A stretch of DNA of 64,000 bases from Haplodiscus bocki (GCA_965655095.1 OZ296648.1:135656001-135720000); one strand, 5' to 3'; shown: positions 1 to 64,000, counted from the first letter of the stretch. Translations and numbers: made by a program. Notes: generated by a model not told the origin, from the sequence alone.

Positions 1-3000
1 GTGTTGCCTAACTGATTTTCGGTTTTCTTTTTTAAAATGTCGTGGTGAAAATTTTGAGCAAGAGACTACCTGATGTTTGTCATAGTTACTCTGACATTTG
101 TGATGCTTCGAAAAGCTTAGATATTGTTTTATGTGAGTTGGGTCAAAGTTGTCCCATTTTAACAGATTGAAAATTGGCCTATTGTCTTATTTTTCTGGTG
201 TTGTGTCACTGAACGTCGGTTTGTTGTTTCTGACCATCCTGATGAAATTTGTTATTAATAGACTACGTCATGTTTGTCATAGTTAGTCTGAAATTTGTGA
301 TGGTTCGAAAGACTTCGTTGTTGTTTTAATAGATTTCCGAAGTAGTTCTTTTTTTTCTTGGACCAAAGTTGTAGTTGTGTTGTTCTTTTCATTGTTGTAT
401 CAGCTATTTTTATTTTCCGTTCCAACCATCTTGCAGAAAGGTGTGATTGGAAGATTGCGTTGTTTTGGTCATAATTTTTCTGACATTTGTGATGGTTCGA
501 AAGACTTCTTTTTTGTTGTACGTGACTTCAGAAGTAGTTTTTTTTTCACTAACTGAAAAAAGATGTAGTTGTGTGAACGGTGTTGGCTGTCACTTTTGTC
601 GTTTTTCAACCATCTTGTAGATATTTGTGGTTGAAAGATTAGGTAGTCTTCGCCATATTTTTTCTGACAGCTTTAATGGTTCGAAAAGCGTCTGTATTGA
701 TGTATGTAACGAGTATAGCCCGCAGTAATAGATTGAAAACACAGCGTATTGTGTGAATCATTTTGGTGCTGCGTCACTGATTTTTGGTTTGCTTTTATGA
801 AGCATCGTGGTGAAAATTGTTATTAAAAGGCTACCTGATGTTCATTACATTTACTCTAGCATTTGTTTTGGTTCGGAAGGCTTCGATTTTGTTGTATGTG
901 ACTTCCGAAGTGGTTGTCTTTTTTTTCACAGACTGAACGAAGGTGTAGATGTTTGAACAGTCTCATTGATGTGTCAGTTGATTTTGCTTTGCTTTTTTGA
1001 GCAATCTTGGACAAAATTTGGGTTGGAAGAGTACGTGATGTTCGCCATAGTTACTCCGACAGCTTTATTGGTTCGAAAGGTTTCTATTTTGATGTATGTG
1101 ACGAGTGTGTCACGCAAGAAGAGATTGAGCAAACGGCGATGACTAGTAAACTCTTTCAGCTTGCTTTTTAAAGCATCGTGAGGAAAATCCTTATTGAAAG
1201 ACGTTAGTTAATAGTGAATACTGTTAGTCATAAGTACTCCGACATTTGTGATTGGTGGAAAGGTTTCGATTTTGTTCAAAGTGAGCTCGCAAAAATTGCT
1301 TCCGTGTCAGCAGTATGCTGAAAAAACGGCGTATTGTGTGGATCATTTTGGTGTTGCGTAACTGATTTTCGGTTTTCTTTTTTAAAATGTCGTGGTGAAA
1401 ATTTTGATCAAGAGACTACCTGATGTTTGTCATAGTTACTCTGACATTTGTGATGCTTCGAAAAGCTTAGATATTGTTTTATGTGAGTTGGGACAAAGTT
1501 GTCCCATTTTAACAGATTGAAAATTGGCCTATTGTCTTATTTTTCTGGTGTTGTGTCACTGGTCGTCGGTTTGTTGTTTCTGACTATCCTGATGAAATTT
1601 GTTATTAATAGACTACGTCATGTTTGTCATAGTTACTCTGAAATTTGTGATGGTTCGAAAGACTTCGTTGTTGTTTTATTAGATTTCCGAAGTAGTTCTT
1701 TTTTTTCTTGGACTGAAAGTTGTAGTTGTGTTGTTCTTTTCATTGTTGTATCAGCTATTTTTATTTTCCGTTCCAACCATCTTGCAGAAAGGTGTGATTG
1801 GAAGATTGCGTTGTTTTTGTCATAATTTTTCTGACATTTGTGATGGTTCGAAACACTTCATTTTTGTTGTACGTGACTTCAGAAGTAGTTTTTTTTCACT
1901 AACTGAAAAAAGATATAGTTGTGTGAACGGTGTCGGTTGTCACTTTTTTCGTTTTTCAACCATCTTGTAGATAATTGTGGTTGAAAGATTAGGTAGTCTT
2001 CGCCATATTTTTTCTGACAGCTTTAATGCTTCGAAGAGCGTCTGTATTGATGTATGTAACGAGTATAGCCCGCAGTAATAGATTGAAAACACGGCGTATT
2101 GTGTGAATCATTTTGGTGCTGCGTCACTGATTTTTGGTTTGCTTTTATGAAGCATCGTGATGAAAATTGTTATTAAAAGGCTACCTGATGTTCATTACAT
2201 TTACTCTAGCATTTGTTTTGGTTCGGAAGGCTTCGATTTTGTTGTATGTGACTTCCGAAGTGGTTGTCTTTTTTTCACAGCCTGAACGAAGGTGTAGATG
2301 TTTGAACAGTCTCATTGATGTGTCAGTTGATTTTGCTTTGCTTTTTTGAGCAATCTTGGACAAAATTTGGGTTGGAAGAGTACGTGATGTTCGCCATAGT
2401 TACTCCGACAGCTTTATTGGTTCGAAAGGTTTCTATTTTGATGTATGTGACGAGTGTGTCACGCAAGAAGAGATTGAGCAAACGGCGATGACTAGTGAAC
2501 TCTTTCAGCTTGCTTTTTAAAGCATCGTGAGGAAAATCCTTATTGAAAGACTTTAGTTAATAGTGAATACTGTTAGTCATAAGTACTCCGACATTTGTGA
2601 TTGGTGGAAAGGTTTCGATTTTGTTCAAAGTGAGTTCGCAAAAATTGCTTCCGTGTCAGCAGTATGCTGAAAAAACGACCTATTGTGTGGATCATTTTGG
2701 TGTTGCGTAACTGATTTTCGGTTTTCTTTTTGAAAATGTCGTGGTGAAAATTTTGAGCAAGAGACTACCTGATGTTTGTCATAGTTACTCTGACATTTGT
2801 GATGCTTCGAAAAGCTTAGATATTGTTTTATGTGAGTTGGGACAAAGTTGTCCCATTTTAACAGATTGAAAATTGGCCTATTGTCTTATTTTTCTGGTGT
2901 TGTGTCACTGAACGTCGGTTTGTTGTTTCTGACCATCCTGATGAAATTTGTTATTAATAGACTACGTCATGTTTGTCATAGTTAGTCTGAAATTTGTGAT

Positions 3001-5750
3001 GGTTCGAAAGACTTCGTTGTTGTTTTATTAGATTTCCGAAGTAGTTCTTTTTTTTCTTGGACTGAAAGTTGTAGTTGTGTTGTTCTTTTCATTGTTGTAT
3101 CAGCTATTTTTATTTTCCTTTTCAACCATCTTGCAGAAAGGTGTGATTGGAAGATTGCGTTGTTTTTGTCATAATTTTTCTGACATTTGTGATGGTTCGA
3201 AAGACTTCATTTTTGTTGTACGTGACTTCAGAAGTAGTTTTTTTTCACTAACTGAAAAAAGATATAGTTGTGTGAACGGTGTCGGTTGTCACTTTTTTCG
3301 TTTTTCAACCTTCTTGTAGATAATTGTGGTTGAAAGATTAGGTAGTCTTCGCCATATTTTTTCTGACAGCTTTAATGGTTCGAAGAGCGTCTGTATTGAT
3401 GTATGTAACGAGTATAGCCCGCAGTAATAGATTGAAAACACGGCGTATTGTGTGAATCATTTTGGTGCTGCGTCACTGATTTTTGGTTTGCTTTTATGAA
3501 GCATCGTGATGAAAATTGTTATTAAAAGGCTACCTGATGTTCATTACATTTACTCTAGCATTTGTTTTGGTTCGGAAGGCTTCGATTTTGTTGTATGTGA
3601 CTTACGAAGTGGTTGTCTTTTTTTTCACAAACTGAACGAAGGTGTAGATGTTTGAACAGTCTCATTGATGTGTCAGTTGATTTTGCTTTGCTTTTTTGAG
3701 CAATCTTGGACAAAATTTGGGTTGGAAGAGTACGTGATTTTCGCCATAGTTACTCCGACAGCTTTATTGGTTCGAAATGTTTCTATTTTGATTTATGTAA
3801 CGAGTGTGTCACGCAAGAAGAGATTGAGCAAACGGCGATGACTAGTGAACTCTTTCAGCTTGCTTTTTAAAGCATCGTGAGGAAAATCCTTATTGAAAGA
3901 CGTTAGTTAATAGTGAATACTGTTAGTCATAAGTACTCCGACATTTGTGATTGGTGGAAAGGTTTCGATTTTGTTCAAAGTGAGTTCGCAAAAATTGCTT
4001 CCGTGTCAGCAGTATGCTGAAAAAACGGCGTATTGTGTGGATCATTTTGGTGTTGCGTAACTGATTTTCGGTTTTCTTTTTTAAAATGTCGTGGTGAAAA
4101 TTTTGATCAAGAGACTACCTGATGTTTGTCATAGTTACTCTGACATTTGTGATGCTTCGAAAAGCTTAGATATTGTTTTATGTGAGTTGGGACAAAGTTG
4201 TCCCATTTTAACAGATTGAAAATTGGCCTATTGTCTTATTTTTCTGGTGTTGTGTCACTGGTCGTCGGTTTGTTGTTTCTGACCATCCTGATGAAATTTG
4301 TTATTAATAGACTACGTCATGTTTGTCATAGTTACTCTGAAATTTGTGATGGTTCGAAAGACTTCGTTGTTGTTTTATTAGATTTCCGAAGTAGTTCCTT
4401 TTTTTCTTGGACTGAAAGTTGTAGTTGTGTTGTTCTTTTCATTGTTGTATCAGCTATTTTTATTTTCCTTTTCAACCATCTTGCAGAAAGGTGTGATCGG
4501 AAGATTGCGTTGTTTTTGTCATAATTTTTCTGACATTTGTGATGGTTCGAAACACTTCATTTTTGTTGTACGTGACTTCAGAAGTAGTTTTTTTTCACTA
4601 ACTGAAAAAAGATATAGTTGTGTGAACGGTGTCGGTTGTCACTTTTTTCGTTTTTCAACCTTCTTGTAGATAATTGTGGTTGAAAGATTAGGTAGTCTTC
4701 GCCATATTTTTTCTGACAGCTTTAATGGTTCGAAGAGCGTCTGTATTGATGTATGTAACGAGTATAGCCCGCAGTAATAGATTGAAAACACGGCGTATTG
4801 TGTGAATCATTTTGGTGCTGCGTCACTGATTTTTGGTTTGCTTTTATGAAGCATCGTGATGAAAATTGTTATTAAAAGGCTACCTGATGTTCATTACATT
4901 TACTCTAGCATTTGTTTTGGTTCGGAAGGCTTCGATTTTGTTGTATGTGACTTACGAAGTGGTTGTCTTTTTTTTCACAAACTGAACGAAGGTGTAGATG
5001 TTTGAACAGTCTCATTGATGTGTCAGTTGATTTTGCTTTGCTTTTTTGAGCAATCTTGGACAAAATTTGGGTTGGAAGAGTACGTGATAGTTACTCCGAC
5101 AGCTTTATTGGTTCGAAATGTTTCTATTTTGATTTATGTAACGAGTGTGTCACGCAAGAAGAGATTGAGCAAACGGCGATGACTAGTGAACTCTTTCAGC
5201 TTGCTTTTTAAACCATCGTGAGGAAAATCCTTATTAAAAGACTTTAGTTAATAGTGAATACTGTTAGTCATAAGTACTCCGACATTTGTGATTGGTGGAA
5301 AGGTTTCGATTTTGTTCAAAGTGAGTTCGCAAAAATTGCTTCCGTATCAGCAGTATGCTGAAAAAACGGCCTATTGTGTGGATCATTTTTGGTGTTGCGT
5401 AACTGATTTTCGGTTTGCTTTTTTAAAATGTCGTGGTGAAAATTTTGGTCAAGAGACTACCTGATGTTTGTCATAGTTACTCTGACATTTGTGATGCTTC
5501 GAAAAGCTTAGATATTGTTTTTATATGAGTTGGGACAAAGTTGTCCCATTTTAACAGATTGAAAATTGGCCTATTGTCTTATTTTTCTGGTGTTGTGTCA
5601 CTGAACGTCGGTTTGTTGTTTCTGATCATCCTGATGAAATTTGTTATTAATAGACTACGTCATGTTTGTCATAGTTACTCTGAAATTTGGGATGGTTCGA
5701 AAAACTTCGTTGTTGTTTTATTAAATTTCCGAAATAGTTTTTTTTTCTTG
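1..5750. repeat. HOR-A: 7-monomer unit, ~1350 bp, about 4 copies
   Basis: Equivalent landmarks at 1728/3077/4427 and 1499/4198/5541; 7 monomer motifs per period. The right boundary is approximate. Confidence 0.92.
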
Positions 5751-8700
5751 GACTGAAAGAAGTTGTAGTTGTGTAAGTCGTTTCATTGTTGTATCAGGTA
5801 ATTTTATTTTGCTTTTCAACCATCTTGCAGAACAGTGTGATGTGAAGATTGCGTTGTTTTTGTCATAGTTTTTCTGACATTTGTGATGGTTCCAAAGACT
5901 TCGATTTTGTTGTATATGACTTCCGAATTAGTTTTTTTTTCAGTGACTCAAAAAAAGATGTAGTTGTGTCATCTGTTTCGGTGTTGTGTCACTCTCTTCG
6001 TTTTCGAACCATCTTTTTGAAATTTGTGGTTGAAAGATTAGGTGATCTTCGCCATAGTTTTTCTGACATCTTTAATGGTTCGAAAAGCTTCTGTATTGAT
6101 GTATGTAACGAGTATAGCCGGCAGTAATACATTGAAAAATGGAGTTTTGTGATTTTCTTTGGTGCCGCGTCACTGATTTTAGGTTGGCTTATTTAAAGCA
6201 TCGTGTTGAAATTTGTTTGTTAATAAAAGACTACCTGATCTTCGATATTGTTACTCTGGCATTTGTGATGGTTCGGAAGGCTTCGATTTTGTTGTTTGTG
6301 AGTTGGGAATATTTTGTCCCGTTTTTACGAGATTGAAAGAAGGCGTACTGTGTGAACTAGTTTTGTGTCGTGTCATCAAATTCTGTTTGCTTTGAAACAT
6401 CGTGTGGAAAATTGTTTTCAAAACACTACTTGATGTTTGTCATGGTTGCTATGATAATTGTGATGGTTTGGAAAGTTTCGATATTGTTGCATGTGAGTAC
6501 AGCTAAAGTTGTCGCATTTTAAGAGATTGAAAAATCGCGTATTGTGTTAATTTTCTGGTGTTTTGTCATTGGTCGTCGCTTTGTTGTTTCTGACTATCCT
6601 GATAAAATTTGTTATTAAAAGACTACCTCATGTTTGTCATAGTTACTCTGAAATTTGTGATGGTTCGAAAGACTTCGTTGTTGTTTTATTAGATTTCCGA
6701 ACTAGTTCTTTTTTTTGGACTGAAAGAAGTTGTAGTTGTGTTGTTCTTTTCGTTGTTGTATCAGCTATTTTTATTTTCCTTTTCAACCATCTTGCAGAAC
6801 AGTGTGATTGGAAGATTGCGTTGTTTTTGTCATAGTTTTCCTGACATTTGTGATGGTTCCAAAGACTTCGATTTTGTTGTATATGACTTCCGAATTAGTT
6901 TTTTTTTCAGTGACTCAAAAAAAGATGTAGTTGTGTCATCTGTTTCGGTGTTGTGTCACTCTCTTCGTTTTCGAACCATCTTGTTGAAATTTGTGGTTGA
7001 AAGATTAGGTAGTCTTCGCCCTATTTTTTCTGACAGCTTTAATGGTTCGAAAAGCGTCTGTATTGATGTATGTAACGAGTATAGCCCGCAGTAATAGATT
7101 GAAAACACGGCGTATTGTGTGAATCATTTTGGTGCTGCGTCACTGATTTTTGGTTTGCTTTTATGAAGCATCGTGATGAAAATTGTTATTGAAAGGCTAC
7201 CTGATGTTCATTGCATTTACTCTAGCATTTGTTTTGGTTCGGCAGGCTTCGATTTTGTTGTATGTGACTTCCGAAGTGGTTGTCTTTTTTTTCACAGACT
7301 GAACGAAGGTGTAGATGTTTGAACAGTCTCATTGATGTGTCAGTTGATTTTGCTTTGCTTTTTTGAGCAATCTTGGACAAAATTTGGGTTGGAAGAGTAC
7401 GTGATTTTCGCCATAGTTACTCCGACAGCTTTATTGGTTCGAAAGGTTTCTATTTTGATGTATGTGACGAGTGTGTCACGCAAGAAGAGATTGAGCAAAC
7501 GGCGATGACTAGTGAACTCTTTCAGCTTGCTTTTTAAACCATCGTGAGGAAAATCCTTATTAAAAGACGTTAGTTAATAGTGAATACTGTTAGTCATAAG
7601 TACTCCGACATTTGTGATTGGTGGAAAGGTTTCGATTTTGTTCAAAGTGAGTTCGCAAAAATTGCTTCCGTATCAGCAGTATGCTGAAAAAACGGCCTAT
7701 TGTGTGGATCATTTTTGGTGTTGCGTAACTGATTTTCGGTTTGCTTTTTCAAAATGTCGTGGTGAAAATTTTGGTCAAGAGACTACCTGATGTTTGTCAT
7801 AGTTACTCTGACATTTGTGATGCTTCGAAAAGCTTAGATATTGTTTTATGTGAGTTGGGACAAAGTTGTCCCATTTTAACAGATTGAAAATTGGCCTATT
7901 GTCTTATTTTTCTGGTGTTGTGTCACTGGTCGTCGGTTTGTTGTTTCTGACCATCCTGATGAAATTTGTTATTGATAGACTACGTCTTGTTTGTCATAGT
8001 TACTCTGATATTTGTGATGGTTCGAAAGACTTCGTTGTTGTTTTATTAAATTTCCGAAGTAGTTCTCCTTTTTTCACGGACTGAAAGAAGTTGTAGTTGT
8101 GTAAGTCGTTTCATTGTTGTATCAGCTATTTTTATTTTGCTTTTCAACCATCTTGCAGAACAGTGTGATTGGAAGATTGCGTTGTTTTTGTCATAGTTTT
8201 CCTGACATTTGTGATGGTTCCAAAGACTTCGATTTTGTTGTATATGACTTCCGAATTAGTTTTTTTTTCAGTGACTCAAAAAAAGATGTAGTTGTGTCAT
8301 CTGTTTCGGTGTTGTGTCACTCTCTTCGTTTTCGAACCATCTTTTTGAAATTTGTGGTTGAAAGATTAGGTGATCTTCGCCATAGTTTTTCTGACATCTT
8401 TAATGGTTCGAAAAGCTTCTCTATTGATGTATGTAACGAGTATAGCCGGCAGTAATAGATTGAAATGGAGTATTGTGATTTTCTTTGGTGCCGCGTCACT
8501 GATTTTACGTTGGCTTATTTAAAGCATCGTGATGAAATTTGTTTGTTAATAAAAGACTACCTGATCTTCGATATTGTTATTCTGACATTTGTGATGGTTC
8601 GGAAGGCTTCGATTTTGTTGTTTGTGAGTTGGGATTATTTTGTCCCGTTTTTACGAGATTGAAAGAAGGCGTACTGTGTGAACTAGTTTGGTGTCGTGTC

Positions 8701-8900
8701 ATCAAATTCTGTTTGCTTTGAAACATCGTGTGGAAAATTGTTTTCAAAACACTACTTGATGTTTGTCATAGTTGCTATGATAATTGTGATGGTTTGAAAA
8801 GTTTCGATATTGTATGTGAGTTCAAATAAAGTTGTCCCATTTTAACAGATTGAAAAATGGCGTGGTGTGTTAATTTTCTGGTGTTTCGTCATTGGTCGTC
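5541..8900. repeat. Transitional zone with ~2325 bp (about 12-monomer) spacing
   Basis: Landmarks 5541/7866, 6139/8465, 6213/8539. Confidence 0.75.
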
Positions 8901-11900
8901 GCTTTGTTGTTTCTGACTATCCTGATGAAATTCGTTAATAAAAGACTACCTCATGTTTGTCATGGTTACTCTGACATTTTTGATGAGTCGAAAGCCTTCG
9001 AAATTGACGTTTTTGATGAGTATGGCCCGTAGTGGATTGGAGAAACGGCGTAGTTTATTGAACTGTTTCGATGCCGTTTGTCTCAAATTCGGTTAGTTGT
9101 TTCAAACCATCTAGATAAGAATTGTTATTAAAAGACTACCTGATGTGTTTCATAGTTGCTCTGGCTTTTGTGATGGTGAGAAAGGCGTCAATTGTGTTTT
9201 CTGTGAGTTCGGTTTCAGTCGTCCCATTTAACCAGATTGAAAAATGGAGTGTTTGTGTGAATGATACGGGTGTTCTGTCACTGATTATCTGTTGGATTTT
9301 TCGGAGCATCGTGATGAAAATTGTTTTGAATAGACTACATGATTTGTGTCTTTGTTACACTGACACATGTGATGGTTCGAAAGACTTCGATTTTATTGTA
9401 TGTGACTTCCGAAGTAGCTTTTCTTTTTTCACTGACTGAAAAAAAGATGTAGGTGTGGGAACGGTCTCGGTGTTGTCACTTTGTTCCTTTCTCAACCATC
9501 TTGTAGAAAATTGTGGTTGAAAGATTAGGTGATCATCGCCATACTTTTTTTGACAGCTTCAGTGGTTCGAAAGGCTTCTGTGCTTTTGTGTGTAACGAGT
9601 ACAGCCCGCAGTAATGGTTTGAAAAAACCGCGTCTTTTGTGAATCATTTTAATGCTGCGTCACTGATTTTCGGTCTGCTTTTTCAAAGCATCGTGACGAA
9701 ATTTGTTGTTACAAGACTACCTGATGTTCGATCCAGTTACTCAAGCATTTGTTATGGTTCGGACGGGTCCGATTTTGTTGTATATGACTTCCGAAGTGGT
9801 GCGCTTTTTGTCACAGACTGAGAGAAGGTTAAGATGTGCGAACAGTCTCATTGATGTGTCAGTTAATGTTTCTCTGCTTTTTTGAACCGTCTTGTAGAAA
9901 AGTGTGATTGAACGATATTGTTATGTTCGTCGCCGTTAATGAGAAAATCGTGATGGTTTGAAAGCCTTCGATTTTGTTTCAATTTGGCGATGTACTCTGT
10001 AGTAAAAGATGGAAGAAACGGCGTAGTTGCTTGATTTCTTTTAGTTCCTTTTTAAACCAGCTTGATGAAATTTGTTTTCAGAAGACTACCTGATTTTTTG
10101 TCATAGTTATTCTGACTTTTTTAATGGTTCGAAAGCTTTCGATTTTAACGTAATTGACGAGTATGGCCCGTAGTAGTGGATTGGAGAAACGGCGTGGTTT
10201 AGTGAACAGTTTTGATGCCGTTTCACCCATTTTCGGTTAGTTGTTTCAAACCATCCTGATAAAATTTGTTAATAAAAGACTACCTCATGTTTGTCTTAGT
10301 TACTCTGACATTTTTGATGAGTCGAAAGCCTTCGAAATTGACGTTTTTGATGAGTATGGCCCGTAGTGGGTTGGAGAAACGGCGTAGTTTATTGAACTGT
10401 TTCGATGCCGTTTGACTCAAATTCGGTTAGTTGTTTCAAACCATCTAGATAAGAGTTGTTATTAAAAGACTACCTGATGTGTTTCATGGTTGCTCTGGCT
10501 TTTGTGATGGTGAGAAAGGCGTCAATTGTGTTTTCTGTGAGTTCGGTTTCAGTCGTCCCATTTAACCAGATTGAAAAACGGAGTGTTTGTGTGAATGATA
10601 CGGGTGTTCTGTCACTGATTTTCTGTTGGATTTTTCGGAGCATCGTGATGAAAATTGTTTTGAATAGACTACATGATTTGTGTCTTTGTTACACTGACAC
10701 ATGTGATGGTTCGAAAGACTTCGATTTTATTGTATGTGACTTCCGAAGTAGTTTTCTTTTTTCACTGACTGAAAAAAGATGTAGATGTGGTAACGGTCTC
10801 GGTGTTGTCACTTTGTTCCTTTTTCAACCATCTTGTAGAAAATTGTGGTTGAAAGATTAGGTGATCATCGCCATACTTTTTTTGACAGCTTCAGTGGTTC
10901 GAAAGGCTTCTGTGCTTTTGTGTGTAACGAGTACAGCCCGCAGTAATGGTTTGAAAAAACCGCGTCTTTTGTGAATCATTTTAATGCTGCGTCACTGATT
11001 TTCGGTCTGCTTTTTCAAAGCATCGTGACGAAATTTGTTGTTACAAGACTACCTGATGTTCGATCCAGTTACTCAAGCATTTGTTATGGTTCGGACGGGT
11101 CCGATTTTGTTGTATATGACTTCCGAAGTGGTGCGCTTTTTGTCACAGACTGAGAGAAGGTTAAGATGTGCGAACAGTCTCATTGATGTGTCAGTTAATG
11201 TTTCTCTGCTTTTTTGAACCGTCTTGTAGAAAAGTGTGATTGAACGATATTGTTATGTTCGTCGCCGTTAATGAGAAAATCGTGATGGTTTGAAAGCCTT
11301 CGATTTTGTTTCAATTTGGCGATGTACTCTGTAGTAAAAGATGGAAGAAACGGCGTAGTTGCTTGATTTCTTTTAGTTCCTTTTTAAACCAGCTTGATGA
11401 AATTTGTTTTCAGAAGACTACCTGATTTTTTGTCATAGTTATTCTGACTTTTTTAATGGTTCGAAAGCTTTCGATTTTGACGTAATTGACGAGTATGGCC
11501 CGTAGTAGTGGATTGGAGAAACGGCGTGGTTTAGTGAACAGTTTTGATGCCGTTTCACCCATTTTCGGTTAGTTGTTTCAAACCATCCTGATAAAATTTG
11601 TTAATAAAAGACTACCTCATGTTTGTCATAGTTACTCTGACATTTTTGATGAGTCGAAAGCCTTCGAAATTGACGTTTTTGATGAGTATGGCCCGCAGTG
11701 GATTGGAGAAACGGCGTAGTTTATTGAACTGTTTCGATGCCGTTTGACTCAAATTCGGTTAGTTGTTTCAAACCATCTAGATAAGATTTGTTATTAAAAG
11801 ACTACCTGATGTGTTTCATAGTTGCTCTGGCTTTTGTGATGGTGAGAAAGGCGTCAATTGTGTTTTCTGTGAGTTCGGTTTCAGTCGTCCCATTTAACCA

Positions 11901-14900
11901 GATTGAAAAATGGAGTGTTTGTGTGAATGATACGGGTGTTCTGTCACTGATTATCTGTTGGATTTTTCGGAGCATCGTGATGAAAATTGTTTTGAATAGA
12001 CTACATGATTTGTGTCTTTGTTACACTGACACATGTGATCGTTCGAAAGACTTCGATTTTATTGTATGTGACTTCCGAAGTAGCTTTTCTTTTTTCACTG
12101 ACTGAAAAAAGATGTAGATGTGGGAACGGTCTCGGTGTTGTCACTTTGTTCCTTTTTCAACCATCTTGTAGAAAATTGTGGTTGAAAGATTAGGTGATCA
12201 TCGCCATACTTTTTTTGACAGCTTCAGTGGTTCGAAAGGCTTCTGTGCTTTTGTGTGTAACGAGTACAGCCCGCAGTAATGGTTTGAAAAAACCGCGTCT
12301 TTTGTGAATCATTTTAATGCTGCGTCACTGATTTTCGGTCTGCTTTTTCAAAGCATCGTGACGAAGTTTGTTGTTACAAGACTACCTGATGTTCGATCCA
12401 GTTACTCAAGCATTTGTTATGGTTCGGACGGGTCCGATTTTGTTGTATATGACTTCCGAAGTGGTGCGCTTTTTGTCACAGACTGAGAGAAGGTTAAGAT
12501 GTGCGAACAGTCTCATTGATGTGTCAGTTAATGTTTCTCTGCTTTTTTGAACCGTCTTGTAGAAAAGTGTGATTGAACGATATTGTTATGTTCGTCGCCG
12601 TTAATGAGAAAATCGTGATGGTTTGAAAGCCTTCGATTTTGTTTCAATTTGGCGATGTACTCTGTAGTAAATGATGGAAGAAACGGCGTAGTTGCTTGAT
12701 TTCTTTTAGTTCCTTTTTAAACCAGCTTGATGAAATTTGTTTTCAGAAGACTACCTGATTTTTTGTCATAGTTATTCTGACTTTTTTAATGGTTCGAAAG
12801 CTTTCGATTTTGACGTAATTGACGAGTATGGCCCGTAGTAGTGGATTGGAGAAACGGCGTGGTTTAGTGAACAGTTTTGATGCCGTTTCACCCATTTTCG
12901 GTTAGTTGTTTCAAACCATCCTGATAAAATTTGTTAATAAAAGACTACCTCATGTTTGTCATAGTTACTCTGACATTTTTGATGAGTCGAAAGCCTTCGA
13001 AATTGACGTTTTTGATGAGTATGGCCCGCAGTGGATTGGAGAAACGGCGTAGTTTATTGAACTGTTTCGATGCCGTTTGACTCAAATTCGGTTAGTTGTT
13101 TCAAACCATCTAGATAAGATTTGTTATTAAAAGACTACCTGATGTGTTTCATAGTTGCTCTGGCTTTTGTGATGGTGAGAAAGACGTCAATTGTGTTTTC
13201 TGTGAGTTCGGTTTCAGTCGTCCCATTTAACCAGATTGAAAAATGGAGTGTTTGTGTGAATGATACGGGTGTTCTGTCACTGATTTTCTGTTGGATTTTT
13301 CGGGGCATCGTGATGAAAATTGTTTTGAATAGACTACATGATTTGTGTCTTTGTTACACTGACACATGTGATCGTTCGAAAGACTTCGATTTTATTGTAT
13401 GTGACTTCCGAAGTAGCTTTTCTTTTTTCACTGACTGAAAAAAGATGTAGATGTGGGAACGGTCTCGGTGTTGTCACTTTGTTCCTTTTTCAACCATCTT
13501 GTAGAAAATTGTGTTTGAAAGATTAGGTGATCATCGCCATACTTTTTTTGACAGCTTCAGTGGTTCGAAAGGCTTCTGTGCTTTTGTGTGTAACGAGTAC
13601 AGCCCGCAGTAATGGTTTGAAAAAACCGCGTCTTTTGTGAATCATTTTAATGCTGCGTCACTGATTTTCGGTCTGCTTTTTCAAAGCATCGTGACGAAGT
13701 TTGTTGTTACAAGACTACCTGATGTTCGATCCAGTTACTCAAGCATTTGTTATGGTTCGGACGGGTCCGATTTTGTTGTATATGACTTCCGAAGTGGTGC
13801 GCTTTTTGTCACAGACTGAGAGAAGGTTAAGATGTGCGAACAGTCTCATTGATGTGTCAGTTAATGTTTCTCTGCTTTTTTGAACCGTCTTGTAGAAAAG
13901 TGTGATTGAACGATATTGTTATGTTCGTCGCCGTTAATGAGAAAATCGTGATGGTTTGAAAGCCTTCGATTTTGTTTCAATTTGGCGATGTACTCTGTAG
14001 TAAAAGATGGAAGAAACGGCGTAGTTGCTTGATTTCTTTTAGTTCCTTTTTAAACCAGCTTGATGAAATTTGTTTTCAGAAGACTACCTGATTTTTTGTC
14101 ATAGTTATTCTGACTTTTTTAATGGTTCGAAAGCTTTCGATTTTGACGTAATTGACGGGTATGGCCCGTAGTAGTGGATTGGAGAAACGGCGTGGTTTAG
14201 TGAACAGTTTTGATGCCGTTTCACCCATTTTCGGTTAGTTGTTTCAAACCATCCTGATAAAATTTGTTAATAAAAGACTACCTCATGTTTGTCATAGTTA
14301 CTCTGACATTTTTGATGAGTCGAAAGCCTTCGAAATTGACGTTTTTGATGAGTATGGCCCGCAGTGGATTGGAGAAACGGCGTAGTTTATTGAACTGTTT
14401 CGATGCCGTTTGACTCAAATTCGGTTAGTTGTTTCAAACCATCTAGATAAGATTTGTTATTAAAAGACTACCTGATGTGTTTCATAGTTGCTCTGGCTTT
14501 TGTGATGGTGAGAAAGACGTCAATTGTGTTTTCTGTGAGTTCGGTTTCAGTCGTCCCATTTAACCAGATTGAAAAATGGAGTGTTTGTGTGAATGATACG
14601 GGTGTTCTGTCACTGATTTTCTGTTGGATTTTTCGGGGCATCGTGATGAAAATTGTTTTGAATAGACTACATGATTTGTGTCTTTGTTACACTGACACAT
14701 GTGATCGTTCGAAAGACTTCGATTTTATTGTATGTGACTTCCGAAGTAGCTTTTCTTTTTTCACTGACTGAAAAAAGATGTAGATGTGGGAACGGTCTCG
14801 GTGTTGTCACTTTGTTCCTTTCTCCACCATCTTGTAGAAAATTGTGGTTGAAAGATTAGGTGATCATCGCCATGGTTTTTCTGACAGCTTCAGTGGTTCG

Positions 14901-15570
14901 AAAGGCTTCTGTGCTTTTGTATGTAACGAGTACAGCCCGCAGTAATGGTTTGAAAAAACCGCGTCTTTTGTGAATCATTTTAATGCTGCGTCACTGATTT
15001 TCGGTCTGCTTTTTCAAAGCATCGTGACGAAATTTGTTGTTACAAGACTACCTGATGTTCGATCCAGTTACTCAAGCATTTGTTATGGTTCGGACGGGTC
15101 CGATTTTGTTGTATATGACTTCCGAAGTGGTGCGCTTTTTGTCACAGACTGAGAGAAGGTTAAGATGTGCGAACAGTCTCATTGATGTGTCAGTTAATGT
15201 TTCTCTGCTTTTTTGAACCGTCTTTTAGAAAAGTGTGATTGAACGATATTGTTATGTTCGTCGCCGTTAATGAGAAAGTCGTGATGGTTTGAAAGCCTTC
15301 GATTTTGTTTCAATTTGGCGATGTACTCTGTAGTAAAAGATGGAAGAAACGGCGTAGTTGCTTGATTTCTTTTAGTTCCTTTTTAAACCAGCTTGATGAA
15401 ATTTGTTTTCAGAAGACTACCTGATTTTTTGTCATAGTTATTCTGACTTTTTTAATGGTTTGAAAGCTTTCGATTTTGACGTAATTGACGAGTATGGCCC
15501 GTAGTAATGGATTGGAGAAACGGCGTGGTTTAGTGAACAGTTTTGATGCCGTTTCACCCATTTTCGGTTA
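8900..15570. repeat. HOR-B: 7-monomer unit, ~1333 bp, about 5 copies
   Basis: Landmarks 9122/10456/11788/13121/14454 and 9639/10971/12304/13637/14970. Confidence 0.93.
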
Positions 15571-18500
15571 GTTGTTTCAAACCATCCTGATAAAATTTGT
15601 TTTTAAAAGACTACCTCATGTTTGTCATAGTTACTCTGAAATTTGTGATGGTTCGAAAGACTTCGTTGTTGTTTTATTAGATTTCCGAAGTAGTTCTCTT
15701 TTTTTTCACGGACTGAAAGAAGTTGTGGTTGTGTTGTTCTTTTCATTGTTGTGTCAGCTATTTTTATTTTCCTTTTCAACCATCTTGCACAAAGGTGTGA
15801 TTGGAGGATTGCGTTGTTTTTGTCATAATTTTTCTGACATTTGTGATGGTTCGAAAGACTTGATTTTTGTTGTATGTGACTTCAGAAGTAGTTTTTTTTC
15901 ACTAACTGAAAAAAGATGTAGTTGTGTGAACGGTGTCGGTTGTCACTTTTTTCGTTTTTCAACCATCTTGTAGATAGTTGTGGTTGAAAGATTAGGTAGT
16001 CTTCGCCATATTTTTTCTGACAGCTTTAATGGTTCGAAAAGCGTCTGTATTGATGTATGCAGCGAGTATAGCCCGCAGTAATAGATTGAAAACACGGCGT
16101 ATTGTGTGAATCATTTTGGTGCTGCGTCACTGATTTTTGGTTTGCTTTTATGAAGCATCGTGATGAAAATTGTTATTAAAAGGCTACCTGATGTTCATTA
16201 CATTTACTCTAGCATTTGTTTTGGTTCGGAAGGCTTCGATTTTGTTGTATATGACTTCCGAAGTGGTGCGCTTTTTGTCACAGACTGAGAGAAGGTTAAG
16301 ATGTGCGAACAGTCTCATTGATGTGTCAGTTAATGTTTCTCTGCTTTTTTGAACCGTCTTGTAGAAAAGTGTGATTGAACGATATTGTTATGTTCGTCGC
16401 CGTTAATGAGAAAATCGTGATGGTTTGAAAGCCTTCGATTTTGTTTCAATTTGGCGATGTACTCTGTAGTAAAAGATGGAAGAAACGGCGTAGTTGCTTG
16501 ATTTCTTTTAGTTCCTTTTTAAACCAGCTTGATGAAATTTGTTTTCAGAAGACTACCTGATTTTTTGTCATAGTTATTCTGACTTTTTTAATGGTTCGAA
16601 AGCTTTCGATTTTGACGTAATTGACGGGTATGGCCCGTAGTAGTGGATTGGAGAAACGGCGTGGTTTAGTGAACAGTTTTGATGCCGTTTCACCCATTTT
16701 CGGTTAGTTGTTTCAAACCATCCTGATAAAATTTGTTAATAAAAGACTACCTCATGTTTGTCATAGTTACTCTGACATTTTTGATGAGTCGAAAGCCTTC
16801 GAAATTGACGTTTTTGATGAGTATGGCCCGCAGTGGATTGGAGAAACGGCGTAGTTTATTGAACTGTTTCGATGCCGTTTGACTCAAATTCGGTTAGTTG
16901 TTTCAAACCATCTAGATAAGATTTGTTATTAAAAGACTACCTGATGTGTTTCATAGTTGCTCTGGCTTTTGTGATGGTGAGAAAGACGTCAATTGTGTTT
17001 TCTGTGAGTTCGGTTTCAGTCGTCCCATTTAACCAGATTGAAAAATGGAGTGTTTGTGTGAATGATACGGGTGTTCTGTCACTGATTTTCTGTTGGATTT
17101 TTCGGGGCATCGTGATGAAAATTGTTTTGAATAGACTACATGATTTGTGTCTTTGTTACACTGACACATGTGATCGTTCGAAAGACTTCGATTTTATTGT
17201 ATGTGACTTCCGAAGTAGCTTTTCTTTTTTCACTGACTGAAAAAAGATGTAGATGTGGGAACGGTCTCGGTGTTGTCACTTTGTTCCTTTCTCCACCATC
17301 TTGTAGAAAATTGTGGTTGAAAGATTAGGTGATCATCGCCATGGTTTTTCTGACAGCTTCAGTGGTTCGAAAGGCTTCTGTGCTTTTGTATGTAACGAGT
17401 ACAGCCCGCAGTAATGGTTTGAAAAAACCGCGTCTTTTGTGAATCATTTTAATGCTGCGTCACTGATTTTCGGTCTGCTTTTTCAAAGCATCGTGACGAA
17501 ATTTGTTGTTACAAGACTACCTGATGTTCGATCCAGTTACTCAAGCATTTGTTATGGTTCGGACGGGTCCGATTTTGTTGTATATGACTTCCGAAGTGGT
17601 GCGCTTTTTGTCACAGACTGAGAGAAGGTTAAGATGTGCGAACAGTCTCATTGATGTGTCAGTTAATGTTTCTCTGCTTTTTTGAACCGTCTTTTAGAAA
17701 AGTGTGATTGAACGATATTGTTATGTTCGTCGCCGTTAATGAGAAAGTCGTGATGGTTTGAAAGCCTTCGATTTTGTTTCAATTTGGCGATGTACTCTGT
17801 AGTAAAAGATGGAAGAAACGGCGTAGTTGCTTGATTTCTTTTAGTTCCTTTTTAAACCAGCTTGATGAAATTTGTTTTCAGAAGACTACCTGATTTTTTG
17901 TCATAGTTATTCTGACTTTTTTAATGGTTTGAAAGCTTTCGATTTTGACGTAATTGACGAGTATGGCCCGTAGTAATGGATTGGAGAAACGGCGTGGTTT
18001 AGTGAACAGTTTTGATGCCGTTTCACCCATTTTCGGTTAGTTGTTTCAAACCATCCTGATAAAATTTGTTTTTAAAAGACTACCTCATGTTTGTCATAGT
18101 TACTCTGAAATTTGTGATGGTTCGAAAGACTTCGTTGTTGTTTTATTAGATTTCCGAAGTAGTTCTCTTTTTTTTCACGGACTGAAAGAAGTTGTGGTTG
18201 TGTTGTTCTTTTCATTGTTGTGTCAGCTATTTTTATTTTCCTTTTCAACCATCTTGCACAAAGGTGTGATTGGAGGATTGCGTTGTTTTTGTCATAATTT
18301 TTCTGACATTTGTGATGGTTCGAAAGACTTGATTTTTGTTGTATGTGACTTCAGAAGTAGTTTTTTTTCACTAACTGAAAAAAGATGTAGTTGTGTGAAC
18401 GGTGTCGGTTGTCACTTTTTTCGTTTTTCAACCATCTTGTAGATAGTTGTGGTTGAAAGATTAGGTAGTCTTCGCCATATTTTTTCTGACAGCTTTAATG

Positions 18501-18720
18501 GTTCGAAAAGCGTCTGTATTGATGTATGCAGCGAGTATAGCCCGCAGTAATAGATTGAAAACACGGCGTATTGTGTGAATCATTTTGGTGCTGCGTCACT
18601 GATTTTTGGTTGGCTTTTATGAAGCATCGTGATGAAAATTGTTATTAAAAGGCTACCTGATGTTCATTACATTTACTGTAGCATTTGTTTTGGTTCGGAA
18701 TGCTTCGATTTTGTTGTATG
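13790..18720. repeat. Composite 2469 bp (about 13-monomer) unit, 2 copies, mixing HOR-B and HOR-A monomers
   Basis: Landmarks 14454/16923, 14970/17439 and 15572/18041 are all offset by 2469. Boundaries are approximate. Confidence 0.88.
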
Positions 18721-21089
18721 TGACTTCCGAAGTGGTTGTCTTTTTTTCACAGACTGAACGAAGGTGTAGATGTTTGAACAGTCTCATTGACGTGTCAGTT
18801 GATTTTGCTTTGCTTTTTTGAGCAATCTTGGACAAAATTTGGGTTGGAAGAGTACGTGATGTTCGCCATAGTTACTCTGACAGCTTTATTGGTTCGAAAG
18901 GTTTCTATTTTGATGTATGTGACGAGTGTGTCACGCAAGAAGAGATAGAGCAAACGGCGATGACTAGTGAACTGTTTCAGCTTGCTTCTTAAACCATCGT
19001 GAGGAAAATCCTTATTAAAAGACGTTAGTTAATAGTGAATACTGTTAGTCATAAGTACTCTGACATTTGTGGTTGGTGGAAAGGTTTCGATTTTGTTCAA
19101 AGTGAGTTCGCAAAAATTGCTTCCGTATCAGCAGTATGCTGAAAAAACGGCCTATTGTGTGGATCATTTTTGGTGTTGCGTAACTGATTTTCGGTTTGCT
19201 TTTTCAAAATGTCGTGGTGAAAATTTTGGTCAAGAGACTACCTGATGTTTGTCATAGTTACTCTGACATTTGTGATGCTTCGAAAAGCTTAGATATTGTT
19301 TTATGTGAGTTGGGACAAAGTTGTCCCATTTTAACAGATTGAAAATTGGCCTAATGTTTATTTTTCTGGTGTTGTGTCACTGGTCGTCGGTTTGTTGTTT
19401 CTGACCATCCTGATGAAATTTGTTATTAATAGACTACGTCTTGTTTGTCATAGTTACTCTGAAATTTGTGATGGTTCGAAAGACTTCGTTTTTTTTTATT
19501 AAATTTCCGAAGTAGTTCTCCTTTTTTCACGGACTGAAAGAAGTTGTAGTTGTGTAAGTCGTTTCATTGTTGTATCAGCTATTTTTATTTTGCTTTTCAA
19601 CCATCTTGCAGAACAGTGTGATTGGAAGATTGCGTTGTTTTTGTCATAGTTTTTCTGACATTTGTGATGGTTCCAAAGACTTCGATTTTGTTGTATATGA
19701 CTTCCGAATTAGTTTTTTTTCAGTGACTCAAAAAAAGATGTAATTGTGTCAACTGTTTCGGTGTTGTGTCACTCTCTTCGTTTTTCAACCATCTTGTTGA
19801 AATTTGTGGTTGAAAGATTAGGTGATCTTCGCCATAGTTTTTCTGACATCTTTAATGGTTCGAAAAGCTTCTGTATTGATGTATGTAACGAGTATAGCCG
19901 GCAGTAATAGATTGAAATGGAGTATTGTGATTTTCTTTGGTGCCGCGTCACTGATTTTAGGTTGGCTTATTTAAAGCATCGTGATGAAATTTGTTTGTTA
20001 ATAAAAGACTACCTGATCTTCGATATTGTTACTCTGACATTTGTGATGTTTCGGAAGGCTTCGATTTTGTTGTTTGTGAGTTGGGATTCTTTTGTCCCGT
20101 TTTTACGAGATTGAAAGAAGGCGTACTGTGTGAACTAGTTTGGTGTCGTTTCATCAAATTCTGTTTGCTTTGAAACATCGTGTGGAAAATTGTTTTCAAA
20201 ACACTACTTGATGTTTGTCATAGTTGCTATGATAATTGTGATGGTTTGAAAAGTTTCGATATTGTATGTGAGTTCAAATAAAGTTGTCCCATTTTAACAG
20301 ATAGAAAAATGGCGTAGTGTGTTAATTTTCTGGTGTTTCGTCATTGGTCGTCGCTTTGTTGTTTCTGACTATCCTGATGAAATTTGTTAATAAAAGACTA
20401 CCTCATGTTTGTCATAGTTACTCTGACATTTTTGATGAGTCGAAAGCCTTCGAAATTGACGTTTTTGATGAGTATGGCCCGTAGTGGATTGGAGAAACGG
20501 CGTAGTTTATTGAACTGTTTCGATGCCGTTTGACTCAAATTCGGTTAGTTGTTTCAAACCATCTAGATAAGAATTGTTATTAAAAGACTACCTGATGTTT
20601 TTCATGGCTGCTCTGGCTTTTGTGATGGTGAGAAAGGCGTCAATTGTGTTTTCTGTGAGTTCGGTTTCAGTCGTCCCATTTAACCAGATTGAAAAACGGA
20701 GTGTTTGTGTGAATGATACGGGTGTTCTGTCACTGATTTTCTGTTGGATTTTTCGGAGCATCGTGATGAAAATTGTTTTGAATAGACTACATGATTTGTG
20801 TCTTTGTTACACTGACACATGTGATGGTTCGAAAGACTTCGATTTTATTGTATGTGACTTCCGAAGTAGCTTTTCTTTTTTCACTGACTGAAAAAAGATG
20901 TAGATGTGGGAACGGTCTCGGTGTTGTCACTTTGTTCCTTTTTCAACCATCTTGTAGAAAATTGTGGTTGAAAGATTAGGTGATCATCGCCATAGTTTTT
21001 TTGACAGCTTCAGTGGTTCGAAAGGCTTCTGTGCTTTTGTATGTAACGAGTACAGCCCGCAGTAATGGTTTGAAAAAACCGCGTCTTTT

Positions 21090-24000
21090 GTGAATCATTT
21101 TAATGCTGCGTCACTGATTTTCGGTCTGCTTTTTCAAAGCATCGTGACGAAATTTGTTGTTACAAGACTACCTGATGTTCGATCCAGTTACTCAAGCATT
21201 TGTTATGGTGCGGACGGGTCCGATTTTGTTGTATATGACTTCCGAAGTGGTGCGCTTTTTGTCACAGACTGGGAGAAGGTTAAGATGTGCGAACAGTCTC
21301 ATTGATGTGTCAGTTAATGTTTCTCTGCTTTTTTGAACCGTCTTGTAGAAAAGTGTGATTGAACGATTTTGTTATGTTCGTCGCCGTTGATGAGAAAGTC
21401 GTGATGGTTTGAAAGCCTTCGATTTTGTTTCATTTTGGCGATGTACTCTGTAGTAAAAGATGGAAGAAACGGCGTAGTTGCTTGATTTCTTTTAGTTCCT
21501 TTTTAAACCAGCTTGATGAAATTTGTTTTCAGAAGACTACCTGATTTTTGTCATAGTTATTCTGACATTTTTAATGGTTCGAAAGCTTTCGATTTTGACG
21601 TAATTGACGAGTATGGCCCGTAGTAGTGGATTGGAGAAACGGCGTGGTTTAGTGAACAGTTTTGATGCCGTTTCACCCATTTTCGGTTGGTTGTTTCAAA
21701 CCATCTTGATGAAAATTGTTATTAAAAGACTACCTGATGTTTTTCATAGTTGCTCTGGATTTTGTGATGGTGAGAAAGGCGTCAATTGTGTTTTCTGTGA
21801 GTTCGAATTCGATTGTCCCATTTAACCAGATTGCAAAATGGAGTGGTTGTGTGAATTATATGGGTGTCGTGTCACTGATTTTCTGTTTGATTTTTTGAAG
21901 CATCGTGATGAATATTGTTTTTAATAGTTTTAATAGACTACATGATTTTTTTCGTTTCTCTGACATTTGTGATCGTTCGAAAGACTTCAATTTTGTTGTA
22001 CGTGACTTCAGAAGTAGTTTTTTTCACTAACTGAAAATAGATGTAGTTGTGTGAACGGTCTTGGTGTTATGTCACTTCTTTCCTTTCTCAACCATCTTGT
22101 GGATAATTGCGGTTGATAGATTAGGTGATGTTCGCCATAGTTTTTCTGACAGCTGTAATGGTTCGAAGGGCTTCTGTGTAGATGTATGTAACGAGTATAG
22201 CCCGAAATATTGGATTGAAAAAACGGCGTATTGTGTCAATCTTTTTGGTGCTGCGTCACTGATTTTTGGTTTGCTTTTTTGAAGCATCGTGATGAAAATT
22301 GTTATTAAAGGGCTACCTGATGTTCATTATATTTAATCTGGCACTTGTTATGGTTCCGACGGATTCGATTTTGTTGTGTGACTTCCGAAGTGGTGCTCCT
22401 TTTTTCACAGAGTGAAGAAGGCGTACATGTTTGAACAGTCTCCTAAATGTGTCATTTAATTTTACTTTGCTTTTTTGAACCGTCTTATAGAAAAGTGTGA
22501 TTGAAAGATTTTGTTATGTTCGTCGCCGTTAATGAGAAAGTCGTGATGGTTCAAAAGTCTTCGATTTTGTTTCACTATGACAATGTTTTCCTTAGAAGAT
22601 TGAGGAAACGGCGTACTTGATTGATTTCTTTCAGTTCCTTTTTAAACCAGCATGATGAAACTTGTTTTCAAAAGACTACCATGATTTTTGTCATAGTTAC
22701 ACTGATATATGTGATGGTTCGACAGACTTCGATTTTGTTGTGTGACTTCCGAAGTAGTTTTCCTTGTTTCACTGACTGAAGAAAGATGTAGATGTGTGAA
22801 CGGTCTCGGTGTCGTCACTTTGTTACTTTTTCAACCATCTTGTAGAAAATTGTGGTTGAAAGATTAGGTGATCATCGCCATAGTTTTTCTGACAGCTTCA
22901 GTGGTTCGACAGGCTTCTGTGCTTTTGTATGTAACGAGTACAGCCCGCAGTAATGGTTTGAAAAAACCGCGTCTTTTGTGAATCATTTTGGTGCTGCGTC
23001 ACTGATTTTCGGTCTGCTTTTTCAAAGCATCGTGACGAAATTTGTTATTACAAGACTACCTGATGTTCGATCCAGTTACTCAAGCATTTGTTATGGTGCG
23101 GACGGGTCCGATTTTGTTGTATATGACTTCCGAAGTGGTGCGCTTTTTGTCACAGACTGGGAGAAGGTTAAGATGTGCGAACAGTCTCATTGATGTGTCA
23201 GTTAATGTTTCTCTGCTTTTTTGAACCGTCTTGTAGAAAAGTGTGATTGAACGATTTTGTTATGTTCGTCGCCGTTAATGAGAAAGTCGTGATGGTTTGA
23301 AAGCCTTCGATTTTGTTTCAATTTGGCGATGTTTTCTGTAGCAAAAGATTGAAGAAACGGCGTAGTTGCTTGATTTTTTTTAGTTCCTTTTCAAACGAGC
23401 TTGATGAAATTTGTTTTCAGAAGACTACCTGATTTTTGTCATAGTTATTCTGACTTTTTTAGTGGTTCCAAAAGCTTTCCATTTTGACGTAATTGACGAG
23501 TATGGCCCGTAGTAGTGGATTGGAGAAACGGCGTGGTTTAGTGAACTGTTTTGATGCCGTTTCACTCATTTTCGGTTAGTTGTTTCAAACGATCTTGATG
23601 AAAATTGTTATTAAAAGACTACCTGATGTTTTTCATAGTTGCTCTGGCTTTTGTGATGGTGAGAAAGGCGTCAATTGTGTTTTCTGTGAGTTCGACTTCA
23701 GTCGTCACATTTAACCAGTTTGAGAAATGGAGTAGTTGTGTGAATTACAGGGGTGTCGTGTCATTGTTTTTCTGTTTGATTTTTTGAAGCATGACATTTG
23801 TGATAGTTCGAAAGACTTCAATTTTGTTGTATGTGACTCCCGAAGTAGTTTTCCTTTTTTCACTGACTAAATAAAGATGTAGTTTTGTGAACGGTCTTGG
23901 TGTTATGTCACTTCTTTCCTTTTTCAACCATCTTGTGGATAATTGCGGTTGATAGATTAGGTGATGTTCGCCATAGTTTTTCTGACAGCTGTAATTGTTC

Positions 24001-27000
24001 GAAAGGCTTCTGTGTTGATGTATGTAACGAGTATAGCCCGAAATATTGGATTGAAAAAACGGCGTATTGTGTCAATCTTTTTGGTGCTGCGTCACTGTTT
24101 TTTGGTTTGCTTTTTTGAAGCACCGTGATGAAAATTGTTATTAAAGGGCTACCTGATGTTCATTACATTTACTCTGGCACTTGTTATGGTTCCGACAGAT
24201 TCGATTTTGTTGTGTGACTTCCGAAGTGGTGCTCCTTTTTTCACAGAGTGAAGAAGGCGTACATGTTTGAACAGTCTCCTAAATGTGTCATTTAATTTTA
24301 CTTTGCTTTTTTGAACCGTCTTATAGAAAAGTGTGATTGAAAGATTTTGTTATGTTCGTCGCCGTTAATGAGAAAGTCGTGATGGTTCAAAAGTCTTCGA
24401 TTTTGTTTCACTATGACAATGTTTTCCTTAGAAGATTGAGGAAACGGCGTACTTGATTGATTTCTTTCAGTTCCTTTTTAAACCAGCATGATGAAACTTG
24501 TTTTCAAAAGACTACCATGATTTTTGTCATAGTTACACTGATATATGTGATGGTTCGACAGACTTCGATTTTGTTGTGTGACTTCCGAAGTAGTTTTCCT
24601 TGTTTCACTGACTGAAGAAAGATGTAGATGTGTGAACGGTCTCGGTGTCGTCACTTTGTTACTTTTTCAACCATCTTGTAGAAAATTGTGGTTGAAAGAT
24701 TAGGTGATCATCGCCATAGTTTTTCTGACAGCTTCAGTGGTTCGACAGGCTTCTGTGCTTTTGTATGTAACGAGTACAGCCCGCAGTAATGGTTTGAAAA
24801 AACCGCGTCTTTTGTGAATCATTTTGGTGCTGCGTCACTGATTTTCGGTCTGCTTTTTCAAAGCATCGTGACGAAATTTGTTATTACAAGACTACCTGAT
24901 GTTCGATCCAGTTACTCAAGCATTTGTTATGGTGCGGACGGGTCCGATTTTGTTGTATATGACTTCCGAAGTGGTGCGCTTTTTGTCACAGACTGGGAGA
25001 AGGTTAAGATGTGCGAACAGTCTCATTGATGTGTCAGTTAATGTTTCTCTGCTTTTTTGAACCGTCTTGTAGAAAAGTGTGATTGAACGATTTTGTTATG
25101 TTCGTCGCCGTTAATGAGAAAGTCGTGATGGTTTGAAAGCCTTCGATTTTGTTTCAATTTGGCGATGTTTTCTGTAGCAAAAGATTGAAGAAACGGCGTA
25201 GTTGCTTGATTTTTTTTAGTTCCTTTTCAAACGAGCTTGATGAAATTTGTTTTCAGAAGACTACCTGATTTTTGTCATAGTTATTCTGACTTTTTTAGTG
25301 GTTCCAAAAGCTTTCCATTTTGACGTAATTGACGAGTATGGCCCGTAGTAGTGGATTGGAGAAACGGCGTGGTTTAGTGAACTGTTTTGATGCCGTTTCA
25401 CTCATTTTCGGTTAGTTGTTTCAAACGATCTTGATGAAAATTGTTATTAAAAGACTACCTGATGTTTTTCATAGTTGCTCTGGCTTTTGTGATGGTGAGA
25501 AAGGCGTCAATTGTGTTTTCTGTGAGTTCGACTTCAGTCGTCACATTTAACCAGTTTGAGAAATGGAGTAGTTGTGTGAATTACAGGGGTGTCGTGTCAT
25601 TGTTTTTCTGTTTGATTTTTTGAAGCATGACATTTGTGATAGTTCGAAAGACTTCAATTTTGTTGTATGTGACTCCCGAAGTAGTTTTCCTTTTTTCACT
25701 GACTAAATAAAGATGTAGTTTTGTGAACGGTCTTGGTGTTATGTCACTTCTTTCCTTTTTCAACCATCTTGTGGATAATTGCGGTTGATAGATTAGGTGA
25801 TGTTCGCCATAGTTTTTCTGACAGCTGTAATTGTTCGAAAGGCTTCTGTGTTGATGTATGTAACGAGTATAGCCCGAAATATTGGATTGAAAAAACGGCG
25901 TATTGTGTCAATCTTTTTGGTGCTGCGTCACTGTTTTTTGGTTTGCTTTTTTGAAGCACCGTGATGAAAATTGTTATTAAAGGGCTACCTGATGTTCATT
26001 ACATTTACTCTGGCACTTGTTATGGTTCCGACAGATTCGATTTTGTTGTGTGACTTCCGAAGTGGTGCTCCTTTTTTCACAGAGTGAAGAAGGCGTACAT
26101 GTTTGAACAGTCTCTCTGAAGCGTCATTTAATTTTACTTTGCTTTTTTGAACCGTCTTATAGAAAAGTGTGATTGAAAGATTTTATGTTCGTCGCCGTTA
26201 ATGAGAAAGTCTTGATGGTTCAAAAGTCTTCGATTTTGTTTCACTATGACAATGTTTTCCTTAGTAGAAGATTGAAGAAACGGCGTACTTGATTGATTTC
26301 TTTCAGTTCCTTTTTAAACCAGCATGGTGAAACTCGTTTTCAAAAGACTACCATGATTTTTGTCATAGTTACACTGATATATGTGATGGTTCGACAGACT
26401 TCGATTTTGTTGTGTGACTTCCGAAGTAGTTTTCCTTGTTTCACTGACTGAAGAAAGATGTAGATGTGTGAACGGTCTCGGTGTCGTCACTTTGTTACTT
26501 TTTCAACCATCTTGTAGAAAATTGTGGTTGAAAGATTAGGTGATCATCGCCATAGTTTTTCTCACAGCTTCAGTGGTTCGAAAGGCTTCTGTGCTTTTGT
26601 ATGTAACGAGTACAGCCCGCAGTAATGGTTTGAAAAAACCGCGTCTTTTGTGAATCATTTTGGTGCTGCGTCACTGATTTTCGGTCTGCTTTTTCAAAGC
26701 ATCGTGACGAAATTTGTTATTACAAGACTACCTGATGTTCGATCCAGTTACTCAAGCATTTGTTATGGTTCGGACGGGTCCGATTTTGTTGTATATGACT
26801 TCCGAAGTGGTGCGCTTTTTGTCACAGACTGAAAGAAGGTTAAGATGTGCGAACAGTCTCATTGATGTGTCAGTTAATGTTTCTTTGCTTTTTTGAACCG
26901 TCTTGTAGAAAAGTGTGATTGAACGATTTTGTTATGTTCGTCGCCATTAATGAGAAAGTCGTGATGGTTTGAAAGCCTTCGATTTTGTTTTAATTTGGCG

Positions 27001-28326
27001 ATGTTTTCTGTAGCAAAAGATTGAAGAAACGGCGTAGTTGCTTGATTTCGTTTAGTTCCTTTTCAAACGAGCTTGATGAAATTTGTTTTCAGAAGACTAC
27101 CTGATTTTTGTTATAGTTATTCTGACTTTTTTAATGGTTCGAAAGCTTTCGATTTTGACGTAATTGACGAGTGTGGCCCGTAGTAGTGGATTGGAGAAAC
27201 GGCGTGGTTTAGTGAACTGTTTTGATGCCGTTTCACTCATTTTCGGTTAGTTGTTTCAAACGATCTTGATGAAAATTGTTATTAAAAAGACTACCTGATG
27301 TTTTTCGTAGTTGCTCTGGCTTTTGTGATGGTGAGAAAGGCGTCAATTGTGTTTTCTGTGAATTCGACTTCAGTCGTCCCATTTAACCAGATTGAGAAAT
27401 GGAGTAGTTGTGTGAATTATAGGGGTGTCGTGTCATTGTTTTTCTGTTTGATTTTTTGAAGCATGACATTTGTGATAGTTCGAATGACTTCGATTTTGTT
27501 GTATGTGACTCCCGAAGTAGTTTTCCTTTTTCCACTGACTAAATAAAGATGTAGTTTTGTGAACGGTCTTGGTGTTATGTCACTTCTTTCCTTTTTCAAC
27601 CATCTTGTGGATAATTGCGGTTGATAGATTAGGTGATGTTCGCCATAGTTTTTCTGACAGCTGTAATGGTTCGAAAGGCTTCTGTGTTGATGTATGTAAC
27701 GAGTATAGCCGGCAGTAATGGAGTGAAAAAACGGCGTATTGTGTGAATCATTTTGGTGCTGCCTCACAGATTTTCGGTTTGCCTTTTTAAAGCATTGTGA
27801 TGAAAATTGTTATTAAAAGACTACCTGATGTCCGATACATTTACTCTAGCTTTTCTGATGGTTCGGAACGCTTCGATTTTGTTTCATGTGACTTCCGAAG
27901 TAGTGCTCTTCTTTTCACAGACTGATCGAAGGTGTAGACGCGTGAAGTCTCATTGATGTGTCAGTCATGTTTACTTTGCTTTTTTGAACCGTCTTGCAGA
28001 AAAGTGTGCTCGAAAGGTTTTGTTATGTTCGTCGTCGTTAATCAGCCAGACAGTGGTGATGGTTCGAAGGTCTTCGATTTTGTTTCAAATTGACGATGTT
28101 TTCCGTAGTAAAAGAGTGAAAAACGGAGTAGCTGAGTGATTTTTTTTAGATTCTTTTTGAACCAGCATGGTGAAACTCGTTTTCAAAAGACTACCATGAT
28201 TTTTGTCATAGTTACACTGATATATGTGATGGTTCGACAGACTTCGATTTTGTTGTGTGACTTCCGAAGTAGTTTTCCTTGTTTCACTGACTGAAGAAAG
28301 ATGTAGATGTGTGAACGGTCTCGGTG
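21090..28326. repeat. HOR-C: about 10-monomer unit, 1888 bp then 1836 bp
   Basis: Landmarks 21090/22978 (1888), 22978/24814/26650 (1836) and 23745/25581/27417. Confidence 0.9.
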
Positions 28327-28356
28327 GTCACGGGATTGCGCCCCACATTAGTCCTT

Positions 28357-28387
28357 GCGAGGCGGGGGAGGGGCCCCTTTGCCTCGC
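28357..28387. other. GC-rich subterminal hairpin ~30 bp from the element 3' (left) end; also 46304-46334 and 47354-47386, weaker at 29409-29434
   Basis: GCGAGGC...GCCTCGC stem enclosing GGGGGAGGGGCCCC; analogous to Helitron 3' termination hairpins. Confidence 0.7.
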
Positions 28388-29129
28388 GTTAAAATATAAG
28401 AAAAAACAAATATGCACAAACGGTATAAGGAATTAGCGATCTCAGCTCCCACCCATACGATTTGGATCAAACTTTGCATGCGGGCATAACTTTCAATTCT
28501 AAGAACAATGGTGCAAGTTAGATCATTCTAGCAAAAATGGTTGAGGAATTATGACGGGATGATTCTGTTTTTTGGCCTCATTTTGCAGTTTTTTACCGAC
28601 AGCCCTGCAAGTAACCACATGCATTTGGCCGAAACTTTTCGTGTGAAGCAGAGTAACTAAGAGCTACACGCATGCAAAAATTTTTCTACCAACTCGTCAT
28701 AGGTGTTGAGATGTGACGGATCAAAGTTGGAAAAAAATGCCGGAAATCGATCATTTCGTCATATCTCCCACTTTGATGCACATAGATTTCGTTCTGCAGC
28801 GGCTCCATTGTGAAATTGACTCCATAACTTGAAAGACAATTTTTCGACGATACAAAATTTTTGGCCATTTTGCCGAAAAAAATGACGGTTATGACGAAAA
28901 AAAATCAGAAAAAAAATTGAAAATTTCCAAAAACCCAGTTTTCATTCAGGAATTCAAATCTGGCATTTCTTTCTCCAGTTCTTCTTCAGAATTCTCTTAC
29001 TGCGTAGCTTTCTGAAATTTAGCATCTTTCGTGGGTTGAAGTTTTGAAGTTTTTCCGGGGAAAAATTAGTATTTAATTTGGTCCGAAAGTGAGGGAAAAA
29101 TTCTCACAAGTCAAATTGTTAATTGCCCC

Positions 29130-29178
29130 GCCCCGTTGTTTCGTAGATTAGCGAAGCGACCCGGAGAAACAACGGGGC
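29130..29178. other. Perfect 13-bp inverted repeat with 23-nt spacer in E0 (copy at 47076-47124)
   Basis: GCCCCGTTGTTTC-N23-GAAACAACGGGGC. Confidence 0.8.
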
Positions 29179-29332
29179 CAAAACTTTCGCAAGTTTCATC
29201 CTCGATGTCCTTTCGACATCAACGAAGATTTCACAGGCTCAATTTCAATGCATAAAACATGCGTTTGCAAAAATCAATACTGTGTTCGAGGAAAAGACTA
29301 GCAGTTTTTTTTCCTGTTTCAGAGGTGTATAT

Positions 29333-29382
29333 CCAGTGACCGCCACCTGGTGATTTTCACCGGTGCCTCCACTGGGTGGTCA
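29333..29382. other. Conserved terminal/junction sequence with an imperfect hairpin (also 46235-46277 and 47279-47328)
   Basis: The 19-bp core TGCCTCCACTGGGTGGTCA is identical at the three element-element junctions; CCAGTG..CACC.GGTGA-TTT-TCACC.GGTG..CACTGG dyad in E0/E0'. Confidence 0.8.
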
Positions 29383-30710
29383 AGCTTTTTAGCGACACAA
29401 AACTGTTACGAGGCGGGGGAGGGGCCCCTGTGCCGAGTTTCAAAAATCAAGTTTACACTTACACTCAACCCGCCGAAAAGGAGACGATCTCGAAACCTAA
29501 CCATACGATTTTGATGAAACTTTGCATGTGGATAGAGTCCGCCGATGTATGAAGATTTTTGGCACTTACATCATTTTTTTTCTTTTGGTTGGGGAGATAT
29601 GACGCAATGATCCTGTTTTTTGGCAGGTTTCGATGTTTTTCCCGCAATATCTCCACACTTTACCCATAGCATTGGACCCAAATTTTTTGTGTGAAGCACA
29701 TTTGCTGTTAACTACCTACATGCAAAAAATTTTTGGCCAGGGCCTTTTGCCCTAGGAGATATGACCTTTCAAATTTGTCAAAAAGAGGCCAAAATCGAGC
29801 ATTTTGTCATTTCTCCCAGGTTGATGTTAAAAAAGTGATGTGAGCATTCGTCACAACGTGACGGGACCTGTATCAAAAGAAAAATAATTTTGCAGCGAAA
29901 AAATGTTTTGGCCAAATTGCCGAAAATAATGACGGTTATGACGATTTTTTGTCGAAGAAAAAAGAAAAACCTGCTAAAAAAGTCAGTTTTTCTAATTGAT
30001 CTATCTGAAATCCGTCAACTTTTTGAAGGGGCGGCAATCAAGCTTTGCTGAAATTTCGTAGTAAACTACTGGGCTGGCAAACTGTTGGTGACACAAGTTT
30101 TATTCTGGGCCAATTTATTTTTGAAAAAATCTTATCTTTTTTTTCTTCCAATGCCGAATTATTTGTAAAATAATTTGCGAAAATTATGTTATAGTTACAT
30201 AACTGTAGCAACTTTTTTGTCTCAGTGGACAACGAATTAGGTTTGAGGTAATTAGTTGTAAGGAGCTGCACACAAACTTTTCTCTAGATGATCCATTTAA
30301 TTTTTAATGAACATTATATGTACCAACTACAGAAAACAATTTAAACTGTGATAAATAAAAATGTCCAGTGAAACAAAGTAAACTCTCAATTTAACTGCAA
30401 ATGAATGGTAGCAACAATTGACAGTTCATTTTGATGCACGTAAAATAAATCCACTTTACGACAACTCTCATTTTCTTTAACGCCAAATGAACTCCTAATT
30501 TTGGGCAAACACCTTACGGTCGAATGCCTTGTAACAGTCGATGTTGCATGGAAACAACATTCGGTAGTTTGCTAAATGATTACTGGCACATTGTTTTACT
30601 TGTCTGTAATACCTCTCTTGATTCTATAGGTAATTTTTAGCTGTAGTAAAAAATGTCACAACAGTGATTGACATAACATTTCTTTGAGTTTTGTTGCTTC
30701 AATTAATCGT

Positions 30711-31724
30711 TCATCTCATGTTGTTTACATTGTTAGTTGCTGGCAAATTTGCGTTAGCGTGAAGAAGGCGTGGTGGCTGGTTTGTATTGTCTCCAATCCA
30801 AGGAATCACATTGTATTTCAAGTGCACAGGGATCTCAATCGCTGGAGTGATTCGACAAATTCTTACCCTTTGAACATTTTGCGCAATGTTTTCTTCTGTT
30901 AAAGCAGTTTTATAGAAGCCTGACACTCTCCACCCACCATTGCTATTAACATGGTTAGCAACACGCATGACAGCGTCTCTCAAAAGTCCCCTGTCAATTG
31001 ATGTGTATGCCGATCTAATGATAGCCTCCTCACAAAAAAGTTTGGTCAATGACAAACTTTGCAGAACATCCCCTGTTAGAGGATCATCGTCTTCGCTCAA
31101 TATGTCCTGACTAATTACCCTTGCTGACATGACCCACGCTGACAAAGTCGATTTTTGCAAACATGCGCAAATGCTTTCGTTTTTTCTATTTCTTCTGTCG
31201 CACAAAAAACCGGAACAAGTCGGAAACACAGGAATTGCGTGCAAAAACGAAAGGGGTCGGTTTGGGAGACAGAAGTGAAACATTGCACTCGTCGAGGGAT
31301 TCAAATCGATAGGAATAGGCTCCATTGGCGGGTCGTCTGTAACTACCTCTAAAGGAAGAGACACATTAAAAATTGGATTAGTTCGATCGTTACCAAGGCA
31401 GGAGTTGGAAAAAATAGCTTCTTTCACATCAACGATGGCACCAATAGTTAGTTTTCGGTCAGCAAAAAGGAGTGAACTTTTCTGCGCAGAATCTGCTATT
31501 ATTGCAAAACATTCTCGCGTTTCGATTTCGCCGATGATGATTAGGCGATCGTAGTTTGTGTCAGGGCTCATTCGTTTAGCTTTTACAGCTTGCGGTCGAA
31601 ATAACTGTAGGGGACGATCAAATTTTTTAAAAACCAAAACAACACCTCGGATATATGTGTTCTCACTGTTGCGCAAGAAATTGGGAGCAGTTATTTGGGC
31701 CGTATTTACACGGGTGGTCATCAT
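30711..31724 (-). CDS. Conserved accessory protein (~337 aa) with CxGxxCDRR...CxC motif; possible OB-fold/Zn ssDNA-binding protein
   Basis: Colinear and strongly similar to the E2 product (e.g. FSNSCLGNDRxNPIF, AMFHFCLPNRPL). The fold assignment is inference only. Confidence 0.85.
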   Translation of the reverse strand: MMTTRVNTAQITAPNFLRNSENTYIRGVVLVFKKFDRPLQLFRPQAVKAKRMSPDTNYDRLIIIGEIETRECFAIIADSAQKSSLLFADRKLTIGAIVDVKEAIFSNSCLGNDRTNPIFNVSLPLEVVTDDPPMEPIPIDLNPSTSAMFHFCLPNRPLSFLHAIPVFPTCSGFLCDRRNRKNESICACLQKSTLSAWVMSARVISQDILSEDDDPLTGDVLQSLSLTKLFCEEAIIRSAYTSIDRGLLRDAVMRVANHVNSNGGWRVSGFYKTALTEENIAQNVQRVRICRITPAIEIPVHLKYNVIPWIGDNTNQPPRLLHANANLPATNNVNNMR

Positions 31725-33033
31725 CTGGAACAATCTTTTCAAGCATCATCTTATACAACGCGGTTTACACAGTGACATTTCGTCAACCTATTCAGGACGC
31801 AGAACTAATTACTCTCAAAAATTAAAACAAGGAAGATGAAGTTCAACATGATCAAATACAACTTCAGTAAATTTCCACGTCACAGTGAGAATCGCTAGTA
31901 TACATTAAAAGGTTTGATAAAAAACTTCTTGCTAGTTTTCTATTGAAAAAAGTTACATGTTCCTTTACGTGATGCCACGCAAAAGGCGGAACTGACTTCT
32001 TTCAACTTTTTTTCACGTGTCAACAGTTTCAAAGTTCAGTCATCAGTGAATGACGTTTATGTTTGCTCACAATTACATTTTTCAACGAACTTTCACGCAT
32101 CATTAACGGCTGTGAATGTAAATGAAAAGACTATAGGGAATTGAAACGTGTTAATTCAGGATAAAAATTTCTCTTTCGTGAAAACCACTCTAACACGAAA
32201 GAAAACCTTTTCAAAATTAAACAAATCAGTGCACAGACAATGATAGCAATTCAAGAGAAATAAAACAATCGGCAGTTTCTTGACTTCAACAAATGAAGTT
32301 GAATCTAAGTTACATAAAACGTTATTTCAGGGGAAGCAATCTGGTAATGCTTTATTTCAATAAGCAGTTCAATTAGCAATGAAAATTAACAGGCATAAAA
32401 ACAGCGCCGAACAAAGAGCAACATTCATGGGTTTAGCAGTACTCAAAGTCTATGGAAAAACGTGACTGAAGGAAACTAACATACAGGAAGAAACAACGCA
32501 AAGTGACAAATTCAAGGGTTTTATAGGTTGAACTGACATTTATTCGAAAAAATCATTTAATTTTGTTCGGAACTTACAAGATCTAAACACTCAGATAACT
32601 TTACAGTCGATTCCAATTGTATGCACAGTAAAATAACCAATAACTCCTATTTGTTTGCTGCATGATAAAACTGGTGTATCGAATATACGGAAGGAAGCCT
32701 TCATAACATTGGTCGTCGAGGCGTAATACCACACTTTTATCTCTTTTTCAGCTGGAACAGAATGTGATTGCTTTCAGAACCCCAGTCGACGATGAGCAGG
32801 TGTACGTATTCTGCGACGCTCTGTTAAAACAATGGCCATTAAACAATTACAATTGTTCACAATTTTGTCGGCCACATTACGACAACTTTCCGGTGAACGT
32901 TGATACTTTAAAGGAAACATAGAAGAAAGAGAGCAAACACGCGATTACCAAAAAATCAAAAACATGGTACCATGTTAGAAACTGCGTTCATTAATCAACA
33001 ACTACGTCAGTAAGGCTTTGTTACTTGTACTTA

Positions 33034-33324
33034 TCACAGGTCAGAAAAAGGTAGTACAGTACCCAAAACTCTTTTCCTTAGAATGTACATCAAGTTTGAA
33101 ACACCGTGACGAGATAAATGCACGCCATCCATCAAATTCCTTTCGGAGCTCATTTTGCTAGCCACCGACACAAAATTGTATTGACCCACAGAGTTTCTGA
33201 GTCCATCGTTAACCCTTTTGATATCTAAGAGGCAAGGTTTGGATCTCATGACCAGAGCCAGACAGTATACTGTGTAACACTTTGGAATGGCCAGACGCAC
33301 GAGGTACATAATGTCTTGAACCAC
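33034..33324 (-). CDS. SGNH/GDSL hydrolase, exon 2 (96 aa; spliced product 168 aa)
   Basis: Acceptor CTCTTAG|GTG at 33325; 250 bp phase-0 intron; block V DGVHLS. Confidence 0.88.
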   Translation of the reverse strand: MVQDIMYLVRLAIPKCYTVYCLALVMRSKPCLLDIKRVNDGLRNSVGQYNFVSVASKMSSERNLMDGVHLSRHGVSNLMYILRKRVLGTVLPFSDL

Positions 33325-33574
33325 CTAAGAGTTAACAAAAAATTTTTGAGCTGAACATGCACTTCGTTTGATTTTGTTGAACTTTCTTCAAAATTTGGAG
33401 GGAAAAAATATTTTCAGTTGCATTTGAAGCTCTGCTTAATAATTGGAAATTATTTTCGCAGGGAAATATCACCTGCGGATCAATTCATACACAATGCACC
33501 CTGATGTTGCAACCAGTCTAATTCTAAAATGTTTTCAGTCGCAACCAACTTGATATTGTGTTGAAATTACTCAC

Positions 33575-33790
33575 TTGCTCAGGAGTCTTTCCCCGTCGTG
33601 TGCCCCGGCCTGTAAGTCCATTTCCCCCGATGAACAAAATGATTGATTCATAAAACGTTGTTAGGTTTCTTAAACACTCAATTACCCGACGGCAAGATGC
33701 CGTGGCTCCAGGGAAAAACTTCACTTCCAGGTCTTCGTGCTTCATGACAAGTCTTCTCCCAAGGGAATCAGCTATGATAAGATGTTTCAT
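33575..33790 (-). CDS. SGNH/GDSL hydrolase, exon 1 (72 aa)
   Basis: IIADSL (block I), FPGA (block II), FIGGNG (block III); donor CAA|GTGAGT at 33574. Confidence 0.88.
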
Positions 33791-34698
33791 TTAGATCTGC
33801 AGAACGTTGAAAAACAACGACAAGGGGTGACGACAAAAAAACGACATTTAATGACTCCAACAGCATAGGTACACTACGATGGAACACAGAAGATAACTGT
33901 CATTGGCATTATATTATATAATAGTATAAAACGGAAGAGCTGAAAAAAACATCGTTCCAAAAACCTCTAAATATAAATTTGCTCATTTGAGTGTGTCTGG
34001 TTTTTGGTATAGAAGTTTCACTAACGTTTTACCAAGTGTTCCACCTTGCGGTCGAAACAGGAAGGAGTACAGGGCTTTTATCATACACTATGTAGGTGTA
34101 CATCGTTATTAAGACATACACAAAACAAAGCGTTCCATAAGCATATGGGAAAAAAGCAGTGCAAAAAGTTAAAATCACTAATCAATCAACTTTAAATACG
34201 GTGGGCAATCAGGAACGTTCATTGTTAAGGGGCAAATCATGAACACCTGATGCTCCCTTTTAACGTTCCAAAAATCAGGTTCAAATTGCAGCAAAGTCTT
34301 GTCCGCAAAGGAATATTGTCGGATAGTTTTATGTTTAACTAACTTAAACAACGAAACCTTTGGAAAACAGTACGTAGGCTAAATAGTCTGCAGACTACTC
34401 TCAAAGACATCAAAAATTGAACAATTGAATTGTTGTTAATAGTAAAAGAAAAAACTTTCACAAAAATATCTTTAACCACAGCGAAAAGCAAAAACACACA
34501 GACTAAAAACTTTACACGTGCAGCTTTGGAAACCACCGGAGACAAATGAATATATACTATAGATGGACGTTTAAAAAAAACTTTATGTATTGATTAAATT
34601 ATGAACTTTATGTTTTTTATGGGATAAGGCATTCACTTCGTCACATTTGACAGTCGGCGAAGCTGTTGAAATGTAGTTTGCCAGTGTTTTCTAACGTA

Positions 34699-37600
34699 CT
34701 AATGCAATATGGGCTGATTACAGCAAATTACCAACTTCAGGACATCTTCTTTATGAGGCCAATTCATGATTAAGTTTTCTGCTGCTGACAATGCATTCGG
34801 GAGGGAGATGTTCTTCTTCCTCAAGTTAAGCACTTTAGTGACTGCCCCAAGCCACTGTTTTTCAAAAAACCTTATTCTCTCCGTGGAGCTGCTTGCAAGA
34901 AAGCCGGTCACGTAAGCACACAAAACCCAAGGTCTTCGAGAGGGATCATGCGTGAATGAAGCTCCCAAGCCAACATTATGTTCACGAATTCGTCGATTCA
35001 GGCACATTGTTGAACCAATATATAACAAGTTGTTTTGTGGGACGCTCTGAATAACATAACAGTAGCCAACATTCTCTTGCGGTATACTGATGGTTGACGG
35101 AAAGGGGTCTGTAGAGCCATGGAAGATTGTTGGGTCACGGGAAGAACACTTTTGGAGGATCTCGGTAGTCAGCTCCGACCACTGTGACTTTTTACACAAC
35201 AAACTCAGGATGGCTCCTTCGTTGGACTGCTTCGATCCCACGAAAGTGATATCCGCCAGTGATCGAACACGACTCATTACTACGTATAGTTGCTCCGGCA
35301 GCCAAAGAGAAAACTCTTGAGCTCCAACAATCTGCGTAGCAACTGTTGGGAGTGTTTCGCCCATAGTTTTGTGAATAGTTGACGCTACGTACAATTTGAG
35401 GGGAAATTGGATTCTGCGACAAATAGTTCTGTGGTTTAGACGAATGTTAACTCCGATTTCCTTTGCGAGAACAATGCATCTCCAGGATCTTCGTATTACA
35501 GAGAGTGGTGGAATGGATCGGCAACCAGCAGGGGCCAAGGCAACAGTTACTGTTCCGTTGTCAGCCAACGAGTCCAGTGAAACCAAAACACACAGTTGTC
35601 CTTGGAAAGCCATCACATTTGGCTTGTTCACGGTGAGTCGAAGAATTGCTCCGGGGAACAGAAACAATGATTGTGACTCCAAGCATTTCTTATTTAGAAA
35701 CTTTGTTGCAGGTCCAGAAGCTTCTATCCAGTTGTCCGTACTTGACACACACATTTCATCTGTCGATGAACTTTCATAGAACTGGGAACCACTGTCTTTC
35801 ACCTGAATAATTTTCTTGAACGTCGCATATCTTTCCGCTTTGCGAGTAGCAAAAATTCGAATTGTATCATTTGGTACGTCATCCCAGCAATCTACGAAAT
35901 TGCAATTTCGCTCAATCAAACTCCAAATTTGGTTTCCGATGGCAGTTGTTCTTGGAAAAGTTGACATCAGTGACAAAACTTTTTGACCCGTTTCATTTTG
36001 CATACGCACAAAGTGCTGGAGAAAACTAAAATGAAAAGTCGTTAGAGGGAATGAAGAACTGATCAGACAACTTCCTTTTGGTGGAGGGAGTTGAAAAAAA
36101 TCTCCGGTTGCAATGATTAGTTTGCCAGCGAATGGCACGTAGTTTGAGCAGATGATTTGGAAAACGTGGTCCGTCGCAGCCCAAAGTTCACTAGAGATCA
36201 TCGAAATTTCTTCAACAAACAATACATCTAAGTTTTGGAGAAACCGACTTCTGTCCGGTGATTTCTGCAAGCTGGACAAAGCTACTCGAGACAAAGAATT
36301 AACAGTTCCATTTTTCTCCACCGGGAAAGGAATGAGAGCATTTAGATGCTTGCCACCTAAAGCAGCCGACCTTTCGGCCGCTAGTGAAGTTACCATGCAA
36401 TTGAGTCCTTGACATATTGCATAACTCAGAGCTCTCAACATGATGAATGTTTTTCCCGTTCCTGGTGCCCCAGCGATGATTTGATGTCTCACAAAATTTT
36501 GTGTTCCTCCTCTGTACAAGTCCACGATTTCAACTAAATATTTCAAAATCTTACTCTGTTCACAGTACGATGTCACTGTTTGGCTAGGATGTCTACCAAA
36601 GTCCGGTTTCCAATCAACGGGCGCAGTTAGGGAAGCATCAATCATACTTTCTTCGCTTGGAAGTCCCGTTTGACATGTGTGTAAGAACTCCACCAATCTA
36701 CTCTTGCTGATTGTCAAATCTACAGCAACATTTTCTTCGGAGTCGGCAGAGATTGTGCGATCCAAAACAGCTGGTACCCCGGATGCAAAATATAAGTTGT
36801 TTTCTAACAGTGCCTCTCCCAGAACGCTATTTGCCATCAACAAAAACTTGTCAATGAGTTTAGAGGATCCCGGCACAAAGCGGAGCTGTTGCAATAGATA
36901 GCGGCGAGCTAGTTGAAGCACGACTGCAACAGTAATGTTGTTACGCTCCACCAGTTTGGCAGCTATAAAAGATTCCCTGAGAGAGGAAACTGCGAGAATG
37001 TCAAGTTCGGTGTCAAACGAACCAAAAGTTAGCACAAAATGCAACAAGAACTTTGTTGGACTACTGGGTAGAGTATTTGTGAAAACCACTATGGCTTTTT
37101 GATCTGAAAAACAATGATTGTACGCCACCAGTCTGGGGCAACTGTTGGTTCCTTGCAATTTGGGGAGAACATGTTTGCGGCACTCCTGTTTCAAAACTTC
37201 GTCTCTCCGGTTATCACTTCTCGTTGAACAAAAATCAAGAAAATCAGAAATTGCGGGTGGGCGTATCTTGATAGCGTATCCAAGACAATCAACCCAAAAG
37301 TCATTACACGATGCACGGCTCAACAAAATCTCATGACTACTTTTCCCTTTCGAGCTGTTGATTTTGAATCTAACGAACCAACTAAAATAACTTTTCAAAC
37401 TGCTGACAAACAAAAGTTCCGGTGGTCTAAGGCCAAAAATAGTCACTTTGTCAGGCGTAATCGAACTTGCTTCGACATCTGCCAACAACAATTCTTGATT
37501 TCTTGTTAATTGTCGATGTTTTGGAAGCTTCAAAACGTTTTTCCGAATTCGAACAGCTTCGGCAAAAACAGCACTGAAGTTCATCGTCCTCGCAATTTGT

Positions 37601-40600
37601 TTTTCTATCACTATTCCAGATCTGAACTCTTTCGGAACTGTTGGTACATGAATGAAATCTACGTTTGTGCAAACGTATGGCAACTGCAAAGCCCACCACA
37701 AGCATTCAGTTATGCTAACAATTCTTCCTGTTACAGATTTCCGTTTATCATCATCCCGACGTTTTTTGGTAACGCTGGTTTGGACACCAGCTATTTTTTC
37801 GTTCACAATAGGTTCCGTTTGGACTTTCACTTCATCCTCACCAGCAGACGCTACTATTTTTGTGAACGCCCGACCTTCCACGCCGGCAGCATACTTTGCA
37901 ACGTAGCGTGAACACATTTCGTCGTCACAAATTTGGACGTTCGTACTACTTTCAGTGAAGGCAAACAAAGCTGCATTTGTTGGTGAAATGTGCTCGTTGT
38001 AAGCAGCAGGGTAGTGATGCTTTCCAGCTTTCAGTTCTTCCTCAGCTTTGTCTGTTGAAGAGTTAGGGTCAATATAGGACAATTTCATGGCTCTCAACAA
38101 GTCCCAAGTTTCTTCCGAGTAATTAGGTTGTATTTGCTTGTAAGAGAACCCAACGGATGCAGGATATTTAGGTACTCTACACACTGGCTTTCCCAACCAA
38201 TCAGTTTTCTTTTTACATCTATTTTTGCCCTTGCCACAATCGTGCCGTTGGTATTTTTGGAAAAGTTCTCCCAACCGGAACCGTTCGCTATCCGATAACG
38301 CTGGACAACAATCGTTCAAGGCGCCCATGAATGTTTCTTTAGAACAGCAGACTCGGGATTGAACTTCCGGACCAAACTTGTTTTCTCCTGTACACACTAG
38401 TGCATGGATGTGTGGAAAGGCCGAAGTTTCATCTTGCCACTCGTACCTCATCCATAAGTGGGAGACTGGTCCCAGAGGTTGCTCGGCCGAACACTTCAAC
38501 CATTGCATTACATACTGTGAGGCGCGATGCCAACATCTAAGCATAGGCATTAATTCACTTTGTATTACAGATAATCTCAATTCTTTGGATGTCATATCGG
38601 GCGGGTAAAGTTTGTCAATAGCCTCGAAAATTTTGCGCAAGCCGGGGTGAGTAGATTGCCCACATGTGTATGTAACAAAATAAGTGGGGTTTTTATCTCT
38701 AATAAGTGCTGCTACTTCACAGACATTTTTCCGGGATTCTTCACAATCGAACTTGAACGTTTCAGCGGAGTAGTACTGGTAATTTGTAGGCTTACTGCCC
38801 AATTCCTGCCAGCCTCTGTTCAACACAATCCGAATATCGGTTTTACTCAGTTGTAAATTAAGAAGACAATCAAAAACGAACTGCAGATATGATGCGTGAC
38901 TGGAGGTTAAAAGTGACCCATCAGTGATGCGAGTTCGCAGCATGTTTTCTAAACCTGCAAACCCCACTTGTTTGTTGTATTTTTCGGATTGGAACAGGGA
39001 TATTGGAATTGCACCTTCAATGCTGCCATCGAAACTTTGGGACCAGAAAATAGTAGGAAAAAGCAGCCCTTCCGGTTGAAGCAAAGGCGTTGATGATGTT
39101 GAGGAAGCTGTTATGTTTTCCATAAAACGTTTCTCTTTAACGGTTAGGGAAATGGGATGACTTCTTTTCCTGTGCAGTAAGTTGCATCGTGAATTCAACA
39201 GTATGTGGAGAGGAATATTGTAATCTTCTTCTCTGGAAGCCTCTTGTACAGCAACAATGGCCCTTTCACCCGAACAAACGTTCAATTTATTCATGGCCAA
39301 TTGACTTTCGCTGATCGAGTTTGCGTTCATGTTGTTGCACAGAAAAGAAGCTACCGATGAACTTGAGTTTTGACTTAAACAGTTGGTGGATAAATCTGGT
39401 TCAACAAAGCTTTTGTCCTCATCACATACACTAGCTATGTTGGAATTCAGTTCACACTGTGTGGGATTGATTGCAGCTTCAGCGTTCGGTACTTCAGGCG
39501 TTAATTTTCGTTCTGCTAGAGGTGCAACTAAAACTCGTAAGTTCGGATGTTTCATTCCCTCGTCGAAGTGTTTCTTACACACACAACTGTTGCACTTTGA
39601 GTAGGCACATCTGAGGAATGATGACCTTCCACATCGACAGAAGTAGTTACTACGTCGGAAGTCCTTTGTTAACGGAACATCATGTTTGTCACAAATGAAA
39701 ACTCCTTGGCCGCTTAAATTACTGAGATAGTGCCACTTTACAGTCGACACCTTTTTAGAGTTAGTTCCTCGGTAGATTAAAAACGTCCAGTAGCCTCGTA
39801 GAATTTTTTCTACTAAGGTCTCAGGTGAGTCCAACAAAGGTTCAGCAAACTTGTTAGCTTTGAGTATACGCCAAAAATTGCAGAAGCGACCACCATGCCG
39901 AAGCAAAATTACAGCATCTGTACCCCGAGAACCGCAACCACATCCCACAAGCTCAAATTGGACATCAAATAGGACGATGTTGAGAGGTGGGTTGACCTTG
40001 TTCCTCAGATTGTTTACATCAGTTGTTGTAGCAATCACGTGTTTCGTATCCACTTTTACGTCGCGCAGAATTTTCTCAGTCAATTCTATTCTTTGGCTCA
40101 ACTGCAGATGGCATAAGTCAGCACATAATGCGTGCAACACCACGCCACCCGCCTGCAAAAAGTTTGAAATTAGGATTGGGTTGTCATTGTTAGTTGCCGC
40201 GTTATTCAATATACTGTCAATGTCAGCTTGAGCTTCTGAAATACGCTGCAACTTGCTTTCTTTTCCAAACCGAGCAAATGTATGACGCAACAGTGAAAAC
40301 ATATTTTTTGCCAAAACGTGATTAACGCCAGACACCATGGATGAACATAAAATTGGAGATATGCAGCATGCCGCTTGAAGAAACCAGAGTGTATCTCCAG
40401 TATCATTGATCAGAGGAGGAGGTGAGCAACCATGTTCATTGTTTGGTTGAGCCAAAGCGTAGCACTGTAGAAATTTCACATTACTCAAAAGTTCTTGTTC
40501 GTTTTTGTCCATCACCTTCGTCAATCGAATGCAGGTGTCAAGATCTACGCCGACATGCTCCATCAATTTTTCATTTTTCGGCTGATATTGAGAGAGATCA

Positions 40601-42798
40601 GTGGCGACATCTTCAATCACTTTACCTTGAACAACCCATTGTCTAATTAAAATGGGAATATCTGACCTGAAAAACGTGGCGGTTCTTTCAGCTTGGAACA
40701 AACGATTGCTAGTGATGTTCCAACGCCGTTTACGTCTCAACGAAACAGTACTCATACCACTATAAGACCCAACGCTCCGAAACAGTTGGTAGGTGTGGCT
40801 AGCATAATTAGCCTTTAAGCTACTCACACACGACAATGAAGGTGATGCAATAGCTAATCGTTCCTCAAACAAAGTTGGAATTCGTCCCAGCTCCGGATGC
40901 CTGGGGGGATGCAAGAACTGTAACGCACATCCCCTGTCATGCGCAGAACAAGTTTGCACAACCAAACCTTCTTTCTCATGTAACCGCACTGTGGCAGCCA
41001 CTAGAAACGTCTCTAAGCACATCAAAGGACACAGGAAGTCGAGTCTAGCGCCTCTGAGTTTCTTGAATGCAGACGCTTGGAATGATGTGAAAGTTCTGTC
41101 TATCAAGTTTATAAAATGCTGTGCTGGTATGTACCCGGGATCTTCGATAAACGTCCAACAACCAAAAGGGCAACGTATGTTTGGATACGGTTCAGAGTCC
41201 AAAGCTTCAGCCATTTCTTTTTGTCTCATTGTTTTCATTAATTGCTCGAAACGTTCCAATCTCCGTGTTCCATCAACAGTACATGTGCCAAGAATACGCG
41301 GCCGATTTAAAACACACTGGATGCAGATAGGGAAAAGGGTTATTACCCCCAGCCAATGTTGCCTTATTTCCAGCGGTAACAACGAGCAAATAGCGACTAA
41401 ACAAGCTTCTGTCTTGGAAGTATCAGAAAGGAGCGTGAAAAAAACAGCTGGCCAAGCCATTTGCCAGTCAACCTTTGGTGCAGTACAATAGCTGTAACAG
41501 GAACAACACAGATGTACAACTTCGTTTTTCAGCTTCCTACCGAACTTTCTATTAACCAATCCAGCATTGCTGTAGGCCTTAATGTCCAGTGGAAAATAAA
41601 CCGTGGCTTCCCGCATGCACTTGCAACAAATGTCAGCGCCATTGACGGTATCTGTCACAACCAATTTTGACTCAATTTCAACGGTTGATTCTTCAGGTAG
41701 TTTCGATGATGGTACAAAGTTTTCAGTTAATTTCAAAAAAATCTCATCAGTTAACTCGTCCCCAGGCAATCTGTGAAATTGATGTTGTCGATGTTGCAGA
41801 GCAGTTGGAGGAGGGCCTTTACTTTGCGTTGTAGTATTTCCTCCAGCACAAAGAGCTTCGGCCAAACAAAAAGTTGTCAAAGTTGTTTTAATTTCTCCAT
41901 TCTCGATCAAATAATTGGCGACTGGATAATCTGAAGTCCGTCTGCGCTTCTGCAAGGGCTCAGTTTCATCAAGTGCTGCAAGTGCTGTCTTCTGGATTCC
42001 GGGGCATTGAGTATTCATTGCTGAATTTCCACATTGACTACTCGAACCAGCAAAATCTTCTGATAGGAGTAATGAAGTGTGGTATGTTTCGGTCAAGCCA
42101 CTAATTACCTCAAAGTGATCTCCGGTTCGCGTTTGTTGAATGAAAACTCCTTGTCTGTCATTTGAGCAGTCGCATTTGTAAACGAGCCAACTTTTCAAAA
42201 TACTGTGGTATACATAAACGTCCAATTTAAAAATTTGACAAAAGGTATAAATTTCCACACAAGTGCCAAAAACTCCATTTTCTGCCATTCGCGATGTCTT
42301 CAGGTAGTGGTTGACAGTTGGGCTGGTGAGAAGTTTGTTCTGGTTGGGGAACTCAGCGGAATAGATTGAGGTTTGCAAACTGTTTTCCGGAAAAGTCACC
42401 GAGTCCATGTTACTCACAATAAGTTTCCTCAAATCATGACCACTTTCATGAGATAAACCGACGGCTACGCCCAGAGCAGTGAAAAGACAATTACCATCAC
42501 CCGTTATAGAAAGACTCTGCGAGGGTTGAACAGAACTGAGGCGAATGTTAGTTTTATTCACAATTATGCCGCTTGTTGGGGAACAGGACAGTCCCATCGC
42601 TTCCAACGTTGATTCTAAGTGCAGGGTATCAACAGAGGAGACCAGCAAATTACTGTCAGGTATGCTGTACAAAATTCCTAATGGTTCGCTAGTAGAAGAA
42701 ACATTGTCAGTGTTATTTGGACAGGAGTGATTACGTTCACTGAAGCGTCCACATTTTGCACAGCGACGTCTTTTAAAATCACTCTTACCAGATGGCAT
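34699..42798 (-). CDS. RepHel transposase: OTU cysteine protease + Cys-rich regions + HUH (Y2) Rep + Pif1-like SF1B helicase + C-terminal GIY-YIG endonuclease (~2699 aa from ATG 42798)
   Basis: OTU GDGNCLF...HFEVI; Rep motifs PTYFVTYTC, RYEWQ...PHIHA, YVAKY; helicase GAPGTGKT, FVEEISM, GDFFQLPP, RIQFPL...TIHKTMG, LYVVMSRV; GIY-YIG GYCYVI...LYIGST...RRIREHN...RPW...FEK. The ATG was chosen by alignment with E2. Confidence 0.95.
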   Translation of the reverse strand: MPSGKSDFKRRRCAKCGRFSERNHSCPNNTDNVSSTSEPLGILYSIPDSNLLVSSVDTLHLESTLEAMGLSCSPTSGIIVNKTNIRLSSVQPSQSLSITGDGNCLFTALGVAVGLSHESGHDLRKLIVSNMDSVTFPENSLQTSIYSAEFPNQNKLLTSPTVNHYLKTSRMAENGVFGTCVEIYTFCQIFKLDVYVYHSILKSWLVYKCDCSNDRQGVFIQQTRTGDHFEVISGLTETYHTSLLLSEDFAGSSSQCGNSAMNTQCPGIQKTALAALDETEPLQKRRRTSDYPVANYLIENGEIKTTLTTFCLAEALCAGGNTTTQSKGPPPTALQHRQHQFHRLPGDELTDEIFLKLTENFVPSSKLPEESTVEIESKLVVTDTVNGADICCKCMREATVYFPLDIKAYSNAGLVNRKFGRKLKNEVVHLCCSCYSYCTAPKVDWQMAWPAVFFTLLSDTSKTEACLVAICSLLPLEIRQHWLGVITLFPICIQCVLNRPRILGTCTVDGTRRLERFEQLMKTMRQKEMAEALDSEPYPNIRCPFGCWTFIEDPGYIPAQHFINLIDRTFTSFQASAFKKLRGARLDFLCPLMCLETFLVAATVRLHEKEGLVVQTCSAHDRGCALQFLHPPRHPELGRIPTLFEERLAIASPSLSCVSSLKANYASHTYQLFRSVGSYSGMSTVSLRRKRRWNITSNRLFQAERTATFFRSDIPILIRQWVVQGKVIEDVATDLSQYQPKNEKLMEHVGVDLDTCIRLTKVMDKNEQELLSNVKFLQCYALAQPNNEHGCSPPPLINDTGDTLWFLQAACCISPILCSSMVSGVNHVLAKNMFSLLRHTFARFGKESKLQRISEAQADIDSILNNAATNNDNPILISNFLQAGGVVLHALCADLCHLQLSQRIELTEKILRDVKVDTKHVIATTTDVNNLRNKVNPPLNIVLFDVQFELVGCGCGSRGTDAVILLRHGGRFCNFWRILKANKFAEPLLDSPETLVEKILRGYWTFLIYRGTNSKKVSTVKWHYLSNLSGQGVFICDKHDVPLTKDFRRSNYFCRCGRSSFLRCAYSKCNSCVCKKHFDEGMKHPNLRVLVAPLAERKLTPEVPNAEAAINPTQCELNSNIASVCDEDKSFVEPDLSTNCLSQNSSSSVASFLCNNMNANSISESQLAMNKLNVCSGERAIVAVQEASREEDYNIPLHILLNSRCNLLHRKRSHPISLTVKEKRFMENITASSTSSTPLLQPEGLLFPTIFWSQSFDGSIEGAIPISLFQSEKYNKQVGFAGLENMLRTRITDGSLLTSSHASYLQFVFDCLLNLQLSKTDIRIVLNRGWQELGSKPTNYQYYSAETFKFDCEESRKNVCEVAALIRDKNPTYFVTYTCGQSTHPGLRKIFEAIDKLYPPDMTSKELRLSVIQSELMPMLRCWHRASQYVMQWLKCSAEQPLGPVSHLWMRYEWQDETSAFPHIHALVCTGENKFGPEVQSRVCCSKETFMGALNDCCPALSDSERFRLGELFQKYQRHDCGKGKNRCKKKTDWLGKPVCRVPKYPASVGFSYKQIQPNYSEETWDLLRAMKLSYIDPNSSTDKAEEELKAGKHHYPAAYNEHISPTNAALFAFTESSTNVQICDDEMCSRYVAKYAAGVEGRAFTKIVASAGEDEVKVQTEPIVNEKIAGVQTSVTKKRRDDDKRKSVTGRIVSITECLWWALQLPYVCTNVDFIHVPTVPKEFRSGIVIEKQIARTMNFSAVFAEAVRIRKNVLKLPKHRQLTRNQELLLADVEASSITPDKVTIFGLRPPELLFVSSLKSYFSWFVRFKINSSKGKSSHEILLSRASCNDFWVDCLGYAIKIRPPAISDFLDFCSTRSDNRRDEVLKQECRKHVLPKLQGTNSCPRLVAYNHCFSDQKAIVVFTNTLPSSPTKFLLHFVLTFGSFDTELDILAVSSLRESFIAAKLVERNNITVAVVLQLARRYLLQQLRFVPGSSKLIDKFLLMANSVLGEALLENNLYFASGVPAVLDRTISADSEENVAVDLTISKSRLVEFLHTCQTGLPSEESMIDASLTAPVDWKPDFGRHPSQTVTSYCEQSKILKYLVEIVDLYRGGTQNFVRHQIIAGAPGTGKTFIMLRALSYAICQGLNCMVTSLAAERSAALGGKHLNALIPFPVEKNGTVNSLSRVALSSLQKSPDRSRFLQNLDVLFVEEISMISSELWAATDHVFQIICSNYVPFAGKLIIATGDFFQLPPPKGSCLISSSFPLTTFHFSFLQHFVRMQNETGQKVLSLMSTFPRTTAIGNQIWSLIERNCNFVDCWDDVPNDTIRIFATRKAERYATFKKIIQVKDSGSQFYESSSTDEMCVSSTDNWIEASGPATKFLNKKCLESQSLFLFPGAILRLTVNKPNVMAFQGQLCVLVSLDSLADNGTVTVALAPAGCRSIPPLSVIRRSWRCIVLAKEIGVNIRLNHRTICRRIQFPLKLYVASTIHKTMGETLPTVATQIVGAQEFSLWLPEQLYVVMSRVRSLADITFVGSKQSNEGAILSLLCKKSQWSELTTEILQKCSSRDPTIFHGSTDPFPSTISIPQENVGYCYVIQSVPQNNLLYIGSTMCLNRRIREHNVGLGASFTHDPSRRPWVLCAYVTGFLASSSTERIRFFEKQWLGAVTKVLNLRKKNISLPNALSAAENLIMNWPHKEDVLKLVICCNQPILH

Positions 42799-42994
42799 TA
42801 CTCTTTCACAAGCAAATTCGCGCAAAAGTTTATCAATCACTCATCTTTAATAGTGAATACATTGTAAAGAGTTGGCGCCATTATAGAACCAACGTACAAA
42901 ATGACATCGTTTTGCTCGGCTTTCAAACTGTTCAATTAAGGGAAGCATCTAATTAATTCGGAAATCAGTATCCAGAAAAACATATGCAATGTGG

Positions 42995-43032
42995 GCCTTG
43001 GTTTTGCGCAGGTAACGAAGCAAAACCAAGGC
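42995..43032. promoter_or_regulatory. Perfect 13-bp inverted repeat, 12-nt spacer, upstream of E1 RepHel
   Basis: GCCTTGGTTTTGC-N12-GCAAAACCAAGGC; identical arms in E2. Confidence 0.8.
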
Positions 43033-46000
43033 AATTATCAGAGAAAGAAAACAAACAGGTTTTTACTCGGAGAGGCGGCGTTGTAATTAGTGTTAATTGC
43101 GACTCTTGTATCGTGTTTAAAAATCGTATGCATGAACTTTTTTTCCGTTCACCCATACAAGTGGAACATATCTCGATGTTACGGATTGCCGTCAATTAGT
43201 ATTGTGTACACGGCGAGTTCGCTTAATTCCCAATTTTTTTTGCCCAATTGTGAGGGGATCAGACTACATTGCCCATCACAATCGTTCTTAAAAGCCAAGA
43301 ATGTTGAGTTGGAAAAATCAATTGAGAACGCATGAGTGTTGAGGCGACCTATACGAATTCCCTAAGCTGTTTGAGAAAATGCGCACTTTATCACTTTAGT
43401 TAACTTAAAATAACATATCATGAAAAATGAGCAGGAAAGAAAGGGAGTAAAAATAAAGTTTTTCCCAGAGCCAACTACTAAATCAGGCAAACTGAAATTA
43501 CGCCCTATAGTTTATGACTGAAGTCTGACAACAGGTGAAAATTCCCTCCGGAAAAAAAATCTTCCTGTAAAAAACCCAAAAACCTAACAACTTAGGTAAC
43601 TATGATTGAAAGATTCTCACAATCCTGTCACTCTCTTCAGAAAACCCTGGCATCCAAAATCATTCCATGGAACGGAGGTTATGGAAGCTGTCAGAACCAA
43701 GTGAGTCAGCTGACAAAACAAATGCTTGCAGCAGCGGTTGATCAATAAAATTTAGATCTATAATATCGACGGCGATTATGTAACTTGCTAAAAATAAAAA
43801 ATTCAATTTCATGATCGGACAGAAGAGATTGGATTTTTGAAACTTTGAAACAAGAAAAAGGAGGGGCAGTCTTCTCCCCGCGAAAAATCATGATTACACT
43901 TTTAACTCGTCAAAGTTTCATTTGAACAATTAAAGAACAAAATCAGAAATCGTTTGCTTACAAGTGCGTCTCAAAGTTGATGCACAGTCAGACGCGTGGT
44001 ACTTCAACGCCAAAGATAACACACAGTTTGCTATGAACGTTCAAGCAGTAGTTTTCGTCAATAATTTTTTTCCACACGCAATGTTTTTTCGCTAACATCT
44101 CTACAAAACACGTGCGAATCCAAACAGTTTCGTTGGGAAAACAAATTTTTTGTGGTCAAAACTAACGATAATATGATCTCAGTTTTGATCATTCGGTCCT
44201 GAATTTCCTTCCAAAAATGGTAAATCCGATTGAATGGTTGAACACATGGAAAAAAGAACGAAACCCACAGGCAACACAAACATGAAGAACTTTCAATATC
44301 AGTAAAAACACGATGAAATGAAGCACAAACTGTCAAGTTTGTTAGAAAACTATAGGTAATGTGAGTCTGCGAACTTGCACGTAAACACTTTGTAGCTTCT
44401 AGGCAGTAGACGGGTAAAAAATAAATGGAAACAATTTCTCTTCCGGAGCAAAACCATTGACACGCTCAGCTTTGAGGAGCCCGTTGACACTGTTCGTTCA
44501 ACGGCAATCATCTTTGGCATCAATCGGGATGATTTTAAAGTTACGATTATGTTGTATACTTTTCAAATTTTTCCCGCGTCTCATGCTCCATCAAACACAA
44601 TAACAATTCATGTACGCTGATAACAGTGGAGTTCCCCTTGTAAATTGGAAATTTTGGAACAATACTTAGTAGTCAGTCAACGATTCTACAAGCATTATCC
44701 AGCATTGTTCGTCCAAAAAAACGTCAGTAAAGTAAATCACCCGAAACAAATAGCACAATTTATCGACTGCGATCAAAAGATGTCGACCATTATCAGTTGA
44801 GACTTCAGTGAGTCAGGATTCACAGGATGAAGAGTTCAAACGATCGAATCACATACCAAAACTGTCTACTTCAGAGGGTTCCAATGAGGGATGAGAAATT
44901 GGCAATGTGGAGCTGACCTTAAAGAATTTATGATTTGATATAAAAATTCACTATCCAAAAACTAACTTCGTCAAGACTTCTTGGAATAAAACACACCCAT
45001 AAATCGCTCGTTCGCGGATAATTTTTTCTGACAACGACAAGATTTTTTCACACAACATTTCAAAGTTAATTTGAAAAAGTGTAAAACTCCGATATCTATG
45101 CGTCAGAACCAATCAAATATGATCTTTCGAAAAACTCCGATAAAAGTGGTTGTGAAAAACGCGACCACTTTTGAACAGTATGTAAAAGAAAAAAAGTCTT
45201 TAAAACCGGAAACACTCAAAAAAGACATCAAGAGTGAAGGGGCAGCGTTTTAACTGTACACGTAACCTTCAGATATTGTTAAAAGTGCTTCCATTAACCA
45301 AGTTTTATGTTGGCAAAAGCTGAAAATGTAGAGAATGAAAATACCACTTTTACGACTTGATAAATGAAAGGTACATATTCAATCGACTTCATAGTACTGA
45401 TCCGTCATCAAGTTGGTCATCATGTTGTCATAATACTTGGTTTACGATAATTTGATGAAAACAACTGTCTCAATTCAATGATGAATGTGGCCAGTAACTT
45501 TTTCTCATCTGGTTATTTTCCGGAAGCATGAAACGGTCTATATATGTTTTGGACGAGATATGAATATTATAGTTACATATTGGATGAAAGGTTTTGGCGC
45601 AGAACTTCCTATTGTTGAATTTTTCTAGTACAGAACTCCTAAATGTACAATTTCATGTTTCAAAAAAATTAAACTGATTTGCAATAGCACATAACACCTA
45701 TTTTGTTCCTCTGAAGCACAAAGAAAGGCAACCAGAAACAGCAAAAAATGCTTCGGGAACATCTCATTGCGCAAACAAATGATTTCTTCAAAAAATCTGG
45801 ATTCAATGAATGGAAAGGAGCTCCACTGAAGACGTCCATTGATATGGAAGCCGGTCAGGGGTAGGTCTGTGTAGTTATAGTTTAATTCTGCAGCTGATAA
45901 AATGGAGAATTTGTTACTTCACCGTTGTGAGCTGACTTCGGGAAAAAGTCGATCGGAAAGTACGTTTGCCATCCTTCGTTGCTGCTGTCACGAATTTCAA

Positions 46001-46273
46001 AAGAAAAAAGAAACTTTCATAGGTTTTGCAGAACATAGCTACATTTACGGTGTGAAACAAACCGTGCACAAAGCAGTTGAATCTGCGTTGTGCGAGCTAA
46101 TCTTGAGCCTGGAGAAAGGATTCGTAAAAAAGAACAAACCACAGTTTCCAGTTTATAACAACAACAATTTAATTTAGAATTGCAGACCAATCACCAGAAT
46201 TGATGCAGAAAAAGAAAGTTGGATGGAAAAAATCCCGCCCTCTAGTAAATTGCACCGTTGCCTCCACTGGGTG

Positions 46274-47324
46274 GTCACGGGATTGCGCCCCACATTAGTC
46301 CTTGCGAGGCGGGGGAGGGGCCCCTTTGCCTCGCGTTAAAATATAAGAAAAAACAAATATGCACAAACGGTATAAGGAATTAGCGATCTCAGCTCCCACC
46401 CATACGATTTGGATCAAACTTTGCATGCGGGCATAACTTTCAATTCTAAGAACAATGGTGCAAGTTAGATCATTCTAGCAAAAATGGTTGAGGAATTATG
46501 ACGGGATGATTCTGTTTTTGGCCTCATTTTGCAGTTTTTTACCGACAGCCCTGCAAGTAACCACATGCATTTGGCCGAAACTTTTCGTGTGAAGCAGAGT
46601 AACTAAGAGCTACACGCATGCAAAAATTTTTCTACCAACTCGTCATAGGTGTTGAGATGTGACGGATCAAAGTTGGAAAAAAATGCCGGAAATCGATCAT
46701 TTCGTCATATCTCCCACTTTGATGCACATAGATTTCGTTCTGCAGCGGCTCCATTGTGAAATTGACTCCATAACTTGAAAGACAATTTTTCGACGATACA
46801 AAATTTTTGGCCATTTTGCCGAAAAAAATGACGGTTATGACGAAAAAAAATCAGAAAAAAAATTGAAAATTTCCAAAAACCCAGTTTTCATTCAGGAATT
46901 CAAATCTGGCATTTCTTTCTCCAGTTCTTCTTCAGAATTCTCTTACTGCGTAGCTTTCTGAAATTTAGCATCTTTCGTGGGTTGAAGTTTTGAAGTTTTT
47001 CCGGGGAAAAATTAGTATTTAATTTGGTCCGAAAGTGAGGGAAAAATTCTCACAAGTCAAATTGTTAATTGCCCCGCCCCGTTGTTTCGTAGATTAGCGA
47101 AGCGACCCGGAGAAACAACGGGGCCAAAACTTTCGCAAGTTTCATCCTCGATGTCCTTTCGACATCAACGAAGATTTCACAGGCTCAATTTCAATGCATA
47201 AAACATGCGTTTGCAAAAATCAATACTGTGTTCGAGGAAAAGACTAGCAGTTTTTTTTCCTGTTTCAGAGGTGTATATCCAGTGACCGCCACCTGGTGAT
47301 TTTCACCGGTGCCTCCACTGGGTG
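46274..47324 (-). mobile_element. E0': second copy of the non-autonomous element
   Basis: Direct repeat of 28327-29378 at offset 17946-17947. Confidence 0.85.
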
Positions 47325-48961
47325 GTCAGGGGATTGCGCCCCACATAGGTCCTCGCGAGGCGGGGGAGGGGCCCCTTTGCCTCGCGTTGAAATATAGGAA
47401 ATAAGAAATACGCACATACGGTATGGGGAATTTGCGATCTCAGCTCCCACCCATACGATTTGGATCAGACTTTGCATGCGGGCATAACTTTCAATTCTAA
47501 GAACAATGGTGCAAGTTAGATCATTCTAGCAAAAATGGTTGAGGAATTATGACGGGATGATTCTCATTTTTGGCCCATTTTCGCAGTTTTTTTCTGCTAG
47601 CACCACAAGCAGCCAAAAGCATTTGGCCGAAAATTTTTGTGTGAAGCATAATAACTGTGGGCTATACACATGCAAAAAAAATTCTGCCAACTCGTCATAG
47701 GTGTGGAGATATGACGGATCAGAGTACGGAAAAAATGGCGAAAATCGGTCATCTCGTCATATCTCCCACATTGATATAGATAGCTTGCGTTTTCGAGCGG
47801 CTCCATTGTGAAATTGACTCCATAAATTGAAAGATAATTTTCCGACGATAAAAAATTTTTGGCCAAACTGCCGAAAATAATGACGGTTATGACGAACTTT
47901 TCAAAAAAAAAAACATAAAAATCACAAAAAATCAAAAATTGCCGCAGAATTTGATTATGACACTTAAACAGGCGCATGGCGAACGTCGGCAGGAATTTTT
48001 GCCTGCAATTTATTGAAAGCAACTGTTCTTTTAACAAACAACTTCAAGTTGGATGAGTTTCTGGGAAGAAAACTTAAAACTTTTTTCCAAATGAGTACTT
48101 TCAAAATTTGACGATCGAAAATGTTTTAACTTTCTCAAAAACTTGCTCACCCATGTTGTCAATTTGTAGGCAGTAGGATCCCAGATTTTACTTTGTGAAA
48201 ACAACCTGAATGAAACAAATGAATCTGTATAGACTTCAGAAAAAACACTTCCCTAAAAATTCGTATGAAAGTTTATTCCCATTCTTCCGTAGGAGAAAAT
48301 TACAACACTTTCTAGTTTTATTCCTTTTCCTTGTTTTACAAAACGTTCACTGTATCAGACGTCAAGCAACAAACTGACAGTGTGCACTGAGCCCGATAGA
48401 AGAACAAGACATCGTTTCAAAGTTCAAAACTTTTGGTGATGAACGGATAGTAAGATTTAACATAACAAGAAAGAAGTTAATTGCATGACATAAAAAGCTC
48501 ACAACTTCTACACTAACCAACGATCCACATTCAAAAGCAACACGAATTACCACAATGTTCTGAGCTACTGAAAAACATATGTTCACAGAGACAAGTCGTC
48601 GGCAGTTGCAAACTAATTTCCATTGTTCAACAACAACTATTTTGACATTAGTGTTTACAGTTCTACAAAAACCAACAATCAACCTTTGGGTACTGATAAG
48701 TAGTGGAAAGTTAAACTTTATCATAAACAAGAAAATTGAACGTTAGGTTTCAAGATTGAAAAGGAGGAGAACAAATTTTGGTTTGAAAGAACGAGGACAA
48801 CTTTATCAGTTGACTTTTTTTCCGAAACTTGTTAATTTGTGCATCTTTTTTTCAGCAACCACCTTGCGGTCGATTGCGAAAGGAGAGATTGGTTTTGAAA
48901 GCCTGCAAGCAGCTGATGCGGTGGAGAAAGAACGTTCCTCTGAGGAGTAAGTCTAGATCAG

Positions 48962-49972
48962 CTATCGTACGTTGTTCGGGTTGTTAGGAGCACCGACGTT
49001 AGCATTCGCATGTTGCAAAGCTGGGGGCTCATTGCCAATATTGGCGTTGCATGGCACAATGTTGTATTTCAAATTAAAAGACACTTCAACGGCAGGCGTA
49101 ATTTTGCCAATTCGGACACGTTGTACGTTTTGTGCAAGTTTTTCGTCTGTGGATCCACTTTTGTAAAATCCACATACCTGCCACCCTCCATTCTCATTTA
49201 CAAATTGGGACACCTGGTTAACAGCATTCCGCAGTTGTTGCGAATCGATTGATGCATATTAACTTCTAATATTTGCTTCGCTGCAAAACATTTTTGTCAG
49301 GTTAAGACTTTGTATTATTTCTCCCTTGAGGGAGTCTTCGTCTTCATTTTCGATGTCACGACTGACAATTCGGGCGCACATTACCCAAGCTGAAACAGGA
49401 GATTTCTGTATACAGGGGCATACAGAGTCAATTCGTTTTTCTCGTCTGTCACACATGAAGCCTGAGCAAGTTGGAGCTACAGCACCTGCTTGTAAGAAGG
49501 TGAGGGGTCTGTTTGGCAAGCAAAAGTGAAACATTGCTGTCGTTGATGGGTGGAGATCTATGGGAATTGGCAACAATGGAATATTGTTAACCACAACTTC
49601 CAAAGGAAGAAAGACATGGAAAATTGGATTACTGCGGTCATTGCCGAGACAAGAATTTGAGAATACAGGTTCTTTTACGTCCACAATTGACCCTACTGTT
49701 AACAGAGTGTCTCCGAACAAAAAATAGCTTTTCTGTGCAGACTCCGCAATCACAGCAAAGCATTCTTTTGAATTGATCTCGCCTAGTATGACTAATCGAT
49801 CATAACTGGTATCGAGGGCACCTCTCTTGTTTTTGATATTTTGCGGTCTAAACAACTGCAAAGGTTTGTCGTATTTCTTAATAACTAGAACGATAACTCT
49901 GACGAACGTATTTTCGCTTCGACGCAAAAAACTTGGTGCTGTTACTTGGGAGGTGTTCACTTGAGTTGTCAT
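48962..49972 (-). pseudogene. E2 copy of the Cys-motif accessory gene with an in-frame stop
   Basis: ORFs 49259-49972 and 48962-49213 are in the same frame; TAA at 49259-49261 (IRS*YASID vs E1 IRSAYTSID). Confidence 0.87.
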
Positions 49973-51414
49973 AGTCTGAAATCAAACGTGGTTGAAGCTG
50001 CCTGAGAACTGAAAAATTGGAACATTCAAAACCATGCTTTTTCCTTTTTTTAAAGATTCTGTGAACGCATTTTCTTATAAGGTTCAATGAAGTCAACAGT
50101 CAAGTAATTTTGGTTTGAAGCATTTAATCCAGTCAATTAGCGCTATTGCTTCAAGTAAAGCAACCTGTTTATCAAAAAAATCACAAGTTTCTCAATTATT
50201 CAGAGTTCTCAAATCTTCTTTATCATTAAGTTTATTTCATAGGAATGTTATGTTACACTTACAGTTATCTTACTGTTCAACGCATCATGCTTTATCGATC
50301 AGTAACACTCAAGGCAATAGAAAAAAATTGGTGATCAATGCATTCGAATACACCGTTATTACATCGGTTTTTTTTGTCCACAAAACTTGTATAAAGTTAA
50401 GCATTATAAATTATATTTTCATTGCAGATGTTCCACAACTGAAGTTTAATACGAGCTCAAACCTGCACAATGTTTGCTATAACGTTTTTTTGCGAGGACA
50501 AGAACAAACATTTCGAAAGAAAATTTTAATCAAAAAAATATGAACAATCCTTCTAACAGTATGGCCGACGTTAGTTGATCACCCTCAAAAATTTGAAATA
50601 ACAAAAGTTTTTTAACAAACAATGTAACTATGGAGTACACTATTTCAGCGAAAACGTGAAGGACTTGTGACGACTCATAGCGGACGGCGACCATCACAAA
50701 ATTGTTCCAATGAAAACGAAGCGTCAAAACTTTAAAGACGTACAGATCACCATGCGGTTGAAATCTTTACAGCGTCATCACAAACCAACTTTAAATTGAA
50801 TGAGGCACGAAGACAAAGTTTAAAATAATAAACATGTTGTAATGTACGCCAAAATGCAAGGTGTATGGAACAAAAAATTTTCAAAACTCCAAAGAAGTAG
50901 AGGCCACCATGCGGTCGAACTCTTTTACAAATTAATTAGTAACAAATTACAAACCGAAAGCGACACGAAAACAAAATTAAAACACTGTCCTAGCAGCGTC
51001 AATTAGCCAAGATTATTCGAAATCAGAAAAGCACCTTTGTTTGTTTTTAATGGTAGCACCAATAAAATTTCTAAATTGTGTTATCATGAAAAAACTACCA
51101 AGAGTATTCGAAACATAGGTGCAACGACCAAGATTGTAATACCATTTTCAAAAAACTTTCAAATGAAGCCTAGAACAACTCACGGCCGGATCTTCACCAC
51201 TTCCAGTGGACGTAGCGGTTTTTGCGATGGGAGAGTCTCCTGATTGAATATCCTAAACGACATTGGTGTTAGAATGGAAGTTTATGGAAAAAACGTAAAC
51301 CTTCTATAGATAAATTCCAAAGAGTTTAAAGCTAGAAACATTCAATTGCTGGAAAGTTGATATGAACCGCAAATTACTGGAATCAGTACTGTTTTTCAAC
51401 ATTCTAATGTACTG

Positions 51415-51693
51415 CTATACACATTTATTACCTAAAATCCGTCTTTTTATAATCCACAGGATGTTGGTCACGCCGTGCTGAGACAAATGCACTCCGTCTT
51501 TAAGATTTCTTTCAGATGACATCTTAGATGACACGGATACGTAAGTGTAGTGTCCAATGGATGTTCGCAGCATTCGGTTTATTTCTTTCACTGCAAGGAA
51601 GCACGGTTGGCTTCGCATTACTAAGCCCAGGCAGTATACTTTGTCGCATTTTCTCTCGGCCATTCTCACAAGGTTCAAGATATCAACGAACAC
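51415..51693 (-). CDS. SGNH/GDSL hydrolase of E2, exon 2 (92 aa; spliced product 164 aa)
   Basis: Acceptor TTGTTAG|GTG; 268 bp phase-0 intron; SKMSSERNLKDGVHLS. Confidence 0.88.
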   Translation of the reverse strand: MFVDILNLVRMAERKCDKVYCLGLVMRSQPCFLAVKEINRMLRTSIGHYTYVSVSSKMSSERNLKDGVHLSQHGVTNILWIIKRRILGNKCV

Positions 51694-51961
51694 CTAACAA
51701 TAAAACAACAGGAAAAAAGGGAAAACAAATGAAGTACTGCTGAGATATTAAAAACCCAAAGTAACGGTTCAATAATAGTTTGCAAGTAGCACTAGTTAAA
51801 GCACCAGTAGAAAGACGCAGAATTGAAAACAACGTTTTCCTAGACTTTTACTAACGTATTTCAATAAAGGATTTGACAAAACACAAAAACATTCCAAATT
51901 TTACTGTCGTCTAATTTGATTTTGCAAACAGTAACCCCATGAAACATCACTTAAGCTTTAC

Positions 51962-52177
51962 CTGTTCTGGAGTTTCAGCTGGACGCCGGCCCCAATTGGA
52001 AAGGCCATTCCCTCCAATGAAAATTGTAATGGATTGAAAGCGGCGCCGCAAATTTTCCAGGAAACTCGTTACACGTTGGTCCGCCACTCTGGCGCCAGGA
52101 AAACATTTAACTGCCAAATTTTCAAGCACACCTTCCAGTTGTACGCCCAGAGAGTCGGTTATGATCAAATGAGCCAT
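51962..52177 (-). CDS. SGNH/GDSL hydrolase of E2, exon 1 (72 aa)
   Basis: IITDSL, FPGA, FIGGNG; donor CAG|GTAAAG at 51961; same exon length as E1. Confidence 0.88.
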
Positions 52178-52754
52178 AATGATCTGGAAGCACTGTGAAA
52201 AACGTCGGTTTCTGCAGCTTCAGGTATCATCCCCGAATACGGGGATACAGTAACAAGAGTGCCTCAATCAACAATGTCAAAATTTGTCATTTAACGTATG
52301 ATTATAATTGTTTTTCAAAAAAACTTGAAAGTAACCTAATTTCTATTGTCCAAAATTAACGGCGCATTTTTAAATGGACTATTTCTAGTGCTTGGAAAAT
52401 CAAAGTCCTTCAGATCAGATTCAGTCAAAGTCAATCCCCTCAAGCTAATGAATTAAACAGACACATACAAGTAATTAGCAACAAATCATCTCAACTGCAA
52501 AATAGATAATGCAACACTATGCAGTCGAAGCATTATCGTTTCCAGCAAAAAGGTTCATGTTGTTGCACGTGCTACTTGGTACATCACTCTGCAGCCGATG
52601 CGGTTGCAGCATAACATAAAGCGAAGTTCACCATTGCACCACTATGCAGTCGATGCGTATCGCTGTCAAGGCAAGGAAGTTTGTGAGCAAGTAAAACAAT
52701 TATCCGAAACTAATCCATAAGCTTTTGAGCAGCTTTCTCCTAAAGTACGACTTT

Positions 52755-55700
52755 TCAAGACACAAGTGATGACCTGCAGCACACTACTAGTTTCAAATCA
52801 TCTTCTTTGTGTAGCCAATTTTTTGCCACAATTTCCCCCAAATTGATAGCTGTGGGAAGTGACACATTTTTCTTTTTTTGTGTTGACGTAGTGTGATGCC
52901 GCATTCAGCAAATCCTTCTCGAATGCTCGGATTCTCTCTGAAGCATTAGTCCAATTGAAACCAGTAACATAAGCACAAACCATCCAGGGCAAACGATTTT
53001 GTACCTTGGTGAAGACGGAACCCAGTCCTGCATTGTGCTCTCGCAAACGACGCGCTAACGACATAGTGGAGCCAATGTACAGAAGGTGCTGCTGTGGTTC
53101 ACTTTGGAGCAAGTAACAGAACCCCATATTTTGAACGGGTAGTTCTCTCATTGAAGGGGGAAAAGGGGAGGCTCTTGCATGATCAATTGTAGGGTCACCA
53201 GCGGAACTTTTAGTCAAAATTTCATTCGTGAGTTCAGCCCATTGCGATTTTTTGCAGACTAAATCCAAAACTGCTCGTTTGTTAGATTCCTTCGATCCAA
53301 CAAAAGTCACCTGATTCAGACTTCTTACTCGACTCATTACAACATAGAGTTGTTCGGGAAGCCACAAAGCGAAATCTTTCGATCCAACTATTTGGGTTGC
53401 CACCATCGGAAGCGTTTCACCCATTGTCTTATGAATGGTTGACGCAACAAATAAATTTAGTGGAAATTGGATTCGTCTGCAAACCGTTTTGTGGTTTAAT
53501 CGGCGGGTAACACCAGTTTCTTTGCTGATAACAACACAACGCCATTTGTTTTTGATCACAGCAAGCCGTGGAATACTTCGGCAACCAGCTGGTGCTAGAG
53601 AAATTGTCACAGAGCCATTCTCAATTGTATCCAAAGAAAGTAGAACACAGAGTTGACCCTGATACGCGGATATAGATGGCATGTTCACTGTTAGTCGTAA
53701 AATGGCACCGGGGTACAGAAACAACGACTGGGGTTCAAGACATTTTTTGTTGAGAAAATTTGATGTACTTGGCGATGCCTCGGTCCAGTTGTCAGTGCTT
53801 GAAACGCACATTTCATCAACTGCTGCATTTTCATAAAATGGCGTACCGCTGCTTTTAACATCGATTATTTGGTTTTCAGTTGCTTTACGTTCTGCTTGTC
53901 GAGTGGCAAAAATTCGAATTCTGTCATTCGGTACGTCTTTCCATGAATAGACAAAATTGCAACCTTTATCGATTATTTCCCAGATACGCCTCGCATTGCC
54001 GTCAGTTTTTGGAGTCGCTGACAACAAAGACAACAGTTCTTGGCCTTTTTTGTTTTGCATCCGAACGAAATTTTCCAGTTTGAGAAAAGTGAAAGTTGTG
54101 AGAGGAAGAGAAGAACTCATCAAACAAGATCCTGATGGTGGAGGAAGTTGGAAGAAATCTCCGGTTGCAATAACAAGTTTCCCACCGAATGGAACATAAT
54201 TTGCTGTGATAACCTGAAGCACATAATCCGTGGCAGCCCAAAGTTCGCTAGAAATCATTGACAATTCTTCCACGAAAAGAACGTGTAGATTTTGCAGAAA
54301 GCGGCACTTAATAGGAGATCGCTGTAAATTGGAAAGGGCTGTTCTGGAGAGCGCTTCTGCAGAAGCATGCTTTTCCACTGGAAATGGGATGAGGGTATTC
54401 AGATGTTTTCCAGCCAAAGCGGCAGATCTTTCAGCAGCCAAAGATGTCACTACACAGTTGAGACCTTGGCATAAAGCGTATGCAAGCGATTTTAGCACAA
54501 CGAACGTTTTCCCACTTCCTGGAGGTCCAAAGACAAATTGATGCCTGATGAAAGTGCAGAGTCCTTCTTTATAAATGTCGATGGAACTCAACAGTTTGTC
54601 TAATACACGCTTCTGTTCCGTATAAGAGTTTCGGCATTGATCCGGGTTTTTCTGAATGACTGGTTTCCAAAGTAAAGGGACGGCGATGGTTGCATCTAGC
54701 ATCGCCTGCTCAGTAGGTAATTGTTTCTGACAAGTGTGAAGAAAAGCTACCATTTTGCATTTTTCCATACTGATTTGCACTGCTAGTGTTTCTTCGTATT
54801 CTTCAATGACACTTCTGTCCAGCACAGGCGGTAGCGCAGCAGCGAAATAAAGGCTGTTGACTAACAGAGCCTCCGAAAGAACACTGTGAGCCATCAAAAG
54901 GTATTTGTCAATTAGTTTCGAGGACCCAGGTACAAAACGCAGCTGTTCCAGCAAATAATTTCGTGTTAAATTTTGCACGGTTTTAGCGTTTATGTTGCAG
55001 CTTGGAATAAATTTAGCTGTTGTGAAAGCTTCTTTGAAAGATTGCACGTTCAGAATGTCCATCTTTGTGTCAAATTCTCCATTAGTCAAGAGCAAATGTA
55101 GTAGAAATTTAGTTGGGTTATTCGGCAAAATGTTACTGAAAACAACCACGGCATTTTCTTCGGACAACTGCTTCCAGTGAGCAACAAATTGTGACGCGTT
55201 TTTCGTCACAAGCAACGGAACAATGTGTATTCTCATTTCGCGTTTCAGAATCCCATCCCGTCCATCGGTACCATTTGCACGACAGAATTTTACAAAAGCG
55301 TCCACAGACCAAGGGCGTAGTTTAAGCAAATACCCCAATGCATCAACCCAACAACTTCTGCGGAGGCTTCTCTTCAAGAACACTTCATGATTGCTGATGG
55401 ATTTTTTTGTTTGAGGTTTACAACGAACAAACCAACTGTAATAATTTTTTAACTTCGAGACAAACAAAAGTTCAGGTGGGCGGAGTCCAAAAACTGTTAC
55501 TTTGTCTGGCGAAATAGAGCTGTTTTCAACATCTGCGAGACGAAAACTTTGTGTCCTAGTGAACTGCCGGTGCTTTGGGAGTTGTAAAACGTGTTTCCGA
55601 ACTCGGATTCCTTCCATGAATGTGGCGCCCAACTTAATAATATTGCTAAAGCGTTTTTCAGTGACAATTCCAGATCGATATTCTTTCGGAACAGTTGGCA

Positions 55701-58700
55701 CGTGAACAAAATCGACATTTGTACAGACATACGGAAGTTGTAAGGACCACCAGAGACACACTGTTATGCTGACAACACGACCAGTTACCGATTTTTGTTT
55801 TTCATCGCCTCTCAATTTCTTTAGCGAAGCCTGTACCCCAGCTATTTTTTCATGTGCGATTGGTTCTGTCAAAACTTTGACACTATTTTCTGTTTCACCA
55901 GCGACAATTTTGGCAACTGCTCGAGTTTCAATGCCGGATGCATATTTTGGAACGTAGCGGGGGGCCATGTAGTCGTCACATAATTGAACATTATTGCTGG
56001 ATTGTGTCAAAGCAAAAACAGCAGCGTTCGTTGGTGAATAATGTTCGTTAGAAACAGTGGGATAATGATGATTTCCGGCGGTTAAAGGATCTTTCACTTT
56101 TGGGACTAGCGAGTTTTCATCTATGTCTGCTAAATCCATTTCTCGCAAAAGTCCCATTGTTTCGCAGGAAAAGTTCACAGGAATTTCCTTGAAAGAAAAA
56201 CAATTCGAAGGAGGATATTTAGGCACACGACAATTTGGTTTCTCCATCCTGTCTGTCTTCTTATGGCAACGTTTACGGCCTTTGGAACAGTTATGGGTTT
56301 GATACTTTTGGTAAAGTTCACCCAGATGGAAACGTTCGACTGCGTTCAATTCGGGGCAACTGATTTCTAAGCCACCCAAAAACGTTTGTTTTGAACAGCA
56401 AACACGAGATCGTACATCATCACTAAATTTATCTTCTGGTGTGCACAAAATAGCATGCAAGTGAGGAAAGCCAGCTGTCTCTTCCTGCCATTCGTACCTC
56501 ATCCAAATATGAGACACAGGACCCAGTGGTTTTTCTGGTGAATTCTTCACCCATTCCATTACATATTGAGAGGCGCGGTGCCAAGACCTGAGCATGGGCA
56601 TGAGTTCAGCTTGAATTGCTGCTGAAAGTACTTCCTTCGGAGTGGTTTCTGCGGGATACATTTCATGCAGTGCTTCAAAGACTTTCCGAATCCCCGGGTG
56701 GGTCGATTGACTACAAGTGTAGGTCACAAAGTAGGTTGGATTTTTGTCTCTAATTAAAGCCGCAAGTTCGCAGACATTTTTTCGACTTTCCACACAATCA
56801 AACGTGAAAGTTTGAGTCGAAAGAAATGAGCAATTACGAGGAGCAGAATTAACTTCTTGCCATCCTCGATTTAGTATTACCCTAATGTCACTTTTAAGAA
56901 GCTGCATGTTCAAGAGGCAATCAAACACATACTGCAAATAAGTAGGATTGCAAAATGTCAAGAGAGAACCGTCTTTGATTCGAGTTCGAAGCATGTCATC
57001 CAAACCAGCGAAACCCAGCTGTTTGTTGTACCTGGATGAATTGTATAAAGCAGTTGGTATTGCTCCTTGAAAACTGCCGCTGCTAGCTTGACACCAAAAA
57101 ATCGATGGGAAAAGAAGAGCCTCGGGCTGAATGAGCGGTAATGCAGACGTCGAAGTAGCTGAAATATTTTCAAGGAAACGTTTTTCTTTCAGGGAAAGGC
57201 TGATTGGATTCACGTTACGTCGATAAAGAAGATTGCATTGTGAGTGTAAAAGAATATGGAGCGGTAGTTTGAAAGCATCTTCTTTTCGTTCATGATCCAC
57301 GGAAATAAGTTTTTCATCTGGGTTGGTTTTTAATGTGGCCATTATTCTCAAGTTGTCATCTTCGAATTCTTCGTTATTTCTTTCCGGATGAAGAATAAAA
57401 CTGACAGAAGAACTGTTGCTTGATGCAATCTCAAACGTTTCTGTTGCCGCATCTGGTTGAATTGGTTCAGTTGCAGAGATGTTGTTGGGATCAATAAAAT
57501 CCCGTGAGGAAGATGATTCCGATACTATAGAAGGGGAACTCATTTTATTCAACTTCTCCAACGGTACCGAATCAATTAAAATACGTCTGTGTTGCTGCTG
57601 TAGACCTTCATTGAAGTGACGCTTGCAAACGCAAGAGTAGCATTGCAAATGCGGGCAGCGCAAAAACGATGCACGACGACATCTACATTGGAAACCACTC
57701 TTTCTGAAGTCTCTGGTTAAACGAATTGTGTGATGTGCACAAATAAAAATACCCTGACCGGTCAAAGTGCTCAGAAATTTCCACTTCAAATCAATCAATT
57801 CAACATTTCTCGATATTTGATAAATCGCAATTGTCCAATATCCCCGAATTAAAGTTTCCAAGTTATCATTCGGGGAACCTTCTGTTTTTTTGGCAAATTT
57901 TGTACTTTTCTCAATGAGCCAAAACCCTTGAAACTTTCCTCCATGTCTAACCAACCACCTCGGTTCTCCCTTGCTGCTTCCATCCTTCGTTCCAACTGCG
58001 ATCAATTCAAATTCATTATCGGAAATAATCAGGGTTAACGGTGGTTCAACCTTGTTCCGCAAACTTTTTGGGGAACCTGTCGTAAAATGGCATGGGTCAT
58101 GTTGTACGAAATTTGCTCTCTGGTGGCTGAACCGATATTTTTCCGTTTGTCTAAGGGAAAGTGTTGAATGGTGTTACAAATTTTTGATAGAAACCTTGCT
58201 CCTACAAAACAACAACAGTCGGCTGTTCCTTCTGTTTTGTCATCACTTTTATTTTATTCAATTACAGCTGATACAGCTTGTTCGCATTTTTCAACAAGAC
58301 ATAAAACTCTTGCTGTATTCATTCTTGCGCTGCCAAGCAACACTTTCCTGAGTAAAGTGAACAAAGGCCTAAGTGTCACACTGTAATTTGATGAGTTCAC
58401 TAAGGAACGACAAAGTATTGGGGAAACACAAGCTGCAGCCTGCACAATCCACGAAACTATGCTAACTCTATTTTCTAGAGGAGGTGGAGAGCAGCCGTAA
58501 TCATCATTCCCATGAACGGGAGTGTAACAACTCAACAACTCAACATTGTTGAGATATTCTTTTTCATTCTTTTCGACTATTTTTGTGAGGTCCAGGCATG
58601 TTTGTAAGTCTATTGAAGTGGCCTGTGACAAACAACTGTTGACTTTCGTATTGTCCGGTACATAATCCAGCATTCCCGAAGCTACGTCATCAAGGATTTT

Positions 58701-60812
58701 ACCCTGTCTTACCCACTCACGAATCATTGTTTTAATGTCTTCTCTGAAATGACAAGCGACGCCTTCAGCATGATACAAAATGTCACTAGTGAAATCCCAG
58801 CGCGTTTTCCGCTTCAATCGGACTGTGCTCATTCCACTGTAAGAGCCAACACTTCTTAGCAATTGGTACGTATGACTTGCGAAGTTGGCTTTGATGCTTG
58901 AGATGAACGACAATGTGGGTGCGATGGCACTAAGACGTTCTTCATAATTCACTGTAGTTCGCCCCAGCGAAGGATGTGATGGCGGATGAAAGTACCGCAC
59001 ACTGGAGCCTCTTGAGTGCATGGAGCAAGTCTGAACCACGATTCCAACTTTTTCATCAACTCGCACTGTAGTTGCTACTAGGAACTGGCGCAGGGACACA
59101 AATGGTGTCAAAAAGTCGGATCTAATTCCTCTTAGATGCAGCAGGCTGCAGGACTGGAACGAGGTAAAGTCTCTCTCAAAAAAGTTGATGAAATGATTTG
59201 CGGGTATCCAACCTGATTCTTCAATGAAACACCAGCACCCATATGGGCAGCGGACGTTGGGATAAGGTTCATTGTCCAGGGCAAGAGCAATGATAGTCTG
59301 CTTCAAGGTTTTCATGAGTTTCTCGAAATAACGCAAACGAAGCGTCCCATCAACGGAACATTTCCCAGCAATCCGTTTCCGACTTAGACATCTTTGAACG
59401 CACAGGGGAAAGTAGTGCACGGATGTCATCCACTGTTGTCTCACTCCCCAAGGTAACAAAGACAAAATATCCATTTGGGTTCTAACTGGCCTGTCTTGAT
59501 CACTCAATAGGCTGAAAAACACAGACGGCCAAGCATTGTACCAATCATAATTTTCGGTTGTGCAATAGAGAAGACAGAGCTTACATAAAGCAACAATGGG
59601 TCCCGTTAGCTTGTTTCCAAACACACGGTTTTTAATATCAAGTTTATTCTTCCTCGTCAATTTTAAAGGGTAAAGAACTGTTGACTGGCGCATGCATTTT
59701 GCGCAACAGTCAGATCCGCCCGAATTGGGGCACTCGCAGTTCGTGTGCATATTTGTTGAAACACTATCTGTTGGGGAAAAGGCAGAACATGGGGCGTCCA
59801 GCATTTGTGAACAATCGTTGTTTAGGAGGTCCGTTGATATTGTTGATAATGTTTCCAAGGCCGAAAGTTTCTTCATATTGGTAGATACTGAAATGTTCAA
59901 GGGACTTGTTGCGAGAGTCTTTGGGTGCTCTTCCCAGGCGTAATCAGAATGGACTTTTCTTTTTTTCGAAGCTGGTTCAGTTTCAGTTGCTTCGCAGTTC
60001 TGCAATGCTTGAGTCCAGTGATTATTTTCGCTTAATTGAGAAAAAGGGCGATCAATTGATCCAACTTGCGCTACGCTGGAGCTTTCAGGACCCAGTGAAA
60101 CTAGCTCTGTTATCACCTCGAAGTGATTTGCATTCCTGTTTTGTTGAATGAAAATTCCTTCTCGTTTTACGTTGGAGGAACATTCATAAATCATCCAGGA
60201 TTGGAACAGAACATGGTACAAAAACACATCGACTTTGAAGATTTGGCAAATTGAATATATTTCAACACAGCTTCCAAAAACGCCATTTTCTGCCATTCTA
60301 GATTCGCGGAGGTACTCATGGACGGAAGTACAATTCAAAATATGATGTTGGTTGGGAAAGTCGTCGGAGTAAACAGATGTTTGCAGGCTATTAGGGGGGG
60401 AACTGATTAAATTCATGTGGCTGACAATAATGTTTCGTATGATTGGGCCACATTCATGTGACAGCCCGAGAGCAACTGCCAGAGAGGAAAAAAGGCAATT
60501 ACCGTCCCCAAGCACTGCTGTTACCCGGACTGGCTGCGTGGAGCAGATAACTGTATCATTTCCGATAGCTGTTACTATAGGCTTCCAAAAGTCAATCAAC
60601 CCCAAAGTGTTCAGCGAGCTGTGTATCTCCGTTCTCGCGGCAGGTGAGACAGAAACTGAAGCATCGGGAATTTTGTATAAAATTCCTAAAGACTCATTGG
60701 CCTGAAGTTCAACTTCAATTGATTTTGCACACACATGATGTTCTCCAACAAATTGTCCACAGGAAGTACAACGTCGACGCTTTAAGTTTCCTTTGCTGTT
60801 TTGCTTTGACAT
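52755..60812 (-). pseudogene. Disrupted RepHel (OTU-Rep-Pif1-GIY-YIG) of E2
   Basis: Same motifs as E1 (GDGNCLF, PHLHA, YVPKY, GPPGSGKT, YIGST). Lesions: TAA at 58254-58256, 1-bp loss in the A-run 58084-58087, and 1-bp gain in the T-run 52873-52879 (the corrected frame reads NWLHKEDDLKLVVCC, matching E1 NWPHKEDVLKLVICC). Confidence 0.9.
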
Positions 60813-61073
60813 TGTCAAACACAACAGACATTAGTTCAATGGGATCATAACTATATGAAAGAACAAAAAGTTACAATACAACCACACGTTGAATAACTTG
60901 CAGGGAAATTCGTATAGCAGGTAAATACATCAAATTGTCGTTTGAGCAAAGTCTTTTGGGGTTCGATTACAAACCGTTGCCTGTCTAGTTAATTCTAAGG
61001 GTCGATGCAGCGGAAAAGATAAGCAAGTACGGTAAAAAATCATAATTCGTTTCCAACCATTCATAAACCAGGC

Positions 61074-61111
61074 GCCTTGGTTTTGCGAACGGAATGGAGC
61101 AAAACCAAGGC
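61074..61111. promoter_or_regulatory. Same 13-12-13 inverted repeat upstream of E2 RepHel
   Basis: Arms identical to 42995-43032; spacer sequence differs. Confidence 0.8.
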
Positions 61112-64000
61112 TTCCTCAGCAGATTTACTGACTTCAATCAGACACGACGTAAATTTTCAGTTTCACAAACAATTTGGAAAATTGAAAATTTTTGGCAAAA
61201 AATCGCAGCAAGTAACTGAAGTTGCGTAAAAGTAAGGCCACAAAAGTTTTTGAGAGGTTCTTAGTGCTTCCGACTGGTGTAAACCAGGCATCAATTTAAT
61301 TTAGTTGTTGCAGGTGAAAATTTCTCGTATTCAAGGGCCTGAAAGAAATCAGTAACTTTGTTTCACCTATAAAACATGTAGCTTGTTTTAACAGATGTAA
61401 AAATGAAAAGGTCTGTCCATATTCCGAAAAAAATGACTTATACAAGACGAACAGAGACCACATTTAATATACGAAGAAGCTCATGAGTTCTGTAGTCTAA
61501 AAAATGCATTTAATAACAATTTCATAAAAATGAGGGGGGTAGACAGAATTGTTGCTACAACAATTTTGTTTCAGTTGGGAGAAACAATGGGAAGCTTTAC
61601 ATTTCCATCATTCTTCGTCGAAATCTCTTTTTCTCTCACAAAATTTGAGAATCAAATTTTCAGCGCTCATTTCAGTGAACTACAACGTAAACCACTACTG
61701 AATGTTTTTGGGCGTCAAAAGAATGAACTTAGTAATTTTTTCATAAAACTTCAACGTTGGGAACCTTCTTAAAATCAAGAGCTTAGTAACAAATTCTACA
61801 AACCGTATTCGCTGTCTTTTTCATGTCGTTTTGTCAACGTTGATAGTTGAACAGGCACACTGATAGAACAGAGGGAAAGTTTCAAGAATCCAGATTGGAA
61901 AAACCTTGACGAAAACATAAAAAAATTGGATCAAGGAGGTTCTAAAAGTGCCATAGGTTTGAGCAATTCCAACTGCCTAGCATTTTTCAGACACAGTTAA
62001 TCGTTGTGATATAGTTTCCATCTTGGACTTGAAAAACTGAATTGGTTAAAGTCTTTCATCAATATGGCTATGACGCCGTTGTTTCTTATTGTGTCTTGAT
62101 TCCGTCTATTGACATTTAGATAAAGATCATTTTTCGGCTGATCTATTACAAGTGAAGTTTTTTTGAAATTTTTGAATTTCTGGCAGTGGAGTCATTTCTT
62201 TAAATCTTTACTGCAGGAAAAAAAGGAGCCTCAACGTGGACCTCACGATTCGAAAGCATTGAGTTTTAAACGTCGAAGCTAGCCCAAGAGAGAAAATTGA
62301 CAATTAATGAAAATAATATTTCCTGAAAGAAACCTTCCACAGCCAGCAATTACACGTGAGAAAACGTTACGCATATTAAACAGATGTTTATAAAGTTAAA
62401 ATTGAAATACCTTTCAATTTTTAATCAATCACTTTACAAACTTCAACGAGGGCTTATATATGTCTTCGGTGAAACATATGTCAAACGTGAACAGTCGATC
62501 TAGCATAAGGTTGAAGAAGTGAATTGTCATCCGTCCAGCAAAAATGCAAATGACTCTGGGGGATCAGAGTATCAGGATGGGATTTGGAAGAAAAACCTTG
62601 TGAATAAAATAGTAATATCAACAATAAAAAAAATAAAATGCTTCAGGAAAATCAATTATTTAAGATGAGGAAAAAAATCAAACAACGGAAGGAGTAATTT
62701 GAAACTCGGTAAAATGTTGAACAATTGATAGAATTATACAGCTGAAGAAATGCTCCGTTAACTGCTCAATCCGGAGTATCGAAACTCATTGATTCCGCGA
62801 AAACATGAGAAATTTTGAATTGTCAGTACAGTCTTGAAAGAAGGTATTTATATATAGGAAAACAGCATTTCGGAAAATTGGTTGGGTGCGTTTTCCAAAT
62901 ATGTTGACCGCAAAAGCAGGACAGTCATGTCAATCGGAAGTCATGAGTAGAAAACGAAATTATTTAGAGAAAATAGCTCGGACAACCTTGTAAACAAATG
63001 AAGAAAGCGAATTAACGGGAAAACATCAAGCCACAATGAAGCGTGCAGTAGTTTTCACTGATTTTCTAATCAAGTGCTGATTGAACAACAATATTGGTCA
63101 GTGAAACTTTATACCACTACAAGGGGAAACGGGACCATTGCCGTCAAGAAACGGTTGATTCAAACAAAAAGATAGAGCTACACCGCAGGAAGCCTTAAAT
63201 CAAGAAATGATTGTGATCAATCGTGTTATCCATTACAAAACAAAACAAAGGAAAAATAAAAATTACCTACTAGATGCGCAATGCAACGTTTCCATTAAAA
63301 GAAAACCACAGATGCCCGGAAAAAAATTTGCATTTGGCGCCGATCAGAAATAAGGCATCATACCGTTGCCTCTTTTTTGTGAACAGTAAAATTTCATTAA
63401 CAAAACTATTCAGAAATTAAAATTCGAAAGCGGAGGAAGGGGCGGTTGATATTATTTAGACACATTTTCCAAAAAAAACCCTTTTAAGTCATAACAATCA
63501 TTGGAACCCTTGAAAATGAGTTTCATTGGTATCAGAAAGTGGAGAACCTTCCTCGTGATTTTTGAGGTTCAAACAACGCGTAAGGTTCCTGCAAGCCACC
63601 CGTTTCCAACATTCTGATGTTTGTTCATTAAATATTAGTATCCCGTTGCAAAGTCCCATTATCATGACTATCTCTGCAGAAGACATTAGAAGCAGCAAAA
63701 CATTTGTTTCTTCCACCAAGGCAGAAGCCAAACATACCTTTGGAGTGCGTAATTGAACACCAATCAAGTTTTTTCTTTGTTTAAAGAAACAAAAACAGCT
63801 GTGAGAGACAAAAAACGATTTCTCTGGAAACAGCTGCAAAAGAAACAGCAAAAGTTGAGGTAAAAATTTCGAGTTTAAAACAAACCTTTATTCACATTTA
63901 TTATTTTAAGTACGAATAAATTATAGAAATGAATTTGACAATAACGCAGAATTTTGCTAGCTGGAGAAAAAGCTCAAAAGCAGCTATTAAACTGAAATGT

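Follow-up and report, generated by a model that had tools for sequence, protein, structure and literature searches.

A probable head-to-tail array of Helitron-like transposons with an OTU/GIY-YIG RepHel in Haplodiscus bocki

What kind of element, if any, is represented by the giant co-oriented genes that lie beside a satellite in Haplodiscus bocki, and do the smaller genes that accompany them belong to it? We read the window, that is, the whole stretch of 64,000 nucleotides that was analyzed (GCA_965655095.1 OZ296648.1:135656001-135720000), as a head-to-tail array of Helitron-like rolling-circle transposons of a single deep lineage, and assign this reading a probability of roughly 0.8. The order in the window is E2, N1, E1, N2, satellite, with all features on the minus strand. 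E1 and E2 are autonomous elements of about 17 kb, each carrying one giant transposase (RepHel) and two conserved helper genes (B and C), while N1 and N2 are short non-autonomous units.

Organization and boundaries of the array

E1 (29375-46269; 16.9 kb) is a complete autonomous element with the junction GACCACC|CAGTGGAGGC at either end; the preliminary description had set the start at 29379, 4 bp from the mapped 3' end of E1. The second autonomous element, E2 (47321-64000), is about 65% identical to E1 at the DNA level, and its 5' end lies outside the window, about 0.4 kb past the window end as estimated from copy L006. It carries two lesions, a break of the RepHel reading frame and an in-frame stop in gene C. 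As had been described, these two diverged elements keep the same three co-oriented genes, in the same order and with the same intron position. The intergenic DNA, reported earlier as mostly unalignable, turned out to be so in BLASTN and TBLASTX comparisons: outside the three coding blocks, similarity was confined to the 3' terminal block of about 610 bp, the N1 and N2 units adjoining it, and a 38-bp hairpin, and the remaining intergenic DNA gave no alignment with either program.

The non-autonomous units N1 (46270-47320), between E2 and E1, and N2 (28323-29374; 1.05 kb) are 1051-bp non-coding sequences that are 99.9% identical to each other. The 5' end of N1 folds into a hairpin of about 45 nt (DNA fold z = -4.2), and N2 has a hairpin of its own at the 5' end and a palindrome at the 3' end. 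The 3' end of N2 (...GTGACCACC) adjoins the satellite array that flanks the transposons (1-28322), which is built of monomers of about 190 bp, with higher-order repeats that measure 1333 or 1836 bp. Within each monomer the minus strand has GTGAC(G/A)ACACC|GAGACCGTTCAC. The sole junction seen between element and non-element DNA, a single case, is ACC|GAG; it falls in the satellite, at a site similar to the element's own 3' end, and is not T|T.

The 17-nt junction GACCACC|CAGTGGAGGC was found at all element boundaries of the window, in copies L001, L006, and L007, and also in a distant clade (L002, L003, and L005). The candidate ends are CAGTGG... at the 5' side and ...GACCACC at the 3' side, which bears out the earlier remark that the ends are non-canonical. 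Canonical Helitrons (HLE1) begin with 5'-TC, end in CTRR-3', and have a hairpin about 10 nt from the 3' end, a combination not found here; the 3' terminal block of E1 (29375-29990), which is about 65% identical to the E2 and N blocks and ends in GACCACC, has a G+C-rich palindrome that lies some 36 nt before its end. The 5' terminal sequence of E1 (46225-46269) starts CAGTGGAGGCAACGGTG... and forms a weak hairpin (z = -0.45). No terminal inverted repeat common to the E1, E2, and N ends was detected, nor any convincing asymmetric one. Between the E1 5' terminus and the RepHel open reading frame (ORF) lie 3.4 kb of non-coding DNA that cannot be aligned with E2, and some 200 bp upstream of the start codon of RepHel is the conserved hairpin (13-bp stem, 12-nt loop; 42995-43032 in E1 and 61074-61111 in E2), whose stem is identical in the two elements and whose loop differs. 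Since no insertion could be paired with its empty site, all copies seen lying in head-to-tail arrays, the exact ends, the target, and the lack of a target-site duplication are putative.

The transposase and its two helper genes

The RepHel coding sequence of E1 (34699-42798) is intact and consists of one exon; the ORF spans 34699-42840 (2713 codons, first Met at 42798). An N-terminal KRRR stretch and CCHC knuckle precede, in a single ORF, an OTU domain, a Cys/His-rich region, a HUH Rep, a Pif1 helicase, and a GIY-YIG nuclease, with Pfam matches to OTU (amino acids [aa] 114-213), Helitron_like_N (1377-1482), PIF1 (2094-2253), and GIY-YIG (2592-2666). The RepHel of E2 (52798-60812) has the same domains, but its reading frame is broken in a poorly conserved linker (58063 to 58253), which leaves the two parts 58254-60824 and 52798-58062.

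The OTU cysteine-protease domain (42202-42501 in E1) carries the Cys box GDGNCLF, which is kept in 14 homologues; its PF02338 scores in two copies, 22.4 and 20.7 bits, are slightly below the cut-off of 23.3. What had been called a Cys-rich spacer of about 1100 aa is a conserved Cys/His-rich region of about 1160 aa (38713-42201) with many invariant Cys and His residues and no sequence match in Pfam or the PDB. The HUH Rep endonuclease domain (37888-38712) has the motifs PHIHAL (HUH) and RYxAKYAAG (two Tyr), both conserved in 19 homologues; its Helitron_like_N scores are 27 to 31 bits, at or below the Pfam threshold. C-terminal to it is a Pif1-type SF1B helicase domain (35221-36561), which matches PF05970 in both elements (E ~1e-11) and whose Walker A motif, GxPGxGK, is likewise conserved in 19 homologues; in the PDB it matched cellular PIF1 with an E value of 1.9e-12 and Helraiser, in the helicase part only, with 8.7e-6. 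A HUH Rep with two Tyr fused to Pif1 is the hallmark of Helitrons.

The C-terminal GIY-YIG domain (34843-35067) scored 36 bits against a Pfam cut-off of 22.6, and its closest solved relatives in the PDB are SLX1 proteins. No Pfam match to an AP-endonuclease (Exo_endo_phos) was found after the helicase; as proposed earlier, the GIY-YIG domain occupies the place that this enzyme has in Helentrons, and 19 homologues keep its catalytic residues (Tyr, Tyr, Arg, and Glu). A search of 5.8 billion proteins returned 22 RepHel relatives, 17 of them with GIY-YIG, and the domain is fused in frame, with its catalytic residues kept, in relatives down to 28% identity.

Gene B, downstream of RepHel, encodes 168 aa in two exons. 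In E1, exon 1 (33575-33790; 72 codons) and exon 2 (33034-33324; 96 codons plus stop) are separated by a phase-0 GT-AG intron of 250 nt (33325-33574); the intact E2 gene (51415-52177) consists of exons 52177-51962 and 51693-51415 with an intron of 268 nt. Both elements have an exon 1 of exactly 216 nt, and the intron follows the same Gln codon in four copies, including L006 and L007. Exon 1 of E1 contains ADSLG, FPGA, and GGNG, corresponding to SGNH blocks I to III, and exon 2 contains DGVH, corresponding to block V; the series (A/T)DSLG, FPGA, G(G/A)N(G/A), and DGVH occupies identical positions in the four copies. This ordered Ser-Gly-Asn-His block pattern, chosen post hoc, arose in 1 of 200,000 shuffles. 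Searches of Pfam, NCBIfam, and the PDB (phmmer and profile) and a homologue search all came back blank, with neither a profile nor a fold match to SGNH. The earlier assignment as an SGNH hydrolase is weakened: the ordered blocks stand, and we regard the product as a putative small SGNH-like protein, judged by its motifs.

Gene C is an intact single exon in E1 (30711-31724; 337 aa) and has a single in-frame stop (49259-49261) in E2 (48962-49972). An AlphaFold2 (AF2) model built on a 100-sequence alignment (pLDDT, 90.5; pTM, 0.88) predicts two OB folds and a zinc ribbon that sits in the C-terminal one, with the Cys4 set C170, C175, C186, and C188; the first three are invariant and C188 is kept in at least 90% of the 100 sequences. 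The eight best PDB matches of the model in Foldseek were all RPA or CST, with 8c5z_A at the top (1.3e-4) and 8oej, 7u5c, 9pd4_N, 7uy5, 4gop, and 9a1v among the others, followed lower down by SSB (1se8) and RPA70 DBD-AB (1jmc). No sequence-profile match to RPA was obtained: over 100 members no Pfam family matched, and a PDB profile search came back blank. The product, listed earlier as an unknown Cys protein, is by this predicted fold RPA70-like, with tandem OB folds and a zinc ribbon, and would bind single-stranded DNA.

Kinship with known elements and the standing of the gene set

Does the family belong to one already described? It is a real possibility, though less likely than not, that it nests in HLE2 (Helitron2/Helentron), near HelenSM92 or among unexamined Repbase or Dfam entries, in which case it would be a known family that lacks only its annotation. 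With HLE2 it shares a HUH and Pif1 RepHel, an OTU domain on the N-terminal side of Rep, a nuclease on the C-terminal side of the helicase, an RPA-like gene, probably the hairpins near the two ends, non-autonomous derivatives, and an association with tandem repeats; published HLE2 traits include OTU upstream and endonuclease downstream of RepHel, RPA-like genes, and a hairpin at each end (PMC11417382, PMC3627910), and Helentrons are known to occur with satellites (PMC7492417). GIY-YIG has also been published in an HLE2 family, the single report in a Helitron-like element being HelenSM92 of the moss Sphagnum magellanicum (HELIANO, PMC11417382). As described, however, the moss element has a captured domain besides its RepHel in one family, whereas the domain is here an in-frame fusion conserved to 28% identity, and GIY-YIG does not appear among the stably included additional domains in the HELIANO text (PMC11417382). 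Furthermore, no named relative was among the 22 protein matches; the nuclease is an SLX1-like GIY-YIG and not the AP-endonuclease of HLE2; and, whereas Helitron2/HLE2 elements have short asymmetric terminal inverted repeats together with the hairpins at both ends (PMC3627910), no clear repeat of this kind was seen here, the single flank seen is not the T|T site at which HLE2 elements insert, and the ends read ...GACCACC and CAGTGGAGGC... The Cys/His-rich region of about 1160 aa, the SGNH-like gene, and the length of about 17 kb are further apparent differences. With the canonical Helitrons (HLE1; Helraiser, PDB 7lcc) the family shares the rolling-circle logic, the two-Tyr HUH Rep, Pif1, and RPA-like genes, but it has no 5'-TC/CTRR-3' ends, and the match to Helraiser is weak and limited to the helicase. 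In teleost fish, published texim genes for SGNH hydrolases are linked to Helitrons and, like gene B, have introns and the S, G, N, and H blocks beside the Helitron coding region (PMC4021074); as described, texim lies upstream and has several introns, whereas gene B (168 aa) lies downstream of RepHel and has two exons.

That genes B and C are host genes passively captured by two old copies, with no role in transposition, appears improbable. Host-gene capture is frequent in Helitrons (PMC11417382), gene B has a spliceosomal intron like that of a host gene and is missing from the first element of L001 and from L012 and L014, and some distant relatives of gene C have no visible RepHel beside them. 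Against capture stands purifying selection despite saturated synonymous divergence. Between E1 and E2, amino acid identity is 56% for gene B, 64% for gene C, and 46% (N-terminal part) or 58% (remainder) for RepHel, with pS of 0.79 to 0.90 and pN of 0.22 to 0.38 over the three genes; between E1 and the 89% copy L007, omega is 0.14 for RepHel (1193 codons), 0.20 for gene C, and 0.49 for gene B.

The genes also travel together at independent loci, in other assemblies, and in deeper clades. L006 and L007 have all three, including the gene B intron. In L002 to L005, RepHel is about 38% and gene C about 53% identical, and an ORF of about 190 aa occupies the gene B slot, its homology to gene B not being significant; L013, from a third sample, has RepHel, such an ORF, and gene C. 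Trios in the same order extend to clades of about 38% RepHel identity, and RepHel with gene C to those of 33 to 36% (L012 and L014). Gene C follows RepHel in every examined clade with enough downstream sequence, in at least four samples. The conserved order, the purifying selection, and the recurrence with RepHel support the earlier view of the three genes as a selected set of a Helitron-like family and not a passive capture.

It is very improbable that the locus is non-mobile, being a cluster of host genes duplicated in tandem or a fragment of an endogenous virus beside a satellite, which would suit the occurrence in head-to-tail arrays only and the many gene C relatives on metagenome contigs of 2 to 8 kb, but not the two-Tyr HUH Rep fused to Pif1, the many diverged copies on different contigs with different neighbors, the sharp conserved junctions, the short non-coding units with the same ends, or the absence of capsid and polymerase genes.

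A possible mechanism and the place of the family

By extension from established Helitron and HUH biology, Rep would nick the 5' end, at or close to the conserved junction GACCACC|CAGTGGAGGC; we infer a candidate nick site from the sequence of the single satellite junction with its microhomology. The Pif1 helicase would then strip the strand, the element-encoded RPA-like protein would cover it as it is peeled off, and synthesis would stop at the 3' block, where the G+C-rich palindrome lies. GIY-YIG could take the part ascribed to the AP-endonuclease in Helentrons, nicking either the target or the second strand, and the OTU domain and the SGNH-like protein may be auxiliary parts. Penelope-like elements, in which the enzyme is fused to a GIY-YIG nickase, and LINEs, which use an AP-endonuclease, offer a parallel that would be limited to the choice of endonuclease, both being retroelements with a reverse transcriptase. 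The arrays may arise by read-through around a circular intermediate, and N1-E1-N2, with its 99.9% identical N units, has the expected look of such a longer-than-unit-length copy. By itself, read-through could not bring together elements of only 65% identity, as these arrays do. The arrays may also arise when elements insert precisely where resident copies have their 3' end.

An RPA-like gene is the classical and best-known accessory of Helitrons. The recognition of gene C as an RPA-like single-stranded DNA binder, by its predicted fold, therefore brings the architecture nearer to that of known elements, so that the OTU/GIY-YIG RepHel family is an unusual form of an element type already known, rather than something entirely new.

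Architecture, conservation, and selection

The window, which contains no N runs and in which no tRNA or Rfam matches were found, is shared between a satellite (1-28322), which shows strong strand asymmetry (G+T-rich on the plus strand) and whose ~190-bp monomers are organized into higher-order units of 1333 and 1836 bp, and Helitron-like elements, which extend from 28323 to its end and lie on the minus strand throughout. Read along that strand, the order is E2, whose 5' end lies ~0.4 kb past 64000 and which runs down to 47321; N1 (47320-46270); E1 (46269-29375; 16.9 kb); N2 (29374-28323); and the satellite, which abuts N2 and starts from 28322 downward. E1 and E2 are autonomous elements, N1 and N2 non-coding units of 1051 bp each.

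The giant transposase ORF of E1, RepHel (34699-42840, minus strand; first Met at 42798), is intact over 2713 codons, and Pfam recognized in it the OTU (amino acids 114-213), Helitron_like_N (1377-1482), PIF1 (2094-2253), and GIY-YIG (2592-2666) domains and no AP-endonuclease, bearing out the preliminary description of a GIY-YIG in place of the latter. The domain set of E1 is carried in E2 by two ORFs (58254-60824 and 52798-58062, minus strand) separated by a frame break within a weakly conserved linker. The PHIHAL (HUH) and RYxAKYAAG (two-Tyr) motifs, the Walker A motif, and the Tyr, Tyr, Arg, and Glu of GIY-YIG are kept in 19 RepHel homologues, and the OTU Cys box GDGNCLF in 14. Among solved structures, the helicase was closer to cellular PIF1 (1.9e-12) than to Helraiser, a transposase of the canonical Helitrons (HLE1; 8.7e-6, with the Rep domain unmatched), and the GIY-YIG domain matched SLX1. 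The Cys-rich spacer described as ~1100 residues long turned out to comprise ~1160 residues between OTU and Rep, with many invariant Cys and His, for which neither Pfam nor PDB profiles gave a match. At the N terminus (42736-42798 in E1, 60750-60812 in E2), a basic KRRR followed by a CCHC knuckle (C-x2-C-x7-H-x-C) is kept between the two elements despite 46% identity of its surroundings. All 22 RepHel relatives found came from ENA or Logan assemblies, in several of the former on Mb-scale contigs, and GIY-YIG was present in 17 of them, down to 28% identity.

The two elements had been described as sharing three co-oriented genes amid mostly unalignable intergenic DNA. In BLASTN and TBLASTX comparisons the three coding blocks indeed aligned, in the same order, at 64 to 67% nucleotide identity, and most of the intergenic DNA gave no alignment; the exceptions were a 3' terminal block of ~610 bp, adjoined by N1 and N2, and a 38-bp hairpin. 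The latter (E1 42995-43032; E2 61074-61111; also at 15927-15962 and 15365-15400 of the homologous loci L001 and L007, respectively) pairs GCCTTGGTTTTGC with GCAAAACCAAGGC perfectly over a 13-bp stem, has a loop of 12 nt, and precedes the RepHel ATG by ~200 bp in E1 and by ~260 bp in E2. Its stem is identical and its loop different between E1 and E2 (DNA fold z of -5.4 and -5.6), and its possible roles include those of a promoter, origin-like site, or RNA element. More than 3 kb separate the 5' end from the RepHel ATG (42841-46224 in E1, 60825-64000 in E2), which is unusually long for a leader; in this region no coding signal common to E1 and E2 was found, nor any DNA similarity except the hairpin.

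The proposal of a selected gene set withstood the dN/dS comparison. Between E1 and E2, synonymous sites were saturated in the three genes (pS 0.79 to 0.90; pN 0.22 to 0.38). Against L007, an 89% identical E1-type locus from another assembly, omega came to 0.14 in RepHel (over 1193 codons), with gene C at 0.20 and gene B at 0.49. For E2 against its 91% relative L006, an E2-type locus, it was ~0.6, which fits a decaying copy.

The two accessory genes

Gene C, a 337-amino-acid single ORF intact in E1 (30711-31724, minus strand) and interrupted in E2 by one in-frame stop (49259-49261), had been taken for an unknown Cys protein, a label that can now be replaced. Pfam gave no match even across 100 diverse members of the family, which an exhaustive profile search extended to 427 representative clusters. 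An AlphaFold2 model from 10 close homologues was unusable (pLDDT 35); with 100 sequences from the exhaustive search, pLDDT rose to 90.5 and pTM to 0.88. The eight top Foldseek matches in the PDB were RPA (archaeal, and human RPA70) and CST/CTC1, followed by SSB, RPA70 DBD-AB, and Teb1; the best reached 1.3e-4 at a probability of 0.92. The model contains two OB folds, the second of which bears a Cys4 ribbon (C170, C175, C186, C188), as does RPA70 DBD-C. RPA-like accessory proteins have long been familiar from Helitrons, and because of these fold matches and the two OB folds with their ribbon, gene C is, by its predicted structure, such a protein. Distant relatives of gene C, 20 to 25% identical (L008, 7866-12203; L010, 1008-3582), adjoin ORFs with weak matches to RPA-type OB domains (DUF223, tRNA_anti-codon, Rep-A_N), and no RepHel is visible nearby; the family may form part of RPA-like modules with several subunits in other elements.

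Gene B (168 amino acids in E1) consists of two exons on the minus strand in both E1 (33790-33575 and 33324-33034) and E2 (52177-51962 and 51693-51415). The reported common intron position proved exact: exon 1 measures 216 nt in both, and the intron is of phase 0 and follows the same Gln codon, with donors GTGAGT and GTAAAG and acceptors made of a polypyrimidine tract and AG. The host is a eukaryote whose genes have spliceosomal introns. The assignment of the product as an SGNH hydrolase fared less well. Four SGNH blocks occur in order and at fixed positions in four copies, and this ordered pattern, picked post hoc, arose in 1 of 200,000 shuffles; Pfam, NCBIfam, PDB phmmer, and homologue searches for SGNH were all blank, as were PDB profile searches with exon 1 and with the ORF that fills the same slot in a distant clade. 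Judged by its sequence motifs, gene B has an SGNH fold by a slight balance of probability.

The genes do occur together at other loci. Homologues of gene C (14 clusters, all from ENA assemblies) lay downstream of a GIY-YIG-bearing RepHel wherever the surrounding sequence was obtained. Gene B with its intron is retained in L006 and L007. In the distant clade L002-L005 (RepHel ~38% and gene C ~53% identical) and in L013, from a third sample, its slot holds an intronless ORF of 184 to 228 amino acids, the blocks of which (AASS, PG, HDAxNNSL, DLHL) resemble those of gene B, homology between gene B and the ORF of the ~53% clade being not significant by hhalign. Gene C directly follows RepHel in L012 and L014, of clades at 33 to 36%, and the degenerate first element of L001 is likewise without gene B. 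The anticipated joint occurrence in other genomes thus holds for RepHel and gene C and only in part for gene B. Since the gene B slot is variable or empty across clades and gene C is kept, the stable core is RepHel, with its OTU and GIY-YIG domains, plus gene C, and the middle gene is an addition at the clade level.

Element ends, arrays, and the satellite junction

Similarity between copies, in comparisons with L001, L006, and L007, breaks off at sharp, recurring points, and one junction motif was found at every unit boundary. The upstream unit ends with a G+C-rich palindrome (GCGAGGC...GCCTCGC), a ~36-nt spacer, and ...GTGACCACC, and the downstream unit begins immediately with CAGTGGAGGCA(A/C)CGGTG...; the candidate nick-site junction spans 17 nt, with GACCACCCAGTGGAGGC as the candidate sequence nicked by Rep. 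As had been noted, the ends are non-canonical (not TC...CTRR). No convincing asymmetric terminal inverted repeat was found, only 8- to 10-nt matches of chance quality; a 9-nt complement between the 3' end and the 5' hairpin of the N units was dropped, not being kept in E1 or E2. The distant clade keeps the 17-nt junction on the strand opposite RepHel (the minus strand of L002 at ~11796, of L003 at ~11797, and of L005 at ~12175), so its gene block is inverted relative to the termini in comparison with E1 and E2. For Helitron2, both gene orientations are on record (PMC3627910).

N1 and N2 are 99.9% identical non-autonomous relatives, each bearing the 3' palindrome and, at the 5' end, a hairpin of ~45 nt (z = -4.2). 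As direct repeats, one lies on either side of the 16.9-kb E1, and the autonomous elements beside them are 35% divergent; such a layout suggests the remnant of a longer-than-unit rolling-circle copy or a very recent event. Elsewhere, one to several N-like units of ~1.05 kb or ~350-bp tandem repeats sit between consecutive elements (L007, 8340-12130; L002, 11900-14860; L003, 12235-13804 and 17520-18727), so that tandem repeats beside the terminal block seem to be a family trait.

The sole junction with non-element DNA (28322/28323) reads ...GTGACCACC|GAGACCGTTCAC. Every satellite monomer carries GTGAC(G/A)ACACC|GAGACCGTTCAC on the minus strand, so the element ends in a sequence akin to the left half of its adjoining site. 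This likeness may stem from the choice of target, from termination at a sequence like an element end, or from microhomology. Satellite monomers were absent from every fetched locus.

Placement of the lineage

The preliminary description was thus confirmed and extended in its observation and partly right in its interpretation. The elements form a coherent, selected, deep Helitron-like lineage in which a fused GIY-YIG replaces the AP-endonuclease. Associations of both GIY-YIG and SGNH with Helitron-like elements have precedents. Elements of the Helitron2/Helentron group (HLE2) may contain OTU, RPA, and AP-endonuclease, and the text of the HELIANO survey of 404 genomes, which lists 20 stably included domains, mentions GIY-YIG once, as captured in the moss HLE2 family HelenSM92 (PMC11417382). 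As far as our literature search reached, that paper and its preprint alone place GIY-YIG inside a Helitron-like element. In teleosts, the 'texim' genes, of the SGNH type, have been linked to Helitrons (PMC4021074), and Helentron derivatives in oysters bear satellite-like repeats (PMC7492417). The E1/E2 lineage may belong within HLE2 or next to it.

That the OTU-Rep-Pif1-GIY-YIG elements are a third deep rolling-circle lineage outside HLE1 and HLE2, with an independent gain of a GIY-YIG nickase, an RPA-like protein of their own, and site-specific insertion at a sequence like their 3' end, we consider unlikely, at about one chance in five. If it were true, elements inserting in this way would line up head to tail in arrays, and they could give rise to satellites or invade them.

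Among rolling-circle transposons, the need for an extra nickase would have found at least two solutions, an AP-endonuclease in Helentrons and a GIY-YIG in the E1/E2 lineage, a choice that, by analogy, may parallel LINEs versus Penelope-like elements among retroelements; the two lineages would offer a clean natural experiment on the role of that nuclease. Gene C defines a large RPA-like protein family outside Pfam coverage. The compact, intact E1, two nearly identical non-autonomous units of 1 kb, and the 17-nt candidate nick site are ingredients for a transposition assay, and the precise heterogeneous arrays, together with the satellite junction, inform how rolling-circle elements make tandem repeats.
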